Below are positions 1 to 64,000 of a DNA stretch of 64,000 nucleotides, piece by piece. Source of the DNA: Thermoanaerobaculia bacterium (GTDB lineage Bacteria > Acidobacteriota > Thermoanaerobaculia > UBA5066); the NCBI GenBank assembly GCA_963816185.1, contig CAWFJJ010000024.1, positions 480,001-544,000 on the forward strand, read 5' to 3'. Each line of letters starts with the position of its first letter. Position 1 is the stretch's first letter. Under the pieces are notes generated by a model. The model was not told where the DNA came from. It worked only from the letters and a program-made list of their open reading frames with translations, and ran no database searches. The position numbers and the translations under genes are program-made.

Positions 1-1
1 T

Positions 2-394
2 GAGGGCATCCTCCTCGTCGCGGATCCGGGCCGCGTACCCTGGCTCAAGGCGCTTGCAGGCGAGACGCTCTCGGTTCATCCCGAGAGGCTCCTCGCGTTC
101 GAAAGCGCGCTCACGTGCCGCGCCGACGTGACGCCGGACGCGGGCGACCGCACGGCGCCTCCGTTCCTGAAGCTCTCGGGCAGCGGGGCCGTGGCTCTCG
201 CCGTCTCGTCCGAGCCGGCTCGATTCGAGGTCCAGGAGGGTCAGCCGCTCGCGATCGCCGCACGCGCGGTCGTCGCGTACGGGGGCGAAGTCCTGCCTGA
301 GCTCCTCGCGGACTCCGATCCGCTCTCGGGCCTCGGCGCGGGCGCCTCGATGCGCTTCAGCGGAACCGGTTTCGTCCTGGCCGACGCGCGCTAA
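2..394 (+). CDS. AIM24 (DUF124)-like protein, 5' partial
   Basis: Open frame from the window edge (EGILLVADPG...LLAFESAL...FLKLSGSGAVAL...MRFSGTGFVL); the repeated LSGxG/FSGxG pattern is typical of AIM24 proteins. Confidence 0.6.
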   Translation, partial: EGILLVADPGRVPWLKALAGETLSVHPERLLAFESALTCRADVTPDAGDRTAPPFLKLSGSGAVALAVSSEPARFEVQEGQPLAIAARAVVAYGGEVLPELLADSDPLSGLGAGASMRFSGTGFVLADAR

Positions 395-402
395 AAGAGC
401 TC

Positions 403-489
403 GGTGGGCCGGTGTGCCCTCCTCCTTCGCGCGTGAACTCGCTTCGCTCAGACAGCACGCGCGTGCGTCGGAAGGTACATCGGCCCGCC
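403..489. repeat. REP/MITE-like palindromic element between convergent genes
   Basis: Outer imperfect inverted repeat 403-422/470-489, inner GCGCGTG/CACGCGC stem, loop AACTCGCTTCGCTCAGACA. Confidence 0.65.
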
Positions 490-495
490 TCGCGA

Positions 496-1920
496 TTACC
501 TGAAAGGGCTGAGTTTCGTGAGCGAGGCCTGCGTCTCGTCGAGGAGCCTTCCGATCAAAGCCGGATCCTCGTGCTCCGCGTAGATCCGGATGATGGGCTC
601 GGTGCCTGAGAGCCGGTGGAGAAGCCACCCGCGAGAGCCGAACAGCAGCTTCACTCCGTCCATGTCGTCCACGCCCGTCACGAGCTCGCCGCAACGTGAG
701 GGAGGCGGGTTGGAGCGAAGGTTCTCGATGAACGCGCGCAGGACCGGCATCGGAAGGTGGAGATCGCGGCGGCCGTACGCGAGAGCGCCGTACGCGGCGT
801 CTTGCCCGGCGACGATCGTCTCGAGGGTCCCGCCCGAGTGCGCGATCGCTTCGAGGACGAGCAGCGCCGAAAGGACTCCGTCGCGCTCGGGCAGGTGGAA
901 GGAGACCCCCAGGCCGCCCGACTCCTCGCCGCCGATCACGACCTCGCCGGAGAGCATCTTCGCAGCGATGTGCTTGAAGCCGACCGGCGTGACGTGGAGA
1001 GGCACGCCGAGGCGCGAGGCGACCCGGTCGAGGAGCAGCGACGTCGAGAACGTCTTCGCGATGCCGCCGCGGATGCGCCCCCGAACGGTGAGGCTCTCGG
1101 CGAGGAGCGCGAGGACGCGATGCGGCGTGACGAAGCGGCCGCCGGAGTCCAGCACCCCGAGCCGGTCGCCGTCCCCGTCGCTCGCGAGGACGACGTCGAA
1201 CCGCTCCGTGGCGAGGACCTGTCGCGCCTCGGCGAGATTCTCGGGAATCGGCTCGGGATTGACGCCGCCGAAGAGCGGATCGCGGTTCGCGCGGAGCGAG
1301 ACGACGGTCGTCGGGTGGCCGGTGCCGACGATCGTCTCGAGGAGCGTCCCGGAGGCTCCGTGGATCGCGTCGAAGAGAACCCTCAGGCCGGCCCGGCGGA
1401 TCGCGTCGAGATCGACGAGGCCCGCGAGCGCGTCGCGGTAAGGGGTTGCGAGGTCGAGCGTTTCGACGGAGCCCCCTGCCTTTTTCGGGACGGGCCGGTC
1501 CACGGCGCGCGCAACGGCGTCGTACGTGGCGGGCGTCGCGCTGCCCCCGAACGAGGATTTCACCTTCACGCCGTTCCAGAGCGGCGGATTGTGCGACGCG
1601 GTGATCGCCAGGCCCGCCCGCAGGCCCCGGGAAGCCACGTGCCACGAGGCGCAGGGCGTGGGGACAGGGCGATCCGAAAGGAGAACGTGGAAACCGTGCG
1701 AGGCGAGGTGCGCGGCGCTCTCGGCCGACAGCTCCGGCGAGAGGAAGCGCGTGTCGAAGACGACCGGGAGCGTCCATGGATCTCCCGGCTCGACGTTCGC
1801 CGCGTCGATCGTCCATGCAGCGGCCGCCGTCACGACACGGCGAACGGCATCGAACGTGAGATCGCGGGCGATCCGGCCGCGCCAGCCGTCGGTGCCGAAG
1901 ACGATGGGTACGTTTTCCAT
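496..1920 (-). CDS. Phosphoglucomutase/phosphomannomutase family protein
   Basis: FGTDGWRG, TASHNP, DGDGDR, GEESGG and RLSGTEP motifs; true start MENVP at 1920. Confidence 0.95.
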   Translation of the reverse strand: MENVPIVFGTDGWRGRIARDLTFDAVRRVVTAAAAWTIDAANVEPGDPWTLPVVFDTRFLSPELSAESAAHLASHGFHVLLSDRPVPTPCASWHVASRGLRAGLAITASHNPPLWNGVKVKSSFGGSATPATYDAVARAVDRPVPKKAGGSVETLDLATPYRDALAGLVDLDAIRRAGLRVLFDAIHGASGTLLETIVGTGHPTTVVSLRANRDPLFGGVNPEPIPENLAEARQVLATERFDVVLASDGDGDRLGVLDSGGRFVTPHRVLALLAESLTVRGRIRGGIAKTFSTSLLLDRVASRLGVPLHVTPVGFKHIAAKMLSGEVVIGGEESGGLGVSFHLPERDGVLSALLVLEAIAHSGGTLETIVAGQDAAYGALAYGRRDLHLPMPVLRAFIENLRSNPPPSRCGELVTGVDDMDGVKLLFGSRGWLLHRLSGTEPIIRIYAEHEDPALIGRLLDETQASLTKLSPFR

Positions 1921-2001
1921 GGGACAGCCGATTGTCGGGGAGCGCACCGGGCCTGTCCAGCGCGGCGCTTGTGATGCTCGCGGGTCTAGAATTGGTGTCC
2001 G

Positions 2002-2640
2002 GTGTTCTTCAACGTTCCCAACGCGCTCACGCTTTTTCGCATTTTTCTCGTTCCGCTTCTCGTCGTCATCCTCCTGACGAAACTCCCGGCCCGCGAGTAC
2101 CTGGCGCTCGCCGTTTTCCTCCTGGCCGCGATCACCGACTGGCTGGATGGCTTCTGGGCCCGGCGCTTCAAGAAAGTGACGACGCTGGGGATGCTCCTGG
2201 ACCCCATCGCGGACAAGCTCCTGGTCTCGGCCGCTCTGATCTCGCTCGTGGACCTGCAGGAAGCCGACGCATGGGCCGTGTGCATCATCATCGGACGCGA
2301 GTTCGCGGTGACGGGCCTGCGCTCGATCGGCGTGAGCCACGGCTTCATGATCGCCGCCTCGAAGCTCGGCAAATGGAAGATGGCCAGCCAGATCGTCGGG
2401 ATCTCGCTCATGATCATGGGTGGAAAGCTCGACGACATCGGCCTCTGGCGAAAGACGGGCCGGGCCGCTCTTTACGTGATGACGGCGATGGCGCTCATCT
2501 CGGGGATCGACTACTTCCGGAGATTCCTCAAGCCGCTGCTCGCGAAAGAGCGCGAGGAAGCGTCCGCGCTGGCCGCGGCGTCCGCCGCGGGGCCTCAGCG
2601 CGCTGAGCCTGAGGCGCGCCTCCGGAAGACCGCCCTGTAA
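2002..2640 (+). CDS. pgsA: CDP-diacylglycerol--glycerol-3-phosphate 3-phosphatidyltransferase
   Basis: NVPNALTLFRI; TDWLDGFWAR...G..LDPIADK CDP-alcohol phosphotransferase motif; GKWKM. Confidence 0.93.
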   Translation: MFFNVPNALTLFRIFLVPLLVVILLTKLPAREYLALAVFLLAAITDWLDGFWARRFKKVTTLGMLLDPIADKLLVSAALISLVDLQEADAWAVCIIIGREFAVTGLRSIGVSHGFMIAASKLGKWKMASQIVGISLMIMGGKLDDIGLWRKTGRAALYVMTAMALISGIDYFRRFLKPLLAKEREEASALAAASAAGPQRAEPEARLRKTAL

Positions 2641-3260
2641 ATCGGCCTGCCCGTCTTCCTGAATTTCACCTCGTAGCTCGTCCCCGGCGACCAGTCGCCC
2701 GCCTCTTCGGGCGCGAGCTTCTCGAGGAGAGGCTCCGACGAGAGCACCTCGTCGATCAACGCGAAGTACTCCTCGTGGTCCGAGGCGACGCGAAGGAGGC
2801 ACGCGGGTGCAAGGGCGCGCGCGGCGGCCTCCGCCCAGGCGGCATCCACGAGACGGCGCTTGTGGTGCCGCTTCTTCGGCCACGGGTCCGGGAAGTAGAC
2901 GTGGAGGCCGGCGAGGCAGCCCGGGGAGAGGCGGCGCATCACGAACGCCTTGCCGTCGAGGCGTTCGACCCGGAGGTTCGAGAGGCCCGCGCGCGCGGCC
3001 CTGAGGCGCACGATCGCCGCGTACTCGGGCTCGATCTCGACGCCGAACCAGTTTCGGTCGGCCCGGGCGGCCGCGGCTGCGAGGAGGAACGAGCCCTTGC
3101 CGACTCCGATCTCCATCTCGACGGGGGCGACGCGCCCGAAGACGGCGGAGAAGTCGACGACGCCCGCGTCCTCCGGCTCGCCCGGCAGGAAGATCCTCGG
3201 CGGGGGAATCCGGCCCTGGTTCCGCGGGCCGGCGGCGCGCGGCACGCGTGGCGGGATCAT
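2595..3260 (-). CDS. trmB: tRNA (guanine-N7)-methyltransferase
   Basis: EIGVGKG, FPDPWPKKRHHKRRL, SDHEEY and TSYEVK motifs. Confidence 0.92.
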   Translation of the reverse strand: MIPPRVPRAAGPRNQGRIPPPRIFLPGEPEDAGVVDFSAVFGRVAPVEMEIGVGKGSFLLAAAAARADRNWFGVEIEPEYAAIVRLRAARAGLSNLRVERLDGKAFVMRRLSPGCLAGLHVYFPDPWPKKRHHKRRLVDAAWAEAAARALAPACLLRVASDHEEYFALIDEVLSSEPLLEKLAPEEAGDWSPGTSYEVKFRKTGRPIYRAVFRRRASGSAR

Positions 3261-3297
3261 CGCCCCGGCGCGGCGGAGCGCCCGCCGGATGGACGGC

Positions 3298-3591
3298 CTA
3301 GACAAGGATCGCCCTCGGGATCGGCACGACGCGCACCCCCACGTCGCCCTCGATGCGCGCCTGGCAGCCGAGGCGCACGTTCTCTCCGAGCTCGTAGGCG
3401 ACCTCGTTCGGCTGGATCGGCGAGAGGTTCTCGGGGTTGAGGACGCACGCGACGCGGCAGGTGGAGCACGTGCCGCCGCCGCCGCAGACGTTGCCGATCG
3501 CGACCCCGAGCTCCAGCGCGACGTCGAGCACCGTCCGGCCGGCGGCGACATGCGCCCGCTTGCCCTCGTTCAGGAAGACGATCCTGGGCAA
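3298..3591 (-). CDS. 2Fe-2S ferredoxin
   Basis: CGGGGTCSTCRV...RLGCQ; TTG start preceded by GGAG. Confidence 0.88.
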   Translation of the reverse strand: MPRIVFLNEGKRAHVAAGRTVLDVALELGVAIGNVCGGGGTCSTCRVACVLNPENLSPIQPNEVAYELGENVRLGCQARIEGDVGVRVVPIPRAILV

Positions 3592-3602
3592 CGCGTCTCC
3601 GT

Positions 3603-4610
3603 TCAGAGCTTCGCGGCGACGGCCCGGGCGAACTGCTGCGTCGTCGCCGTCCCGCCGATGTCGCGGGTCCTCGCGTCGCCTTCCTCGAGAGCCGAGAAGA
3701 GAGCCTTTTCGACGCGCACGGCGCACGCCTCGTCACCGATGTGGCGGAGCATCATCACGGCCGAGAGAAGAAGCGCAGTCGGGTTCGCGATGCCCTTGCC
3801 CGCGATGTCGGGGGCCGAACCGTGCACGGACTCGAAGACGGCGCACGTCTCGCCGAGGTTCGCCCCGGGCGTCACGCCGAGCCCCCCGACGAGACCGGAG
3901 GCGAGGTCGCTGATGATGTCCCCGTAGAGATTGTCGAGGAGAAGCATGTCGAACTGCTTCGGGTTCATGACGAGCTTCATGCACGCCGCGTCGACGATGA
4001 CGTCGTTCACCACGATGTCGGGGAAGTTCGCCGCGACGTTCCGGCAGCTCTCGAGGAAGAGTCCGTCCGAGAGCTTCATGATGTTCGCCTTGTGCACGAT
4101 CGTCACCTTCTTGCGGCCGAGCGCGCGGGCGAACTCGAAGGCGAAGCGCGCGATGCGCGTGGACGCTTTTTCGGTGATGACCTTGATGGACTCGACGACG
4201 CCCGGCACGACGACGTGCTCGATTCCGGAGTAGAGGCTCTCGGTGTTCTCGCGGACGACGACGAGGTCGAGGTCGCCGTAGCGGGACGCGACGCCGGGAA
4301 CGTTCTTCACGGGCCTCAGGTTCGCGTAGAGGTCGAGGTCCTGGCGAAGAGTCACGTTCACGCTTCTGAAACCCTTGCCGACCGGCGTCGTGACCGGGCC
4401 CTTGAGACAGACCTTCGTCCGCCGGATGGAGGCGAGCGTCGCGGGAGGGAGCGGCATTCCGGAGACCTTGATGCTCGCCTCTCCGGCGTCGTGGCGCTCC
4501 CAGGCGAGGCCGGCTCCGGCGGCCTCGAGAATGGTCGTCACGGCGGCCGTGATCTCGGGCCCGATGCCGTCGCCGGGGATGAGGGTTACGACACGGGGAG
4601 ATGACGTCAC
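3603..4610 (-). CDS. icd: Isocitrate/isopropylmalate dehydrogenase family (NAD-IDH type)
   Basis: GDGIGPE, KGPVTTP, SVNVTLR, RENTE, HKANIMK, NLYGDIISD and HGSAPDIAG motifs. Confidence 0.88.
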   Translation of the reverse strand: MTSSPRVVTLIPGDGIGPEITAAVTTILEAAGAGLAWERHDAGEASIKVSGMPLPPATLASIRRTKVCLKGPVTTPVGKGFRSVNVTLRQDLDLYANLRPVKNVPGVASRYGDLDLVVVRENTESLYSGIEHVVVPGVVESIKVITEKASTRIARFAFEFARALGRKKVTIVHKANIMKLSDGLFLESCRNVAANFPDIVVNDVIVDAACMKLVMNPKQFDMLLLDNLYGDIISDLASGLVGGLGVTPGANLGETCAVFESVHGSAPDIAGKGIANPTALLLSAVMMLRHIGDEACAVRVEKALFSALEEGDARTRDIGGTATTQQFARAVAAKL

Positions 4611-4615
4611 GTCCT

Positions 4616-5893
4616 TCAGGCCTTTCGTGCGTCGGCCGGCACCGCCGGGGGAGCCGCCGGTACGCGGAGGATGCGGATTCGTTCGATGGCGCGGGGCGAG
4701 GCACGCTCGACGAGGAACTCGAGATCGCTCTCCCGGATGCGCGCTCCGGATCGCGGAATGCGACCGAACTTCCGAAGCAGGAAGCCGGCGACGGTCTCGT
4801 CGTCCGGGTCGTCGAACGAGGCTCCCAGGTCCCGCTCGAGCGACGCCAGAGGATACCCTCCTTCGACGAGAAGCGACGTGCCGTCGCGTTCGGGGCGGCC
4901 CGCAGGCTCGTCGTGCTCGTCGAAGATGTCGCCCACGATCTGCTCGATGAGGTCCTCCAGCGTGACGAGGCCGGCCACGGCGCCGCTCTCGTCCACGACG
5001 ACCGCCATGTGGAACCGGCGGCGCCGCATTTCACGGAAGAGGTCTTCGGAACGCTTGAGCTCGGGCACGAAGACCGCGGGACGCAGGTGACGGCTCATCT
5101 CGAAAGTCTTCTCTTCCGAATCGGAGACGTCGAAAAGATCCTTCACGTGGAGGATCCCGACGATGTCGTCGGTGTTCTGCCGGAAAACCGGATACCGGCT
5201 GTAGCGATGCTCGCGGCATACCGCCTCGACCTGCTCGAAGGTCGCGACGACCGGCAGGAGAACGATGCGCGCGCGGGGGACCATGGCCTCCTTGACCGGT
5301 GTGTGCCCGAACGCGAGGACCGCATGGAGGAGCTCGCTTTCCTCGCGTTTGATGCCGCCCTGCTCACGGGAGAGGTTGATGACGCTTTTCACGTCCTCGC
5401 CGGTGACGTCCGCCGGCTCGTCGGCGCCGAACGGACCGAGGATCCACCGTGCGAGCGCCGAGAGGAGGTGCGTCAGCGGCGCGAGGAGCCGCACGAAGAA
5501 CGCGATCGGGCCGACGAAGAGGAGCGCGATGCGTTCGGGCCTTCTCGCGGCGAGCGTCTTCGGCGTGACCTCCGAGACGACGAGGAGGAGGAGGGTCGTC
5601 AGGACCGTCGCGATGAGGACGCCCCACTTCTCTCCGAAAGCGGAGATCGCGAGGCCGGCGCCGATCGAGCCCGCGGCGGCGTTCGCGAGCGTGTTGCCGA
5701 CGAGGAGGGTGCCGAGCGTGCGCGGGAGATCGTCCCGCATCCTCTCGAGCCGCTCGGCGCTCCTCTCGCCCGCGCTCTTCATGCGGAAGATCGCCGCGTC
5801 GGTCAGCGAGGTGATCGCCGTCTCGGCGGACGAGAAGAACGCGGACGCGCTCGCGCAAAGCACGTAGAGCGCCACGAGGATCGGGCCGCTCAT
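4616..5893 (-). CDS. Hemolysin/CNNM family protein (DUF21-CBS-CorC)
   Basis: FFSSAETA, EVTPKTLA, MVPR, YSRYPV, VVDESG, TLEDLIEQIVGDIFDEHD. Confidence 0.92.
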   Translation of the reverse strand: MSGPILVALYVLCASASAFFSSAETAITSLTDAAIFRMKSAGERSAERLERMRDDLPRTLGTLLVGNTLANAAAGSIGAGLAISAFGEKWGVLIATVLTTLLLLVVSEVTPKTLAARRPERIALLFVGPIAFFVRLLAPLTHLLSALARWILGPFGADEPADVTGEDVKSVINLSREQGGIKREESELLHAVLAFGHTPVKEAMVPRARIVLLPVVATFEQVEAVCREHRYSRYPVFRQNTDDIVGILHVKDLFDVSDSEEKTFEMSRHLRPAVFVPELKRSEDLFREMRRRRFHMAVVVDESGAVAGLVTLEDLIEQIVGDIFDEHDEPAGRPERDGTSLLVEGGYPLASLERDLGASFDDPDDETVAGFLLRKFGRIPRSGARIRESDLEFLVERASPRAIERIRILRVPAAPPAVPADARKA

Positions 5894-6711
5894 CGCGAGC
5901 CGCCGCCGTCGAGCGCCCAACCCGCTCCGCGCCTCGCGATGCGCAGCGGATCCAGAGACTCGCCTTCGCAGGGTCCGCCGACGCAGAGCCCGTCCTCCGG
6001 CACGAATAGGGCGCCGTGGTTGCGGCAGACGAGAAAGAGGCCGTCAGCGGTGAGAAGCGGCTCGCCGTCCCGGTCGAGGGGGAGCGACACGTGAGGGCAC
6101 ACGTTGCAGTAGGCGCGCGCCCCGTCCGGTGTCGCGACGAGGAGGCCGGAGACGACTCCCGCGCCGTTCGGGCGGGGTTTTCGGAACGCCAAGGCGCGGA
6201 TCGAAGAGATCGATTCGGAGTCTTCTATGAAAGGGGAGCGGGATGCGAGCGTGCGAACGAGGTCCCGGCCTTCGTCGGACTCGGTGTCCGCGAAGTCGCC
6301 GCCCTCGGCTTCCTCGAGGAGGTGACGCAGGACCGCGGCGTCGCCGGGGGGCGTGGGGAGAAGGCGGGCCTCCGCCGCGGGCGAGAACCTCACGGCGTCC
6401 ACGGCGGCGGCGCGCGGCGCGCCGGCCAGCCCCCCTATTCGAAGAAACAGCAGCGTCACGTGCTGCGATGAGCCTCCCGGCGCCGCTCCGGGGATGGTCT
6501 CGAACCTCCATGGCGCGAGCGCAACCGGCGTGACGTCCATCTCCTCCTTCCACTCCCTGACGAGCGCTTCCTCCGGGGTCTCCCCGTCCTCGACTTTGCC
6601 GCCGGGCAGCTCCCACACTCCGGGCCAGGCCCCGCCGTCCGGCCGGCGCGACATGAGGAGCCGACCCTCGCGGACGAAGATTCCCGCGACGACGAGCCTC
6701 GTCCCGCTCAT
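5890..6711 (-). CDS. NUDIX (MutT/NudG-like) hydrolase fused to a C-terminal Rieske 2Fe-2S domain
   Basis: Nudix box GGKVEDGETPEEALVREWKEEM; Rieske ligands CPH...CRNHG plus GPC in the same frame. Confidence 0.8.
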   Translation of the reverse strand: MSGTRLVVAGIFVREGRLLMSRRPDGGAWPGVWELPGGKVEDGETPEEALVREWKEEMDVTPVALAPWRFETIPGAAPGGSSQHVTLLFLRIGGLAGAPRAAAVDAVRFSPAAEARLLPTPPGDAAVLRHLLEEAEGGDFADTESDEGRDLVRTLASRSPFIEDSESISSIRALAFRKPRPNGAGVVSGLLVATPDGARAYCNVCPHVSLPLDRDGEPLLTADGLFLVCRNHGALFVPEDGLCVGGPCEGESLDPLRIARRGAGWALDGGGSR

Positions 6712-7673
6712 CGGGGCGCCTTGCGGCGGAGAGCGGCGGCGGCATTCCGTGCGAGGCCTTCACGCGTGGCCCGCCAGATCGACGAGCCGAAGAAGCGTGC
6801 ACGAAACGCGTCGGCTCCGAGCGCGAGGATCTCCTCGGGGTCGAGGGACGCGGCGGGTCCTCCGTGCCCCGCGCTTCGGGCGCCGTTGAACGGACAAACG
6901 TCCTGACACTCGTCGCACCCGAAGAGACGACCCGAGAGAGCGGCCTCTTCCGCCGGCGTGAACGGTGTCCGCTTCTCGATCGTGAGATACGAGATGCATT
7001 TCCTCCCGTCGAGGACGCGCGGCTCGACGAAGGCGGCCGTGGGGCATGCGTCGAGGCAGGCCGTGCACGTCCCGCAGCGGTCCGCGCCCGGATCGGCGGG
7101 CGAGGCGGTCGGCGCGAGGGCGGCGTCGGTCAGGATCTCGCCGAGGACCACGTGCGAGCCGATGCCCGGCACGATCAGGAGTCCGTTCTTGCCGAGGAAG
7201 CCGAGGCCGGCGCGCGCCGCGACCTCGCGCTCGAGAAGAGGCGCCGTGTCGACGCAGACGCGGAAATGCGTGCCGCCCGGCGCGAGCGGGCGCAGATCCT
7301 CGATGACGGCCCGGAGGTGCCGGCGCACGACGCGGTGGTAGTCCTCGCCCCGCGCGAACTTCGCCACGTTGCCCGGCCCGTGGTCTTGCACTTCTCGCGC
7401 CACCGCGAGGACCGATCGCGTGTAGGGCAGGATCGCATCGAAGCGCTCGCGGGCCGCGGCGTCGCGCTCGAGGTACGCCATCTCCCCGTGGAGGCCTTTC
7501 TCGAGCCACACGCGGTAGCGCTCGAACGAGAGAGGCCGCGAAGCGGCCAGCACGCCGGCGGCCGCGAAGCCGTGGGCGCGCGCGGATTCGACCGCGGCCT
7601 TTGAAAGGCCGGCGGGATCGGCGGGAAGAGGAGGTGGCGGCTGGCGCGGAACGCGCGAAAAGGCGGGCCGCAT
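6708..7673 (-). CDS. queG: Epoxyqueuosine reductase
   Basis: DYH, VDTAPLLER, GKNG, CGTCTACLDACPT, CISYLTIE and FGCDECQDVCP motifs. Confidence 0.93.
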   Translation of the reverse strand: MRPAFSRVPRQPPPPLPADPAGLSKAAVESARAHGFAAAGVLAASRPLSFERYRVWLEKGLHGEMAYLERDAAARERFDAILPYTRSVLAVAREVQDHGPGNVAKFARGEDYHRVVRRHLRAVIEDLRPLAPGGTHFRVCVDTAPLLEREVAARAGLGFLGKNGLLIVPGIGSHVVLGEILTDAALAPTASPADPGADRCGTCTACLDACPTAAFVEPRVLDGRKCISYLTIEKRTPFTPAEEAALSGRLFGCDECQDVCPFNGARSAGHGGPAASLDPEEILALGADAFRARFFGSSIWRATREGLARNAAAALRRKAPR

Positions 7674-7718
7674 GACACTTCAGTCTACCAAGCCATTTCG
7701 TATCATCCTTCTCGTCCG

Positions 7719-8813
7719 ATGACAGCGCGCTCCCGGGGTCAGACGTACCCGCTCGCCTTCTTTTTCCTCCTCGTCTTCGGGACGGGGATTCTGTGCTTCG
7801 TCGTCCTGCGCCCGTTCCTGACCTCGATCGCCTGGAGCGTCATTCTCGCGGTCGCGCTTTGGCCTCTCTGGCTTCGCCTCAAAGCGCGCCTTTCCCGGCG
7901 CACCACGTTCGCCGCGGCGGTCTTCTCGATCTCCACCGGGGTCATCGTCCTGCTTCCGGCCGTTTTCCTCGGAAAGGCAATCGTCAACCAGGCCACTGCG
8001 GCGGTGACGTCGATCGGGGAGAAGCTGCGCGCCCGCGAGCTGCATTCGCTCAGCGACCTCCTCTCCCTCCCGGGAATCGGACCGACGCTCGGGTGGATCC
8101 AGGAGCGCACGGGTCTCTCGTCGGACGAGATGCAGTCGAGAGGAGCCGAGTTCGCGGCGAAGGCGTCGGCGTTTCTCGCCGCCAAGAGCGGGGACGTCGC
8201 GCTGTCCTTTCTCGACGCTCTGGTCACGTTCTTCCTGACGCTCTTCCTGCTCTTCTTCCTCCTGATCGACGGCGAGGAGCTGGCGGAGGCGGTCAGCGAC
8301 CTTTTCCCGATCGAGGATGCCGAACGCCACCGGATCCTTCAATCCCTCGGAGGGATGCTCGAGGCGATCTTCAAGGGCTCGCTCGTATGCGCCATGGTGC
8401 AAGGCGCCTCCGGCGGGATCTCGTGGGCGATCGCAGGCCTTCCCTCCGCGATTCTCGCGGGCGTCGCGATGGGCATCCTCTCCCTGCTTCCCGTGGGGGG
8501 CACCGCCATCGTCTGGCTGCCCGGTCTCATCGCCCTGTTCGTCCAGGGCCGGACGGGGATGGCGATTTTCTTCCTTCTCTGGAACGTCCTCGTGACGTCC
8601 TTCCTCGCCGACAACGTCCTCAAGCCTCTCCTCATCGGCAACAAAGACACGGAGCTCTCGTCGCTGATGGTGTTCCTGGGCGTGTTTGGAGGGATTCCAG
8701 CGTTCGGGCTCCTGGGTGTCTTCGTCGGTCCGATGGCGCTGGCGGCGGGTCTGATGCTCGTCCGCGTCCTGCGCTCGCTCGCCCGTGACGCGCGCGTCAG
8801 CGCAGAAGCTTGA
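7719..8813 (+). CDS. AI-2E family transporter
   Basis: Multi-TM protein with FFLLIDG, DNVLKP and GVFGG...FGLLGVFVGP. Confidence 0.9.
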   Translation: MTARSRGQTYPLAFFFLLVFGTGILCFVVLRPFLTSIAWSVILAVALWPLWLRLKARLSRRTTFAAAVFSISTGVIVLLPAVFLGKAIVNQATAAVTSIGEKLRARELHSLSDLLSLPGIGPTLGWIQERTGLSSDEMQSRGAEFAAKASAFLAAKSGDVALSFLDALVTFFLTLFLLFFLLIDGEELAEAVSDLFPIEDAERHRILQSLGGMLEAIFKGSLVCAMVQGASGGISWAIAGLPSAILAGVAMGILSLLPVGGTAIVWLPGLIALFVQGRTGMAIFFLLWNVLVTSFLADNVLKPLLIGNKDTELSSLMVFLGVFGGIPAFGLLGVFVGPMALAAGLMLVRVLRSLARDARVSAEA

Positions 8814-8919
8814 CGATGAGGACCTGAAGGACGCCGGCCGTGGCCCCGACGACGAGGACGAGCAGAAGCCAGGGAATCAGGTAGTCGTACCGGGCCGCCG
8901 CGCTCCGGAGCTTCTGCAT
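8797..8919 (-). CDS. Small 40-aa single-TM protein (not in the ORF track)
   Basis: Manual translation MQKLRSAAARYDYLIPWLLLVLVVGATAGVLQVLIVKLLR*; GAAGGAG 4 nt upstream of ATG; GC3-rich codons. Confidence 0.6.
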   Translation of the reverse strand: MQKLRSAAARYDYLIPWLLLVLVVGATAGVLQVLIVKLLR

Positions 8920-8959
8920 GAGACTCCTTCCGATCATTCGCGCTTAATATAAGCGACGC

Positions 8960-10369
8960 ATGAACGGAAAGCCCGAGGACGCGGCGAAACGCGACGTCGC
9001 GGCCCTGGCCGCCGAGCTTGCGGAGCAGATTGGGTCGCTCTCGGCTTTTTCCGGCTCGGGGCTCGCGCCCGTGAACGCCCCGTCGGTCCGTCCCGGCCCC
9101 ACGGGGGGCGCCCCTTCTTTTGCAGGGCCGCGGGACATGCTGGAGAACGCGGGACGCTTCGTCGCTCCCGTGCTGCCGGCCGGCGCCCCCCTGCGGCCGC
9201 TCAAGGCCGCGCTGCTGCGCGTCCTCAGGATCGTCACTCGGGACCAGACGACGTTCAACTCCGCCCTACTGGAGGCGCTGCGCGGCGCTCTTCTCGAGAT
9301 GGAGTCCGGCTTGCGCGCTCTTAGGGGGCCGTCGCAAGAGCGCGTTCAACGCGCCGAGGAGGCGGCCGCGCGCTTCAACGGAGCCGTCGCCGAAGTTTCC
9401 TCTCTCGCGGCCCGTCTCGACCGCGAGAGCAAGGCCCGCGAGGGCGCGGGCCGGGATCTCGTTGCGAGCCAGCGCCGGCTGGACGCGCTCGAAAGAGATC
9501 GGGACGAACGCGCGGAAAGGCTCGCGCGGGAAAAGGAAAGGTCGGCGGAGGAAACCCGGGGGATTCTTCTAAAGGTCGAAGACGCGAGCGAAGGCCTCCG
9601 GATGCTGCGCCTTGACTGGTCCTCCCTGCGAAGCATTTTGCAGAACGTTTCCGAAGCCCGGCCGTCACCCGTCGCGCCCGGACAGGCCCCTGGTTCCACG
9701 GTGCGCGCCGATGACCCTCTGCGCGCGGGTCTCTACGCCGACTTCGAGGAACGCTTCCGAGGCAGCGAGGAGGACATCCGAGCCCGGCAGGCGAGCGACG
9801 CCGCGCGCTTCCGCGGGGCGCCCGGGCCCGTCGCGGATCTCGGATGCGGGCGCGGCGAGTTCCTCGAGGCGCTGGCCGCCGAGGGGGTCGCCGCGATCGG
9901 CTGTGACGCGAATCCCGTCATGGCCGCCCGCGCGAGGGACAAGAAGCTCGCGGTCGATCAGGCCGATCTCTTCGCATGGCTCGCGGCCCTGGCAGACGGT
10001 TCGCTGGGGGGCGTGACCGCCTTTCAGGTCGTCGAGCACCTTACACCTGCGTCCCTTTTCGATCTCGTCGAGCTCGCAATCCGGAAGCTCGCACCCTCGG
10101 GCCGCGTGCTCTTCGAGACGATCAACCCCGAATCCGTCTATGCGATGCGCTGGTTCTGGATGGACCTCACGCACGTGCGGCCGGTGCCGGCGCCTTCGCT
10201 CGCGCAACTCTTGACGGCTTCCGGGTTTCGGGATGTGACCGTGGACTTTCGCTCTCCCGTGCCCGAGTCCGAGGGCCTGCCCCGAGGTCTCGCCGACGAC
10301 CCGCGCTTCGCGCCGCTCGCACGCCTTCTTTTCGCCCCGCAGGATTACGCCGTCACGGGCGTGAAGTAG
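8960..10369 (+). CDS. Coiled-coil plus class I SAM methyltransferase (glycan chain-end type)
   Basis: Long heptad region, then YADFEERFRGS, DLGCGRGE, FQVVEHL, ETINP, DLTHVRP and QDYA. Confidence 0.85.
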   Translation: MNGKPEDAAKRDVAALAAELAEQIGSLSAFSGSGLAPVNAPSVRPGPTGGAPSFAGPRDMLENAGRFVAPVLPAGAPLRPLKAALLRVLRIVTRDQTTFNSALLEALRGALLEMESGLRALRGPSQERVQRAEEAAARFNGAVAEVSSLAARLDRESKAREGAGRDLVASQRRLDALERDRDERAERLAREKERSAEETRGILLKVEDASEGLRMLRLDWSSLRSILQNVSEARPSPVAPGQAPGSTVRADDPLRAGLYADFEERFRGSEEDIRARQASDAARFRGAPGPVADLGCGRGEFLEALAAEGVAAIGCDANPVMAARARDKKLAVDQADLFAWLAALADGSLGGVTAFQVVEHLTPASLFDLVELAIRKLAPSGRVLFETINPESVYAMRWFWMDLTHVRPVPAPSLAQLLTASGFRDVTVDFRSPVPESEGLPRGLADDPRFAPLARLLFAPQDYAVTGVK

Positions 10370-10376
10370 AGAAGAA

Positions 10377-11414
10377 ATGGCGCGCGTCCTCGTCTGCACC
10401 GCGCAGGTGCCGTTCTCGTCCGGCGGCGCCGAGCGCCACGCGGAAGGCCTCGTGCGCGAGCTCGCGGCCTTCGGGCACGAGGCGGAGCTCGTGCGGATTC
10501 CCTTCAAGTGGTATCCGCGCGCGGAGATCCTCACGTCCGCGCTCGCGTGGCGGGTGCTCGACCTGTCGGAGTCGGACGGAAAACGCGTCGATCTCGTGAT
10601 CCCGATGAAGTTCCCGTCGTACCTCGTGAGGCACGAGAACAAGGTCGTCTGGCTGATCCACCAGTTTCGCCAGGCGTACGACCGCTTCGGGACTTCCCAG
10701 AGCGACTTCACCGCCTCGCCCGAAGACACGCGCTGGCGCGAGCTGATCGCCGAGGCGGACCGCACGGGGCTCGGGGAGGCGCGGAAGATCTTCGCGAATG
10801 CGAAAAACACCGCCGACCGTCTCGTGCGGTTCAACGGAATCGAGGCCGAGGCCCTCTACCATCCGCCGCCGCTCGCGGGCCGGTACCGATGCGAGGCCTC
10901 GCGGGGTTTCGCGCTCGTGGCCGGCCGGCTCGACGCCTGGAAGCGCGTCGACCTCGCGATCGGGGCGGCGGCGGCGGGGAAATTCCGCCTCGTGATCGCA
11001 GGCGACGGCGCCGATCGTGCGAGATTGGAAGGTCTTGCCGCCAAGGGTGGCGCCGAAGTGCGCTTCGCGGGGCGGGTGTCCGACGAGGAGCTCCTCGACC
11101 TTTACGCGACTTGTGGCACCGTGGTCTTTCCGCCCGTCGATGAAGACTACGGCTACATCGTGCTCGAGTCTTTCCTGTCGAAGAAGCCCGTCGTGACCTG
11201 CACGGATTCGGGCGGTCCGCTCGAGTTCGTCGTCGACGGAGAGAACGGGCGCGTCGTCGCGCCGGACGGGACGGCGCTCGGAGCCGCTGTCGCGGATCTT
11301 CTCGCGCAGCCGGAGAAGGCCCAGAAATTCGGAGAAAGAGGCTTTGAAAAGGTAAGAGACATCCGCTGGGAAGATGCCGTCCGGGCGCTGCTCGAGGCTG
11401 GCGGAATTCGGTAG
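10377..11414 (+). CDS. Glycosyltransferase family 4
   Basis: GGAE N-terminus, GRLDAWKRVD, EDYGYIVLES. Confidence 0.9.
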   Translation: MARVLVCTAQVPFSSGGAERHAEGLVRELAAFGHEAELVRIPFKWYPRAEILTSALAWRVLDLSESDGKRVDLVIPMKFPSYLVRHENKVVWLIHQFRQAYDRFGTSQSDFTASPEDTRWRELIAEADRTGLGEARKIFANAKNTADRLVRFNGIEAEALYHPPPLAGRYRCEASRGFALVAGRLDAWKRVDLAIGAAAAGKFRLVIAGDGADRARLEGLAAKGGAEVRFAGRVSDEELLDLYATCGTVVFPPVDEDYGYIVLESFLSKKPVVTCTDSGGPLEFVVDGENGRVVAPDGTALGAAVADLLAQPEKAQKFGERGFEKVRDIRWEDAVRALLEAGGIR

Positions 11415-11447
11415 AGAAGAACAAAGAGAGACGAAGAGAAGATTTCT

Positions 11448-12843
11448 ATGAAAGGGGAAGAGCGGGAGCGCGAATCGCCGGGCGGCCGCAACGCGACTCC
11501 GCAGCGCTCGGCGCTCTCCGTCGGGTTCATCGGTCCCCTCCCGCCCACACGCTCCGGCATCGCCGACTACGACGCCGAAATCCTCTCTTCCCTTTCTAAG
11601 AATTCTTCTCTTTCGGTCTCTTCGTATGAACCGGCCGACGCAGCCGCCGCGCTGAAGGCGAAGCACCACGTCCTTCTCTTCGAGATCGGCAACGACCCGA
11701 TGCACGCGCCGTCGGTCGAGGCGCTCTTCGATCCCGGGCGCCGGACTCCCGCCGTGGTCGTTCTGCACGAGTTCGTTCTCCACCACCTTTTCGCAGCGGC
11801 TTATCTGACGCGCTCCCGGCCGGAGGACTACGCGCGCGAGCTCGAGCGGGCTCACGGCGCACGGGGAAGAGCCTTTGCTGCGACGCGGCAAAACGGCTCC
11901 TTCGTCCCCGTCTGGGACCTCGACCCGTGGCTCTACCCGATGTCCGCCGGGGTGATTCGCGCCGCCGAGGCGGTGGTCTCGCACTCGGCGCTCGTGACCG
12001 GTGCGGTGCTCGCCGAGTGCCCGGGCACCCGCGCCCTCACGATCCCTCAGCACGTCGCGCCCGCCCCAAGGACGCCGCTCCTCGAAGCACGCGAAGCGCT
12101 CGGTTTTCCGCAGGGACCGGCCGGCGGGCATCACGCTCGGCATCGTGTCGCCCGCAAAACGCATCGGAAAGATCCTCGAGGCCCTCGCAACGCTCCCGCC
12201 CGACCGCCGGCCGTTCTTCTTCATCGGAGGATCGGTGGCCGAAGACGACGTCCTCCGTTCCATGGTGCGGGAGAGCGGCCTCGATGGGGACGTGAAGTTC
12301 GGCGGCTATCTCTCGGAGGAGGACCTCTGGCGGGCGGCCTCGGCATCGACGTTCGCCGTGAACCTCCGCCACCCCACGATGGGGGAGACGTCTCACGCCG
12401 TGTGCCGTCTCGCGGGCTTCGGCCTGCCGCTCGTCGTCTCCGACACAGGCTGGTTTCGCGAGCTCCCCGACTCGTTCGCCGACAAGATCCCGATCGGGGG
12501 AGACGAGGTCGCGGATCTCGCACGGGTCATGGAGCGCCTCGCGTTCGAGCCCGACCTCGCCCGCGAGCGGGGCCGCGCGGCATCCGAGTGGGGAGTGCCT
12601 CGGCGGCCCGAGCGCATCGCGGAAGCCTACCGGGTAGTGCTCGAAGAGGCGGCCATGGGTTGGTCGCGGCCTCGCGGCATGTCGGGGCGCGTGGCCGAAG
12701 CGCTCGCGCGCCTGGGTGTTGGACAGAGGGGAATGCACGGCGCCACGAGCCGCATGCCCGACGGGATCCTCTTGGCGGAGGTCGCGTCGCGTGCGACGGG
12801 TATCCTGCCGAGGGTGATGGAGAGAGAAAGGGATTTTGCCTAG
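11448..12843 (+). CDS. Glycosyltransferase family 4, one frameshift near 12111
   Basis: PLPPTRSGIADY and VVVLHE in frame 1; KRIGKIL...VNLRHPTMGETS in frame 2; joined by removing one base at ttt ccg [c] agg. Confidence 0.8.
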
Positions 12844-12891
12844 GAAGAGGAGAGAATTTCTTAGAAGGGAACAGGGCCTGCGGCGCGCTCG

Positions 12892-13875
12892 TCACATTGG
12901 AAACCGGCTGCGCAAATCGATCCGCAGCAGGACATCCGGAGCCACCGCGAGGGCGGCCTCGATTTCCTTTCTAAGAAATCCTAAATTGATCCCTCCCTCG
13001 TCATCCCCGAATTGATCGAGCTTTGCTTTCGCGAGCGCCAAGAGGCGCTTCGCCGGCTCGGCATTGCCGCGCTCGATGTGTACGCATGCCGCCGCGAGCT
13101 GGATGAGAGCCTGCAGAAAGACCTTGTCTTCGCCTTTGCTTTCCTTCCAGAGCAGCTCCCACTCTTCGTGGGCCTCGAAGAAGCGCCCGGCCCGGAAATC
13201 CGTGACTCCTTTCCCGAAGTCCGGCGACGCGGCGCCTCCGAACCGCGCGGGGGTCTCGGGGACGACGGAGATCGGCGCGAGGAAACCGCGCGCGAGGAGC
13301 TCCGTCGCCAGGAGGTCGGGGTCCGTCACGACGAAGCCGTCGATGCCGAGCTTCCGCGCGGCGTCGATGAGGTCCGCGCGGTCGTCGGCGTAGAGAGCAT
13401 CCTCTCGCCGCGCTCCGGATAGTGCGAGAGCCGCGTCGTAGTGCGCGGGATCGGGCTTGGCGACGCCGACCTCGAAAGACAGCGCCCTGAGAGGGACGAG
13501 ACGCGGCAGCTCCGGCGCGACGCGGAGGACGCCTTCCCAGTGGAGAGCGTTCGTGTTGGAGACGAGCACGGGCACGACGTCGGGCTCGAGGCGGCTCAGC
13601 GCGGCGAGAGCCGTAGGGACCGCGATGAAGATGTCGCGCCAGGCCGGGATCCAGACGTCGTCGTCGAGCCGGGGTATCCCGGCGGCGCGCTCGGCGGCGC
13701 GAAAGAAAGCGCGCGCCGTGATTCGTCCGAGACCGAATTCGTGCTCGAGCGCGCCGAAGAGGTGCGGGCGAAGGGTCTCGAAAGGCAGGCCGGCGGCCGC
13801 CTCGATCCGCCGGAGCGTCAGGTCGTGATCGAACCGGATGAGAACGTTGCCGAGGTCGACGAGGAGGGCTCGCAG
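12892..13875 (-). CDS. HAD-family hydrolase fused to a C-terminal DUF309 domain
   Basis: Frame open back to 13887 giving LLVDLGNVL; also SNTN, KPDP, ADD, then FFEAHEEWE...QALIQLAAACVH. Start uncertain (CTG). Confidence 0.75.
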   Translation of the reverse strand: MRALLVDLGNVLIRFDHDLTLRRIEAAAGLPFETLRPHLFGALEHEFGLGRITARAFFRAAERAAGIPRLDDDVWIPAWRDIFIAVPTALAALSRLEPDVVPVLVSNTNALHWEGVLRVAPELPRLVPLRALSFEVGVAKPDPAHYDAALALSGARREDALYADDRADLIDAARKLGIDGFVVTDPDLLATELLARGFLAPISVVPETPARFGGAASPDFGKGVTDFRAGRFFEAHEEWELLWKESKGEDKVFLQALIQLAAACVHIERGNAEPAKRLLALAKAKLDQFGDDEGGINLGFLRKEIEAALAVAPDVLLRIDLRSRFPM

Positions 13876-13887
13876 ACGGGCGCCCTT

Positions 13888-14707
13888 TCAGGGAAGGGCG
13901 GGCTGCCCGGTCAGGAGATAGGGATCCCCCGTGCGCAGATCGGTGACGGTCGCGTAACAGAGAGCGCGAGCGCCGTTCGAGAGATTGACGAAGACGGTGA
14001 GACGCCACGGGCCGCCCTCGGGGAGGAGAAGCCGAGGCGAAGTCGACATGGAAGATGTCATTGAGCTGGTGGAGCGAGAATGGGGGGACGGTCACGAGAA
14101 CGGTCTTGTATGGATTGCCATCCCAGTCCACGAGCTGGACGCCGGCCTCGAGGGGAACTCCGGTCGGGTTGATGACAACGGCGTTCGTCCGGTGGCTCGG
14201 GTCATTCGGGATTCCCGTGAGGTACAGGTCGCCGAGAATCGAGTTGTCGAATCCGACGGAATTGCGCAGCGGCTGGCCGGGGGAGAACTGACCGTACGTT
14301 CCGGGCACGGCGCCAGCGACGTTATATGTGTTGCTCGTGACCTGGACCGGCGTCGTCGATGAGCTCTTGATCTGAAGGAGGCCGTAGCTCGACCCGAACC
14401 CGAACGTCGACTGAACGATGTCCGGGAGCGTCACCGAGGCACGCGGTCCGAGATCGCCCGGGATGCGGTACGCGAGGCTCGCCGTCCCGTCGCGGTCGGC
14501 CTCCGTGTAGTACAGCGCGACGACTGCGGCGGAGAGAGGATCCGGATTGAAGATCGTGACGTCGGTTCGAAAGACGCCCGAGGCCCCGTTGATGTGCACG
14601 GCCGGAAGGAACGAGTCCGTCGATGAGATCGTGTCCGGCAGGGCAAGCCTTCCCGGGAGTACCAGGGCCGCGAGAAGGGCCGCCGCGGAAAGAGATGAAT
14701 TCTTCAT
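13888..14707 (-). CDS. Secreted hypothetical protein, frameshift near 14020
   Basis: Signal peptide, NGASGVFRTDVTIFNP, GTYGQF; continues to ...TGDPYLLTGQPALP* after removing one C from a C-run. Confidence 0.65.
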
Positions 14708-14747
14708 CGGTTTCTCCGTCGCCAGATTCTCACAGGGAAGGAGCTCG

Positions 14748-14785
14748 AAAACGAAAACGCCCCGGCGTCGCCGGGGCGTCTCGTT
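14748..14785 (-). terminator. Rho-independent terminator of the lipoprotein gene
   Basis: ACGCCCCGGCG/CGCCGGGGCGT stem followed by a T-run on the minus strand. Confidence 0.75.
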
Positions 14786-14803
14786 GTTCCAGGAGCTCGC
14801 CGC

Positions 14804-15037
14804 TTACTTGGTTGCGGGCGCGGAGCTCGTCGTGGTCGTGGACGTCGTTGTGGTCGTGGAGGGCATGGTCGTCGTGCCGGTGCCGGGGGCTGTGGACGTC
14901 GTGGTGGTCTTGGAGGTCTCTTCGACGACCTTGGGCGCCTCCACCTTGACTTCGGGCTTCTTTTCCTCAGGCTTGTTGCAGGCCACGAGGGACGCTGCGA
15001 CGGCGACGAGGGCGAGGGCGGATGTGAACTTCTTCAT
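14804..15037 (-). CDS. Small lipoprotein with a Thr-rich tail
   Basis: MKK + hydrophobic stretch + LVAC lipobox; AAGGAG RBS. Confidence 0.8.
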   Translation of the reverse strand: MKKFTSALALVAVAASLVACNKPEEKKPEVKVEAPKVVEETSKTTTTSTAPGTGTTTMPSTTTTTSTTTTSSAPATK

Positions 15038-15175
15038 TTCGGGGTACTCCTTGCTGTGTGATCGATCAGGTCGTTAGTGGGCCTGTCTGAGAGGGAAAAT
15101 CCGGGACTCGAGGGACGTCTTCGGGAAACACAAACACCGTTATAGACGGTTCGTACCGCCTCGAGCTTCGCCAAG

Positions 15176-15203
15176 AGGATACGGGAATTCGGCCTTCTGT
15201 CAA
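15176..15203 (-). promoter_or_regulatory. Putative sigma70 promoter for the lipoprotein gene
   Basis: TTGACA-N16-TATCCT on the minus strand. Confidence 0.5.
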
Positions 15204-15269
15204 GCCCATGAATGAGTTGGCCTCGAACTGTAGGTCCGGCTGGCCCTGATAGACTCCGCAGCCCGGGCG

Positions 15270-16571
15270 ATGTTCGAATCCCTCTCAAATCGACTCCAGC
15301 GCGTCTTCAAGGAGCTTCGCGGCGAGGGTCACCTCACCGAGTTCCACGTGGATGAAGCCCTGAAGGAGATCCGGACGGCGCTCCTCGAAGCAGACGTCAA
15401 CCTTCAGGTTGTCAAGGACTTCACGGCCCGCGTCAGGGAGAAGGCCGTCGGCCAGGAGGTCCTGACTTCGTTTTCGCCGACGCAGCAGGTGATCAAGATC
15501 GTCCGGGACGAGCTCACGCGGGTCCTCGGGGGCGAGCAGGCGCCGCTCGCCCTGAAGAAACGCCCCTCGGTGATCCTGCTCGTGGGCCTCCAAGGCTCGG
15601 GGAAGACGACGACCGCCGCAAAACTCGCCCTCCACCTGAAGACGTCGTTTCGAAAACACGTGCTCCTCGTCCCTGCCGACGTGCACCGTCCGGCGGCGAC
15701 CGAGCAGCTCCGGACGCTCGCGAAGGACAACGCCCTGATGGCGTTCGACCCGAAGGGCGAGCCGGACGCCGTCGTTCGCGCGAAGACGGCGGTGAAGGAC
15801 GCGAAGCTCCTCGGATACGACGTGGCCATCCTGGACACCGCGGGACGGCTGCACATCGACGAGGTCCTGATGGACGAGGTGGCGCGAATCCGCGACGCTT
15901 CCGAGCCCGACGAGATCCTCTTCGTGGCCGACGCGATGACGGGCCAGGACGCCGTCCGCTCGGCGGAAGCGTTCGCCGCGAAGCTCCCTCTGACCGGCGT
16001 GATCCTCACGAAGACGGACGGCGACGCGCGGGGCGGCGCCGCGCTCTCGATCGCGACCGTCGTGGGCAAGCCGCTGAAGTTCGTGGGCACGGGCGAGAAG
16101 GTGACCGAGCTGGAGCTCTTCCATCCGGACCGCGCGGCCTCGCGCCTTCTGGGTCTCGGCGACGTCCTCACGCTCATCGAGAAGGTCTCGGCGGAGACCG
16201 ACGAGGCCGCCGCCCTCCGCGCCGCCGAGAAGCTGCGCAAGAATACCTTCACGCTCACCGACCTCCGCGAGCAGATGGCGCAGCTCAAGAAGATGGGTCC
16301 TCTGGGCGGGCTCCTCGGACACCTCCCGAAGGTCGGGCCGCTCAAGGGGCTCGCGAACCTCGAGATTCCGGAGGACGCGACGAAGAGTCTGGAGGCCATG
16401 ATCGACTCGATGACCCCCGCGGAGCGCGAGGACCCGAAGCTCCTCGACGGCAGCCGCAAGAAGCGCATCGCGAAGGGCTCCGGCACGTCGGTGCCGGAAG
16501 TGAACCAGCTGCTGAAGCAGTATCTGTCGATGAAGAAAATGATGAAGGGCGCCGCGCGCATGCGCGGCTGA
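15270..16571 (+). CDS. ffh: Signal recognition particle protein
   Basis: ALLEADV, GLQGSGKTTT, DTAGR, DGDARGGAALS, M domain SRKKRIAKGSG. Confidence 0.97.
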   Translation: MFESLSNRLQRVFKELRGEGHLTEFHVDEALKEIRTALLEADVNLQVVKDFTARVREKAVGQEVLTSFSPTQQVIKIVRDELTRVLGGEQAPLALKKRPSVILLVGLQGSGKTTTAAKLALHLKTSFRKHVLLVPADVHRPAATEQLRTLAKDNALMAFDPKGEPDAVVRAKTAVKDAKLLGYDVAILDTAGRLHIDEVLMDEVARIRDASEPDEILFVADAMTGQDAVRSAEAFAAKLPLTGVILTKTDGDARGGAALSIATVVGKPLKFVGTGEKVTELELFHPDRAASRLLGLGDVLTLIEKVSAETDEAAALRAAEKLRKNTFTLTDLREQMAQLKKMGPLGGLLGHLPKVGPLKGLANLEIPEDATKSLEAMIDSMTPAEREDPKLLDGSRKKRIAKGSGTSVPEVNQLLKQYLSMKKMMKGAARMRG

Positions 16572-16602
16572 CCTTCGTCCGTCGAAAACGGAAGGAAACG
16601 TC

Positions 16603-16836
16603 ATGCTCAAGATCCGCCTGCGCCGCGTCGGCGGCACGAACGCCCCGGCGTACCGCATCGTCGTCTCGGACACCCGCCGCACGCCCACGGCCAAGATCGT
16701 CGAGGAGCTCGGCCACTACGACCCGACCAAGAACCCGCCGCGTCTCGAGTTCGACCGCGACAAGGCGAAGGCCTGGATCGCGAAGGGTGCGAGCGCGTCG
16801 GAAACCGTGCGGAAGCTCATCGCGAAGCCGGTCTGA
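16603..16836 (+). CDS. rpsP: 30S ribosomal protein S16
   Basis: MLKIRLRR..YRIVV..GHYDP..GA..SETV; synteny. Confidence 0.96.
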   Translation: MLKIRLRRVGGTNAPAYRIVVSDTRRTPTAKIVEELGHYDPTKNPPRLEFDRDKAKAWIAKGASASETVRKLIAKPV

Positions 16837-16870
16837 GGCGCGCCCGACGGGCGCGCCCGGGAGCGATCGC

Positions 16871-17389
16871 ATGACCGCGCCGGAAGATCGCGTCGTCATT
16901 GGTCGAATCGTGAAGCCGCACGGCCTCAAGGGAGAGGTCGTCGTCGAGGTGTTGACGGATTTTCCGGAGAGATTCTCAGAAGGGTTGAGAGTCCGCCTCT
17001 CCGGCGGTGCTCACGAGGCGCGAGAGGTGCGCATCGCGGCGGTGCGCTCGCATCAAGGCCGCGTTCTCCTCACCTTCGAAGGAATTTCGGACGTTTCGAT
17101 GGCCGAGACGCTTCGGAACGCGGAGCTGAGCGTGAGCGCGCGGGACGTCGCTCCCCGACCCGAGGGCTACGTCTACCACTGGGAGATCGAGGGTGCGCTC
17201 GCCGTCGACGCGGCGGGTACCGTGCTCGGCCGCGTCACGGAGCTTGCCGACGCCGGGGGGCGCTCTCTTCTCGTCCTCGAGACGGCACGCGGCGCTCGTG
17301 AGGTGCCGTTTTCCAGCCCGATCGTGGTCTCGGTCGACGTCGCCGGGAAACGCATCGTCCTCGATCCGCCGCCGGGACTTCTGGACTAG
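16871..17389 (+). CDS. rimM: Ribosome maturation factor RimM
   Basis: GRIVKPHGLKGEV, TDFPERF, PPPGLLD. Confidence 0.93.
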   Translation: MTAPEDRVVIGRIVKPHGLKGEVVVEVLTDFPERFSEGLRVRLSGGAHEAREVRIAAVRSHQGRVLLTFEGISDVSMAETLRNAELSVSARDVAPRPEGYVYHWEIEGALAVDAAGTVLGRVTELADAGGRSLLVLETARGAREVPFSSPIVVSVDVAGKRIVLDPPPGLLD

Positions 17390-17398
17390 GCTCGGCGC

Positions 17399-18145
17399 GT
17401 GCGGTTCGACATCGTCACTCTCTTCCCCGGTTACTTCGCGTCTCCGCTCGGGGAGTCTCTCGTGGGGCGCGCTTTGGAAACGGGGATCCTGGACGTCCAT
17501 CTCGTCGATCTTCGCGATTTCTCGGACGACCCCCATCGCAAGGTGGACGACGAGCCTTACGGAGGCGGGCCGGGGATGGTCCTCACCGCCCCTCCTGTCT
17601 TCGCGGCGGTCGAGGCTCTCAGGGCCGAGGAGAGCGCGCCGCCGCACGTCGTCCTCCTGTCGCCCCAGGGCCGGCGCTTCGACACGAGGTCCGCCCGGGA
17701 GCTCGCCGCGCGGCCGCGCGTCGCCCTCGTCTGCGGCCGCTACGAAGGGATCGACGAGCGGACGCGCGTCGCCGGCCTTTTCGACGGGGAGATTTCTCTC
17801 GGAGACTTCGTCCTTTCCGGAGGTGAAGCCGCCGCGCTCACGATCCTCGAAGCCGTATCCCGCTATCTCCCCGGTGTGGTCCAGGACGCCGCGAGCGTAT
17901 CGGCGGACAGCTTCGAAGACGGGCTGCTCGACTATCCGCATTACAGCCGCCCGCGGTCGTTCCGAGGGCTCGACGTGCCGGAGGTGCTGCTCTCCGGCCA
18001 CCACGAGGAGATCCGGAGGTGGCGCCGCGTAGAGCAGCTTCGCGCTACCTTCGAAAGGCGCCCGGACCTCCTTTGCGAGGCTCGGCTCGACGACGAGGAA
18101 AGAGCACTCCTGGAGAGACTTGCGAGAGAGCGGCGCTCGCCTTAG
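17399..18145 (+). CDS. trmD: tRNA (guanine37-N1)-methyltransferase
   Basis: DDEPYGGGPGM, CGRYEGIDER, SLGDFVLSGGE. Confidence 0.97.
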   Translation: MRFDIVTLFPGYFASPLGESLVGRALETGILDVHLVDLRDFSDDPHRKVDDEPYGGGPGMVLTAPPVFAAVEALRAEESAPPHVVLLSPQGRRFDTRSARELAARPRVALVCGRYEGIDERTRVAGLFDGEISLGDFVLSGGEAAALTILEAVSRYLPGVVQDAASVSADSFEDGLLDYPHYSRPRSFRGLDVPEVLLSGHHEEIRRWRRVEQLRATFERRPDLLCEARLDDEERALLERLARERRSP

Positions 18146-18238
18146 AATCGCGTCTCACGGGTGAACGGTTTTCTTGGGGTGCCGGTCGAAGTGTCCCCGA
18201 GTGTTTCGTCCCGTCACCACGATTTTGGAGGTTCCGCG

Positions 18239-18589
18239 ATGACGGACAAACTACTGTTGGCCGAAAAGGCCGCCCTTCGCCCGGATGTTCCGCCTTTCTC
18301 TCCCGGCGACACCGTCAAGGTCCACGTGAAAGTCAAGGAGGGCGAGAAAGAGCGCGTCCAGGTGTTCCAGGGCCTCGTGATCGCCCGCAAGGGCGGCGGC
18401 GCGCGCGAGACGTTCACCGTGCGCAAGATCTCGCAGGGTGTCGGTGTGGAGCGCACCTTCCCGGTGCACTCGCCTGTGCTCGAGAAAATCGAGGTCGAGC
18501 GCCATGGCCAGGTGCGCCGTGCGAAGCTGTACTACCTTCGGGATCGCCGCGGCAAAGCCGCCCGCATCGCGGAGAAGCGCGACAACTGA
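18239..18589 (+). CDS. rplS: 50S ribosomal protein L19
   Basis: [38 protein letters not shown]; GGAGG RBS. Confidence 0.97.
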
Positions 18590-18641
18590 CCCCGGAATCG
18601 CCGTGCCGGTGCGAAGCTCCGGCCGAAGGAAGCGAGGCACG

Positions 18642-19328
18642 ATGGGATCTGGCGGGAGTCGGAACGCATGCGACCTCGCGAGGGAGCGGGAGCGAGTGAA
18701 AGGGCTCTTCGTCATCGAGGAGGAAGCGCGCGCCCGAGGCCATGTCCTGATCGCGGGCGTGGACGAAGTCGGCCGCGGGTGTCTCGCCGGGCCTGTGTAC
18801 GCAGGCGCCGTCGTGTTCGACCGCCGCCTGACGCTGCCCGGCCTCGACGATTCCAAGGCGCTTTTTCCGGAGGTCCGTGAGGCCCTCGCGCCCCGGATCC
18901 GCGCGGCCGCGGTGGGCGCTGCGGTCGGTGCCGCGACGGCCGCCGAGATCGACGCGATCGGCATCGTCGCCGCCACTCTTCTCGCGATGCGCCGCGCCCT
19001 CGAGCTCCTGCGCGGCGCCGCTCTCGTCCCCTCGCTCGTCCTCGTCGACGCGGTGCGGGTCCCGGGGCTCGAGGCCGAGCAGCAGGCCTATATCCGCGGC
19101 GACGCCCGCGTGGCGGTGATCGCAGCCGCCTCGATCGTCGCGAAAGTGGAGCGCGACGCCCGCATGGACGAGCTTGCGAAGCGTTTTCCGTTCTATGGTT
19201 TCGAATCACACCGGGGATACGCGACACCCGAGCACATCTCCGCGCTCCGCCGTCACGGCCCCTCGCCGGAGCACCGGTTGACGTTCGACCGCGTCGTGGT
19301 CCGCCGCGGCGCGTCGAGAGCGGCGTAA
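18642..19328 (+). CDS. rnhB: Ribonuclease HII
   Basis: GVDEVGRGCLAGPV, DDSK, AAASIVAKV, GYAT..H; start approximate. Confidence 0.94.
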   Translation: MGSGGSRNACDLARERERVKGLFVIEEEARARGHVLIAGVDEVGRGCLAGPVYAGAVVFDRRLTLPGLDDSKALFPEVREALAPRIRAAAVGAAVGAATAAEIDAIGIVAATLLAMRRALELLRGAALVPSLVLVDAVRVPGLEAEQQAYIRGDARVAVIAAASIVAKVERDARMDELAKRFPFYGFESHRGYATPEHISALRRHGPSPEHRLTFDRVVVRRGASRAA

Positions 19329-19335
19329 GGCGATC

Positions 19336-22300
19336 ATGGCGAGCAAACGCGACGCTCTCGTGGCTTCGGCCGAGAAATCCCTCGCGAAGGGGAAGGTCGA
19401 CTCCGCCCTGAAGGACTACCAGAAGGTCCTCGAGGAGATTCCCGGCGACGTCAACATCCTGAACAAGGTCGGTGATCTCCTCACGCGCCTCAACCGCAAC
19501 GAGGAGGCCATCCCGTATTTCACGAAGATCGCCGAGCACTTCGCCCGCGACGGCTTCTTCCTGCGCGGCATCGCGATCTACAAGAAGATCAACCGGCTGG
19601 ATCCGTCCCGCCTCGACGTCTACGAGCGGCTCGCCGAGCTCTACGCGAAGCAGGGCCTCACGACGGAGGCGAAGAGCCAGTATCAGGTGCTCGCGGACTA
19701 TCACGCGAAGAACGACAACCCCGTCGCCGCGATGGGGATCTACCAGAAGATGGCGTTGACGGACCCGTCGAACATCCAGCTGCACGTCAAGCTGGCGGAT
19801 CTTTACTCGCAGGCGCGCCGCAAGATCGACGCCCTCAAGGAATACGCGATCGTCGCGGGGCTCCTACGCGAGCGCGGCGCTCTCGACGAGTCGATCCAGG
19901 TTTACGAGAAGGCGTTGCAGATGTCGCCGGACAACGCCGAGATCCTGCGCTCGTTCGTGCCGATTCTCCTGGAGTCGGGTCGTGCGCGCGACGCGCGCGT
20001 CGCCCTGCGCCGGGCGTTGGAGACGACGCCGCGGTCCGTGCCGCTGTTCCTGCTCTCGGCGGAAGCCGCGCTCGCCGAGAACGACGTGCGCGAGGCCCAG
20101 GAATGGGTGTCGAAGGCCCAGTCGATCGAGTCCTCGAGCGCCGAGGTGCTCGCGCTCGCCCTGAAGGTCCAGCAGGCCGGCGGCGCGATGACGTTGTCGT
20201 TCGAGTCCGCGGCGGTCCTCGCCGATCAGGCGATGCGGCGGGGCGAGGCGAAGAAGGCTCTTTCGATCCTCTCTCCGCTCGCGGAGGCGAATCCCGGTCG
20301 GGAGGACGTACTCTTGCGAGTCATTCAGGTCGCAGAAGCGGCCGGTGACACGAAGACGCTGATCCGCTGGCGGTCGGCGCTCGTGGATGCCCACAAGTCC
20401 ATGGGCCGCATCGGAGACGCCGCGACCGGCCTGCGCGCGCTGCTGCAGCTCGTGCCGGACTCCGCCGAGTACCGCACCCGGCTCGCCCAGCTCGAGCCTT
20501 CGGCGGCGCGCCCTGACGCGGACCGGAGCGGCCCAAGCGCTCAGCCGACGATCCCGGTCGTTCCTCCGCTCGAGACGAGCGGGAAACGCCCGCGCTCTTC
20601 CATGGAGATAAGCGCGCAGCGCCGCGTTCCCGTCGAGCCCGCCGTGCCGATTCCGCCGCCGCCCTCCTTCGCTCCGGCCTCTCCTGCCGCCGAAGCCGCC
20701 GAAGGCGAGTTCATCCTCGAGCTCGAGGACGATCAGCTCGTCCATGAACCCGGCTCGACCGGGCCGGTTCCGAATGCGGTCCGCCGCCTCTCGAAGCCCG
20801 GGACGGCCTCGTTTTCCCCGCCTTCCGCGCCGCCGCCCCTCGCGCCGCCCCCTGTGACGCTTCCTCCCGTAGAACCTCTCGAGCCTGCGCGGGAGGTCGA
20901 GGCTTCGATGTTCACACCCTCCCTGGACGAGGGAGTGCCGGGCTGGTCCGAGGCGCCGCGTCCGGCGCCGATCGAGACGGATTTCGAGGTCGAGACCGCG
21001 CTCCCGGCCGACGAGTTCCAGGTGCCGGTCGAGCCCGCGGAGCTCCCCTCGGTTCCCTCGGAAGCCGAGCCGATCGAGCTCTCGGGCGAGCCCCTTCCAG
21101 CCGTCGAGCAGCCGGCACCCGCCTCGGAGCCCGAGGCGCCGGCGGAAGAGGCTCTGGCTCCGGATGCGATCGAATCCGCGCTCGCCGAGGCGGACGTCTT
21201 CCGGAAGTACGGCCTCTACGACAAGGCCGTCGACCATCTCAGGGGAATCCTGAAGCGCGCGCCGGATACTCTTCCGCTTCGCGAGAAGCTCTTCGAGCTC
21301 GCTCTCGAGGGTGGACGAAAGAACGTCGCCATCGCCGAGGCCGAGCGGCTCAAGAGTCTCTACCGGACCGAGGGGCGCGACGATCGCGTCTCCGCGATCG
21401 ATGCGCTGCTCGTCGAGCGCACGAGCGCCGAGATGGGGGAGGCGAGCGAGTCGCATCCAGGCCTTCCGGCGGCCCTCAAGGACACTCTTCCGCGCGCGCG
21501 ACCTTCAAAGGAGCCCGTGTCCCCGGCCGCCCCTCCGGTCCCGGCAGCTCCGGTCGAGCCCGTCGAGCCTGCCGCGGCGGCGACCGAGCCTCCGGCCGAC
21601 GAGCTCCTCGAGATCGATTTTTGCCTCGAGCAGGGGATGGTCGTCGACGCTTCGGAGAGGCTTCAGACTCTGGAGCGCCTTTTCCCGGGGCACCCACAGC
21701 TCGCACGAAGGCGGTTGCGTCTCGAGGGTGGCGCAGCCGAGGACGCGCGGCCGGCCCTGCGAGACATCCTCTCGGAGGATTTCGAATCGGTTCTCGACGC
21801 CGAGCTTGGCCGGGCTCTGACGGACGAGATGGCGCGTGGCGCCGAGAGCGTTCCTCCTGCGACGCCCGTGCCGGGCCCCCCGGCTCCCCCCCTGGACGAG
21901 TCGTCGCTCTTCTCCGACGAGCAGGAGTTCTTCAACTTCGCGGGCGAGCTTCAGACGGAGATGAAGCAGGAGGCCGGCGCGCCCGCCGTCCCCGAGGTGA
22001 GCGGGGGCGACGTGCCGCTCGAGGAGATCTTCCGCGAGTTCAAGAAGGGCGTCGAGCAGCAGCTCTCGCCGGAGGACTTCGAGACGCACTACAACCTCGG
22101 CATCGCCTACAAGGAGATGTCCCTCACGGACGAAGCCATCAGCGAGTTTCAGAGAGCCGCGAAGAGCCCGCAGTACGCGGTGGAATGCTGCTCGATGCTG
22201 GGACTGTGCTTCCTGGAGAAGGGCCTCCCTCAGCTCGCGATCAAGTGGTACCGCAAGGGCCTCGACAACCCCGGAATCCGCGAGGAAGACCGCCTCGGCC

Positions 22301-22437
22301 TGCAGTACGACCTCGCGAACCTCTATGCGGACCTCGGAGACCGCGAGAACGCCTACCGGACGTTCCTGGAGATCTACGGTTCGAACGCCTCGTTCCGCGA
22401 CGTCGGCGAACGGCTCAAAGAGCTTGCCCCGGCCTGA
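19336..22437 (+). CDS. Large tetratricopeptide-repeat protein with a Pro/Glu-rich linker
   Basis: N-terminal TPRs, about 400 aa low-complexity linker, C-terminal THYNLGIAYKEM TPR module. Confidence 0.85.
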   Translation: MASKRDALVASAEKSLAKGKVDSALKDYQKVLEEIPGDVNILNKVGDLLTRLNRNEEAIPYFTKIAEHFARDGFFLRGIAIYKKINRLDPSRLDVYERLAELYAKQGLTTEAKSQYQVLADYHAKNDNPVAAMGIYQKMALTDPSNIQLHVKLADLYSQARRKIDALKEYAIVAGLLRERGALDESIQVYEKALQMSPDNAEILRSFVPILLESGRARDARVALRRALETTPRSVPLFLLSAEAALAENDVREAQEWVSKAQSIESSSAEVLALALKVQQAGGAMTLSFESAAVLADQAMRRGEAKKALSILSPLAEANPGREDVLLRVIQVAEAAGDTKTLIRWRSALVDAHKSMGRIGDAATGLRALLQLVPDSAEYRTRLAQLEPSAARPDADRSGPSAQPTIPVVPPLETSGKRPRSSMEISAQRRVPVEPAVPIPPPPSFAPASPAAEAAEGEFILELEDDQLVHEPGSTGPVPNAVRRLSKPGTASFSPPSAPPPLAPPPVTLPPVEPLEPAREVEASMFTPSLDEGVPGWSEAPRPAPIETDFEVETALPADEFQVPVEPAELPSVPSEAEPIELSGEPLPAVEQPAPASEPEAPAEEALAPDAIESALAEADVFRKYGLYDKAVDHLRGILKRAPDTLPLREKLFELALEGGRKNVAIAEAERLKSLYRTEGRDDRVSAIDALLVERTSAEMGEASESHPGLPAALKDTLPRARPSKEPVSPAAPPVPAAPVEPVEPAAAATEPPADELLEIDFCLEQGMVVDASERLQTLERLFPGHPQLARRRLRLEGGAAEDARPALRDILSEDFESVLDAELGRALTDEMARGAESVPPATPVPGPPAPPLDESSLFSDEQEFFNFAGELQTEMKQEAGAPAVPEVSGGDVPLEEIFREFKKGVEQQLSPEDFETHYNLGIAYKEMSLTDEAISEFQRAAKSPQYAVECCSMLGLCFLEKGLPQLAIKWYRKGLDNPGIREEDRLGLQYDLANLYADLGDRENAYRTFLEIYGSNASFRDVGERLKELAPA

Positions 22438-22465
22438 GGCGCGGCCGGCTCTCCTGAGATCCGCC

Positions 22466-23470
22466 GTGTCCGGCGTCGCCGCCCCGCTCCTTTCGGTCCG
22501 TGCTCTCACGATCGTGGTCCCGGGTCCCTCCGGAGGCGAGGTTCCGGCTGTGGACGGGGTTTCCTTCGACCTCGAAGCAGGCGAGATCGTCGCCCTCGTC
22601 GGGGAGTCGGGATGCGGCAAGACGCTGACGTCTCTCGCGCTTCTGGACCTCGAGTCTCCTCCGGTGCGCGTGGTCTCCGGAGACGTTCTCTTCGCAGGCC
22701 GCGACGTGCGGGCGCTTCCCGCACGTGAAAAGGAGCGTCTGCGCGGAGGGGGGATCGGGCTCGTTTTCCAGGAGCCGGCCGCCGCGCTCGACCCGGTGCG
22801 GACCATCGGCCGGGAGCTGACGGACGTAATCGAACGGCATCGCGGCCTGTCTCGAAAGACGGCAGCCGTCGAGGCCGAGCGCTGGCTCCGGCGCGTGTCC
22901 CTTCCTGATCCCTCCAGGCAGAAGAACGCCTTTCCCCACCAGCTCTCCGGCGGGATGCGCCAGCGCGCTCTTCTCGCCCTCGCCCTCGGCGGAGGCCCTC
23001 GCCTTCTCGTGGCCGACGAGCCGACGGCCGCGCTCGACGTCACCGTTCAGGCGCAGGTGCTCGACCTTCTCCTCGAGCTCCGAGACGAGCTCTCTCTCGC
23101 CGTTCTTCTCGTCACCCACGACCTCGGCGTCGTGGCGGAGGCCGCGGACCGCGTTCTCGTCATGTACGCGGGCGAGATCGTGGAAAGCGCGGCCGTAGGA
23201 GAGCTCTTCGCGCGCCCCCGACATCCCTACACGCGCGCACTCCTCGCTGCTCGCCCGGGGTCCGCGCCGCCCGATTCCGCACATCTCGCCTCCCTTCGCG
23301 GTGCGGTGCCCGAGCCAGGCAGGAGGCCGCCGGGCTGCGCGTTCGAGCCGCGCTGCCCCCAGGCGTTCGGACGGTGCGTGGCGGCGCGGCCGATCCTCGT
23401 GCCCGCGGGCGCGGGCGCCGAGGCCGCGTGTTTCCTCCTCGACGGTGCTCCGGAAGCGCGGGTCTCATGA
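22466..23470 (+). CDS. Oligo/dipeptide ABC transporter ATP-binding protein (DppD/OppD-like)
   Basis: GESGCGKT, LSGGMRQR, DEPT, HPYT, Cys-rich C-terminus. Confidence 0.92.
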   Translation: MSGVAAPLLSVRALTIVVPGPSGGEVPAVDGVSFDLEAGEIVALVGESGCGKTLTSLALLDLESPPVRVVSGDVLFAGRDVRALPAREKERLRGGGIGLVFQEPAAALDPVRTIGRELTDVIERHRGLSRKTAAVEAERWLRRVSLPDPSRQKNAFPHQLSGGMRQRALLALALGGGPRLLVADEPTAALDVTVQAQVLDLLLELRDELSLAVLLVTHDLGVVAEAADRVLVMYAGEIVESAAVGELFARPRHPYTRALLAARPGSAPPDSAHLASLRGAVPEPGRRPPGCAFEPRCPQAFGRCVAARPILVPAGAGAEAACFLLDGAPEARVS

Positions 23471-24448
23471 GCGCGACTCCGCCCGCTCCTCTCCTTTCCG
23501 TCCGCGACCTCCACAAGACATTCGCCTCGAAGGCCGGCCGCGTGACCGCCCTGCACGGCGTCGGCTTCGATCTCGCCGCCGGTTCCACTCTCGCTCTCGT
23601 GGGGGAGTCGGGCTCCGGCAAGACGACCACGGCGCGCGTCGTCCTGCGCCTCGCATCGCCCGACCGGGGCTCGGTGTCTTTTCGACGGGGCCGACTGGCT
23701 CGCTCTTCCGGCCCGCGAGCTGAACCGGCGGCGCCGGGACGTCGGCGTCGTCTTTCAGGATCCGGCGACCTCGCTCGATCCCCGGCTGACCATCGGCGAG
23801 ATCGTCGCCGAGCCGCTCGCGATCCATGGAATCGGGGCCCGGGCCCAGCGGCGGGCGCGGGCGGCCGCCCTCGTCGCCTCGGTAGAGCTACCCGCCTCGG
23901 CCCTCGCGCGGCACCCGCGCGAGCTTTCGGGCGGGCAAAGGCAGCGGGTCGCGATCGCACGCGCCCTCGCGACGGAGCCACGGCTCGTGGTGCTCGACGA
24001 GCCCGTTTCGGCGCTCGACGTCTCCGTCCGGTCGCAGATCCTCAACCTCCTCCGGGATCTCCAGAGGGGCGCTCCTTCGCGGCCGGCTTACCTCTTCATC
24101 GGTCACGATCTTTCGGTCGTCCGGTGGATCGCCGATCGCACGGCCGTGATGTACATGGGGCGCATCGTCGAAGAGGCCCCGACGCCACTCCTGTTCTCCT
24201 CGCCCCGCCATCCCTACACGGCCCTTCTGCTCGCGTCCCGGCCCCGGGAAACACCCGGACCGCGGCGTTTGCTCCCGACCGCTCCCACGGAGACGCCGTC
24301 GCCAGTCGATCCGCCCCCAGGCTGCCCCTTTCATCCACGCTGCGCCTTTGCTCGGCCGGTTTGCGCGCAGGAGATGCCGGCCCTCGTTTCCGACGCGGCG
24401 GAAGGTGCGAGAACCTTCGCCTGCCATGCGCCTCTCGGGGACTCTTGA
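23467..24448 (+). CDS. Oligo/dipeptide ABC ATP-binding protein (DppF/OppF-like), frameshift near 23680
   Basis: GESGSGKTT in frame 1; [20 protein letters not shown] and GCPFHPRC in frame 2; extra T in a T-run. Confidence 0.85.
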
Positions 24449-24546
24449 AGAGGCGCTGGCGGGAAACTTTTCCGTCTCGAGCCCGTACTGTTTGAGCGAT
24501 GCTATTCCCCTATCATCTCCTTCCCTTCAGGAGGCTTTCGTGACTC

Positions 24547-26212
24547 GTGACCGCTCCCCGAACCCTGCACGTCCGCACGGGTTGCTGCTTCTGCATCGTG
24601 GCGGTCCTCGCCGCGGCTCTTGCCGCTCCCGCCGCGCGTGCCGACGACACCCTTTCGCTGCCCGTCAGCGCGAAGGCCCGCCGGCCGGTTCCCCTGCCTT
24701 CCGGCGAGAAGATCGAGCTCTCGCTCAAGCAGACGATCGCGCTCACGCTCCAGAACGTCCTGGACCTCGACGTCGCTTCGTACGCGCTCGAGGAAGCGAA
24801 GTTCGGCATCCAGTCGGCGAAGGGCGTCTTCGACCCGTACGTCCAGCTCGATCTCGGGGCGTCCGACACGCAGAACGCGACGGCTTCGCGGCTCCAGTCG
24901 AGCGAGACGAAGACGGCGAACGGCAACTTCACGTTCGCCGGCCTCCTGCCTTACGGAACCACGTATGCCCTGGGCTGGACGAATCACGCGGCTCGACCAG
25001 GCGATTCCGGGCTTCACGACGATCAACCCCACGTATACGAGCGGGCTCGCGGCCAGCTTCACGCAGCCCCTTCTTCGCAACTTCGGCCGGGCCGCCAACG
25101 AGCGGCTCGTCGTGCAGGCGAGGATCTCGCGCGATTCCTCGTCCTACGACTTCGTGCGCGCGGTCCAGTCGGCGATCAATCTCGCCGAGAACGCCTACTG
25201 GGACCTCGTCTACGCCGACGAGAACCTGCGCGCCAAGCAGGAGGCTCTCGACCGCGCGAAGGACCTCAACCGCATCACCCAGATCAAGATCGACGTCGGC
25301 GCTCTCGCCCCGATCGACATCGTGCAGACCGAAGTCACGATCGCGCAGCGCGAGCAGGACATCATCACGGCCGAAGGCCTGATCGGCGACGCCGAGGACC
25401 GGCTGCGCCGCCTGTTGAACGTGCAGTCGCTGCCCGACTGGGACCGGCCCATCGTGCCGACGGACCGTCCCACCCGCGAGTCCCTCCAGCACGGCTTTCA
25501 GGCGGAGGTGGACGCCGGCTTCAAGCGTGCGCTCGAGACCCGGCCCGAGGTGAAGCAGGCTCTCCTCACGATCGAGTCGAAGAAGGTCACGCGCGCGTAC
25601 ACGAAGAACCAGCTCATGCCGCGCCTCGATTTGTCGGGCAGCTACGGCTTCAACGGCCTCGGCGCGCAGGCGCTCCTCCAGAATTCCGACGGGACCCTGA
25701 CCCAGCTCAACTACAGCGACGCGCTTCAGGACCTCGCGCACCGGACGTATCCGGCCTGGACGCTGGGCGTCACGTTCGTCGTGCCGATCGGCAACAACGT
25801 CGCGCGCGGAAACGACGCCCTCGCGGTCGCCGATCTCGAGCTCGCGCGCACGAACTTCGCGATCACGAAGGCGAACCTCAACGTCGAGGTGCGCGCTGCG
25901 GCGCGTGCGATCGACATCGGGTACCGTACCGTTGCCGCGGCCACGAAGGCGCGCGAGCTGGCCGAACGGAATCTGGACGCCGAAAAGAAGAAGTTCGAGA
26001 ACGGCATGTCGACGACGTTCCAGGTCGCCCAGGTCGCCAACGACCTCACGACGGCCGTCACGAACGAGCTCCAGGCGGTCGCGACGTACCTGAAAGACAT
26101 TTCGGCGTGGCACAAGTCGGTGGGAGACATCCTCGACGTCAACCACGTCGTCCTCGAGGGCCTGACGGTCTCCACGGCCGCAGCCCCGGCCGAGGAAGGA
26201 TCGAGCAAGTGA
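24547..26212 (+). CDS. TolC-family outer membrane protein, frameshift near 24985
   Basis: Signal peptide, LSLKQTIALTLQN, then FTQPLLRNFG, YWDL and KKFENG; frames join at aat[c]acg. Confidence 0.82.
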
Positions 26213-26958
26213 GCGACGAATCTCCGGCCGCCCCTGCGACTGAGGCCCCGATCTCGCCCGTGTCCGCGGTCGTCGGGACGTTTTCGCGCCCTTCCGAGAC
26301 CTTCCGGCGGCTCGTCGCCCGGCCCACGTGGTGGCTGCCTCTCGCGCTGATCGTCGTTTCCACCGCGGCCTCTTGGTTCGCCGTAGCCCCCAAGATGGAC
26401 ATGGACCGCACGATTCGCGAGTCCATCGAGAAGAGGGCCGAGAAGACCGGGCGCACCATTCCGCCGGAGGCCGTCAACCGGCAGGTCGAGATGTCCACGA
26501 AGCTGATGCCGGTGTTCTTCGGCGTGGCTCTGGCCGGAAGCGCGGCCTTTCTCTTCCTCTCTGCACTCGTTTTCTGGGGCTCCGCGAAGGCGATGGGTGC
26601 CGAGGCTCGCTACACGCAGCTCCTTTCGATCTGGGGTCACGCCGGCCTTCCAAACGTGCTCGGGGCCCTCCTCGCGATTCCGATCTTTCTGCAGCTCCCC
26701 GACACCTCGTTGACTCAGGAGGGTGCTGCCCAGGTCGTCAAGTCGAACGTGGGAGCCTTCCTAGACCCGTCCGCACCCGCTCCTCTCAGGACGCTCGCCG
26801 GCTCGCTCGACGTCTTTTCGCTGGCCGCCCTCTTTCTCCTCGTGCTCGGCTTCCGCCGGTTGCCGGGCCTCTCGAGAGGCGCTGCGACGGCGACTCCGAT
26901 CGTCCTCTGGCTCGTCTACGTGATCGGTAAAGTCGCGTGGCGCGCGGTGTTTGGCTGA
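26209..26958 (+). CDS. Yip1-family membrane protein
   Basis: [18 protein letters not shown]-terminus, about 5 TM segments. Confidence 0.8.
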
Positions 26959-26965
26959 GACCGCC

Positions 26966-27706
26966 ATGCTGATCGAGATGGTGGACATCGAGAAGACGTA
27001 CACGGTGGGCGAGGAGAAGGTCCGCGCGCTCCGGGGCGTCACGTTCTCGATCGACCGCGGCGAGTACGTCGCGATCATGGGACCGTCGGGGTCCGGCAAG
27101 TCCACGCTCATGAATCTGATCGGGTGCCTCGACACGCCCACGGGCGGCGTCTACAAGCTGAACGGAGCGCCGGTGCAGGAGATGACCGACGACGGGCTCG
27201 CGCGAATCCGCAACCGGGAAATCGGTTTCGTCTTCCAGACGTTCAACCTCCTGGCCCGCACGAGCGCTCTCGCCCAGGTGGAGCTGCCGCTCGTGTATGC
27301 GGGACTCTCAAAAAAGGAGCGTCGCGAGCGCGCGGAGAAAGCGCTCGCGCACGTGAGCCTCTCCGACCGCGCGCACCACAACCCGAACGAGCTGTCGGGC
27401 GGGCAGCGCCAGCGTGTCGCGATCGCGCGCGCCCTCGTGACCGGTCCGTCGCTCCTCCTCGCGGACGAGCCGACTGGAAATCTGGACTCGGCGACGGGCG
27501 AGGAGATCATGCGGCTCTTCCGCGAGCTCAACGAGCAGGGGAACGCGATCATCATCGTGACGCACGAAGAAGACATCGCAGCTCACGCGCGGCGCATCAT
27601 CCGCATCCGCGACGGCCGGATCTCGGACGACCGTCCGAACGATTCCAGCCGCGCCGAGGCGGTCGCGCGGGCGAAGCGGGCAGCTCTGGAGGCGGCGTCG
27701 GTCTGA
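26966..27706 (+). CDS. ABC transporter ATP-binding protein (LolD/MacB-like)
   Basis: [35 protein letters not shown]. Confidence 0.93.
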
Positions 27707-27736
27707 GTTCGAGAGCGCATCTGACAAACTCCGCGC

Positions 27737-28605
27737 GTGGTCGCCGACGTCCTCGCGCTCGTTCTCCTTCAGCTCGCCGTCGGCCTCGCGATCTGCAATC
27801 TCCTGACGCCGTCGAAGGATCTGTCGGGCGGATTCTTCGCCCTGCACGGACTGATCGGTTGCTTTGCGCTTTGCCTGTCGTGGCTCGTTTCGGGACGCGC
27901 TGGTTTTCTGCTTAGAAGGGAAGAGGGGGAAGCCGCGCGCGGCGCGGCCGCAGCTCTCGGGGCTCAGCCGTGGTTCGCTGCGGCGCTTTTCGCCGTTGCC
28001 CTCGCGACGCTGGTTGCCCATACACTTCTCGCTCGGGCAGGCTCCGGCGCCCCTCTTGCCCTTTCTAAGAATTTCTCTTCGTCTCGACCTGCTGTGGTGT
28101 CGCTCTCCTTTTGTCGCGCGTGCGCGTGGAACCATTCGCCTCCCTCCCCGGCATCGGCCCCGCCTGGCTCGCCGCCGGGCTTCTCCTCGGCGCCCTGCTC
28201 TTCGGCGCCGTCGTGTGGGCGATGAATCTCGGGCACTGGTATCTCGTCTCGACGTCGTTGCCGTTCGGCCTCCTCGTGCGCGCGACGGAGGCCTTCGCGT
28301 GCCTCGTGCTGCTGCGGGCGGTCTTCGCCGTCGTGGCGCTCGGCCTCGTGGCGCGGGCCTCGGCGGGCGACGGGGGAGAGGCGCTCGCAGGGCTCGTCGA
28401 TCCGATGCGCGACGGCTTCTTCTTCTGGTCGCGCGTGACGTGGGGCCTCCTCGCGCCCCTCCTCCTCGCGCCGTTCGTCGTGAAGACCGCGCGCATGAAA
28501 TCGAATCAGGCCGCCACGGGGCTCCTCTACGTGGGTCTCGTGTTCGTGCTCGTCGGCGAGGTCCTCGCCGCCTACCTCACGCGGCGTTCGGGACTTCCCG
28601 TCTGA
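27737..28605 (+). CDS. Multi-TM hypothetical protein (GHWYL motif), frameshift near 28068
   Basis: Hydrophobic ORF from 27737 continues in another frame (EFLFVSTCC...MNLGHWYLV...SNQAATGLLY). Confidence 0.65.
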
Positions 28606-29765
28606 GCGCGGGCCGCGGCGCCGGAAGCGTGAGCGAGAGCGCCGCGGCGAGGATTGGCAGCGCCGCCAGGACCGGAAAGACGGATCCGACGCCCTGGCTG
28701 ATCGGCGAGGGCGCCGAGCAGAGGAACGCCCGCGCCTCCGACGCCGATCGCGAGCCCCATCGTGACGCCTCCGGCGATGCCCTCGCGTCCCGGCAGGTAT
28801 TCCTGGCCCATCACGACCGCCACGCTGTACGTCGCCACCGTGCCTGCGCCCAGGAGGACGAGGCTCGCGAGGCCTGCGATCCCCGGCCTGTGGAGAAAGA
28901 AGGCGAGAAGGGGTGCGAGCGGGAGGAGCGAGCCCACGAGAACCGCGCGGCGGCCGAAGCGGTCCGCGAGCCGACCTCCTGCCAGCGTCGCGGCCGCACC
29001 GGCGAGGAGCATCGCGGTCACGGCGAGAGCGGCTCGTTCTTTCGGGATGCCGCGAACCTTCACGAGATAGAGAGGGACGAAAGAGACGAGCCCGAACGCG
29101 AAAAGGGAGCGAACCGCGATGACGACGGAGAGGCGTGCGAAGGGTCCCCATCGAGGCGGGAGGGGCTCGCGACGGGCGACCGAGCGTGAGACTTCGGGCC
29201 GCAGGACGCGGAGGCGCGGCAGCTCGCGGGCGAGGAGCGCCGCCATGAGGCACGCCGGCACGGCCATCCAGACGATGCGCGCGACGCCTCCGGAACCCGC
29301 GAGAAGCGAGATCGCGACCGGCCCGAGCGCGATTCCGAGATTTCCGCCCACGGAAAACACGCTCATTCCCGTCGCGCGGCTCTCGCCGGACGCATAGTTC
29401 GCGTAGCGCGCGCTCTCGGGGTGGAAGGCCGCGACGCCCGCGCCTGAGAGAAGGATCGCGGCGATCGTCGCGTTGTAGCCCGTGACGACGCCGGCGAGCG
29501 CGAGGCCGCAGCCCGCGGCGAGAACCGCGAGGGGGATGAGGAAAGGGAGAGGCCGGCGGTCGGAGAGGTGCCCGAGGACCGGCTGGACGAGCGACGAGAG
29601 CAGCGTCGCGGCGAGGACGACGCCTCCCGCCGCCGTGTACGAGAGGCCGCGCTCGGCGATGAGAAAGGGCAGCAGCGCCGGCACGGCGCCCTGGTTCATG
29701 TCGTTGACGACGTGGCCGGCGGCGAGCCAGCCGAGGGCGCGGCGGACGATCGGGCGGTTCGCCAT
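28577..29765 (-). CDS. MFS transporter (Fsr/fosmidomycin-resistance type), frameshift near 28700
   Basis: HVVND, QPVLGHLSDR, AAFHPE, GGNLG and GGRLADRFGRR; last TM restored by removing one base. Confidence 0.85.
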
Positions 29766-29852
29766 GAGCTGGGCAATGGTAAGAGACAGAGAGGGAGAGA
29801 AGAAGATCTTCTTAGAAAGATCAAGAGGGGACCGAAGAGAAGATTTCGGATT

Positions 29853-30026
29853 GTTCCTATATGCGGCGGCCGCAGTTGCGGCCGCCGGCAATAGGAACTC
29901 CCGGATGTCCGGTGTCAAGGGTCTTCGACCGCTACGCGGCGCGCGTAGCGCGCCCTTGACTCCGGACATCCGGGGAGCACGTTTACCGCCGTCGGCGGCT
30001 GCATCAGCAGCCGCCGCATATAAGAA
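29853..30026. repeat. Composite hairpin (REPIN-like) repeat, copy 1
   Basis: Hairpin B (29853-29898), hairpin A (29898-29977), inverted hairpin B (29992-30026); cores shared with 45711-45838. Confidence 0.8.
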
Positions 30027-30063
30027 GAAATCTCCTCCTCCTCGTTCCACGTATCCTCGATTC

Positions 30064-30537
30064 GTGCGCGTCTCTGTCTACTGCTCCGACTGCCTCGCCC
30101 GCATCGAGGTTCCGCCGCCCCAGGAGACGCCCAGCGGCTCTGTCTCTTGCCCTTCTAAGCATTCCCCGATTTCCTTTTCCCATTCCGAAGCCGTCAAGGC
30201 CGGATCGCGGGTGGATGTCTGCTCTCGCTGTTCCTCCAGTGCGCTCTTCGGCCAGAAGGACTTCGACCAGCGCCTCGGCTGCGCGATCCTCGCCGCTGGC
30301 GCAGCGGTCGCCCTGGGCGTGTCGTGGCGTTTCGGCGGGATCTGGTTCGTGCCGGTGCTCCTCGCCGTCGCGGCAGCAGATTTCGTTCTCGCGCGCCGGG
30401 TCGCGCCCGTCGTCATCTGCTACCGATGCGACACGGAGTACCGGGGCGCCGCCGATGCTTCCGCCGCGCGGCCCTACGACCCGCACATCGCGGAGCGGTT
30501 CGCCGAGGTGAAGACCGTGAGGCGCATGAACCCCTGA
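30064..30537 (+). CDS. Hypothetical membrane protein with CxxC motifs
   Basis: CSDC, CSRC, QKDF, two TMs, CYRC, YDPH. Confidence 0.7.
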   Translation: MRVSVYCSDCLARIEVPPPQETPSGSVSCPSKHSPISFSHSEAVKAGSRVDVCSRCSSSALFGQKDFDQRLGCAILAAGAAVALGVSWRFGGIWFVPVLLAVAAADFVLARRVAPVVICYRCDTEYRGAADASAARPYDPHIAERFAEVKTVRRMNP

Positions 30538-30562
30538 CGATCGGCTATCCTCACCCCCTCCC

Positions 30563-33070
30563 ATGCGACCGCTCGGCACCTATCGCCTCGCCCCGGCGCT
30601 TCCCGACCGGCTCGCGGCGCTCTCGGCGCTCGCGCGGGACCTGCGCGCGACGTGGCGGGAGGACGTGCGCTCTCTCTTTCGGGATCTCGACCCGGACGAG
30701 TGGGAGCGAAACGGGAACCCGGTCGTGGTCCTCAGGACCACCGACCCGGCGCGTCTCGCGGCCCTTGCCGCGGACGAGCAATACGTCGGGCGCGTCCTCG
30801 CGGTCGCGCAGGCCCTTGAGGCCGAGGACGCGGCGCCCCCGCGGCACGCGGTTGCCGCCGCCCTCGTATCTTCCGGCGATCGCATCGCGTATTTCTGCGC
30901 GGAATTCGGCCTGACGGAGATCCTGCCGATCTATTCGGGCGGGCTCGGCGTCCTCGCAGGAGATCAGCTCAAGTCCGCGAGTGATCTCGGGGTCCCGCTC
31001 GTCGGAGTCGGACTCTTCTACCGCGAGGGCTTCTTCCGCCAGACGCTGACGGCGGACGCGCGGCAGAAGGAGTCTTACCCGATCGCCGATCCGCACGACC
31101 TTCCGGCCGACATCCTTCCGACGCCCGCCGGCGTCGCGCCGATCGTGAGCGTGCGCGTGGGCGAGCGGGACGTGCATCTCCTCGTTCGACGGGTGCGGGT
31201 CGGGCGCACGACGCTCCTCCTTCTCGATTCACACCTCCCGGTGAATCGGCCGAGCGACCGCGAGATCACGAACCGCCTCTACGGCGGCGACAAGGAGATG
31301 CGGATTCGCCAGGAGCTGGCGCTCGGCGTCGGCGGCATGCGCGCGCTCGATCTCGCCGGCCTCAGGCCCACGGTGCGCCACGCGAACGAGGGGCACGCCG
31401 CGTTTCTCGGGCTCGAGCGGATCCGCCAGCTCCGCGCCGAAAGGGGCCTGTCGTTTGCCGAGGCACGCGAGATCGCGATGGCGGGAAACTGCTTCACGAC
31501 CCACACGCCCGTAGCGGCGGGGATCGACCTCTTCCCGTACGAGCTCATGAAGAAGTACTTCGTCGACAAGGTCGACGCGTACGGCATTTCGTTCGAGGAG
31601 CTCCTCGGGCTCGGACGGCAGGTTCCCGAGGACCCGCACGAGTTCTTCTCGATGGCCGTGCTCGGGTTGCGCCTCTCGGCCCACGTGAACGGCGTCTCGA
31701 AGCTGCACGCGCACGTGTCGCGCCGCCTGTGGCGCGGCGTCTTTCCGGAGGCGCCGCTCTCCGAGATCCCGATCGCCGCCGTGACGAACGGGGTTCATCC
31801 GGACACGTGGACCGCGCCTGCGATTGCCGCCCTCGGCCCGCGCCGCGAGGAAGGCGTGGACCGCGGAGAGCTGTGGCGCCGGCACGAGGCTCTCCGCGCG
31901 GCGCTCGTCCAGGGCGTTCGCTCGCGAACGGCAGCCGCACGCCAGCGCCGCGGCGCCCCGGAGGTCGAGATCGAGGCCGCATGGCGGCTCCTCGATCCGT
32001 CGGCCCTCACGATCGGATTCGCCCGTCGCTTCGCGACCTACAAGCGTGCCACGCTGATCTTTCACGATCCCGACCGGATCGGGCGGCTCCTGGGCGACGA
32101 GCGCCGGCCGGTGCAGATCCTCTTCGCGGGGAAGGCGCACCCGAAGGACGAGCCCGGCAAGGAGTTCCTGAGGCGGGTCGGGGAGTTCGCGACGCTTCCG
32201 GAGTTCCGGGATCGCGTCGTCCTCCTCGACGACCACGACATGCGGCTGGCCCGCCTTCTCGTCTCGGGCTCGGACGTCTGGCTGAACAACCCGGTCCGGC
32301 CGTTCGAGGCCTCGGGGACGTCGGGCATGAAAGCCGCGATGAACGGAGTCCTGAATCTGTCCGTCCTCGACGGCTGGTGGGACGAGGCTCCGCGCGACGG
32401 GACCGGCTTCACGATGGGCGACGACACGGACGGGCGGGCGGACGACGACGTCGCGAGCGAGCTGTACGAGAAGCTCGAAAGCGAGGTCATCCCGCTTTTC
32501 TACGATCGGCCCGGGGGGGACCGCTCACAGATGCCGGCAGGCTGGGTCGAGCGCATGGCCGCCGCCGCCTCCCGGCTCGGGCGGATGTTCTCGTCGGACC
32601 GCATGCTCGGCGATTACCTCGAGATCTCGTACGCGCCCGCGGCCGAGCGCGTGCGTCGCCTCTCCGAGGACGCTGACAAGGGCGCGAAGGACCTGGCCGC
32701 CTGGAAAGCGAGGACGCGCGTCGCCTGGGATGCGGTGGAGTTCGTGTCGGTGACGCTCGATCCGGCGGATCCGGCGCGCGTCTCGCCAGGCAACACATTC
32801 CGCGTCGAGATCCACCTCCGTCTCGGGGAGCTCGGGCCCGAGGACCTCGCGGTCGACTGGTTCGAAGGCGAGATGGACCGCAGCGGAGGAGTCGACGCCG
32901 GCTACTCGACGCCCCTTGCCTTCGTCGAGCGCCGCGACGGCACGGCGACGTGGGTCGGTACGGTCCAGCGTCCCGCCGACGACCGTCTGGGCTACTCGGT
33001 GCGCGTGCGCCCCCGGCACCCGCTGCTGCTCCACCCGAACGAGACCGGCCTCGTCCTCTGGGCGGAGTAG
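30563..33070 (+). CDS. glgP: Alpha-glucan (glycogen/starch) phosphorylase
   Basis: YSGGLGVLAGD, NEGHAA, FTTHTP, TNGVH, FARRFATYKR, EASGTSGMK. Confidence 0.96.
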   Translation: MRPLGTYRLAPALPDRLAALSALARDLRATWREDVRSLFRDLDPDEWERNGNPVVVLRTTDPARLAALAADEQYVGRVLAVAQALEAEDAAPPRHAVAAALVSSGDRIAYFCAEFGLTEILPIYSGGLGVLAGDQLKSASDLGVPLVGVGLFYREGFFRQTLTADARQKESYPIADPHDLPADILPTPAGVAPIVSVRVGERDVHLLVRRVRVGRTTLLLLDSHLPVNRPSDREITNRLYGGDKEMRIRQELALGVGGMRALDLAGLRPTVRHANEGHAAFLGLERIRQLRAERGLSFAEAREIAMAGNCFTTHTPVAAGIDLFPYELMKKYFVDKVDAYGISFEELLGLGRQVPEDPHEFFSMAVLGLRLSAHVNGVSKLHAHVSRRLWRGVFPEAPLSEIPIAAVTNGVHPDTWTAPAIAALGPRREEGVDRGELWRRHEALRAALVQGVRSRTAAARQRRGAPEVEIEAAWRLLDPSALTIGFARRFATYKRATLIFHDPDRIGRLLGDERRPVQILFAGKAHPKDEPGKEFLRRVGEFATLPEFRDRVVLLDDHDMRLARLLVSGSDVWLNNPVRPFEASGTSGMKAAMNGVLNLSVLDGWWDEAPRDGTGFTMGDDTDGRADDDVASELYEKLESEVIPLFYDRPGGDRSQMPAGWVERMAAAASRLGRMFSSDRMLGDYLEISYAPAAERVRRLSEDADKGAKDLAAWKARTRVAWDAVEFVSVTLDPADPARVSPGNTFRVEIHLRLGELGPEDLAVDWFEGEMDRSGGVDAGYSTPLAFVERRDGTATWVGTVQRPADDRLGYSVRVRPRHPLLLHPNETGLVLWAE

Positions 33071-33255
33071 CGCCTCGGGAGATCCAACGTTGGCTTCGTT
33101 CCATTTGGTAAGTCATCTCGCCTCAGCGGCTGTCACGTAGAGCCGTCGCCGTCGTGCCGAACTTCCGTCAAATGAAGCGGCAGAGCGTCCGCGTGGACGA
33201 ATAGCCGAGCCTTTTTGCTATCTCCTTCAGTGGCAAAGGCGAACCTCGCAGTTAC

Positions 33256-33327
33256 ATCGCCAACTTCGAGGTGAAGACCCAAGGCGAGCGCAGCGAGGGT
33301 GCCCCAGCGCGAGGGGTCGGTGGCGAT
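33256..33327 (-). repeat. Degenerate attC-like site
   Basis: ATCGCCA/TGGCGAT outer arms, GTTGGCG end on the minus strand, GGCGAGCGCAGCGAG core; 15 nt after the SDR stop. Confidence 0.5.
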
Positions 33328-33341
33328 CCGTTTGGAGGGGA

Positions 33342-34286
33342 CTACGTCGCAGTGCGGTACTCGCCTCGGCGGTTTCGCCGGCGTGCCATTTCGCTGGAAT
33401 AGTGGATACCGAGGAGCGAGGCGTGGTCCGCCGCCCAGGATGAAAGGGGCGTTGTGCCCGTGGGCGGTGCGTCGACCACGAGGAGGTCGGCCATGAGACC
33501 TTCGATTTCGGGCTTCGTGATGACCACGTCACCGACGAGATGGCCGAGGGCCCAGCCGACGCCATAACCGAGGGATGGAGGGATGGAAAGGATCGGACGG
33601 ACCCTGCCAATGGCGCGACCAATGGTCTCAACGAGAGACCGGTAAGTGAAGGTTTCTGGCCCGATGGCGTTGATGACGGTGCTGTCGATCCCAGCGCCCT
33701 GCGTTACCGCGAGGGAGGCAAGGTCGTCTACGAAGATGGGCTGGAGCCGGTACTGACCCGTGCCGAAGACACCGAAGACGGGAAAACGGCGTAGAAGCCA
33801 CGCGATGTTGTTGATGAGGATGTCCTGCTCGCCGAAGAGGACCGTGGGGCGCAGGATCGCGTAAGAGAGGCCGCACTCGTACAGGGCGCGCTCCAGGACG
33901 GCCTTGCCGTGAAAGTACTCGAGTTGCGAACTCTCGGATGGATTCGTGATGCTGACGTGCACGACCCGTTGAACACCTGCCTCTTTCGCGGCGCGGAATA
34001 GGGTCAGGGTGTTCTCAACGGCGACGGAATGCTGAAACGCAGGCGAGTTGAAGCGAACCCAATAGGTGTTGTAGAGCACCGTGGCGCCTTTCAGGGAGTC
34101 GACGAGGCGCTCAGGTCGATCGAAGTTGAATGGGTGAGCCTCTACACGGCCTTGTAGAGGACTCGGGCGATTGAGGGAGTTGGTGATGGTTCGGACCCGC
34201 GCGCCTGTCTTGAGTAGGCGCGATGCGATGTAGCTGCCGGAATAGCCGAATGCGCCGGTAACGACGTGAAAAGGTGCATCCGGCAT
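33342..34286 (-). CDS. Atypical SDR / NAD(P)H-binding protein (NDUFA9-like)
   Basis: VTGAFGYSG Rossmann motif, YFHGK, ILRPTVLFG, QPIFVDDLA; GGAGG RBS; codon usage differs from the flanks. Confidence 0.85.
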   Translation of the reverse strand: MPDAPFHVVTGAFGYSGSYIASRLLKTGARVRTITNSLNRPSPLQGRVEAHPFNFDRPERLVDSLKGATVLYNTYWVRFNSPAFQHSVAVENTLTLFRAAKEAGVQRVVHVSITNPSESSQLEYFHGKAVLERALYECGLSYAILRPTVLFGEQDILINNIAWLLRRFPVFGVFGTGQYRLQPIFVDDLASLAVTQGAGIDSTVINAIGPETFTYRSLVETIGRAIGRVRPILSIPPSLGYGVGWALGHLVGDVVITKPEIEGLMADLLVVDAPPTGTTPLSSWAADHASLLGIHYSSEMARRRNRRGEYRTAT

Positions 34287-34323
34287 AAATGCCTCCGAAT
34301 TTGATACGGAGAGAGGTGACGCC

Positions 34324-34383
34324 GTCTGACGATATCAGACTCAGCCGCGGGCGTAGCGAATTCGCTGCGGGGAAAGGTTAGCT
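34324..34383 (-). repeat. attC-like site
   Basis: Minus strand AGCTAAC (containing the upstream gene's TAA) ... GTCAGAC, 60 bp, imperfect palindrome. Confidence 0.6.
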
Positions 34384-34984
34384 GGCGATCGAATCGACGG
34401 CTAGACGATGCCAGTGGTACTTCATGTCGCGGACATAGAAGATTGAGTCGAGGCGCGCCTCGGATCCTGAGAACAGCAGGCCTGAATACATGGCCTCGTA
34501 GACGCCGAGCTGGTCGGTCACAACTTGGCTGTCCCATGGATTGCGAGCGATGCGAACGACCTCGACGCGATTGGGATACCTCCGAGCGCCGATCTGAGCT
34601 TTGCCAGTTGACGTGTGCACGATTGAAGCGAAAGAAGGTGAAGGCATTCCCGGCTGCAACCATGATGGCGTTGTCGGCATCACTCCGCAGGAACGTCACT
34701 CCGCGCTCGCGACCGCATCTGACGACAGCCCGATAGACCACCTGTGTGTAGGTCGTACCGAGCCGTGGAGGCACGAACGATGGCCTCATGTGGTCCATTA
34801 GCGCTATGACAATGGAAACGAAGGCGTATGGACCGTACTGGTCTGGAACGAGGTGATCGGGTAGATGGCGCCGAAGGGCGGAAAAAGCGACCGCGAAGTT
34901 GACCAGAAAGCAATGCCGGAAGCTGGTCTTCATCGGCACTGGATGGAGTGGGAGGAATCGCATTACGGGGCGACTTTGAGCCAT
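34378..34984 (-). pseudogene. DUF2071/YqjF-like gene, disrupted near 34590
   Basis: N-part (LVNFAV..LRRHLP..AFVSIV..VYRAVV..GVTFLRSDA) and C-part lie in different frames; the total looks short for the family. Confidence 0.6.
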
Positions 34985-35035
34985 TCGACGATTTCAAGCT
35001 CAGAGGCGAGCGTAGCGAGGCCCCGGCGAACAACC
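34983..35035 (-). repeat. Degenerate attC-like site adjacent to IS630
   Basis: ATTCGACGATTTCAAGCTCAGAGGCGAGCGTAGCGAG aligns with 34324-34360 and 59503-59527. Confidence 0.5.
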
Positions 35036-35050
35036 TCCTAAGTCTTCATA

Positions 35051-36118
35051 CTAGTTCCCCGTAACAGCTGAAGTGCGAGCAACGTTGATGCGCGTCGAGG
35101 GATCCGAGTAGGTCCACTTGATGGGCGTGGCTGAGCGGTTGTAGGCGCGGATGTAGCGCATCAGCTTCCGAGCGAGATCGCCTTTGGAGGTGAAGACGCC
35201 ACGGGCGATAACGTGACGCTCGATCCTCGAGAACCAGATTTCGACCTGATTCAGCCACGAGGAATAGGTCGGCGTGAAGTGCAGATGGACGTTGGGGTGC
35301 TCCGAAAGGAACAGCTCGACGCGCTTTGTCTTATGCGCCGAGAGGTTGTCGGCAATGATGTGGATCTCCCGGCCTCGGCGCTCGCTGGCGACCACCTGCG
35401 CGAGAAAAGCCACGAACTGCTCGGTGGTGTGCCGCTGGGTCGTTCTTCCCAGAACCTCGCCTGTCTTCGTGTTCAGAGCCGCATAGAGCGAGAGCGTGCC
35501 GTGCCGGTAGTACTCGAATCCGTGGCGCTCGATTCGGCCCGGCGAAAGCGGCAGGACCGGGTCGAGACGATCGAGAGCCTGAATGGCGGTCTTCTCATCG
35601 ACGCAGAACACCGCGGCGTGCTGAGGCGGATTGAGATAGAGGCCAATGACGTCGGCGGCCTTCGACTCGAACTCGGGATCGTCCGACGTCATGTATCGCT
35701 TCATCCGGTGCGGCTTGACCCCGGCTCGCGCCCACGCCCGCGCCACGAGCATGTGGTTGACCCCCATCGCCTCGGCCAAACGCCGCGTGCTCCAGTGGGT
35801 CGATCCGTCCGTCGGCTTCTGCCTGGTTTTCTCGAGAATCTTCGCCTGAAGCCTCGGCGTCAGGACTCTGGCCTTCGAGCCGCAGTGGCGCGAGTAGAGG
35901 CCAGCCAATCTCTCAGCCTCAAAGCGCCTCTTCCACCTGCTGACGTAGCCCGGGTCGCAGCCCAGCGCCGCCTGCACCGCCGCGTAGCTTTCGCCTCGGG
36001 CCAGCATCAGAACCAGCCGAGCCCTACGGGCATCCTCGGCGCGCAGTCGTCTCGAGCGGCATCGGGATTCAAGCTCTTCACGCTCGACCGTCGTCAGAGA
36101 AAGCACGTCTCGAATCAT
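35051..36118 (-). CDS. IS630 transposase
   Basis: HWSTR, VDEKT, YYRHGT, DNLSAH, PTYSSWLNQVEIWF (DDE). Confidence 0.95.
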   Translation of the reverse strand: MIRDVLSLTTVEREELESRCRSRRLRAEDARRARLVLMLARGESYAAVQAALGCDPGYVSRWKRRFEAERLAGLYSRHCGSKARVLTPRLQAKILEKTRQKPTDGSTHWSTRRLAEAMGVNHMLVARAWARAGVKPHRMKRYMTSDDPEFESKAADVIGLYLNPPQHAAVFCVDEKTAIQALDRLDPVLPLSPGRIERHGFEYYRHGTLSLYAALNTKTGEVLGRTTQRHTTEQFVAFLAQVVASERRGREIHIIADNLSAHKTKRVELFLSEHPNVHLHFTPTYSSWLNQVEIWFSRIERHVIARGVFTSKGDLARKLMRYIRAYNRSATPIKWTYSDPSTRINVARTSAVTGN

Positions 36119-36170
36119 GCCTCTCTAACGCAAACACGATCCTATTTGTTCCAGCGTTACAGAACACTAG
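35051..36170 (-). mobile_element. IS630-family insertion sequence
   Basis: Imperfect terminal IRs CTAGTTCCCCGTAACAGCTG / CTAGTGTTCTGTAACGCTG, CTAG (TA target) at both ends, transposase inside. Confidence 0.9.
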
Positions 36171-36817
36171 TGCTTCGCGATCGCGAGCTGGAACGACAGG
36201 TTCTCGAGGAAGAACGTGAGGTCGAGGTTCTTCACGAGGACGCCGGGAAGCGCGGGCACCGTCACGGGGGCAAAATTGAGGATGGCGCGAATGCCTGCCG
36301 CAGCCATCCGCTGCGCGAGCGGAATCGCGCCTTCGGCCGGGATCGCGAGAATTCCGATCTCGATCCCCAGCTCCGTCACGAAGGCCTCGAGCGCCTGAAC
36401 GTCGTGGATCGGGACGCCCGTGCGCGAGCGCCCGCCGATCTTCCGGCCGTCCACGTCGAAGAGCGCGGCCACCCGAAAGCCCTCGGCGTTGAAGTTCGGG
36501 GAGTCGGCGAGGGCCTGGCCGAGCTTTCCCGCGCCCGCGATGCCGAGAGCGTGCGTGACGTCGAGGCCCATGAGGACCTTGAGGTGGGTCTTGAGATCGG
36601 CGACGCGGTATCCGACGCCCCTGACGCCGAACTCGCCGAACTGCGCGAGGTCCTTCCGGATCTGGGCGGAGTTGAGCGAAAAACGCTCGGCGATCTCGTA
36701 GGACGAGGCCGTGAGGATCCCGGCCGCCTCGAGACTGCGCAGCGAGCGCAGGAGAAGAGAGAGGCGGTGGCTCGTCGCTTCCGGAACCGGCTCGGTCCTC
36801 GGCTCGGTTCTCTTCAC
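36167..36817 (-). CDS. rex: Redox-sensing transcriptional repressor Rex
   Basis: VPEAT..RLS, SAQIRKDL..FGEFG.RGVGY, GAGKLG, ILNFAP. Confidence 0.93.
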   Translation of the reverse strand: MKRTEPRTEPVPEATSHRLSLLLRSLRSLEAAGILTASSYEIAERFSLNSAQIRKDLAQFGEFGVRGVGYRVADLKTHLKVLMGLDVTHALGIAGAGKLGQALADSPNFNAEGFRVAALFDVDGRKIGGRSRTGVPIHDVQALEAFVTELGIEIGILAIPAEGAIPLAQRMAAAGIRAILNFAPVTVPALPGVLVKNLDLTFFLENLSFQLAIAKH

Positions 36818-36819
36818 GC

Positions 36820-38280
36820 CTATCGTCCCGCGAACGTGGCCGCGGCGCCGCGCGCGACCTCGAGGAGAGCGCGTGGGAAGACGCCCCACGCCAGCATGAG
36901 CGCGGCCGTGATCAGGAATGCGGCGCCCGAGAGGAGATCTTCGGGCACGAGGGAGACCTCTCGGACCGGCTCCTTCATCCAGAGGACGTAGACGACGCGG
37001 AGGTAGTACCCCACGGAGATCAGGCTCCCGAGGACACCGACGAGCGCGAGCCCCACGAGGCCGGCGTCGACGGCCGCGCGGAAGACGAGGAGCTTGCCGA
37101 TGAATCCCACCGTGGGGGGAAGGCCCGCGAGAGAGAGCATCGAAAGGGTCAGGGCCGAGGCCGCAACGGGATGCCGGCGGCCGAGGCCCGCGAGATCGCC
37201 GAGGGGATGGGGCTCCTTTTCGCCGGCCGAAAGCGCCGCGACGGCGAGGAAGGCGGCAGCGTTCGTGACGACGTAGCCCGCAAGGAAAACGAGCACGCCT
37301 TCGAACGCCTCCGGCGTCAGAGTCGCGACGGCGATCGCCGCGTAGCCCATCTGCGCGATGCCGGAGTAGGCGAGCATCCGCTTGAGGTCCCGCTGGGAAA
37401 GAGCCACGACGTTGCCGAACAGAATGGAGAGGACCGCAATGATCGAGAACAGCGGTCGCCACGGTTCTGGCAAGGAGAGAGGGAAGAGCGCGTGGAGAAC
37501 GCGAAAAAGGACGAGAAGCGCGCCCACCTTCGGGGCCGTCGAGAGAAACGTCACGGCCGGCGTCGTCATGCCCTGATAGACGTCCGGCGCCCACCCGTGA
37601 AAAGGCACGAGCGCGATCTTGAACGAGAGCGCCGCGACGATCGCAAGGAGCCCCGCCGCGAGAAGCAGGTCGAAAGGCACCGGTGAATTGCTCGACGCGA
37701 GTCCCTGGAGCCTCGTGAGGCGTGTCGTGCCGAGACGGCCATAGACCGTGGCGACGCCATAGAGCAGGAAAGCAGAGGCGAGCGCGCCCATGAGGAAGTA
37801 TTTCAGCGCCGCTTCCGTCGCGGCGGGAACGTCCCGGTACCACGCGGCGAGAACGTAGAGCGCGAGCGACATCAGCTCGAGGCCGAGAAAGACGACGAGA
37901 AGGTCCACGCCGCGCACCATCAGGATCAAGCCGGTCGCCGAGAAGAGGAGAAGGGCGTAGAACTCTCCCTGGTTGCGGCGGTCGCGCTCGAGCGCGGCCG
38001 CCCCGCCGAGCACCGCGAGGGCCACGGCTCCGAGGGCGACGAGCTCGATGAAGCGCGAGAGGCCGGAGGACTCCACCGCTCCGCCGAAGAACGTCCCGGT
38101 CACATCCCTCCCCGCGAGATTCGCGAGCGCGAGCGCAAGGAGCGTCACGTAGGGGAAAAAGCCCCTCAGGGGCCGTGCGAAGGCGTCGAGGAGAAGAATG
38201 AGAGACGCGAAGAGAGCGAGGACGAGCTCCGGCGCCACGCAGGCGAAGTCCGCGCCTGTGACCTGAAGGAAGCCGGTCAT
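36820..38280 (-). CDS. nuoN: NADH-quinone oxidoreductase subunit N
   Basis: GLELMSL, EAALKYF, FKIALVPFHGWAPDVYQG, KRMLAYS. Confidence 0.93.
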   Translation of the reverse strand: MTGFLQVTGADFACVAPELVLALFASLILLLDAFARPLRGFFPYVTLLALALANLAGRDVTGTFFGGAVESSGLSRFIELVALGAVALAVLGGAAALERDRRNQGEFYALLLFSATGLILMVRGVDLLVVFLGLELMSLALYVLAAWYRDVPAATEAALKYFLMGALASAFLLYGVATVYGRLGTTRLTRLQGLASSNSPVPFDLLLAAGLLAIVAALSFKIALVPFHGWAPDVYQGMTTPAVTFLSTAPKVGALLVLFRVLHALFPLSLPEPWRPLFSIIAVLSILFGNVVALSQRDLKRMLAYSGIAQMGYAAIAVATLTPEAFEGVLVFLAGYVVTNAAAFLAVAALSAGEKEPHPLGDLAGLGRRHPVAASALTLSMLSLAGLPPTVGFIGKLLVFRAAVDAGLVGLALVGVLGSLISVGYYLRVVYVLWMKEPVREVSLVPEDLLSGAAFLITAALMLAWGVFPRALLEVARGAAATFAGR

Positions 38281-39899
38281 CGGGCGGTTTCCTCTCGCGG
38301 CGCGGGCAGCTCGTGCACCGCGAGGCGCTTGAAAGCTTCGTTCGCGACGGGATGTGAGAGCACCGCCTCCGCGCTCGGCGTGCCCACGCGCTGAAGGGTC
38401 TTCACGCTGCCGTCCACGAGCGTCAGCAGCGGCCTCGGGAAGACGCCGAGCAGGACGATGAGGACGATGAGAGGAAACGCGCCCGCCAGCTCCCAGCCGT
38501 TGATGTCCGTGAGGGAGCGGTTCGCGGGGACGGTCTCGGGCCCCCAGAACACCTTCTGGATGAGCGTCAGGAGATAGATCGCGCCGAGGACCATGCCGGT
38601 CGTCGCGATCGCCGCCCAGGCGACCTTCACCTGGAACACGCCGCCGAGGATCAGGAACTCGCCGACGAATCCGTTCAGACCGGGCAGGCCGATGGAGCCG
38701 AGCGTCGCGATGAGGAAGAGCGTGGTCGTCACGGGAACGCGTGCCGCGATTCCGCCGAAGTCGGCCATCTCGCGCGTGTGGCGGCGGGAGTACAGGACGC
38801 CTACGAGAAGGAACAGGAGGCCGGTCGTGAGCCCGTGGCCCACCATCTGGAAGACGGCGCCGGAGAGCGCGGCGGGAGTGCCCGCGACGATGCCGAGCAC
38901 GACGAGCGCGAGGTGGCTCACGGACGAGTACGCGACGAGCTTCTTCATGTCCTTCTGCGCGGCGGCGACCCAGGCCCCGTAGACGATGCCCACGAGCGCG
39001 AGGACGGCGAGAAGCGGGCCGTACCGGGCCGCGGCGTGCGGGAACAGCGGGTACGCGAAGCGCAGGAGGCCGTACGTCCCGAGCTTGAGAAGGACGCCCG
39101 CGAGGATGATCGAGCCGCCCGTCGGCGCCTCTACGTGCGCGTCCGGAAGCCACGTGTGGAGCGGCCAGAGCGGCACCTTCACGAGAAACGCGAGCGTGAA
39201 CGCGCCGAAGAGAAGCGCCTCGGTGCCCGGCGTCAGGTTCCAGGCGCCCGAGGACGCGGCCCGCGTCCACTCGGCGAGCGAGAACGACTGGAAGCCGGTC
39301 GCCTTGAGGTGGACGTTCGCCGCGAAGAGGATCGCGACGAACATGAGGAGCGAGCCCGCCATCGTGAAGAGAAAGAACTTCATCGTGGCGTAAATGCGGC
39401 GCTTGCCGCCCCAGATGCCGATGATGAAGTACATCGGCACGAGCATCACTTCCCAGAAGACGTAGAAAAGGAGCGTGTCGAGGGCGACGAGGCTTCCCAG
39501 CATCCCCGTCTCGAGGAGGAGGAACGCGGCGACGTAGCCCTTGAGCTTCTCGATCTTCTCCCCGCACGAGAAGAGGAGGACCGAAACCGTGAGCACCGTC
39601 GTGAGGAGCACGAGCGCAAGGGAAAGGCCGTCGACGCCGAGCTGGTAACGGATCCCGAAGCGCGGGATCCACGGGCGGTCGATCGCGAAAGCGGTCGGCG
39701 TCGCGGTGGCCGTGTCGAAGCCCCGATACATGAGGACGCTGACGCCGAAGGTGAGGAGGGACGTCGCGAGGCCGACCGCCTTCGCCCCGGCCTTCGAGGA
39801 GGCCGGGAAGAACGCGAGCACGAGGGCGCCCAACGTCGGGAGGAAGACGAGCGTCGTGAGGAGGTCCGCGCCGAGGGGGTGGAAGGTCGCGAAGCTCAT
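38277..39899 (-). CDS. nuoM: NADH-quinone oxidoreductase subunit M
   Basis: GVDGLS, FWE, VKVPLWPLHTWLPDAHVEAPT, LPGLNGFVGE. Confidence 0.95.
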   Translation of the reverse strand: MSFATFHPLGADLLTTLVFLPTLGALVLAFFPASSKAGAKAVGLATSLLTFGVSVLMYRGFDTATATPTAFAIDRPWIPRFGIRYQLGVDGLSLALVLLTTVLTVSVLLFSCGEKIEKLKGYVAAFLLLETGMLGSLVALDTLLFYVFWEVMLVPMYFIIGIWGGKRRIYATMKFFLFTMAGSLLMFVAILFAANVHLKATGFQSFSLAEWTRAASSGAWNLTPGTEALLFGAFTLAFLVKVPLWPLHTWLPDAHVEAPTGGSIILAGVLLKLGTYGLLRFAYPLFPHAAARYGPLLAVLALVGIVYGAWVAAAQKDMKKLVAYSSVSHLALVVLGIVAGTPAALSGAVFQMVGHGLTTGLLFLLVGVLYSRRHTREMADFGGIAARVPVTTTLFLIATLGSIGLPGLNGFVGEFLILGGVFQVKVAWAAIATTGMVLGAIYLLTLIQKVFWGPETVPANRSLTDINGWELAGAFPLIVLIVLLGVFPRPLLTLVDGSVKTLQRVGTPSAEAVLSHPVANEAFKRLAVHELPAPREETAR

Positions 39900-39903
39900 C
39901 GGC

Positions 39904-41895
39904 CTATCTCACCCACACGTAGACGAGGAACGCGGCGACGCCCAGCGTGAACGCGAGAGCGTAGTTGCGGACGTGCCCCGTCGTGAAGAAGCGCAGGAGG
40001 TCGCCTGCAAGCTCCACGAGGAACGCCGAGGCGTTCGCGATGCCGTCGATGAAGAGAGCGTCGAATCCCCGCCAGAGGAACGTCCCGATCTTCCGGAACG
40101 GCGAGAGGACGAGCGCCTCGATGCCCTCGTCCACGTTCCACTTGTTCGCCACGAGGCGGCCGAGGGCGCCGCTCTTCTCGTAGAAGGCGTGTGCCTGCGG
40201 CGAGACGGCCTCCGCCGGTCCGTCGGCCCTGCCGTACCAGCGCCACGCCCAGACGAGGCCGGCCACGGCGACGCCGAGGGAGAGGAGCATGAGGCCGATC
40301 TCGAGAGAGTGCGACATCTCGTGGATCTGGGGATGCGCGACGGACGCCTCGAGGAAACGCCCGATCCGATCGGAGCCGCCGAGGGCCGCCGGGACGCCGA
40401 GGAGGCCGGCGACGACGGAGAGGGCGGCGAGGATCCAGAGGGGCACGGTCATCGTCGCGGGGCTTTCGTGGGCGTGCTCTGCACCGCCGCGCGCCCTTCC
40501 GAGAAACGTCATCGAGACGAGACGGAACATGTAGAACGCCGTGAGGCCCGCCGTGAACAGGCCGACCGTATAGAGAGCCCAGTGGCCCGAGGCCGCGGCC
40601 GAGCCGAGAATCAGGTCTTTCGAGAAGAAGCCCGCGAGCGGAAAGATGCCGGCGATCGCGAGGGTCGCGACGAGCATCGTCCGGAACGTCTGCGGGATCC
40701 GGGCGGCCAGGCCGCCCATCTGCCGCATGTCCTGCTCGTGATGCATGGACATGATGACGGAGCCGGAGCCGAGGAAGAGGCAGGCCTTGAAGAACGAGTG
40801 CGTGAACACGTGGAAGATCCCGGCCGAGAAGGCGCCCACGCCGCACGCGAGGAACATGTAACCGAGCTGCGAGACCGTCGAGTACGCGAGCACCTTCTTG
40901 ATGTCGTTCTGCGCGAGGCCGATCGTCGCCGCGAAGATCGCCGTGCCCGCCCCGATCCACGCCACGAGCGTCAGCGCATCCGGCGCGAGGACGAAGAGCG
41001 CACTGCACCGCGCGACGAGGTAGACGCCCGCCGTCACCATCGTCGCGGCATGGATGAGAGCCGAGACGGGCGTCGGGCCCGCCATCGCGTCCGGAAGCCA
41101 GACGTAGAGCGGGATCTGCGCGCTCTTGCCGCAGGCTCCGAGGAAAAGAAGGACGCAGACGGCGTAGACGCCGAGCGGCGCATTGCCCGCGAGCACCTGG
41201 CGCCTCGCGAGGTCCACGAACGAGAAGTCGGCCGTGCCGAAGAGCGCGAACACGCCGAAGATGCCGAGGACCATTCCGAAATCGCCGACGCGGTTCGCGA
41301 TGAACGCCTTCTTGCCGGCCGCCGCCGCGAAGTCCTTGTCGTAGGAGTAACCGATGAGGAGGTACGAGCACAGGCCCACGCCTTCCCAGCCCACGAAGAG
41401 CAGCGGCAGGTTGTCCGCGAGGACGAGCATGAGCATCGCGAACATGAACAGGTTCAAGAACGAGAAGTACCGCCCGTACCCTTCGTCCTTCTGCATGTAG
41501 CCGACGCTGTAGACGTGGATGAGCGTTCCCACGAACGTGACGAACGACAGCATCAGGGCCGAAAGGGCGTCGAGGCGGAACGCGACGTCCACCGAGTAGG
41601 TGCCCGCCGCCATCCACGTGTAGACGTGCTGGACGACGGGCGGGATCCCCTCGGCGCTCTTCAGCGATTGGAGGACGTAGGGGACGAGCGCCGCGAAAGA
41701 CACCGCGGTGGCGAGACCCACCGAGCCCACGCCCACGACGCCGTGGAAGAGCCGCTGGGCGTAGGGCAGAGGCGCGAGCGGATGATCCGCGCCCGATTCC
41801 TTCTCGGCGCGGCTCGAGCTCGCCACGAGCGCGACGAGGCCGTTCAGGAGGAAGCCCGCGAGCGGAAGAAGGGGGATGAGCCAGAGCTGATTCAT
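39904..41895 (-). CDS. nuoL: NADH-quinone oxidoreductase subunit L
   Basis: GWEGVGLCSY, NRVGD, GKSAQIPL..WLPDAMAGPTPVSALIHAATMV. Confidence 0.96.
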   Translation of the reverse strand: MNQLWLIPLLPLAGFLLNGLVALVASSSRAEKESGADHPLAPLPYAQRLFHGVVGVGSVGLATAVSFAALVPYVLQSLKSAEGIPPVVQHVYTWMAAGTYSVDVAFRLDALSALMLSFVTFVGTLIHVYSVGYMQKDEGYGRYFSFLNLFMFAMLMLVLADNLPLLFVGWEGVGLCSYLLIGYSYDKDFAAAAGKKAFIANRVGDFGMVLGIFGVFALFGTADFSFVDLARRQVLAGNAPLGVYAVCVLLFLGACGKSAQIPLYVWLPDAMAGPTPVSALIHAATMVTAGVYLVARCSALFVLAPDALTLVAWIGAGTAIFAATIGLAQNDIKKVLAYSTVSQLGYMFLACGVGAFSAGIFHVFTHSFFKACLFLGSGSVIMSMHHEQDMRQMGGLAARIPQTFRTMLVATLAIAGIFPLAGFFSKDLILGSAAASGHWALYTVGLFTAGLTAFYMFRLVSMTFLGRARGGAEHAHESPATMTVPLWILAALSVVAGLLGVPAALGGSDRIGRFLEASVAHPQIHEMSHSLEIGLMLLSLGVAVAGLVWAWRWYGRADGPAEAVSPQAHAFYEKSGALGRLVANKWNVDEGIEALVLSPFRKIGTFLWRGFDALFIDGIANASAFLVELAGDLLRFFTTGHVRNYALAFTLGVAAFLVYVWVR

Positions 41896-41902
41896 GCGCG
41901 GC

Positions 41903-42238
41903 TCACCACTTCAGGAGCGCGATCTTGTCCACGTCCACCGTCCGGCTGGTGCGGAAGAGCGCCACGAAGATCGCGAGGCCAACGGCCGCCTCCGCGGCGG
42001 CTACGGCGATCACGAAGAAGACGATCATCTGCCCGGCGAGATCGCCGCGCATCCGCGCGTACGTGAGGAAGAGCAGGTTGACGGCGTTCATCATCAGCTC
42101 GATGGAGAGGAAGATCGAGATCGCGTTCCGCTTGAGAAGCGCGCCCGCGAGTCCGATCGCGAACAGGAGCGTCCCGACGACGAGAAACGCGCCGGGAGGC
42201 ACCGCCATCGGGGCGACCCCGTGAAGCGCGGGAGTCAT
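41903..42238 (-). CDS. nuoK: NADH-quinone oxidoreductase subunit K
   Basis: SIELMMNAVNL, VAAAEAAVGLA. Confidence 0.95.
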   Translation of the reverse strand: MTPALHGVAPMAVPPGAFLVVGTLLFAIGLAGALLKRNAISIFLSIELMMNAVNLLFLTYARMRGDLAGQMIVFFVIAVAAAEAAVGLAIFVALFRTSRTVDVDKIALLKW

Positions 42239-42756
42239 TCGAACTTCCTCTTGGACAGGAGCAGGGCGCCGACCGCGGCGACGAGGAGAAGGAGGGAAAG
42301 CGCCTCGAACGCGAGGAGATAATCGGAGAAGAGAAGCCGGCCGAGGGCAGGGATCTCGTCGGGTGCGGGGATCAATCGCGGGGATGACGCCCCGCCCGGC
42401 GCCGGCGCCCGGAGCGTGGCGCCCGCGAGAAGGCCGCCGAGCGAGAGGGCGACGAGAAGACCGAGCGTGCGCTGGATCGGCCGGTCGTCCTTGTCCGCTG
42501 TTTCCTCCTTCAGGTTGAGCAGCATGATGACGAACAGGAACAGGACGAGAATCGCGCCCGCGTAGACGAAGATCTGCAGCGCCGCGATGAAGGGCGCCGC
42601 GAGCAGGATGGCGAGGACCGAAAGCCCGAAGAACGTCACGACGAGCGACAGGACGCTTCTCACGGGGGTCCGCTGAACGACCATGAGGAGAGCGAAGGCG
42701 AGCGCGAGAAACGACGCGACCGCGAAGACGACGAGCTGACCGGTTGCGGCCGGCAT
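42235..42756 (-). CDS. nuoJ: NADH-quinone oxidoreductase subunit J
   Basis: QIFVYAGAILVLFLFVIMLL, YLLAFE. Confidence 0.93.
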   Translation of the reverse strand: MPAATGQLVVFAVASFLALAFALLMVVQRTPVRSVLSLVVTFFGLSVLAILLAAPFIAALQIFVYAGAILVLFLFVIMLLNLKEETADKDDRPIQRTLGLLVALSLGGLLAGATLRAPAPGGASSPRLIPAPDEIPALGRLLFSDYLLAFEALSLLLLVAAVGALLLSKRKFE

Positions 42757-43805
42757 CAGATGACCCTCCAGAGAACCAGCGCGCCCGTCCAAAGGAGGTT
42801 GAGGAGCGAGAGCGGCAGGAAGACCTTCCAGCCGAGGTTCATCAACTGGTCGAAGCGGAAGCGGGGGAGCGTCCAGCGCACCCAGACGAAGAAGAAGATG
42901 AAGAAAGCCGTCTTCGCGGCGAAGACGGCGATCGAGACGAGGCCACCAGCGATACCGGTGAGGTGGACGAAAGGCAGCGACCACCCGCCGAAGTACAGCG
43001 TGGCCATCATCGCCGAGGCCGCGATGAGGTTCAGGTATTCGGCCATGAAGAACATGCCGAACCGGAAGGCCGAGTATTCCGTGTGATAGCCCGCGACGAG
43101 CTCGGCCTCGGCCTCCGGCAGGTCGAACGGCACCCGGTTCGTCTCGGCGAACGCGGACACGACGAAGATCACACACCCGACGACCTGCGGGAAGCAGTTC
43201 CAGAGAGGCAAAAAGCCGAGGAACGTTCCCGAAGCCTGGTACTCGACGACCCTCTGGAGCCTGAGCGAGCCGGCCGCGAGGAACACCGAGATGGCCGCAA
43301 TGCCCATCGCGAGCTCGTAGCTGATGACCTGCGCCGAGGAGCGAAGCCCGCCGAGAAGCGCGTACTTGTTGTTCGACGACCACCCCGCAAGGACGAGGCC
43401 GTAGATGCCGACGGACGTCAGGGCGAAGACGTAGAGGATGCCGATGTTCACGTCCGCGATCACGAGCGAGATGTCGCGCCCGAAGAGGTGAAGCGTCGAG
43501 CCGAACGGGATCACGGCGAACGTGGTCATCGCCGGCACGAGGAGGATGAGCGGCGCGACCGTGTGGAGGAGCCGGTCCGCGTACATCGGGACCACGTCCT
43601 CCTTCATGAGCAGCTTCAGGATGTCGGCGACGGCCTGAAAGAGTCCGAAGGGTCCCACGCGGTTCGGGCCGGGGCGGTCCTGAATGAAGCCCGCCATGCG
43701 CCGTTCCACCCAGATCAAATTCGGCAGGACGGCGCCGAGGACGCAGGCCCAGACGAACGCGATCTTGGCCGCGCCTTCCAGGGCGGCGGCGAGCGTCGGG
43801 CTCAT
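42756..43805 (-). CDS. nuoH: NADH-quinone oxidoreductase subunit H
   Basis: ERR..Q.RPGPNRVGPFG, SAQVISYE, ETNRVPFDLPEAEAELVAGY. Confidence 0.96.
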   Translation of the reverse strand: MSPTLAAALEGAAKIAFVWACVLGAVLPNLIWVERRMAGFIQDRPGPNRVGPFGLFQAVADILKLLMKEDVVPMYADRLLHTVAPLILLVPAMTTFAVIPFGSTLHLFGRDISLVIADVNIGILYVFALTSVGIYGLVLAGWSSNNKYALLGGLRSSAQVISYELAMGIAAISVFLAAGSLRLQRVVEYQASGTFLGFLPLWNCFPQVVGCVIFVVSAFAETNRVPFDLPEAEAELVAGYHTEYSAFRFGMFFMAEYLNLIAASAMMATLYFGGWSLPFVHLTGIAGGLVSIAVFAAKTAFFIFFFVWVRWTLPRFRFDQLMNLGWKVFLPLSLLNLLWTGALVLWRVI

Positions 43806-45637
43806 GTGCGGCGATCCGGCGCCGCGACGGACGGGCGCTCGAAGACCTCGACGTCCGGGTCGCGTTCGAGCCCGAGGACGTCGTAAGCGGCCGCGGGAGA
43901 GATGGAGGGAGGGTTCCCGACGAGGGCGTCGGAGTCCCACGCGAGGCCGCCGTAACCGGCGACGGACCCTTGCATCTTCTGGAAGACGTCGCGGGGGGTC
44001 CACTGCGTGTCGAACGCGCCCCATCGCGCGCCGAGGTGCAGCAGGATCTCGAGGTCCGTGCGCACGACGGGCGGCGACACGATCGCCATGTCCACGCGCT
44101 GCACGCGTCCCTTCACGTTCACGAACGTGCCTTCCTTGCCGGAAAGAGGCGCGGTTGGAAGCACGATGTCGGCGGCGTCCGTCAGCGCGTTCCGCTTGCG
44201 GGCATGGACGACGAGGACGCTCGCCTTGCGCAACTCGGCGACGAACGCGGGATCGGAGCATTTCTCGCTGAAGTCGGCATCGGCAATGTAGAGGACGGCG
44301 GGAGAAGAGAAAGAGAAAGAGGAAGAGGAAGATTTCTTAGAAAGAGAAAGATCCGAAGAGGAAGAGGAGGATGAAGAAGAAGATTTCTTAGAAGGGAAGA
44401 GGGAGTAAGCCGATCCGAGGGCGGAGCCATCGCCCGCGCTTGCGCGCTTCAAGCCGGCCGCCTCGCAGCCCCGGGAGTTTGGTGCCGCGTCCGTTCCGTA
44501 CAGCCACCCGTCCACCTTGTTCTTGATCCGCCTTCTTGGCCCTTCGTCGACGAGAAACTCGGGGGTGCCCACCTTCAAAGAATCTTCAAACAGCGTCTTC
44601 AAAAGCCAGTTCTCCTCGGTCGTGAGCCGCGCCGAGCCGAGAGCTAGTACTCTTCCTTTCGAAGCAATATTGTCTTTCTTTTCTTCCTCTTCGAGGTGCT
44701 CGCCGCCTTCCCCCCGCGCCCGGTCGATCGCGACCTTCACGGCGTCGAGCGCCTCGCCCCAGTTCGTCTGCTTGCGCGCGTCGCTGCCGGGGACGCGGAT
44801 CTCGGGCTTCTTGAAATCCTGCCGGTTGAGGTCCTCGGAGCGGAAGCGGCCGTAATCGCACATCCAGAAGTCGTTCACGGCGGGTTGGACGCGCGGAAGG
44901 TACCGGTAGACGACGCGGTCGCGGTGCTCGATGGACATGTTGCAGCCGATCTCGCAGCCGTCGCACACCGAGCGCGTCTTGTCGAGCCACCACACGCGCT
45001 TGCGGAACCGGAACTCCTTCGTCGTGAGGGCGCCGACGGGGCAGACGTCGGCCGCGCAGGCCGAGAGGTCGTTGTCGAGCAGATGGCCCTCGTGCGTCCA
45101 GACGAACGTGTGGCCGGCCCTCTCGACGAACGTGAGCTCGCCCGTCTGGGTGATCTCCGCGCAGAAGCGGATGCAGCGCGTGCACTGGATGCAGCGCGTC
45201 ATGTCCGCGATGACGTGGGGGCCGATCGGCGTGCGGTCGTAGCCTGGGAACTGCCGCCGAGGTTCGGACGTGCGTGAGACCGGCAGGCCCGCGCCCATGG
45301 CGTTGTCCTGCAGCTTGCACTCGCCGGCCTGGTCGCAGATCGGGCAGTCCAGCGGATGGTTGATGAGGAGGAACTCCATCGTCGCGTTGCGCGCGGCGAG
45401 GGCCTTCTCCGTCGAGGCCTTGATGACCATGCCGTCGCGAATGGGCACCGTGCACGAGGCCTGGATCTTCGGCACGCCCTCGACCTCGACCATGCACATG
45501 CGGCACTGGCCGACGATCGACAGGCGCGGGTGATAGCAGAAGTGCGGCACGTCGACGCCCGCCGCCCGGCACGCCTCGAGCGCGTTCGCGTCGTTCGGGA
45601 CTTCGACGACCTTCCCGTCGACGGTTACCTTTGCCAT
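43802..45637 (-). CDS. nuoG: NADH-quinone oxidoreductase subunit G (short form, with low-complexity inserts)
   Basis: CYH..CRMC..C, HPLDCPICDQAGEC, RCIQCTRC..CPVGAL, CDGCEIGC, EGTFVN. Confidence 0.92.
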   Translation of the reverse strand: MAKVTVDGKVVEVPNDANALEACRAAGVDVPHFCYHPRLSIVGQCRMCMVEVEGVPKIQASCTVPIRDGMVIKASTEKALAARNATMEFLLINHPLDCPICDQAGECKLQDNAMGAGLPVSRTSEPRRQFPGYDRTPIGPHVIADMTRCIQCTRCIRFCAEITQTGELTFVERAGHTFVWTHEGHLLDNDLSACAADVCPVGALTTKEFRFRKRVWWLDKTRSVCDGCEIGCNMSIEHRDRVVYRYLPRVQPAVNDFWMCDYGRFRSEDLNRQDFKKPEIRVPGSDARKQTNWGEALDAVKVAIDRARGEGGEHLEEEEKKDNIASKGRVLALGSARLTTEENWLLKTLFEDSLKVGTPEFLVDEGPRRRIKNKVDGWLYGTDAAPNSRGCEAAGLKRASAGDGSALGSAYSLFPSKKSSSSSSSSSSDLSLSKKSSSSSFSFSSPAVLYIADADFSEKCSDPAFVAELRKASVLVVHARKRNALTDAADIVLPTAPLSGKEGTFVNVKGRVQRVDMAIVSPPVVRTDLEILLHLGARWGAFDTQWTPRDVFQKMQGSVAGYGGLAWDSDALVGNPPSISPAAAYDVLGLERDPDVEVFERPSVAAPDRRT

Positions 45638-45710
45638 GCCACGTCCGAAGAGAACGAAGAGAAGAAGATCTTCTTAGAAAGATAAGAGAGAGAAGAGAAG
45701 AGGGGGATAT

Positions 45711-45838
45711 TTCCCGATTGGCCCGTGTCAAGGGTCTTCGACCGCTGCGCGGCGCGCGTAGCGCGCCCTTGACGCGGGTCAATCGGGAACAGATTGCCTG
45801 ATATCGGCGGCTGCATCAGCAGCCGCCGCATATAAGAA
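45711..45838. repeat. Composite hairpin (REPIN-like) repeat, copy 2, between nuoF and nuoG
   Basis: 45725-45773 matches 29912-29960 at 48/49; 45804-45838 is identical to 29992-30026. Confidence 0.8.
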
Positions 45839-45859
45839 AAAAATCCCCTCCACTCTCTT

Positions 45860-47232
<1,373 letters not shown>

Positions 47233-47236
<4 letters not shown>

Positions 47237-47790
47237 TTCAGGCCCTTCAGGAAGGTGTCGAGCCTGTCTTTCGTGATCACGAAGTGGTCGTCGTCGTTGA
47301 CCATCACGGCCGGGGCCTTGTCGCATTGCGCCAGGCACTCCACCTCGACGACGGTGAACTTCCCGTCGGGTGACGTCTCGCCGGGTCTCAGGTCGCCGAG
47401 ACGCTTCCGGCACTCGGTGTAGACCTCGCTGGCGCCGTTCAGGTGGCAGGAGATCGACGTGCAGAACTGAATCAGGTGTTTGCCGACCGGCGCCCGGTTG
47501 TACATCGTGTAGAACGTCACGACGCCCCAAACGAACGCCGGCGCCAGGTCGAGAAGCGTGGCGACGTAATCCACGGCCTCGCGCGAAATCCAGCCCCACT
47601 CACGCTGGGCGAGCCAGAGCGTCGGAAGGAGGGCCGCCTGTTTCGTGGGGTAACGCGTCAGCAGGCGCTCGAAGTCGTCGCGCGTTTCGCGCGAGAACGA
47701 GAGGGCGCGGCCGCACGAGAGGGCGCCGTGCTCTCCCACACGCGGGTTCTGGGCCGGGTCGGCCACGGGGAGCTTCTGTGTGCCGCTCAC
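47233..47790 (-). CDS. nuoE: NADH-quinone oxidoreductase subunit E
   Basis: TFYTMY, CTSISC, ECLAQC. Confidence 0.94.
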
Positions 47791-47791
47791 G

Positions 47792-48154
47792 TCAATCCCA
47801 GTCGAACGCGCCTTTCTTCCAGAGGTAGGCGAACCCGAGGAAGAGGACGAGGACGAAGACCAGCATCTCCAGGAAAACCGGCCATCCGCCCTGCCGGAAG
47901 ACCACCGCCCACGGATAGAGGAACGCGGCCTCCACGTCGAACAGGATGAAGACCATCGCGACGATGAAGAATTTGACGCTGATGCGCTTGTGGCTGTCGT
48001 CGAGGAGCGGCATGCCGCTCTCGTAGGGCGAGAGCTTCCGCACCGTGCGCACCTTGCGGCCGACGAGAATATTCAGACCGAGGAGCAGGATGCCGACGCC
48101 GACGGCGCCCATGATCATGAGCAGAATCGGCAAGAAGGCCAGCGGAGTGCCCAT
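47792..48154 (-). CDS. nuoA: NADH-quinone oxidoreductase subunit A
   Basis: PYESG, FILFDVE..FLYPWA, KKGAFDW. Confidence 0.95.
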   Translation of the reverse strand: MGTPLAFLPILLMIMGAVGVGILLLGLNILVGRKVRTVRKLSPYESGMPLLDDSHKRISVKFFIVAMVFILFDVEAAFLYPWAVVFRQGGWPVFLEMLVFVLVLFLGFAYLWKKGAFDWD

Positions 48155-48161
48155 GCGTCGC

Positions 48162-48197
48162 TCGTGATACTTTTCACAAAGCAGGCGCGTTCGTCAA
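48162..48197 (-). promoter_or_regulatory. nuo promoter with an overlapping Rex operator
   Basis: TCGTGAT-ACTT-TTCACAA (48162-48179) matches TTGTGAA-N4-TTCACAA at 12/14; minus-strand TTGACG 17 nt upstream of a weak -10 inside the box. Confidence 0.7.
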
Positions 48198-48223
48198 CCC
48201 CTCATTCGCATGCAGGCGATTCC

Positions 48224-48928
48224 TTGACATCCCCGCACGAATCCCGGGAGCGATTCCGCACAGCCGCCCTCGTCCCCGCCTACCGCTGCGCGGGTACCGT
48301 CGGCAGCGTCGTCCGGGGACTCCTCGCGCACCTTCCGGAGGTTCTCGTGGTGGACGACGGGAGCGGCGACGCGACACCGAGAGAAGCCCTCGCGGACGGG
48401 GCTCGGGTGCTTACGCGCAGGGAAAACGGCGGAAAGGGGCGTGCGATCCGCGACGGGCTCGCCGATCTCCTCGGGCGCGACCTCACACACGTGGCGTTCG
48501 TGGACGCCGACGGGCAGCACGATCCCGGCGACCTTCCGGTGCTGCTTGCGGCCGCGCGCTCGGGCGCGGATTTCGTCGTCGGCTCGCGGCTGAAGGAGGC
48601 GGCCACGATGCCGGCGAAAAACTTCTGGGCGAACTCGATCGGCGACAGGGTGCTGTCGCGCATGACCGGGCTGCCGATCGAGGACGGCCAGTCGGGCTAC
48701 CGCGTGATCGCGTGCCGGCTGCTGCGACGGCTGCGCCTCCGCGCGAACGGCTACTCCATCGAGAACGAGATTCTCATCAAGGCAGCGCCGTACGTGGAGC
48801 GCTTCGCGACCGTGCCCGTGAGGACCATCTACGGCCCCGCGCGCTCGCACTACCGGCCCTTCCGCGACACCTGGGTCACGTCGTGGCTGAGCGTTTATTA
48901 CAAGACGCTCGATTCCGACGCGTCCTGA
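48224..48928 (+). CDS. Glycosyltransferase family 2
   Basis: VPAY, VVDDGSGD, NGGKG, DADGQH, DGQSGYR. Confidence 0.9.
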   Translation: MTSPHESRERFRTAALVPAYRCAGTVGSVVRGLLAHLPEVLVVDDGSGDATPREALADGARVLTRRENGGKGRAIRDGLADLLGRDLTHVAFVDADGQHDPGDLPVLLAAARSGADFVVGSRLKEAATMPAKNFWANSIGDRVLSRMTGLPIEDGQSGYRVIACRLLRRLRLRANGYSIENEILIKAAPYVERFATVPVRTIYGPARSHYRPFRDTWVTSWLSVYYKTLDSDAS

Positions 48929-49030
48929 GGCGATTCATCCGGCGGGCACAGTGATTGCGTGTTTCCCGGAAGGTGGCCGTGCCTCGCGACGCGATGCGTG
49001 GTCACGAGGAAAAGTTGCAAGGAGGGATGT

Positions 49031-49405
49031 ATGAAACGAGGGTTGATTGCAGTCCTGTCGGCGGGCCTTCTCTTCGGAGGTCCCCTACTCGCGCAGAATT
49101 CCAAATCGTATGGAAGCGAAAAGAAAGTTTCGACGGCTGATCCGACCGGCCAGATGAAGACGGTGGAGGGCACCGTCAAGGAGTACACGGCCGGCAAGAG
49201 GCTGGTCCTCACCACGATCGACAACAAGACGATGATCTACAGGCTCGACCAGAAAGGCACGACGTTGAACGTCGATCCCTCGATCGCGGTCGGGTCCCAT
49301 GTGAAGCTGATGGAGCAGAAGAGCGGAGACACGAAGTCGTTGACCGTCGAGCCGGTTTCGAAGCCGTTGACTTCGGGGCCTGGTTATTCAGGCGCGAAGT
49401 CGTAA
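49031..49405 (+). CDS. Secreted hypothetical protein
   Basis: MKR + hydrophobic signal + LLAQ; GGAGG RBS. Confidence 0.7.
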   Translation: MKRGLIAVLSAGLLFGGPLLAQNSKSYGSEKKVSTADPTGQMKTVEGTVKEYTAGKRLVLTTIDNKTMIYRLDQKGTTLNVDPSIAVGSHVKLMEQKSGDTKSLTVEPVSKPLTSGPGYSGAKS

Positions 49406-49419
49406 GCCCACGCGGCAGG

Positions 49420-49460
49420 AAAGACGGGAGGACGTCGATCGGCGTTCACCCGTCTTTTTT
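49420..49460 (+). terminator. Rho-independent terminator
   Basis: AAAGACGGG...CCCGTCTTT stem followed by a T-run. Confidence 0.6.
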
Positions 49461-50738
49461 GTGACGCGACGAGCGCTCCTCGGAGGTGCCCTCGCCGCGC
49501 TGGCCGGCCCGCTCGGGTCCGGCGGATGTAGACCTCGGGGCGAGGTGAAGAGAGAGATCCCGGACCGGCTCTCTTTCATCGTGCTGGCGAGCGAGCGCGC
49601 ACTCTGGGCGCCCATCGTGGAGCGCTTTGGGAAGGCTCACGGCGTCCGCGTCGAGATGGTCGAGGGCCCGAACGCCACCGATCTCCGGGAGAACATGTAT
49701 ACGACGGCGCTCTTGGCGGGCGACGACTCGCTCGACGTCGTCTACATGGACGTGACGTGGACGCCGAAGTTCGCGGCGGCCGGATGGCTCGTGCCTCTCG
49801 ACGACGTCTTCCGGCCCGAAGAGCTGAGCGCTCTCGTCCCGAAAGCGCTCAACGCGGGCCGGTATCGTGGGCGCCTCTACCGGATTCCCGTCAGGACCGA
49901 CGTCGGCCTGCTGTATTACCGCCGTGACCTGCTCGAATCGGCGGGGATCGCTCCGCCCGAGACGTTCGAGGAACTGGTCGACGCGGCGCGGCGTCTTCAG
50001 AGTCCTCCCGAGCGCTGGGGCTTCGTCTGGCAGGGGAGTCAGTACGAAGGCCTCACGTGCGTCTTCTTGGAGATTCTCCGGGGCGCGGGCGGATTCTGGG
50101 TCGATCCGGAGTCGCTCGAGGTCGGCCTCGACCGTCGCGAGGCTGTGGCGGCGCTGGAATTCCTGAGACGATCGCGTCTCGTGGACGCCATCAGCCCGCC
50201 GGGCGTGACGAGCCTGAAGGAGGACGACAGCCGCCGCATCTTTCAGGACGGCCGTGCCGTCTTCCTTCTCAACTGGCCTTACGTCTGGCGCCTCGCCCAG
50301 GCCGCCGACTCGCCGGTCGCGGGAAAGATCGGCGTGTCGGCGGTGCCGCACGCGCCGGGCCGGCAGGGCGCCGGCACGCTCGGCGGCTGGGGCTTCGGCA
50401 TCTCGCGATTCTGCAGGTCGCCCGAGCTCGCGGCGCAGTTCATGCGCGAGGCCGTCTCGCTCGAGGGGCAGCGCGCCCTCTGCCTCGCGTCCGGTTACGC
50501 GCCCGCGCGCGTCGAGGCCTACCGCGATCCGCAGCTCGTCGCCTCGAACCCACTGCTTCCCGAGATTCTCACTCTCCACGCAGATGCGGTGAGCCGGCCG
50601 GCGATCCCGGGATATGCCCTCGCCTCCGACATCCTGCAACGCCACGTCAGCGCCTCCATCGCCGGTCTCGTGACGGCCGAGAGCGCTCTCGCGAGCGCGG
50701 CGAAGGAGACACGGCTCCTTCTCGGACGCCCGCCATGA
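49461..50738 (+). CDS. Sugar ABC transporter substrate-binding lipoprotein (possible Tat signal)
   Basis: TRRALL + lipobox-like Cys; DVTWTPKFA, LYYRRDLL, YEGL, TLGGW. Confidence 0.9.
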   Translation: MTRRALLGGALAALAGPLGSGGCRPRGEVKREIPDRLSFIVLASERALWAPIVERFGKAHGVRVEMVEGPNATDLRENMYTTALLAGDDSLDVVYMDVTWTPKFAAAGWLVPLDDVFRPEELSALVPKALNAGRYRGRLYRIPVRTDVGLLYYRRDLLESAGIAPPETFEELVDAARRLQSPPERWGFVWQGSQYEGLTCVFLEILRGAGGFWVDPESLEVGLDRREAVAALEFLRRSRLVDAISPPGVTSLKEDDSRRIFQDGRAVFLLNWPYVWRLAQAADSPVAGKIGVSAVPHAPGRQGAGTLGGWGFGISRFCRSPELAAQFMREAVSLEGQRALCLASGYAPARVEAYRDPQLVASNPLLPEILTLHADAVSRPAIPGYALASDILQRHVSASIAGLVTAESALASAAKETRLLLGRPP

Positions 50739-51616
50739 AAGGGCGCTCTCATTTCGCCGAGCACGTCCTGCCGCTCCTTCCGGCGCTCGCGCTCGTGACG
50801 CTCGTCGTCGGACTGCCGATTCTCGACGTCGTCGCGTTGTCCTTCACGCGCTCTGAGCTCGCGGGAGGAATCGTGACGCGATGGGCGGGCCTGCAGCCCG
50901 CCGCCCGTCTCTGGCAGGACACCCGGTTCTTCGACGCACTCCGAAACACGGCGGTCTTCACGGGGGCGTCCGTGTTCTTCGAGACCCTCCTCGGCGTCGG
51001 CTTCGCGCTCGTCCTCGACCGTTCCTTTCGCGGCCGGGGCCTCGTTCGTTCCGTCATGCTCGTTCCATGGGCCCTCCCGACCGCGGTCATGGCGCTCGCG
51101 TTCTCCTGGATCTTCAACGACACCTTCGGCGTGGCGAACGACGTCCTCCGCCGTACGGGTCTCGTGTCGGCCTCCATCCCGTGGCTGAGCGAACCGCGTT
51201 CGGCGATGGCGGCGATCGTCCTCGCGGACGTCTGGAAGACGACTCCCTTCGTCGCGCTCATCGTCCTCGCCGGCTTGCAGGGCATCCCCGAGAGCGTTCT
51301 CGAGGCGGCTCGCGTGGACGGGCTCGGCGCGTGGCAGCGGTTTCGCCACGTGGTCTTCCCGCTGCTTCTGCCCTCGATCGCCGTCGCGTCGCTCTTCCGC
51401 GCGGCCCAGGCCTGGGGCGCTTTCGACATCGTCTACGTCATGACTGGCGGAGGCCCCGGCGGATCGACCGAGACCGTTTCTCTCTACGCGTTCCAGAGCT
51501 TCTTCCGGTACCTCGACTTCGGATACGGCGCCGCGATCGCAACGCACGGCACCCTTCTCGTGGCGGCCCTCGCGCTCGTCGCTGCGTTGTCGCGCCGCCG
51601 CCGAGGCCTGGCTTGA
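50735..51616 (+). CDS. Sugar ABC transporter permease
   Basis: PWALPT, DVWKTTPF, EAARVDG. Confidence 0.9.
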   Translation: MKGRSHFAEHVLPLLPALALVTLVVGLPILDVVALSFTRSELAGGIVTRWAGLQPAARLWQDTRFFDALRNTAVFTGASVFFETLLGVGFALVLDRSFRGRGLVRSVMLVPWALPTAVMALAFSWIFNDTFGVANDVLRRTGLVSASIPWLSEPRSAMAAIVLADVWKTTPFVALIVLAGLQGIPESVLEAARVDGLGAWQRFRHVVFPLLLPSIAVASLFRAAQAWGAFDIVYVMTGGGPGGSTETVSLYAFQSFFRYLDFGYGAAIATHGTLLVAALALVAALSRRRRGLA

Positions 51617-52443
51617 AAGGGCTCCCGCGCGCCGGCCTCGTAGTCGCCGTCCTGGCGCTCGTCGTCTGGAGCCTGGCTCCGGCCGCCTGGCAAGTTCTGA
51701 CCGCGCTGAAGAGAGATCGCGACGTCGTGCGCGTCCCGACGGTCTACCTCCCGCACCCGGTCACGTGGACGCACGTGGCCGCGCTGTGGGAGAGAAAGCC
51801 CATCGGCACCTATCTCGCGAACAGCGCCGGGATCTCGGGCGCCTCGACGCTCCTGTCGATTCTTCTCGCGGCGCCCGCGGCGAGCGCGCTCGGGCGTGCC
51901 ACGGAGCGCGGGAGGCGGAGTCTCCTCCACTCTCTCTTGGCCCTCACGGTGTTCCCGCCGATCCTGCTGCTCTACCCGCTGTACCAGGGCGTGCGGGTTC
52001 TCGGGTGGCTCAACCAGCCGCTCGCCCTCATCCTGCCGTACACGGCACTTTCCCTTCCGCTCTCGATCTGGATCCTCGAGCGCGGCTTCTCCCAGATCCC
52101 CCGTGCCGTGGAAGAGGCTGCGGTTCTCGACGGCCTCGGCCCGTCGCGCCGCATCCTCCTGATTCAGCTTCCCCTCGCCGCCCCGTCCCTCGTGACGGCG
52201 GCGATTCTCGTCTTCATCTTCTCGTGGAACGAGTTCATGCTCGCCCTCACGTTCATGACGCGTGACGCGCGCAAGACGATCACGGCCGGGATCGCGAGCG
52301 TCAGCGGATCGTCGATGTTCGAGATTCCGTGGGGCCAGCTCTCGGCGGCGATCGTGATCGCGACGCTGCCGCTCGTGCTCCTCGTGCTGCTCTTCGAGAA
52401 GCGGATCGCGAGCGGCCTCACGCGTGGCGCGATCAAAGGATGA
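51613..52443 (+). CDS. Sugar ABC transporter permease
   Basis: EEAAVLDG, FSWNEF, GLTRGAIKG. Confidence 0.9.
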   Translation: MKGLPRAGLVVAVLALVVWSLAPAAWQVLTALKRDRDVVRVPTVYLPHPVTWTHVAALWERKPIGTYLANSAGISGASTLLSILLAAPAASALGRATERGRRSLLHSLLALTVFPPILLLYPLYQGVRVLGWLNQPLALILPYTALSLPLSIWILERGFSQIPRAVEEAAVLDGLGPSRRILLIQLPLAAPSLVTAAILVFIFSWNEFMLALTFMTRDARKTITAGIASVSGSSMFEIPWGQLSAAIVIATLPLVLLVLLFEKRIASGLTRGAIKG

Positions 52444-53519
52444 AGGCGCCAGGCGTGTCCGGAGCGCTTCGCGGCGAAGGAATCACGAAGGACTTCCCCG
52501 GCGGCACGCGTGCGCTCGACGGTGTGACGTTCTCGGCGGACGCCGGTCGCGTTCTGACGCTCCTCGGCCCTTCGGGCTGCGGCAAGTCCACGCTCCTCCG
52601 GATCGTCGCGGGGCTCGAGACGGCGACGTCCGGCTCGCTCATGCTCGACGGCGAATCCCTCGCCGACGTTCCGGCGGGACGGCGCGACGTGGGGTTCGTG
52701 TTCCAGAACTACGCGCTCTATCCGCATTTGAGCGTCGAACGGAATCTGTCTCTCGCGCTCGAGACGCGCAAAGTCCCGCGGTCGGAGATCACGAGCCGTG
52801 TCGGCGAGACGGCGAGGCTCCTCGGACTCGGGAAGCTCCTCGATCGGCGCCCCCGCCAGCTCTCCGGCGGCGAACAGCAGCGCGTCGCGCTGGGCCGCGC
52901 GCTCGTGAGGCGGCCGCGGATCTATCTCATGGACGAGCCGCTCTCGAACCTCGACGCGCTCCTGCGCGAGGGAATGCGGTCCGAGCTTCGGTCCCTCTTC
53001 GGCCGTCTCGGAGCGACGGTCCTCTACGTCACGCACGACCAGGGAGAGGCGCTCGCCCTGTCGGACGAGGTCCTCGTGATGAAGGACGGAAAGGCGCTCC
53101 AGTCCGGCGCGCCGCTCGAGCTCTACCGCCGGCCGGCGGATCTCTTCACGGCGACGTTCGTGGGCAGCCCGCGGATGACGATCTGGCGGGGTCGCGCCGA
53201 GGACGGAGCGTTCGCGGCCCGGGGAGTCCGCCTTCAGCTTCCCGACGGCATCGCCGAGAAAGAGCTGTGTGTCGGGATCCGGCCGGAGGACGTCGAGACC
53301 GTCGCCGACTCGTCGGACGGCAGCTTCGAGGCTTCCGTGACGCTCGTCGAGCATGCGGGAGACCGCGATCTCGTCAGTTTCCGCGCCGGCGAAGAGACCC
53401 TTCGCGCCCTTTCGGCTCCGCGCGACTGGCCGGAAAAGCTCCGCGTTCGCGTCGCGAAGGAAAAGCTCCACGTCTTTTCGGCGGCGACCGAAAAACGGCT
53501 CGATCCGAAGGTCAGGTGA
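52440..53519 (+). CDS. Sugar ABC transporter ATP-binding protein (MalK-like)
   Basis: GPSGCGKST, VFQNYALYPH, LSGGEQQR, DEPLSNLD, TOBE tail. Confidence 0.93.
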   Translation: MKAPGVSGALRGEGITKDFPGGTRALDGVTFSADAGRVLTLLGPSGCGKSTLLRIVAGLETATSGSLMLDGESLADVPAGRRDVGFVFQNYALYPHLSVERNLSLALETRKVPRSEITSRVGETARLLGLGKLLDRRPRQLSGGEQQRVALGRALVRRPRIYLMDEPLSNLDALLREGMRSELRSLFGRLGATVLYVTHDQGEALALSDEVLVMKDGKALQSGAPLELYRRPADLFTATFVGSPRMTIWRGRAEDGAFAARGVRLQLPDGIAEKELCVGIRPEDVETVADSSDGSFEASVTLVEHAGDRDLVSFRAGEETLRALSAPRDWPEKLRVRVAKEKLHVFSAATEKRLDPKVR

Positions 53520-54567
53520 TTCCCTGATGCTCGGCGACGGCGAGGCTGACCCTCTCGGCGCGTGCCTCGTCGGAGGCGCCGCCGGGCAGCTCGATTCCTT
53601 CGGCCCGGAACCGGCGTAAGAGCCGCTTGATGAACTCGTGCTTGACGATTCCCTGTGAGGCGAAGTCCCGCGCCGTGAGCTCCGCCGTGAACTGGATGGT
53701 CGCCACGCCGAGCTTCTGGAAATGGATCACCGGCTCCGCGCCGGGAACCCCTCCCTCCACGTCGCGCATGACCGCGCGCGCGACGTCGGCGGCTTGCTGC
53801 TCGACGTGATCGAGGTCGGAGTCGTAGCCGACGCTGAGCCCGACCTTGACGGCCAACTTCGTATCGGGGCGCGTGAAGTTCGTCGTGATCGCGGCCGCGA
53901 GCTTCGCGTTCGGCACGACGAGAAGGCCGCTCCCGGGCTGGCGGATGCTGGTGTAGCGCCAGGTGACGTCCTGGACGATGCCCTCCTGGCCCGAGTCCAG
54001 GCGTACGAAGTCGCCGGTGTGGACCTGCCGCGAGAGGAGGATGTGGAGGCCCGCGAAGAGGTTTGCGAGCGTGTCCTGGAGAGCGAGCGCGACCGCGAGG
54101 CCCCCGACGCCGAGGGCGGTGATCAGCGGCGTGATCGAGACGCCGAGCGTCTGGAGGACCACGAGGAAGCCGAGCAGAAGCACGACCCCACGGGTGAGAT
54201 TCGTGATGACCGTGGCGGAGGGCAGGGCGCCGACCGAGGCGTGAGAGCGGACCAAACCGCCCGCGACGCGTGAAAGCATCCACGTGACGGACGCGATCAG
54301 CATCACGAGGAGGGCGTGCCCGACGACGCGCGCGATCCGGGGCGGAAGCTCGGCCGAATCGGCGGCGACGTAGAGGCCGAGCGTCGCGATCCAGAGCACG
54401 GCGGAGCCGCGCGCCACGTTCAGGAGAAGGTGTTTCGCGCCGGGCGCGTCGTCGCGGGCGCGTTCGAGGCGCTTCGTCAGGAGGAGCCGGACCACGAGCC
54501 CGGCGACGACGCCCGCCGCCAGAAGCAGCGCGGGGATGACCAGAGACGCCAGGGTCACGCCATGCAC
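53512..54567 (-). CDS. mscS: Small-conductance mechanosensitive channel family protein
   Basis: ALGVGGLAVALALQDTLANLFAG, GDFV, VPNA; GTG start after GGAGG. Confidence 0.88.
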   Translation of the reverse strand: MHGVTLASLVIPALLLAAGVVAGLVVRLLLTKRLERARDDAPGAKHLLLNVARGSAVLWIATLGLYVAADSAELPPRIARVVGHALLVMLIASVTWMLSRVAGGLVRSHASVGALPSATVITNLTRGVVLLLGFLVVLQTLGVSITPLITALGVGGLAVALALQDTLANLFAGLHILLSRQVHTGDFVRLDSGQEGIVQDVTWRYTSIRQPGSGLLVVPNAKLAAAITTNFTRPDTKLAVKVGLSVGYDSDLDHVEQQAADVARAVMRDVEGGVPGAEPVIHFQKLGVATIQFTAELTARDFASQGIVKHEFIKRLLRRFRAEGIELPGGASDEARAERVSLAVAEHQGIT

Positions 54568-54628
54568 GAGTAGACCTCCCCGCACGGACCCAGCAAGCGA
54601 TGTGCCGGATCGCGCGGAAGTCTTTTCA

Positions 54629-55549
54629 ATGAGCGGCATAATCACCGGGAAGGTGAGCGCGAGAGGGGCCCCGATCCTGACCGTCGACGTGGAGGACTGG
54701 TTCCACCTCTGCGGGTCTCGCGCGTACTCCGATCCGGACTCCTGGGCGGGACGCGAGAAGCGGGTCCACCTCGGTGTCGAGCGCATCCTCGCGCTTCTCG
54801 ACGGATCCGGCTCGACCGCGACGTTTTTCGTCCTCGGCTGGGTCGCGCGACAGAGCCCCGCGCTGGTCAAGAGCATCGCGGACGCAGGCCACGAGATCGC
54901 CTGCCACGGCGACCTCCACCGCCGCGTCTTCGAGATGACTCTCGACGAGTTCCGCGAAGACCTCCGGAGGAGCCGCGACTCGCTGCGGGAGCTCGTCGGG
55001 AAGCCGGTGACGTCCTTCCGCGCGCCGGAGTGGTCGATGAAGAGCGCGAAAAACGCAGCCTTCGCAGTTCTCGCCGAGGAGGGTTTCACGCTGGACTCCT
55101 CGCTCACGACCGCGCCGCCCGTGGGCGAGCCTTCGAATCCGGATCGGCCCACGATGCTCGAGACCTCGTCGGGCCCGATCCTGGAGGTCCCTCCGCTCAT
55201 GGGCACTTTCTTCGGCTTTCGGGCGATGTGGGGCGGCGGCGTGTGCGCGCGAATGACGCGCGAGAGTCGCGTTTCGGCCGCGATCGAGCGGGCGCTCGCA
55301 AACGGCATCCCGCCCGTGCTCTACGGGCATCCCTGGGAGTTCGACGATGCCCATCCCCCGATGCCCGGCCTCTCTCCCGTCGAGCGTCTCGTCCACTTCG
55401 CGGGGCGTAGGCGGACGGAAGGGCGCTGGCGCCGCCTCCTCGCGCGGTATCGGTTCGAGCCGATCTCGTCGATTCGAGCGGAGCTCGAGAGGAAGAAAGA
55501 GAAAGAAGAGATTTCTGCGAATGGGAAGAGGGGAGGCGTCGCGGCGTGA
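54629..55549 (+). CDS. Polysaccharide deacetylase (DUF3473/PEP-CTERM-locus type)
   Basis: TVDVEDWFH, ATFFVLG, GHEIACHG..H, FRAP, HPWEFD. Confidence 0.88.
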   Translation: MSGIITGKVSARGAPILTVDVEDWFHLCGSRAYSDPDSWAGREKRVHLGVERILALLDGSGSTATFFVLGWVARQSPALVKSIADAGHEIACHGDLHRRVFEMTLDEFREDLRRSRDSLRELVGKPVTSFRAPEWSMKSAKNAAFAVLAEEGFTLDSSLTTAPPVGEPSNPDRPTMLETSSGPILEVPPLMGTFFGFRAMWGGGVCARMTRESRVSAAIERALANGIPPVLYGHPWEFDDAHPPMPGLSPVERLVHFAGRRRTEGRWRRLLARYRFEPISSIRAELERKKEKEEISANGKRGGVAA

Positions 55550-56613
55550 GCGCGCCTCTCGTGGTCTCCTCTGTATCGTCCTCCACCTTCGTCGCTCTTT
55601 TTCCCGGTCAGCTCTCCGAGAAGGCGGGAATGGGGGAGGCGCTCGCGCGACGCTTCGAGTTCGCCTCTTCCCTATTCGAAGAAATTTCCAGAAGATCAGG
55701 AGTTCGTCTCGCCGACGTCTTCTTTGGCGAGGGTGCTAAGAACCTCCACGACGACCTGCCGGCGCAAGTCGGCGTCTTTTCCGTCTCGCTCGCGGCGCTC
55801 GAGGCGCTGCGCCGCGTTCACCGCCTCGAGCCGGCGGCCGCGGCGGGATACAGCCTCGGCACGTATGCCGCGTTCGTCGCGGCGGGCGCGCTCGAGATAT
55901 GGGCCGCCCTCGACGTTCTCCTCGAAGCCGAGCGGCTCATGTCCGAGGCGTCCAGACGCGGCGAGCTGGACGGTACGATGGCGTACGTCATCGGCCTCCC
56001 GCGCCCGGCCGTCGAGGAAGCGCTCGCGGCGCTCACTCCCGATCGCGCGCGCCTCGCGATCGCGACGGAGAACGCGGCCGCGCAGTTCGTCCTGACGGGC
56101 GAGAGGGCGCTCGTCGCCGCGGCGGTCGAGGCGCTTCGGCCGAAGGCGCTGAAGGCGGATCTGCTTCCGATCAATGTCCCGATGCACTCGAGCAGCCTCT
56201 CGCGTGTGTGTGATCGTCTGCAAAATTTCTTAGAAGGGGGGGTGAGGGTAAAGCGGCCGGAAGCGGCTCTCTTCGCTCCGATGCTGGCACGGAAAATTGA
56301 GACCGCTGAGGAAGCTTCCTATACCCTTTCTAAGCAAATTTGCAGACCGTCGCTCTTCGCGCCGACGCTGCGGGCAATGGGCGAGGCCGGGTTGGCGCGC
56401 TTCGCCGAGGTCGGCCCGGGCGACGTCCTCACGAAGCTGGTTCGCTGGACGCTTCGCGACGCGAAGGTCGCGAATCCCGCGCTGGAGGATCCCGCTTCGA
56501 TCGAAGCGTTCGCGAAGTCCCTCGCGCCTCCTCCCCTCTTCCCCTTCAAAGAAAGATCCACCGTGGCCTTTGCCGAAGCAAAGCAGGACTCGCACGGGTC
56601 CGAAGCAAAATGA
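55546..56613 (+). CDS. FabD-like ACP acyltransferase (divergent)
   Basis: LFPGQ, GYSLG, PMHS, EVGPG. Confidence 0.82.
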   Translation: MSAPLVVSSVSSSTFVALFPGQLSEKAGMGEALARRFEFASSLFEEISRRSGVRLADVFFGEGAKNLHDDLPAQVGVFSVSLAALEALRRVHRLEPAAAAGYSLGTYAAFVAAGALEIWAALDVLLEAERLMSEASRRGELDGTMAYVIGLPRPAVEEALAALTPDRARLAIATENAAAQFVLTGERALVAAAVEALRPKALKADLLPINVPMHSSSLSRVCDRLQNFLEGGVRVKRPEAALFAPMLARKIETAEEASYTLSKQICRPSLFAPTLRAMGEAGLARFAEVGPGDVLTKLVRWTLRDAKVANPALEDPASIEAFAKSLAPPPLFPFKERSTVAFAEAKQDSHGSEAK

Positions 56614-57377
56614 ATTCTCCGAAGTCCCCGAACTCGCCGGAGAGGACACGCGTCGCGCTCGTCACCGGCGCGTCGCGCGGCATCGGGCGCGCCATCGGCG
56701 AGCGTCTCGCCGCGGACGGGTTTCACGCAGTCCTCACGTACCGCGCGGACGCGGCAGGAGCCGAAGCGGCCGCGACGACGATCCGGGAGGCCGGGGGCAG
56801 CGCAGAGGCCGTCAAGGCCGACGTGACGTCCGCGGACGAGATCGCGGCTCTCGCCGACCGGCTCGACCGCGAGCGCGAGGGCGTGGACGTGCTCGTGAAC
56901 AACGCCGCTGTCCTGAAGAACGGCCTTTTCGCCCTCATGCCCGACGCGAGCTGGAATCTCGTGATCGACACCGCTCTCGGCGGAACCTACCGCGTGACGA
57001 AGGCCGTGATGCGCGGGATGTTGCGGCGCCGCTGGGGCCGGATCGTGAACATCTCGTCCCTCGCGGCTTTCTCGGGCAGCGCCGGGCAGACGAACTACTC
57101 CGCCGCCAAGGGCGCGCTCGTCGCCTTCACGAAGTCGCTCGCGGCCGAGGTCGGTGCGTTCGGCGTGACGGTGAACGCCGTCGCTCCTGGGTTCGTCGAG
57201 ACGGAGATGATCTCGTTCCTCACGAAAGAGGCACGGGAGGACTTCCTGAAGCGGGTTCCCGTGCAACGTTTCGGCCGTCCGGAGGACATCGCGCCCTTCG
57301 TCTCGTTTCTGTGCACCGAGGGAGCGGGTTATCTCACGGGGCAGACGGTCCGCATCGACGGCGGCTTCGTCGGCTGA
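56610..57377 (+). CDS. fabG: 3-oxoacyl-ACP reductase
   Basis: TGASRGIG, NNAA, NYSAAK, VAPGFVET. Confidence 0.88.
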   Translation: MNSPKSPNSPERTRVALVTGASRGIGRAIGERLAADGFHAVLTYRADAAGAEAAATTIREAGGSAEAVKADVTSADEIAALADRLDREREGVDVLVNNAAVLKNGLFALMPDASWNLVIDTALGGTYRVTKAVMRGMLRRRWGRIVNISSLAAFSGSAGQTNYSAAKGALVAFTKSLAAEVGAFGVTVNAVAPGFVETEMISFLTKEAREDFLKRVPVQRFGRPEDIAPFVSFLCTEGAGYLTGQTVRIDGGFVG

Positions 57378-57449
57378 AAAGCTCATATCCTGGGGGCCTG
57401 CGCTCGTATACTCTTCGGTTCGAACCAACCACGGAGGGGGAGTACGTTC

Positions 57450-57713
57450 TTGCCAGAAGACCTGAAGAAAAGAGTCAAGGAGCTGATCGTTCGCCAGCTC
57501 AAGCTCGAGATGGACCCCGCGACGATCCGCGACGAGGCGCCGCTTTTCGGAGACGCGGACGGCGGTCTGGGTCTCGATTCGATCGACGCGCTCGAGCTCG
57601 TGCTCGGCGTGGAGAAGGAGTTCGGCATCAAGGTGCAGGACGAGGAAGTGGGCGTGAAGGCGTTCGCTTCCGTCAACGCCCTGTGCGATTTCGTGCGCGA
57701 GAAGGCGGCGTGA
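57450..57713 (+). CDS. Acyl carrier protein (aryl-polyene-type)
   Basis: PLFG..GLGLDSIDALEL phosphopantetheine site. Confidence 0.9.
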   Translation: MPEDLKKRVKELIVRQLKLEMDPATIRDEAPLFGDADGGLGLDSIDALELVLGVEKEFGIKVQDEEVGVKAFASVNALCDFVREKAA

Positions 57714-57718
57714 AACCC

Positions 57719-58114
57719 ATGGATTTCCAGCCTTTGCCGCACGAGTTCCCGTTCCGCTTCGCGGACGGAGTGATCGAGCGGACCGGCCCGGCCGAGGGGC
57801 GCGTGCGGGCGAACGTGACGGCGGACGCCGCGACCGTGAGAGCAGCCGGGTTTCCCACGGCCACGCTGGCCGAGCTCGTGGCGCAGTCGGCCCTCCTTCT
57901 CCAGGGCGGCGACGCCGCGCTCGGGCGGAAGGGGTTCCTCGCCGGCATCTCCGATTTCTCGCTCCAGCGGCTGCCCGTGCCGGGCGACGTTCTGACGGTC
58001 GACGTGAGGATCGCGGGGCGGCTCGGAGACGCCGTCAAGTTCGAAGGGGTCGTGACCGACGGCGAGGGGGAAGCGGTCGCACGCGGCGCGGTGACCGTGA
58101 AGCAGGGGAGCTAG
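57719..58114 (+). CDS. Hotdog-fold 3-hydroxyacyl-ACP dehydratase-like protein
   Basis: LPHEFPFRFAD, ELVAQ, PVPGD. Confidence 0.8.
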   Translation: MDFQPLPHEFPFRFADGVIERTGPAEGRVRANVTADAATVRAAGFPTATLAELVAQSALLLQGGDAALGRKGFLAGISDFSLQRLPVPGDVLTVDVRIAGRLGDAVKFEGVVTDGEGEAVARGAVTVKQGS

Positions 58115-58115
58115 G

Positions 58116-58856
58116 TTGATCCCGGACTCCGGCACGTTTCCGCGCGGGTCGGGCCTCTTCGCGAAGAAGAAGGTCGCGCTGGCGGGTCCGCCGGCGGGAC
58201 TCCTGCGCGGAGCCGCGGGAGCGCTCGAGGGCGCCGGCTATTCGGTCGTGGCCGCCGAGAAGCTGGAGGATCTCCTTCGTATTCCGGCCGAGAAGGTCCC
58301 GGACCTCGCGATCATGGACGTCGGTTTTCCGCCGGACGGCGGCGTGGCCGCCTGCCGGAGGCTGCGCGAGGAAAAGCACTGGCGGATGGTGTCGATGATG
58401 CTCGTCGTACCGGCAGGGCAGCCGCACCTCGAGGAAGCTCTCGTGCCCGGAGTGAACGACTTCATCCTCGCTCCTTTTCCGCCCGACGAGCTCCTCGACA
58501 AGACGAAACGCCTCACGCTCATCCCGGCGCGGCGCGAGCTGAACACCCTGGCCCGCGTGCGCGAGGGGCGCACCGACGGCTCGGTCCTCCTCGGCAAGCT
58601 GCTGAACGTCTCGGGGAACGGGATGCTGGTCGAGATCGAAAGCGCGATCGCGATCGGGCGCATCGTCGAGATCGAGTTCTTCCTGCCCGACGATCAGGCT
58701 CCCCTGAACGCGAAGGGCCGGATCATGCGGCGCACGACCGAGCTCGACCATTTCCATCCGGCGTTCGGCGTCAGGTTCACCGAGATCTCCGAGAAAGACC
58801 AGATTCGCATTGACGCCTTCGTCGCGGAGCGCGAGCGCGCGGGCTTTCGCCGCTGA
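58116..58856 (+). CDS. Receiver-like domain plus PilZ domain protein
   Basis: PDLAIMD...GVNDFILAPF, then NVSGNGM, GRIMR and FGVRF. Confidence 0.8.
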   Translation: MIPDSGTFPRGSGLFAKKKVALAGPPAGLLRGAAGALEGAGYSVVAAEKLEDLLRIPAEKVPDLAIMDVGFPPDGGVAACRRLREEKHWRMVSMMLVVPAGQPHLEEALVPGVNDFILAPFPPDELLDKTKRLTLIPARRELNTLARVREGRTDGSVLLGKLLNVSGNGMLVEIESAIAIGRIVEIEFFLPDDQAPLNAKGRIMRRTTELDHFHPAFGVRFTEISEKDQIRIDAFVAERERAGFRR

Positions 58857-58857
58857 T

Positions 58858-58886
58858 TTGACGAGGGTTAGCCCGGGCTTTATCCT
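58858..58886 (+). promoter_or_regulatory. sigma70 promoter of tRNA-Leu
   Basis: TTGACG-N17-TATCCT, 10 nt before the tRNA. Confidence 0.7.
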
Positions 58887-58896
58887 GCCGCTCCGC

Positions 58897-58985
<89 letters not shown>

Positions 58986-58992
58986 ACCTTAG

Positions 58993-59442
58993 ACCCCCTC
59001 ACTCCTCGCCTACGTTTCCACCGCGGACGCCGAGGGACTCAAGGCCTACATCGGGACGTGGAAGCTGAACGTCGCGAAGTCCAAGACTGAATCATGGACG
59101 GCGAAGAGTCAGACTCAAGTGTACGAGGACTGGGGAGGTGGACTCCTGCACATGCGCTCCGAGGGCACGGACGCGCAAGGCAACCCCTCGTTCTCGGAAT
59201 ATGCTGCGCGCCTTGATGGAAAGGCGTACCCCTACGTCGTCCGCGGTGCCTCTGTCGCCTATACGTTGTCCTTGACGCACGTCGACGATCACGCGATCAC
59301 GTGGACCCAGCTGGGGGACGGTAAGGCCTCATTTGCCGGGACCCATGTGGTCTCGGCCGACGGCAAGAGCTTCACGCAAACGTTCAAGATGAACGGAAAG
59401 GGCGAGCCAAGCAGCGCGGTGCTCGTCTACGAGAAGCAGTAG
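58993..59442 (+). pseudogene. 5'-truncated secreted beta-barrel-like protein
   Basis: Open frame ...SLLAYVSTADA-EGLKAYIGTWKLNVAKSK...VLVYEKQ*, no start codon after an in-frame TAG at 58990. Confidence 0.6.
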
Positions 59443-59484
59443 AGCCGGGTCTTCGCGTCTGCTTGGGACCGTTACACGCAGCAC

Positions 59485-59550
59485 GGACCAATCAAGCGGC
59501 CCCAAGCTCAGCGGCGAGCGCAGCGAGCCCGCTGCAACGCTGGAGGGTCC
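59485..59550. repeat. Degenerate attC-like palindrome
   Basis: GGACC...CAAGCTCAGCGGCGAGCGCAGCGAGCCCGCTGC...GGTCC; same family as the 33-35 kb sites. Confidence 0.5.
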
Positions 59551-59835
59551 TCGGCGGATTCGCCGGCGATGCACCGCATCCTTGACAGAGACGCAACGTG
59601 GGATCAGATTCAGTCCTGAGTCGACGTGCCCGCGGGGGCCGCGCTCGCCGGCCTGGGTAACCCATGAAAGCCAGCGCGATTCGGTTATACGAAGATCGGC
59701 TTGACCTCAGCGTCGAGGCGGCGATCCCGTCGTGTGGCATGTCGGCCCGCCGGAACTTCTACCGGCACGATGGTGCCGGGGCCGCCGTCAAGATCGCGAT
59801 CGTCGAGCGGGTGAAGCGCGCGCGAGGCCCACGAC

Positions 59836-62544
59836 GTGCGGGCTAAACATGGTCGAGCCGAAGAGGCGTTACGAGAAAGCGAGGGCCGCCTTCGTACGCT
59901 GCTCGAACACGTCGACCTCCTGGCGATGATCCTCGACACCTCCGGGCGAATCCTCTACTGCAACGAGGCGCTCCTCCGACTCGCCGGACGCACCGCCGAA
60001 GACACCATCGGAGCCAGCTGGTTCGAGCTGTTCGTACCAGCGGAGATGCAGACCGCTCTCCGTAAGGTATTCGACGACGCGATGCAGACCGGAAACATTC
60101 CCGGCCGCTACGCCAACGAGCTCGTCCTCCGGGACGGTGGCCGCCGGCTTATCCAGTTCTCGAACGTGGTTCTGCGCGACGCGGCTGGGGTCGTGTCCGG
60201 CACCGCAAGCATCGGCATGGACGTCACCGAGCGACAGCGGTCGGAAGACGCGCTGAAGCGATTGAACGAAAGGCTCACCCTCGCCACGCAAGCCGCGTCC
60301 CTCGGGATCTGGGATTGGGACGTCGCCACGAACCTTCTCATTTGGGATGCCGGTATGTGTCAGCTGCACGGCCTCGAAGGGAATCATTTTTCTGGCACCT
60401 ACGACGCCTGGCTTAAGCGTCTCCATATCGAAGATGTCGACCGCTGCAAAAATGAAACAGCTCTGGCATTGCGCGGCGAGAAGGACTATGACACCGAATT
60501 CCGCGTTGTCTGGCCAGATGGAACGATTCGGCACCTCAAGGCCCTCGCACTGGTCGTCAGAGATGCAGACCGGAAGCCACTGCGCATGATCGGAGTCAAC
60601 TACGACGTTACCGAGCGAAAGGTGGCGGAAGACGCGCGCCAGGAAAGCGAGCAACGGGTTCGCCTTCTACTGAATTCGACAGCCGAGGCGATTTACGGAC
60701 TCGACGTCGACGGCAAGTGCACGTTCACGAATCTCAGCTGCCTGAAGATGTTCGGATACGCGAATTCCGACGATCTCCTCGGACGAAACATGCATGCCGT
60801 GGTCCACCACTCGCACGCGGACGGCTCACCACTGCCTGTGGAAGGCTGCAAGATCTTTCAGGCCTTCCGGCGCGGCGAGGACGCACACGTGGACGACGAG
60901 GTGCTGTGGCGAGCCGACGGAACCTGCTTCTCGGCTGAGTATTGGTCCTACCCGATCCGCAAGGACGGACGAGTTGTCGGGGCCGTCGTCACCGTCCTCG
61001 ACATCGCCGCACGCCGCGCGGCCGAACAGGCACTCCGCACAAGTGAGAGCCGCTACCGTGCCCTTTTCGATGAGAACCCAATGCCGATGTGGGCCTACGA
61101 TGCCAAGACGCTGAAGATCGTCACGGCAAACCAAGCCGCCGCCGAGCAGTATGGCTTCACGACTAGCGAGCTCGTATCCATGACGCTGACCGACGTCCGA
61201 GCCCCGGAGGAAGCCGACAAGGTCCGGGAGGCCGTCAACGCGACACCCCTCGGCCGCCAGTACGTCGGCACGTGGAAGCATCGGAGGAAGGACGGCAGGC
61301 TCCTCGACGTGGACGTCCACCTCAACGACGTGGAATTCGAAGGGCACCGGCTGCGGCTCGCCGTCTTACACGATGTCACCGAGCAGCGGCGGCTCGAGGA
61401 GCAGTTTCGCCAGGCACAGAGGATGGAGGCCATCGGGCGCCTCGCCGGGGGCGTGGCCCACGACTTCAACAACCTCCTGACGGTCATCGGAGGGTATGGC
61501 GAACTCCTCTTGGCGGACCTGCCAACGGGCACACCCGCACGCGAAGCTGTCGGAGAAATGGTGGCAGCCGGAGTCCGCGCCGCCGCATTGACCCGCCAGC
61601 TGCTCGCATTCAGCCGCAAGCAGGTCCTCGAGCCTCGGGTACTGGATCTCAACAGCATCGTGGCAAACGTGGACAAGATGCTCCGCCGTCTCATCGGCGA
61701 AGACATCGATTTCAAAACGGTTTCCGGGCCGGACCTCGGGCGCGTTCGGGCCGACCCCGGGCAGATCGAGCAGGTTCTCATGAATCTGGCGGTCAACGCT
61801 CGCGACGCCATGCCAAAGGGCGGGAAGCTGACGATCGAAACGTGCAACGTTGACCTCGACGCTGCCTACGCGCGTCAGCACGTCACCGTCCGCCCGGGAC
61901 CCTACGTCATGCTGGCTGTCAGCGACACTGGGACAGGGATGGACGAGGCCACGATCGCGAGGATATTCGAGCCCTTCTTCACGACGAAGGAGCAGGGCAA
62001 GGGGACCGGCCTGGGCCTGTCGACGGTCTACGGAATCGTTCAGCAGAGTGGCGGGACCATCGCGGTGGACAGCATCCCGGGCCGCGGCACGAGCTTCAAG
62101 ATCTATCTTCCCCGCACCGAATACCAGTCAGAACCGGAACGGATCGGCACGCCATCGGGCCAGTTCATCGTCAGTGGGCGTGAGACGGTGCTGCTCATCG
62201 AGGACGAGCCAGCGGTGCGGCGGCTGGTGCGAGACATCCTGGCCGGGAAGGGCTACACCGTCTTGGAGGGGACGGACACCGAGGAGGCGCTGAGGCTCGC
62301 AAGGGAGCATCCGGGTCCGATCCACCTGATCGTGACGGACGTCGTCATGCCGAGGATGAGCGGACCCGATTTCATCACGCACGCGCGGGCACTCCTCCCT
62401 TCTGTGAAGGTCCTCTTCATGTCTGGGTATTCTGACGAGGCTGTCACCCATCACGGCATTCTGGAACAGGGTGCCGACTTCCTCGCGAAACCCTTCACGG
62501 CTGCCTCGCTCCTGAACAAGGTCATTGAGGTGTTGAACCGGTAA
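59836..62544 (+). CDS. Multi-PAS hybrid sensor histidine kinase with receiver (CckA-like), N-terminus probably truncated
   Basis: Four PAS/PAC repeats, GGVAHDFNNLL, FEPFFTTK..GTGLGL, C-terminal DVVMP receiver. Confidence 0.9.
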   Translation: MRAKHGRAEEALRESEGRLRTLLEHVDLLAMILDTSGRILYCNEALLRLAGRTAEDTIGASWFELFVPAEMQTALRKVFDDAMQTGNIPGRYANELVLRDGGRRLIQFSNVVLRDAAGVVSGTASIGMDVTERQRSEDALKRLNERLTLATQAASLGIWDWDVATNLLIWDAGMCQLHGLEGNHFSGTYDAWLKRLHIEDVDRCKNETALALRGEKDYDTEFRVVWPDGTIRHLKALALVVRDADRKPLRMIGVNYDVTERKVAEDARQESEQRVRLLLNSTAEAIYGLDVDGKCTFTNLSCLKMFGYANSDDLLGRNMHAVVHHSHADGSPLPVEGCKIFQAFRRGEDAHVDDEVLWRADGTCFSAEYWSYPIRKDGRVVGAVVTVLDIAARRAAEQALRTSESRYRALFDENPMPMWAYDAKTLKIVTANQAAAEQYGFTTSELVSMTLTDVRAPEEADKVREAVNATPLGRQYVGTWKHRRKDGRLLDVDVHLNDVEFEGHRLRLAVLHDVTEQRRLEEQFRQAQRMEAIGRLAGGVAHDFNNLLTVIGGYGELLLADLPTGTPAREAVGEMVAAGVRAAALTRQLLAFSRKQVLEPRVLDLNSIVANVDKMLRRLIGEDIDFKTVSGPDLGRVRADPGQIEQVLMNLAVNARDAMPKGGKLTIETCNVDLDAAYARQHVTVRPGPYVMLAVSDTGTGMDEATIARIFEPFFTTKEQGKGTGLGLSTVYGIVQQSGGTIAVDSIPGRGTSFKIYLPRTEYQSEPERIGTPSGQFIVSGRETVLLIEDEPAVRRLVRDILAGKGYTVLEGTDTEEALRLAREHPGPIHLIVTDVVMPRMSGPDFITHARALLPSVKVLFMSGYSDEAVTHHGILEQGADFLAKPFTAASLLNKVIEVLNR

Positions 62545-62932
62545 GGATGTGTGGGTCGAAGCGGCGAAGCGCAGCGAGCCCCCTGCGGGGGGGAGGCGTC
62601 TTCGACGAGCGGGCACCATTGCGAGTGGTCGTTGAACGTGGCGACGAGCGACAGGACCACGGCAGGGTCGACCCCTCGCGGCAGGGCTTCTCGAACACGG
62701 CTCAGCGGTAGATCCCGGCGACTCCGTGGTAGCCTTTTGGAGCGGGAACACGGACCGAATACGGACAAATAGCGGGGGAGACGCGAAGGACCCCCGCCAA
62801 TCGGCACCGAAAGCCGGAAAGGTGGGCCTCCAGTCCCCCCCTTCCGCGCCAACCCCCTCTCCAGAATGCAGACTCTCGAAGAGCACCACGGGGGATTTTC
62901 TTAGAAGGTAAAGGGGGACGGCGCCCCGCAAA

Positions 62933-64000
62933 ATGAAGGACCTTGAATTGAACAGGAAGATCCTCGACGCGCTTCATCCGCGCGGCTCGAGAATCCTCGC
63001 ACTTTCGGACCTCGCGAATCGCGTGTTCGGAGCGGGTCCCGATCCCGCCCGCGAGAGCGCTCTCCGCGCCGCCGTGGCCGACCTGGAGCGCCGGGGCGAG
63101 ATCGTGCGCGTCAAGGGCGAGAAGCTGTCGCGCATCGAGTTCACGGACTTCCAGGCCGGCACGCTCGCGATCCGCGGGGAGGGCCGGGCCTTTCTTCTTT
63201 CCGGCGAGCCGGGAGTCCCCGACGTGCCCGTAACCGCCCTCGGCAGCGCGCTCGACGGCGATTTCGTCCTCGTTCGCGTCGAAAAGCCAAGAGCCGCCCC
63301 GAAGGCCCGAGCCAGGGATTCGCGCTCGCGCTTCGAGCCGCGCCCGACGGGCGTCGTCGTGAAAGTCCTCGTGCGACGCCGCGAGACCGTGGTCGGAAAG
63401 ATCGCCCGCTCTCCCGAGGGCACGTTCATCGTGCCTTTCGACCGCAAGATCGACGCGCGCCTGGCGGTGCCCGAGGGCAAGGACCTCGCGGCGCCCGCCG
63501 GCATCTTCGTCGAGGCCCGGCTCATCGCGTATCCCGACGACCGACGGCTCGCCCTCGCCGAGGTTCTCGAGCTGATCGGGTTCGAAGGAGACCCGGGCGT
63601 CGACGTCGAGGTCGTGGCCCGCAAGTGGGGCATCCCGCGGAAATATCCCGAGACGGTCGTCGCCGAGGCCGAAGCCGCAAGCGGCGCCGTGGGAGAGGAC
63701 GAGCGGAAGCTCCGCGCGGACTTCACGGGCCGCACGATCGTGACGATCGACGGCGAGACCGCGCGCGATTTCGACGACGCGATCGAGGCCGAGGAGCTGC
63801 CGGGCGGCGCCTTCCGGATCGGCATTCACATCGCGGACGTTTCGCACTACGTGCCGGTCGGCAGCGCCCTCGACGCCGAGGCCTTCGAGCGCGGGACCTC
63901 GGTCTATTTCCCGGACCGCGCGATCGCCATGCTCCCCGAGCGCCTCTCGAACGACCTCTGTTCCTTGCGCCCGGACGAGGAGCGCCGCACCGTCTCGGCG
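62933..64000 (+). CDS. rnr: Ribonuclease R, 3' partial (not in the ORF track)
   Basis: Manual translation from ATG 62933: ALDGD.VLV, TIDGETARDFDDAI, IHIADVSHYV, RGTSVYFPDRAIAMLPERLSNDLCSL. Confidence 0.93.
   Translation, partial: MKDLELNRKILDALHPRGSRILALSDLANRVFGAGPDPARESALRAAVADLERRGEIVRVKGEKLSRIEFTDFQAGTLAIRGEGRAFLLSGEPGVPDVPVTALGSALDGDFVLVRVEKPRAAPKARARDSRSRFEPRPTGVVVKVLVRRRETVVGKIARSPEGTFIVPFDRKIDARLAVPEGKDLAAPAGIFVEARLIAYPDDRRLALAEVLELIGFEGDPGVDVEVVARKWGIPRKYPETVVAEAEAASGAVGEDERKLRADFTGRTIVTIDGETARDFDDAIEAEELPGGAFRIGIHIADVSHYVPVGSALDAEAFERGTSVYFPDRAIAMLPERLSNDLCSLRPDEERRTVSA

Follow-up and report, generated by a model that had tools for sequence, protein, structure and literature searches.

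Inward-facing pairs of purine-tract arms form a conserved repeat family in a genus of uncultured Thermoanaerobaculia

One uncultured soil genus of the Thermoanaerobaculia (Acidobacteriota), and at lower copy number its sister genus, carries a repeat family whose unit is two facing arms of about 45 bp. The arms are maintained at the nucleotide level across species, and the DNA between them is not. Each arm has a core, TTTCTTAGAAGG, within a tract that is purine-rich on one strand, and the two arms of a unit are separated by 40 to 400 bp, most often by 72 to 76 bp. There are about 300 units per genome, both intergenic and intragenic. We propose, with a probability of roughly one in three, that the arms are paired duplex-DNA sites for a lineage-specific, sequence-specific factor.

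The window, a stretch of 64,000 nucleotides from one of these genomes, had been described as containing dispersed copies of the word CTTAGAA. All 13 exact copies listed in that preliminary description are present, at the given position or 2 nt off (counted from TT): 12860, 27911, 29811, 44336, 44387, 45673, 56229, and 62900 on the plus strand, and 11594, 12969, 28063, 30153, and 56328 on the minus strand. A fourteenth copy, at 18141 on the plus strand, looks like a chance occurrence, since it has no purine context. The word is over-represented as claimed, with 14 copies in the window, whereas 100 shuffles that preserved dinucleotide composition gave 1.05 on average (sd 0.96, maximum 4). A count over the whole 5.09 Mb genome gave 449 copies of CTTAGAA and 337 of TTCTTAGAA; the 11-mer TTCTTAGAARG occurs 149 times forward and 145 times reverse, compared with 8 and 7 times for the word read backward. 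Motif density is about 1 per 8 to 11 kb. The consensus and purine skew reported for the window recur across all 449 copies, in which the purine fraction of the motif strand is 0.6 to 0.9 from about −25 to +22. The arm consensus is rrGAtTTCTTAGAAGG(t/g)GAAgrGG; one strand is rich in purines over about 45 nt, and the core, TTCTnAGAA, is a palindrome. On a gene map from a home-made codon-usage caller, with unreliable starts and only rough genic and enclosed-start counts, 227 of the 449 copies lie in the non-coding 12% of the genome, an intergenic enrichment of about 7-fold.

Arms were detected with a position-weight scan, used in place of a 38-column nhmmer arm model that returned 362 matches, few of them besides its seeds. 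At a threshold of 20 bits or more the scan found 644 matches in the real sequence and 89 in the reversed sequence, a null that is inflated by the purine tracts themselves and gives 142 matches at 18 bits or more. Eight close variants of the word had also been reported. Four of these (11446, 55515, 55681, and 56551) score at least 18 bits and stand, two score lower (44580, 12.8 bits; 44664, 17.7 bits), and the pair at 6223/6438 is seen by eye only.

The genome-wide signal was borne out, but the view of it as a single dispersed word was not: what recurs is two arms that face inward at a preferred distance from each other. Neighbouring exact cores within 400 nt of each other are arranged plus then minus in 85 cases and minus then plus in 6. 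The spacing of inward pairs has a mode at 72 to 76 nt, a sharp lower edge, and a cluster at 149 to 154 nt, and same-strand neighbouring arms cluster at 75 to 87 nt; no clear 10.5 bp phasing was apparent in a by-eye reading of the spacing list. At 20 bits or more, 354 of the 644 arms form 177 inward pairs, and 154 of the 290 unpaired arms have a weaker inward partner, compared with 9 that have an outward one. By the crude gene calls, 88 of the 177 strong pairs lie entirely within one called gene; within-gene pairs were checked by alignment in NuoG, RNase R, and a membrane protein. Arms 0.4 to 4 kb apart are arranged plus then minus in 13 cases and minus then plus in 64, and no arm-bounded element of that size stands out genome-wide.

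The DNA between the arms may be native coding sequence. No conserved columns were found between the arms of 20 equal-size units, and no shared interior sequence was evident by eye among 79 pairs up to 230 nt apart. The genome's other small palindromic repeats form mosaics with the arms. Arms fit the common consensus and not their own partner. In 20 units of the 72 to 76 nt class, own-partner pairing amounts to 64.4% and pairing with shuffled partners to 65.9%, and 449 of 500 partner shuffles match or exceed the own-partner value, in a test of fixed register that could miss bulged pairing. Where a core is variant, the same variant is absent from its partner in 6 of 6 window units, and RNAalifold applied to 20 units recovered 8 invariant core pairs and nothing more.

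Copies inside genes, as first described, were found for NuoG, a glycosyltransferase, a DUF309/HAD protein, a FabD-like acyltransferase, and an unnamed membrane protein; the RimM and RNase R genes also bear them. At the left of the window, a weak unit at 6205..6460 was read by eye, with a forward core TTCTATGAA at 6223 and a reverse core TTCGAAGAA at 6438, about 215 nt apart, both arms lying outside the list of matches at 18 bits or more. The glycosyltransferase unit (11432..11614) comprises a forward arm at 11446 (24.2 bits), whose core CTATGAA contains the ATG of the glycosyltransferase ORF, and a reverse arm at 11600 (34.8 bits) translated as ..LSSLSKNSS... Its interior codes for the native N-terminus, GFIGPLPPTRSGIADY, and both arms are in the same place in three other genomes (G003, G049, and G050). 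A unit between convergent genes (12846..12989) has its forward arm at 12860 (32.7 bits), 17 nt past the stop of the plus-strand gene, and its reverse arm at 12975 (32.1 bits) within the 3′ end of the minus-strand DUF309/HAD gene (Pfam DUF309), where it is read as ..GFLRKEIEA..; orthologous arms are present in G003 and G011. The weak unit in rimM (16961..17095; Pfam RimM) has cores CTCAGAA (19.1 bits) and CTTCGAA (19.5 bits), which overlie RimM codons without insertion as ERFSEG and TFEGIS, respectively. The DNA there is identical in G011, G049, G014, and G050 and uses different codons in G003. These two cores could be chance matches, given the number of null matches at 18 bits or more.

Within the gene for the unnamed membrane protein (ORF from 27737), the unit at 27897..28083 has a forward arm at 27911 (19.6 bits) and a reverse arm at 28069 (33.7 bits); both are kept in all 19 aligned species, while the interior varies in sequence and length. 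The divergent intergenic unit at 29797..30173 has arms at 29811 (forward) and 30159 (reverse), spaced by 348 nt, and between them lies an unrelated palindromic element, about 185 bp long (29846-30030); the 30159 arm is present in G003, G011, G049, and G050. Nested arms occupy 44322..44680 in nuoG, a minus-strand gene. The plus-strand arms at 44336 and 44387 are read antisense as SLFPSKKSSSS...LSKKSSSS, and the weaker facing arms on the minus strand encode LFEDSLKV (44580) and EEKKDNIASKGR (44664). Between nuoF and nuoG, antisense to the operon, lies a single forward arm (45659..45697, plus strand, 36.0 bits), followed by a partial copy of the other palindromic element (45707-45838).

The gene for the FabD-like protein (Pfam Acyl_transf_1) has one unit at its start and another inside. 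In the start unit (55501..55695), the forward arm at 55515 (21.5 bits) is 31 nt upstream of the GTG at 55546, and the reverse arm at 55681 (20.7 bits) coincides with the codons for SSLFEEIS, without insertion; the same start region in orthologues has one to three tandem forward arms. The internal unit (56215..56565) has a forward arm at 56229, a reverse arm at 56334, and an extra reverse arm at 56551, which lies in a stretch of 63 to 66 nt found only in G000, G003, and G011. A single forward arm (62886..62924, plus strand) is located 33 nt upstream of the RNase R ATG (62933..; Pfam RNB, CSD2), and a full unit is found inside the RNase R gene beyond the window end (G000:C24:544114/544177).

The 11-mer TTCTTAGAARG is present at 50 to 330 copies in all 28 genomes of the genus and at 1 to 45 copies in all 8 genomes of the sister genus, and has 0 to 2 copies in the family's remaining 26 genomes and in 12 genomes of two other families of the order. 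Among those 12 genomes (families f2 and f3), G024 has one copy and G019 and the other 10 have none; the rarity holds without G019 and G024. Ortholog alignment had been suggested as a check, and it revealed arms that are lineage-restricted and conserved at the nucleotide level at orthologous sites across the genus. For most of the 19 arms in the window, five other species have an orthologous arm. The NuoG insert and its core TTCTAAGAAATCTTC occur in 12 of 12 aligned genes of the genus, with a Ser run whose length differs between species in whole-codon steps, and NuoG residues 405-444 are unaligned in genomes of the order's other families. Interiors and flanking synonymous sites vary where cores stay, both in NuoG and in the membrane-protein gene. 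Species differ in whether they have certain arm-bearing modules (51, 63-66, and 78 nt long), and tandem arrays exist; no target-site duplications or clean empty sites were recognised in the orthologous loci compared.

The RNase R gene contains intact arms in 4 of 5 ingroup genomes; in G040, which has 3 exact copies of the word, the arms at this site are decayed. The genus and sister genus have DFLEGEE and PSKKIFSPDV at the positions where the outgroup genus has AFFQGDE and PGEEKVPAEV, and the outgroup protein is 20 residues shorter between the two segments. In RNase R, FabD, and RimM, arms overlie native codons through unusual codon choice. Genic arms are read in frame on either strand, and the reading differs by gene: the reverse arm becomes SKK or LLR, the forward arm DFLEG or GFLRK. 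Protein-level constraint is therefore rejected as the cause, since genes translate the word in two or more frames and from either strand, and half of its copies are intergenic. Assembly artefact and chance are likewise rejected, because the same orthologous arms recur in up to 28 separately assembled species genomes. Short contigs from soil runs, which may include the source sample, cover the arms at 11600, 30159, and 16975/17081 with 0 to 2 differences.

A hairpin element acting in RNA or in single-stranded DNA, with the 5′ purine arm pairing with the 3′ pyrimidine arm in any transcript, could act at translation start (by hiding the ribosome-binding site or by coupling to the upstream gene), in mRNA decay of the RNase III type as for Correia elements, or in termination. 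Arms do pair in minimum-free-energy folds (mean z −2.85, 45 units), and because the unit is symmetric, either gene orientation gives the same RNA. Units bracket the start codon of the glycosyltransferase and FabD-like genes, of the gene after G000:C24:137003 in 10 species, and of a thioredoxin-like lipoprotein gene in the sister genus; in such units the purine arm, with a Shine-Dalgarno-like GGAGG/GAGG, is upstream and the pyrimidine arm is within the first 10 to 50 codons. The forward arm often starts 18 to 46 nt past the stop of a same-strand upstream gene. By eye, the reverse arm resembles the 3′ end of 16S rRNA and the forward arm its complement: the canonical 16S end is GGATCACCTCCTTTCTAAGGG, and the reverse arm, TTCACCTTCTAAGAAATCT, is similar with CCTT missing. 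This may be a lead but only that, because the resemblance was noted post hoc and the CCUCC core is the missing part. We nevertheless consider a hairpin rather unlikely. Complementarity specific to a unit is absent in the fixed-register test, variant cores are uncompensated, and a plain hairpin would permit both arm orders, whereas purine-first alone is seen. Loops of 45 to 300 nt are odd for a selected hairpin, and many units are deep in genes (NuoG, RNase R, and the membrane protein). Start codons are not enriched within units, at 34 of 287 against about 36 expected on the crude map with its unreliable starts; a hand check of the 72 to 76 nt class placed a start codon just past the forward arm, in frame with the downstream call, in 5 of 10 units, starts that were picked post hoc and are not counted as evidence. 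Intrinsic, including bidirectional, terminators have a GC-rich stem, a loop of 3 to 8 nt, and a U tract, unlike the 45 to 300 nt between arms here; terminator-like sites over 11000-30999 are not enriched (14 compared with 11.2 expected), and 1 of the 14 adjoins an arm. An Rfam search matched no family. The soil sequencing runs were read as Logan contigs (word shares at most 0.30 for DNA and 0.05 for RNA), in which transcript ends, strand, and rare inversions are not visible. Correia/nemis elements of Neisseria are MITEs that are co-transcribed with their neighbours and whose inverted ends form RNase III substrates. The present family is like them in copy number, unit size, and terminal inverted repeats (here arms of about 20 to 45 nt), but Correia elements are mostly intergenic, with a conserved body and a TA target duplication, features not found here.

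Units could instead be functionless relics: a miniature palindromic mobile element of the MITE, RPE, or REP-like kind would have undergone an old burst in the common ancestor of both genera, and its remains would have lasted through inertia and through local tandem duplication. The arms are laid out like terminal inverted repeats, and unit size has a mode; the hundreds of intergenically enriched copies, the 50- to 330-copy range between species, the gain and loss of arm-bearing modules, and the mosaics with other small repeats are all in keeping with such an origin. REP, BIME, and REPIN sequences of proteobacteria, associated with RAYT transposases, are short dispersed repeats that form inverted doublets at preferred spacing and intergenic mosaics, and the present family shares with them hundreds of dispersed repeats, inverted doublets at a preferred spacing, and mixing with other small repeats. 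It differs in that half of the arms are intragenic and translated, in that each arm consists of a 9-11 bp palindrome embedded in a purine tract and not of its own 20-35 bp hairpin, and in that the spacer between arms is not conserved; moreover, a search for the RAYT gene (Y1 transposase, PF01797) gave no match in G000 (94.9% complete), with 6 of 14 control genomes matched. Rickettsia palindromic elements, units of about 100 to 150 bp in frame in loops of housekeeping proteins at sites orthologous across the genus, are paralleled by the whole in-frame units common to species of the genus in NuoG and RNase R; however, a Rickettsia element is alignable between copies over its whole length, whereas here the arms alone align, and some arms overlie native conserved codons instead of an insertion. 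The lack of a common interior, of a target-site duplication or clean empty site at the loci compared, and of an arm-bounded 0.4 to 4 kb element that stands out in the genome also argues against relics, as does near-identity of arms at orthologous sites over 28 species and into the sister genus, which needs constraint because arms do decay in G040. Overall, we judge inert relics unlikely. Drive resembling that of uptake signals, in which an uptake receptor favours DNA with the motif, and the motif is spread and maintained through recombination, as for DUS in Neisseria and USS in Pasteurellaceae, is quite improbable. DUS and USS are clade-specific words with extended flanks, strand-equal, placed in tolerant coding DNA and sometimes in inverted pairs; here too the word is clade-specific, over-represented, equal on both strands, both genic and intergenic, found at tolerant positions within genes and in more than one frame, conserved between species, and decayed in one lineage. 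The option is disfavoured because the motif unit is a pair: pairing is the rule here, over distances of 60 to 400 bp and within genes as well, and uptake has no need of such pairs. Known uptake signals occur roughly once per kb, about ten times more densely than these arms, and uptake drive leaves the 45 nt purine tracts unexplained. ComEC is present but does not discriminate, since it is found equally in the motif-poor G040 and the motif-free G060. Least probable of all, and hardly to be expected, are invertible or excisable segments, in which a global site-specific recombinase would cross over at the arms. That the arms are inverted repeats sharing one consensus would fit, as would the minimum spacing near 60 to 75 bp, which is expected because two sites would need bringing together in cis; but interiors have the same orientation in every compared orthologue, contigs of four soil runs, which may hide rare forms, contain no strand-changing joints at arms, and units lie within the core genes nuoG, fabD-like, rimM, and RNase R. 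Nor does the presence of serine recombinases follow the motif: none was found in G039 (45 copies), and they are present in G040 (3 copies).

We therefore return to paired duplex-DNA sites. A cis-signal under selection or drive had been suggested from the start, and its limitation to the genus and sister genus, its conservation between orthologues, and its position over native codons agree with that suggestion, although not with a dispersed single word. On this view a single lineage-specific factor would recognise each arm as duplex DNA. The palindromic core TTCTnAGAA makes a dimeric protein probable, and the factor would act on two head-to-head sites at least about 60 to 75 bp apart. The strict polarity of the pairs, the fit to the consensus, the independence of strand and frame, the nucleotide constraint, and the lineage-dependent decay are the observations we count for this reading; against it we count the long purine tracts flanking the core, which go beyond a simple dimer site, the spacings without clear 10.5 bp phasing, the failure of serine recombinases to follow the motif, the pairing of arms in predicted folds, and the units that bracket start codons, which suit a role at the RNA level. 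Candidate factors would be a protein that bridges or loops DNA, or a transposase or recombinase that has been domesticated; no candidate reader protein was found. The family probably originated as a miniature palindromic repeat, and selection or drive linked to the factor may keep old arms and turn near-matches in tolerant codons into new ones.

As a tentative extension that we hold with considerable doubt, the arms may be the cis half of a genome-wide system whose reader, a protein specific to the lineage, recognises head-to-head sites spaced by about 75 bp or multiples of it, whether genic or intergenic, and either organises DNA or drives its own sites. If it organises DNA, the arms would specify by their sequence how a bacterial chromosome is looped or wrapped; if it is a drive, the system's own sites would spread in the genome, and tolerant codons in core genes would be rewritten. 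Loss of the reader would let the motif decay, as seems the case in G040. Among the matches listed in a literature search for TTCTTAGAA, only unrelated eukaryotic, viral, or primer contexts appear, and those listed for repeats in Thermoanaerobaculia include no genome-repeat study, which points to an apparently undescribed genome-wide signal.

Dispersed repeats in bacteria are usually intergenic selfish insertions, such as REP sequences and MITEs, or uptake-bias words, such as DUS and USS. The family described here joins a two-site architecture to nucleotide conservation across at least 28 species, an imprint on the codons of nuoG, RNase R, fabD-like, and rimM genes, and decay in one lineage, a combination that implies a putative trans-acting reader in a soil phylum with very little genetics. 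The motif accounts for rare codons, and for unusual low-complexity inserts rich in Ser, Leu, or Glu, in proteins of the genus, and is a clean metagenome marker for it. Should the reader prove to be a DNA-bridging protein, the family would offer a rare bacterial example of chromosome architecture specified by sequence; should the signal act at the RNA level, about 300 genes would be under one common post-transcriptional switch.

CTTAGAA occurs 14 times in the window, against 1.05 expected and a maximum of 4 in dinucleotide-preserving shuffles, so the over-representation claimed in the preliminary description holds. All 13 of the places it gave were confirmed in the sequence; the 14th copy, at 18141, lacks the purine context. 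The source assembly (5.09 Mb, 30 contigs, GC 62-69%), where the window spans 480001-544000 of contig C24, contains 449 copies of CTTAGAA and 337 of TTCTTAGAA. A profile built from the full set of 449 yields the consensus rrGAtTTCTTAGAAGG(t/g)GAAgrGG, with a motif-strand purine fraction of 0.6-0.9 from about -25 to +22 and ordinary composition outside, bearing out the purine-skewed flanks noticed earlier. Using a position-weight scan that tolerated core variants, with reversed sequence as the null, 644 of these purine-rich arms were detected at ≥20 bits, against 89 in the reversed sequence. The chief cores at ≥18 bits are TTCTTAGAA (328), TTCTTCGAA (155), TTCTTTGAA (42), and TGCTTAGAA (35).

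The 11-mer TTCTTAGAARG is present in 50-330 copies in 28/28 other genomes of the genus, with equal forward and reverse counts, and in 1-45 copies in 8/8 sister-genus genomes. It falls to 0-2 copies in the other 26 genomes of the family and to 0-1 in 12 genomes from two other families of the order. An 18-mer arm word was scanned across bacteria and archaea, one genome per species; among the matches listed, most are MAGs titled Thermoanaerobaculia or Acidobacteriota, and about 10 of the roughly 80 are from scattered AT-rich taxa, in line with chance.

The motif had been described as a single dispersed element; the motif itself stands, but the unit is a pair, which had been overlooked. Neighboring exact copies no more than 400 nt apart are arranged '+ then -' in 85 cases vs '- then +' in 6, with a modal spacing of 72-76 nt, a further cluster at 149-154 nt, and few below 63 nt. 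At ≥20 bits there are 177 inward-facing pairs, which use 354 of the 644 arms; among the 290 left over, a weaker partner (≥12 bits) faces inward in 154 cases and outward in nine. A relaxed pairing rule yields 287 units. On either strand, the layout is a purine tract, TTTCTTAGAAGGTGAAg.., an interior, ..cTTCACCTTCTAAGAAA, and a pyrimidine tract, and only the purine-first order is found. No sequence is common to the interiors of different copies, and the interior may be native coding DNA, as with the conserved glycosyltransferase N-terminus that arms 11446 and 11600 enclose. A near-identical interior stretch of ~100 nt (..ctcggcccggtaccccctgctccttcgcgcgtgaactcgcttcgctcagacagc..) recurs in two units at separate loci (contig C28, 225100-225260, and contig C8, 138462-138630) and is a further repeat nested between arms.

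Counts relative to genes are rough, as they were built on a map from a crude codon-usage caller (88% coding). On this map, 222/449 exact copies are genic (124 sense, 98 antisense), and the remaining 227 fall in the intergenic 12% of the genome, a ~7-fold enrichment; the 177 strong pairs divide into 88 inside a single called gene, 63 between genes, and 26 that overlap a gene end. Arm-bearing window genes encode NuoG, a group 1 glycosyltransferase, DUF309/HAD, a FabD-like acyltransferase, RimM, and RNase R, and the copies previously placed inside nuoG, the glycosyltransferase, HAD-DUF309, fabD-like, and membrane-protein genes are indeed there. Genic arms are translated through, antisense arms as Ser/Leu/Lys strings (NuoG ..SLFPSKKSSSSSSSSSSDLSLSKKSSSSS..) and sense arms as Glu/Gly/Lys strings (..DFLEGEEG..). 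Because at least two reading frames are used in each orientation, the peptide is not the constrained level, and peptide constraint is ruled out as the cause. The glycosyltransferase gene lies in two frames at ~12050-12145: the ORF from 11448 is sound up to about residue 220, after which ORF 12001/12145-12843 carries the C-terminal Glycos_transf_1 part. A frameshift, a pseudogene, or an assembly error near ggccggcgggcatcac would account for the split.

The preliminary description had proposed alignment with orthologs, and in NuoG and the membrane-protein gene the arms are kept at the same sites while the interiors vary. The antisense NuoG arm is at the same site in 12/12 aligned genus genes, with core TTCTAAGAAATCTTC intact in eight; Ser-run lengths vary, a second copy stands in tandem in three genomes, and the stretch is absent from relatives in other families. 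Both arms of the membrane-protein gene are kept in 19 species around interiors that differ in sequence and length. Of the 19 arms in the window, most have orthologous counterparts in five syntenic genomes; those at 44336 and 56551 are found only in the three closest genomes, within differences of 51 and 63-66 nt. At one intergenic unit, an in-frame 78 nt module with an extra arm distinguishes species. The most telling case is RNase R, where a unit inside the gene is common to the genus and sister genus. Ingroup DFLEGEE and PSKKIFSPDV correspond to AFFQGDE and PGEEKVPAEV in an outgroup genus that is 20 residues shorter between these peptides, so the arms overlie native-like codons and the interior was gained. 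The sister-genus genome G040 has only three exact copies and, at the shared RNase R site (C1:1888116-1888787, stretch L225, compared with L220, L224, L226, and L227), degenerate arms, a pattern that would fit a loss of constraint there. The weak arms in FabD (SSLFEEIS) and RimM (ERFSEG, TFEGIS), with scores near noise, are no more than residues typical of the family spelled with unusual codons. The + strand arm that precedes the FabD-like gene (55470-55540 and orthologs) is present in two tandem copies in relative G003 and three in G011, with a period of ~35-45 nt, which shows that arrays grow locally.

An Rfam scan of the window matched no family to the arms; its sole match was a tRNA gene (58897-58982). 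In the source genome, no RAYT gene was found, no arm-bounded element of 0.4-4 kb stood out, and, over window positions 11000-30999, terminator-like sites were not enriched. The arms pair in predicted folds (mean z -2.85, 45 units) because the consensus is common to them. Across 20 equal-sized units, arms pair with their own partner at 64.4% vs 65.9% with shuffled partners, with no excess covariation between arms, and in the six window units where one arm has a variant core, the other arm never carries that variant. It is therefore the common consensus that constrains each arm, rather than the sequence of its partner.

The window also contains another composite palindromic repeat, ~185 bp long and unrelated to the arms, at 29846-30030 and 45707-45838. 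One hairpin (TTCCTATATGCGGCGGC..GCCGCC), a long palindrome (CCGGTGTCAAGGG..CCCTTGAC..CCGG), and another hairpin (..GCAGCCGCCGCATATAAGAA) make it up, and the two words that mark it match the genome 30 and 44 times (≤1 mismatch). Its position exactly inside an arm core (TTTCTTA|TACGCGG) in two relatives suggests a TA-targeting MITE landing in AT-rich arm cores. The 16S rRNA 3' end (C1:444004-445559; stretch L195, 3040-3070) is GGATCACCTCCTTTCTAAGGGATCTC; the - strand arm consensus TTCACCTTCTAAGAAATCT matches it save for a missing CCTT and GG>AA, and variant CTTAGAAAGGGG is complementary to CCUCCUUUCUAAG, which may be coincidence in purine-rich sequence. The AT skew of +0.23 to +0.30 at 36000-44000, over the - strand nuoH-N membrane-subunit genes, is the usual outcome of T-rich codons in genes for hydrophobic proteins. 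Soil-run contigs pile up at 22900-23700 and 27000-27700 and join both (22968>27451, 27436>23990); this probably reflects conserved paralogous domains common to other organisms, not rearrangement.

We tentatively propose, at a probability of roughly one in three, that the arms are two head-to-head sites in duplex DNA that would be recognized by one trans-acting factor. The exclusive purine-first order, where a plain hairpin would allow both arm orders, strand and frame independence, the palindromic TTCTnAGAA core, and the lower spacing limit favor this. Three points weigh against it: no candidate reader emerged, the proposal does not explain the purine tracts, and start codons are enclosed by several of the units. 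Those units have a purine arm with Shine-Dalgarno-like runs upstream of the start, and their pyrimidine arm occupies the first codons, frequently within a signal peptide. An RNA switch or translational coupling would suit this arrangement; we consider that reading possible if somewhat doubtful.

A functionless old MITE or a family like the Rickettsia palindromic elements (RPE) would account for the layout, for in-frame insertions in loops, and for the spread in copy number, but such a relic is unlikely, leaving intact arms beside randomized interiors unexplained. Uptake-type drive is decidedly improbable: imprinting and decay in one lineage would follow from it, but obligatory pairing would not, and ComEC is non-discriminating. 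Inversion switches are the most improbable of all. REP/BIME doublets, Rickettsia palindromic elements, and uptake sequences work most like the arm family, which nevertheless lacks a defining feature of each. The arm family is of a known kind, dispersed short repeats, and the system that reads it has a real chance of being new.

Follow-up and report, generated by a model that had tools for sequence, protein, structure and literature searches.

A lineage-specific interspersed motif arranged in inward-facing pairs in Thermoanaerobaculia genomes

Introduction

The closest described counterparts of the element reported here are the REP, BIME and REPIN repeats and the DNA uptake sequences of the Pasteurellaceae (USS) and Neisseria (DUS); known uptake sequences are shorter than about 30 nt. 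Rickettsia palindromic elements (RPE) are tolerated in frame inside protein genes and are kept among species. The ends of Mu and Tn7-type transposons each hold several directly repeated transposase sites, lie in inverted orientation to one another and have outer and inner sides, and intragenic invertons occur in other phyla. For REPINs, the available text of PMC3116915 gives doublet spacings of 71 and 110 bp and a spacer that is less conserved than the repeat, and that of PMC1525189 describes REPs as insertion targets for other mobile elements. The available part of PMC2346458 places 47-70% of uptake sequences in coding regions and describes inverted pairs between genes.

Here we analyse a window of 64,000 nucleotides, the whole stretch of DNA under study, from Thermoanaerobaculia bacterium GCA_963816185.1 (CAWFJJ010000024.1:480001-544000), together with its genome (5.09 Mb, 94.9% complete) and its relatives. 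The host genus consists of uncultured soil Acidobacteriota. The window carries a repeated motif that resembles both REP/BIME/REPIN doublets and uptake sequences, yet departs from each in defining traits, RAYT and shared spacers among them.

Results

Each copy of the motif, here called an arm, is asymmetric and about 30-45 nt long, running from a GA-rich tract of about 20 nt through a core, TTCTTAGAA or TTCTTCGAA, to GGTGAAGAGGG. The core TTCTT(A/C)GAA is near-palindromic, the outer flanks are low-complexity GA tracts, and a single arm by itself is no hairpin of 20-40 nt. With up to three mismatches, the 15-mer TTCTTAGAAAGGGAA matches the window 17 times, against a mean of 0.37 and a maximum of 2 in shuffled sequence. 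The first-pass annotation had named eight loci at which a plus-strand copy is followed by a minus-strand copy. We find the cores at all eight (Table 1), with local arm-to-arm alignments of 14-35 identical positions over 17-43 nt; its worked example, in which 11425-11462 is set against the reverse complement of 11583-11623, extends over about 46 aligned columns. The pair at 16973/17075 had been missed.

Table 1. Arms of the motif and element B in the 64,000-nt window. The core position is given for each arm, and PWM scores where listed.
Feature	Coordinates	Strand	Core	PWM score	Context
Weak arm	6203..6251	+	6223, TTCTATGAA	below cut-off	linker of NUDIX-Rieske ORF (- strand)
Weak arm	6418..6466	-	6438, TTCGAAGAA	below cut-off	encodes LLFLRIGG, NUDIX domain
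Arm	11424..11472	+	11444	28.4	upstream of/at start of glycosyltransferase ORF
Arm	11574..11622	-	11594, perfect 15-mer	40.4	N-terminal coding region (ILSSLSKNSS)
Arm	12838..12886	+	12858	34.1
Arm	12949..12997	-	12969	32.9
Arm in rimM	16953..17001	+	16973	16.2	absent from the first-pass list
Arm in rimM	17055..17103	-	17075	24.1
Arm	27889..27937	+	27909		TAG = stop codon of ORF 27124-27915; kept in 4/4 aligned relatives
Arm	28043..28091	-	28063		kept in 4/4 aligned relatives; tandem triplication in relative G005
Arm	29789..29837	+	29809		divergent spacer between MFS gene and zinc-ribbon gene; clean ~32-nt gap in relative G003
Element B, palindromic MITE, head-to-head dimer	29835..30045	.			relatives carry a second + arm there
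Arm	30133..30181	-	30153		~30 codons into zinc-ribbon ORF; encodes CPSKHS
Arm in nuoG	44314..44362	+	44334		- strand reading DLSLSKK + Ser run; from outgroup RLLDGS, in place
Second + arm in nuoG	44365..44413	+	44385		21-aa insertion vs five outgroup genomes
Weak copy in nuoG	44554..44602	-	44574, TTCAAAGAA	below cut-off
Arm in nuoG	44638..44686	-	44658		15-aa insertion (GGEHLEEEEKKDNIA) adjoining pre-existing SK
Arm	45651..45699	+	45671		nuoF-nuoG spacer; points at element B copy 45712-45851
Arm	55493..55541	+	55513		~25 nt upstream of fabD start; 8/11 genus genomes
Arm in fabD	55655..55703	-	55675		encodes SLFEEIS; in-place substitutions; 10/11 genus genomes
Arm in fabD	56207..56255	+	56227		encodes NFLEGG; no insertion vs PDB 2cuy/outgroups; 10/11 genus genomes
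Arm in fabD	56308..56356	-	56328		encodes TLSKQICR; 10/11 genus genomes
Second - arm, fabD 3' end	56525..56573	-	56545		6/11 genus genomes
Lone arm	62878..62926	+	62898		upstream of ORF starting 62933

Arms were called genome-wide by a PWM scan followed by a core filter, which yielded 871 arms (429 on the plus and 442 on the minus strand), or about one per 5.8 kb. As controls, the same PWM and filter were run on the reversed genome, which gave 122 arms, and on a 4.47-Mb Markov simulation, which gave 11; neither contained a convergent pair. Like an uptake sequence, the motif is over-represented and lineage-specific, and it lies in coding and non-coding DNA and on both strands equally. The paired pattern is present in 19 of 19 genus genomes and in two of three sister-genus genomes but was not found in 58 other genomes of the order; the reversed-pattern control gave no hit. 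In a scan of 185,579 species, all of the 80 matches listed belong to Acidobacteriota or Thermoanaerobaculia MAGs.

The orientation of neighbouring arms follows a strict rule. Within 400 bp or less, 289 neighbouring pairs are convergent, 20 divergent and 50+50 tandem (binomial 3e-62), whereas random placement yields 14.6 +/- 3.7 convergent pairs and at most 27 in 300 simulations, which bears out across the genome the convergent excess anticipated from the window. Counting exact cores only, with 50-170 nt between them, 129 pairs are convergent and four divergent. Two thirds of arms belong to inward-facing pairs, mostly at 70-100 bp, and outward-facing neighbours stand at chance level. Clusters read '+-' 191 times, '+--' 30, '++-' 29, '++--' 5 and '+++-' 3 times, and '-+' just once. 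The layout of a unit is (+)n...(-)m, with several arms possible on each side.

The fixed geometry proposed in the first-pass annotation did not hold: spacing varies broadly, between 39 and 380 bp and most often 70-99 bp, and the 10.5-bp phasing that it had suggested checking is absent (p about 0.6). Its statement that the intervening DNA is mostly coding is true of the window, whereas genome-wide only about one third of units (~35%) are estimated from phase counts to be intragenic; genic and intergenic fractions are rough because genes were predicted with a home-made codon-usage caller. Divergent spacers contain 11 units, against 7.3 for random positions, in line with chance.

Flanks are complementary within each pair, as had been noted, but the arms of one pair are no more alike than arms taken across pairs. 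Over the 289 pairs, partners match each other at each variable position as often as arms from different pairs do, gapped flank alignment of paired arms reveals no excess likeness (p = 0.13 and 0.17), and in about half of pairs the partners carry different bases at the centre of the core (within-pair identity 0.51). Lone arms score like paired ones (27.2 vs 28.0, p = 0.07) and show neither a gene-strand nor a GC-skew bias. This independence bears on a possible hairpin. In that view, RNA transcripts of the arms, or the arms themselves when single-stranded during replication, would form a stem of about 25-30 bp that closes a large loop, and the element, like REP/BIME in E. coli, would stabilise mRNA, mark a site for its processing or terminate transcription weakly in both directions. 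Among 137 units measuring 65-100 bp, the predicted minimum-free-energy fold does join the two cores in 114 (mean z = -2.4 vs shuffles), a broad and unphased spacing suits a loop, and by symmetry a transcript of either strand should carry the purine arm on the 5' side and the pyrimidine arm on the 3' side. Moreover, six changes confined to one side in a single fabD subclade rendered the right flank complementary to the left over 10 extra nt, which suggests that the strands sometimes pair. Nevertheless, the covariation or curated-family match of a structured RNA is missing, one tRNA being the window's only hit to Rfam at the gathering threshold. Sense-strand mismatches have no G.U excess (793 G.U-compatible vs 839 A.C), unit interiors show no more structure than random DNA does (z = -0.19 vs -0.20), lone arms are kept as well as paired ones and both strands serve equally. 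Stems in fabD, nuoG, dnaE-type and metG-type genes would also hinder translation. We therefore regard a hairpin with such a role as rather unlikely.

Arms are conserved at orthologous positions. Around fabD, 44 of 55 arm-by-genome checks were positive, and units 27909/28063 and 29809/30153 have kept their arms while the interior diverged. The fabD arms arose in place through point substitutions, part of them synonymous, toward rare codons. Outgroup TGG TTC GAC GAG GTC corresponds to TTC GAA GAG in the sister genus and to TCA TTC GAA GAA ATT TCC AGA AGG in the genus; synonymous steps toward the motif include CGG>AGA and GAG>GAA, with intermediates in the sister genus. Third-codon identity is 0.68 and 0.78 in arms, compared with 0.59 in flanking fabD (8 sites per arm). 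Codons used by intragenic arms include TTA (0.22% of Leu), GAA (19% of Glu), AGA (2.6% of Arg), GGT (6.4% of Gly) and TCT (5.2% of Ser). We count this nucleotide-level constraint, expressed in rare codons, synonymous steps and third-codon identity, in favour of reading by a protein. The fabD units gained no length relative to PDB 2cuy or outgroups. In nuoG two arms are short insertions, the arms having entered separately around native sequence, and arms may show up as clean indels of about 30-60 nt.

Origin in place by point substitution, with sister-genus intermediates, would also be expected of molecular drive without cellular function, whereby biased uptake or short-patch gene conversion moves proto-sites towards the consensus. 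The lineage-specific occurrence at coding and non-coding sites, in rare codons and on both strands equally, is consistent with such drive, and these features match those of uptake sequences in the available part of PMC2346458. ComEC and DprA are present, which is not discriminating because control genomes carry both too (10-11 of 14). However, drive leaves unexplained why two thirds of arms stand in inward pairs at 70-100 bp, inside genes included, why outward pairs stay at chance level and why a MITE prefers unit interiors, and a motif of about 30 nt is longer than known uptake sequences. We consider it distinctly unlikely.

This palindromic MITE, element B, is preferentially present inside units. 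Twenty-eight of its 48 copies lie within 120 bp of an arm (chance per flank 2%), 33 of 35 arms near it point at the element, and one of its ends has an arm-like outer half. Unit interiors are otherwise unique: 31 of 278 fall into five clusters, two made up of kinase-gene paralogues, one of element B, and the last two small. Units were found inside fabD, nuoG, rimM, kinase, dnaE-type and metG-type ORFs, and interiors are collinear with homologues in all genomes examined.

Transposons typically have inward terminal repeats and several binding sites at each end, and a unit might accordingly be a non-autonomous MITE or REPIN whose arms are terminal inverted repeats served by a transposase elsewhere. 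The arm-like end of element B, the arms that appear as clean indels and the REPIN spacings in the available text of PMC3116915 accord with this view. Whole-unit insertion with a conserved interior and a size class is nonetheless contradicted by the length of fabD, the separate entry of the nuoG arms and the unique interiors. In addition, no transposase lies between the arms in the 5 long-range pairs checked of 11, and Y1_Tnp (PF01797) has no match in the window's own genome and is present in 4 of 29 genus genomes. Such a transposon is very unlikely.

The first-pass annotation had also offered a two-site recognition unit for a recombinase. Inverted repeats 100-350 bp apart, and the intragenic invertons of other phyla, would suit switches in which a site-specific recombinase flips the bracketed segment. 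The comparison does not support this idea: units sit inside essential-type genes such as fabD, nuoG and the dnaE- and metG-type genes with their interiors collinear, the central core base lacks the identity of a crossover core in about half of pairs, and 5 units examined in 4 runs yielded no strand-changing joint, which is weak evidence from low-cover contigs only. We judge inversion extremely improbable.

Discussion

The motif is reminiscent of REP, REPIN and BIME families, which the sources, as far as available, describe in the same terms: a high-copy, lineage-specific repeat found mostly as inverted doublets about 70-110 bp apart and also as singlets, with a spacer less conserved than the repeat and with mobile elements that target the repeats. 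The 289 convergent pairs and their modal spacing conform to the REPIN arrangement. However, a vertically inherited RAYT is not found alongside the paired pattern, and there is no population of near-identical copies because the spacers here are unrelated. Whereas REPINs are extragenic, about one third of units here lie within ORFs; singlets are not more decayed than paired arms, and arms are built in place by substitution.

With USS and DUS, as portrayed in the available text, the motif shares its lineage specificity, its presence on both strands and in coding and non-coding DNA, its evolution in place, conservation at orthologous sites and some inverted intergenic pairs. Unlike them, it obeys the inward rule in two thirds of arms, with 40-350 bp of arbitrary DNA between them and inside genes too, and it measures about 30 nt with low-complexity purine flanks and has a density of roughly one arm per 5.8 kb. 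RPE are likewise palindromic repeats tolerated within coding genes, but they are whole insertions of 100-150 bp with a conserved interior, whereas here the arms arise one by one and enclose sequence native to the gene. As at Mu and Tn7-type ends, several sites point the same way on each side and the sides are mutually inverted; unlike those ends, the units have no cargo, a search for a cognate transposase found none, their interiors consist of native genes or unique spacers, and the sites are stable across the genus.

The motif is best explained as a genus-specific interspersed element whose functional unit is the inward-facing set of arms. The reading we favour, to which we assign a probability of roughly 0.35, is that arms are independently recognised duplex-DNA sites for a lineage-specific protein working on inward-facing pairs. 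Protein recognition of each arm fits because the inward rule is strict, several arms can occur per side and covariation between arms is absent; these same features lend support to the two-site unit for a dimeric or multimeric protein envisaged in the first-pass annotation, an interpretation that is upheld in part overall. A putative sequence-specific protein, which could be architectural or transposase-derived, would read each arm singly as duplex DNA, and protomers on facing arms would act together over a stretch of arbitrary DNA of about 60-90 bp, at most about 350 bp. They would thereby form a small nucleoprotein unit and give its interior special properties in DNA transactions. Conservation of arms at orthologous sites, restriction to the lineage and the preference of element B for unit interiors also speak for this reading.

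We infer that the arms are read by a protein rather than through base pairing, that facing arms interact and that arms are kept up by host-level selection; gene conversion or DNA uptake, if biased, could make the arms look as if they were under purifying selection. Counting against reading by a protein are that no candidate protein was found, that spacing is broad and unphased where a rigid protein-bridged loop would show phasing, and that arm-arm pairing is predicted in most short units and gained complementarity in the fabD subclade.

The pairing of facing arms, nearly always kept and found even inside essential genes, points to an undescribed sequence-specific system. It is possible, though doubtful, that this is a novel architectural chromosome system, in which a lineage protein reads an oriented 30-nt site and acts only on inward-facing sites, some 290 units being needed, including in essential genes by way of synonymous and non-synonymous changes to very rare codons, and serving as preferred landing pads for MITEs. 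If true, this would amount to a small-scale 'convergent-site rule' in a bacterial chromosome, answering a need strong enough to write about 290 units.

Inward-facing pairs across the genome

The motif sequence was derived from the coordinates of the eight loci at which the first-pass annotation had placed convergent pairs. Each copy, or arm, is asymmetric and consists of three parts: a purine-rich tract of ~20 nt of the GAAGAG type, the core TTCTTAGAA (chief variant TTCTTCGAA) and, after the core, GG(T/G)GAAGAGGG. The core is near-palindromic, and it is the purine flanks on each side of it that give the arm its direction. All eight loci were borne out as originally described, and an additional convergent pair lies in rimM (see table). 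Within the window, a 15-mer search with ≤3 mismatches returned 17 matches against 0.37 expected from shuffles.

Scanning the entire source genome (5.09 Mb in 30 contigs, 67% G+C, with the window on contig 24) with a PWM and a core filter revealed 871 arms. The same scan returned 122 matches and 0 convergent pairs in the reversed genome, and 11 matches in a Markov-simulated sequence of 4.47 Mb. The convergent excess holds genome-wide, as neighbours ≤400 bp apart comprise 289 convergent, 20 divergent and 100 tandem cases, with 14.6 ± 3.7 convergent pairs expected under random placement. For exact cores alone, the values are 129 convergent versus 4 divergent. A chance origin is thus ruled out by shuffles, reversed genome, Markov genome and random placement. 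The paired-motif observation is confirmed, and the genome-wide signal far exceeds that within the window.

Units, the inward-facing sets of arms, follow the pattern (+)n(-)m, with '+-' 191, '+--' 30, '++-' 29, '++--' 5 and '+++-' 3 times, and '-+' 1 time; 169 arms are alone. Core starts within units are spaced 39–380 bp apart with a mode of 70–99 bp, and the fixed geometry that had been proposed is therefore not borne out. A suggested periodicity of ~10.5 bp likewise found no support, with no signal at 10–11 bp (p about 0.6). Helical phasing was rejected; signals at periods 3 and 9 come from coding units and from 15 kinase paralogues with 93-nt spacing. Unit density is patchy (mean 4.76 per 50 kb, variance 11.2), contigs C29 and C25 being unit-poor and C24 and C28 unit-rich. 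This unevenness may stem from acquired regions or from a heterogeneous bin (bin contamination 3.4%).

Features of the window discussed in the text (paired positions are core starts of the + and the - arm)
Position	Strand	Feature	Remark
11448-12974		glycosyltransferase ORF	coding potential in frame 3 up to about 12050, then in frame 1
12001-12843		overlapping ORF	sole location of the Glycos_transf_1 domain in the 11448-12974 region
16973/17075	+/-	convergent pair	in rimM; additional to the first eight
27909/28063	+/-	unit
29809/30153	+/-	unit
29835-30045		element B	head-to-head dimer
35051-36170	-	IS630-type insertion sequence	DDE_3 and HTH domains; low-GC stretch
44314-44413		nuoG, arms and purine flanks	low-complexity translation
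44638-44700		nuoG, arms and purine flanks	low-complexity translation
45712-45851		element B
55546-56613		fabD	contains the pair 56227/56328
58897-58982		tRNA gene	sole Rfam match in the window at gathering threshold

Interiors and coding context

The interiors, which lie between facing arms, are unique and have a G+C content of 72%. No conserved central motif was found in them, the sole enriched k-mers tracing to the kinase paralogues. Clustering groups 31/278 interiors into five clusters, of which two correspond to paralogous Ser/Thr kinase genes, one to element B (a palindromic MITE distinct from the arms) and two are small.

Coding frames on both sides of a unit share strand and phase in 89 cases, and strand with a different phase in 60; the other units have convergent (11) or divergent (11) frames, or at least one flank under the coding threshold (118). 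Based on the 89:60 ratio, we estimate that ~35% of classifiable units are intragenic, a rough figure that depends on a home-made gene caller. A mixture estimate of the coding status of the interiors is uninformative, because its 'intergenic' baseline includes missed genes. The frame switch in the glycosyltransferase ORF could mean that the gene is frameshifted or a pseudogene, or that the assembly is wrong there.

Whether alone or paired, arms are not biased towards the gene strand. A promoter, ribosome-binding or terminator signal was rejected on this lack of strand bias and on the unstructured interior, as well as on the variable distances that separate arms from the stop of the preceding gene and the start of the next.

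Arms inside fabD, nuoG and kinase genes

The fabD gene is collinear with the FabD of known structure, 2cuy, showing a lone one-residue gap over query residues 220–319, the stretch of the pair, and also with FabD of four other genera in the family. At the arm site, outgroups have GC-rich codons, e.g. TGG TTC GAC GAG GTC. The sister genus shows the intermediate state TTC GAA GAG, and the organism's own genus has the complete arm, TCA TTC GAA GAA ATT TCC AGA AGG. The changes include the synonymous CGG>AGA and GAG>GAA, and arm codons are very rare genome-wide (TTA 0.22% of Leu, AGA 2.6% of Arg, GAA 19% of Glu). In 11 genomes of the genus with FabD identities of 52–88%, the five arms around fabD were at the orthologous place in 44/55 arm-by-genome checks, one miss falling at a run of N. 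Third-codon identity in two fabD arms measured 0.68 and 0.78 versus 0.59 in flanking fabD, with only 8 sites per arm.

Aligning nuoG against five outgroup genomes revealed three different arm histories. The + arm at 44334 formed in place, where outgroups have RLLDGS and the sister genus has DLLLSKK. The other two came in as insertions, of 21 residues for the + arm at 44385 and of 15, adjoining a pre-existing Ser-Lys, for the - arm at 44658. Together with their purine flanks, these arms translate to low-complexity runs (SLFPSKKSSSSSSSSSSDLSLSKKSSSSSFSFSS; EEEEKKDNIASKG) that are absent from NuoG of the five outgroups. The sister-genus nuoG has a single + arm only, and the partner arm was therefore added later. 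Thus, the fabD and nuoG histories indicate that arms arise separately, by substitution or short insertion, around native sequence.

A unit also occurs at identical codons in 15 paralogous Ser/Thr kinase genes (EEFFEGEE ... SFEEI, 93 nt apart). These paralogues are located outside the window, at 602–621 kb of C24 and on other contigs; four of the 15 have a second unit ~650 nt further on, and a variable Ser-rich loop follows the - arm.

Proposed recognition of the arms

Position by position, the arms of a unit resemble each other no more than they resemble arms of other units. Nor did aligning the flanks with gaps reveal any within-unit excess of likeness (p = 0.13 and 0.17), and facing arms carry the same central core base (A or C) in only 51% of pairs. 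In the 149 units for which the direction of transcription is known, sense-strand mismatches comprise 793 of G.U type versus 839 of A.C type. Moreover, lone arms are as close to the consensus as paired ones and show no GC-skew bias. The absence of extra likeness within units, the lack of a G.U excess and the well-kept, unskewed lone arms argue against selection for base pairing, and we favour independent recognition of each arm. In our most likely reading, with a probability of about 0.35, the arms are oriented duplex-DNA sites that act in inward-facing pairs and form a lineage-specific system read by a putative protein. The orientation rule would be set by the way the bound factors meet.

The same evidence weighs against a hairpin element whose arms pair with each other, which we regard as unlikely. 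A hairpin role nevertheless stays a live rival, because arm–arm pairing is predicted in 114/137 short units (z = -2.4), the spacing is unphased and, in one fabD subclade, six base changes on one arm make its flank complement the other arm.

The 16S 3' end (C1:445500-445580) is standard. The 10-mer CCTTTCTAAG occurs both in a variant of the - arm, CCCTTTCTAAGAA, and where the 3' end of the 16S gene passes into its spacer, so that the + arm resembles a Shine-Dalgarno sequence. This overlap may be due to chance.

Gain, loss and mobile DNA

Arm gain and loss among relatives takes the form of indels of ~30 nt or of tandem copies. In the orthologue of 28063 in one relative (L125, G005), the - arm is present in three tandem copies with a period of ~28 nt. 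Slippage within the GA/CT flanks seems to be how arms duplicate. Drive without function as an account of the arms is less probable again than the hairpin. In units 27909/28063 and 29809/30153, the arms are kept in the relatives that aligned and the interior diverges.

A transposon family is improbable. The pairing rule of the arms is as strict as that of transposon ends, but the DNA between the arms is native. A RAYT, the Y1_Tnp type of transposase associated with REPINs, was rejected as a mobiliser, as Y1_Tnp is absent from the source genome and found in only 4/29 genomes of the genus. The IS200/RAYT-type carriers are L142-L144 (G055, G088, G076) and G023. An autonomous element was likewise rejected: of 11 inward-facing pairs 400–4000 bp apart, the five examined enclose housekeeping genes and no transposase. 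The IS630-type element was dismissed as a source of arms, its ends (CTAGT...GTAAC...) being unrelated to the motif.

Element B, ~130 bp long and present at 48 loci in the genome, carries the hairpin GCGGCGGCTGC...GCAGCCGCCG at one end and the long hairpin TCCCGAATGACCGATGTCAAGGG...CCCTTGACATCGGTCATTCGGGA at the other. Two relatives (G003, G011) lack it at the corresponding orthologous position and have a + arm there instead. An arm is present within 120 bp of element B at 28/48 loci, and 33 of the 35 arms nearby point towards the element, chance being 2% per flank. The unit interior is therefore a favoured site for element B, a situation that can be likened to REPs as targets of insertion sequences (PMC1525189).

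Invertons, in which the bracketed segments would invert, are very improbable. Logan contigs of four public soil runs (two DNA, two RNA-library) from related strains 90–99% alike were compared over 11001-30500, and no inversion or excision joints were seen at five units. As cover was thin and in places lacking (zero over 27901-29200 in run X1), this result is weak.

Distribution and comparison with known repeats

The exact paired pattern is present in 19/19 other genomes of the genus (7–69 matches each) and in 2/3 of the sister genus, and in 0/58 genomes from 15 other genera of the order, two of them unpublished records (G013 and G018). The reversed-pattern control gave 0 across genomes. When one genome per species was scanned (185,579 species), the 80 matches listed, of at least 108 stretches, were all in MAGs labelled Acidobacteriota or Thermoanaerobaculia. 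Our literature search, supplementary files aside, found no account of such a motif in the lineage; the 9-mer matched solely eukaryotic or primer sequences, and Thermoanaerobaculia combined with 'repetitive' or 'palindromic' returned nothing naming the taxon.

Two explanations usually serve for interspersed bacterial repeats, namely mobilisation by a transposase, as for REPINs and MITEs, and biased uptake, as for USS and DUS. The motif fits neither. Unlike the units described here, MITEs and Rickettsia palindromic elements insert as a whole. REPINs have been described as inverted doublets with spacings of 71/110 bp (PMC3116915), and the units are reminiscent of them in both the inverted doublet and the type of spacing. 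However, REPINs are extragenic, have common spacers, decay as singlets and are accompanied by a RAYT, and the units differ from them in each respect. Uptake sequences originate in place and occur in coding DNA (PMC2346458). The arms share both properties, but of the two only the motif has a pairing rule. We class the motif with interspersed motifs of the REP/BIME/USS kind, as a variant.

Strict pairing, native interiors and arms formed in place even in fabD and nuoG, at the price of very rare codons, imply a strong, sequence-specific and orientation-aware force on DNA in this uncultured soil Acidobacteriota lineage. The motif is a clean lineage marker and explains the odd Ser-rich and Glu/Lys-rich low-complexity inserts in the lineage's proteins. 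Arms written in place into essential genes are the trait likeliest to surprise a specialist. Once identified, the factor would represent a DNA–protein or DNA-structure system of a new kind, and would provide a natural case of a regulatory or architectural code laid over coding sequence.
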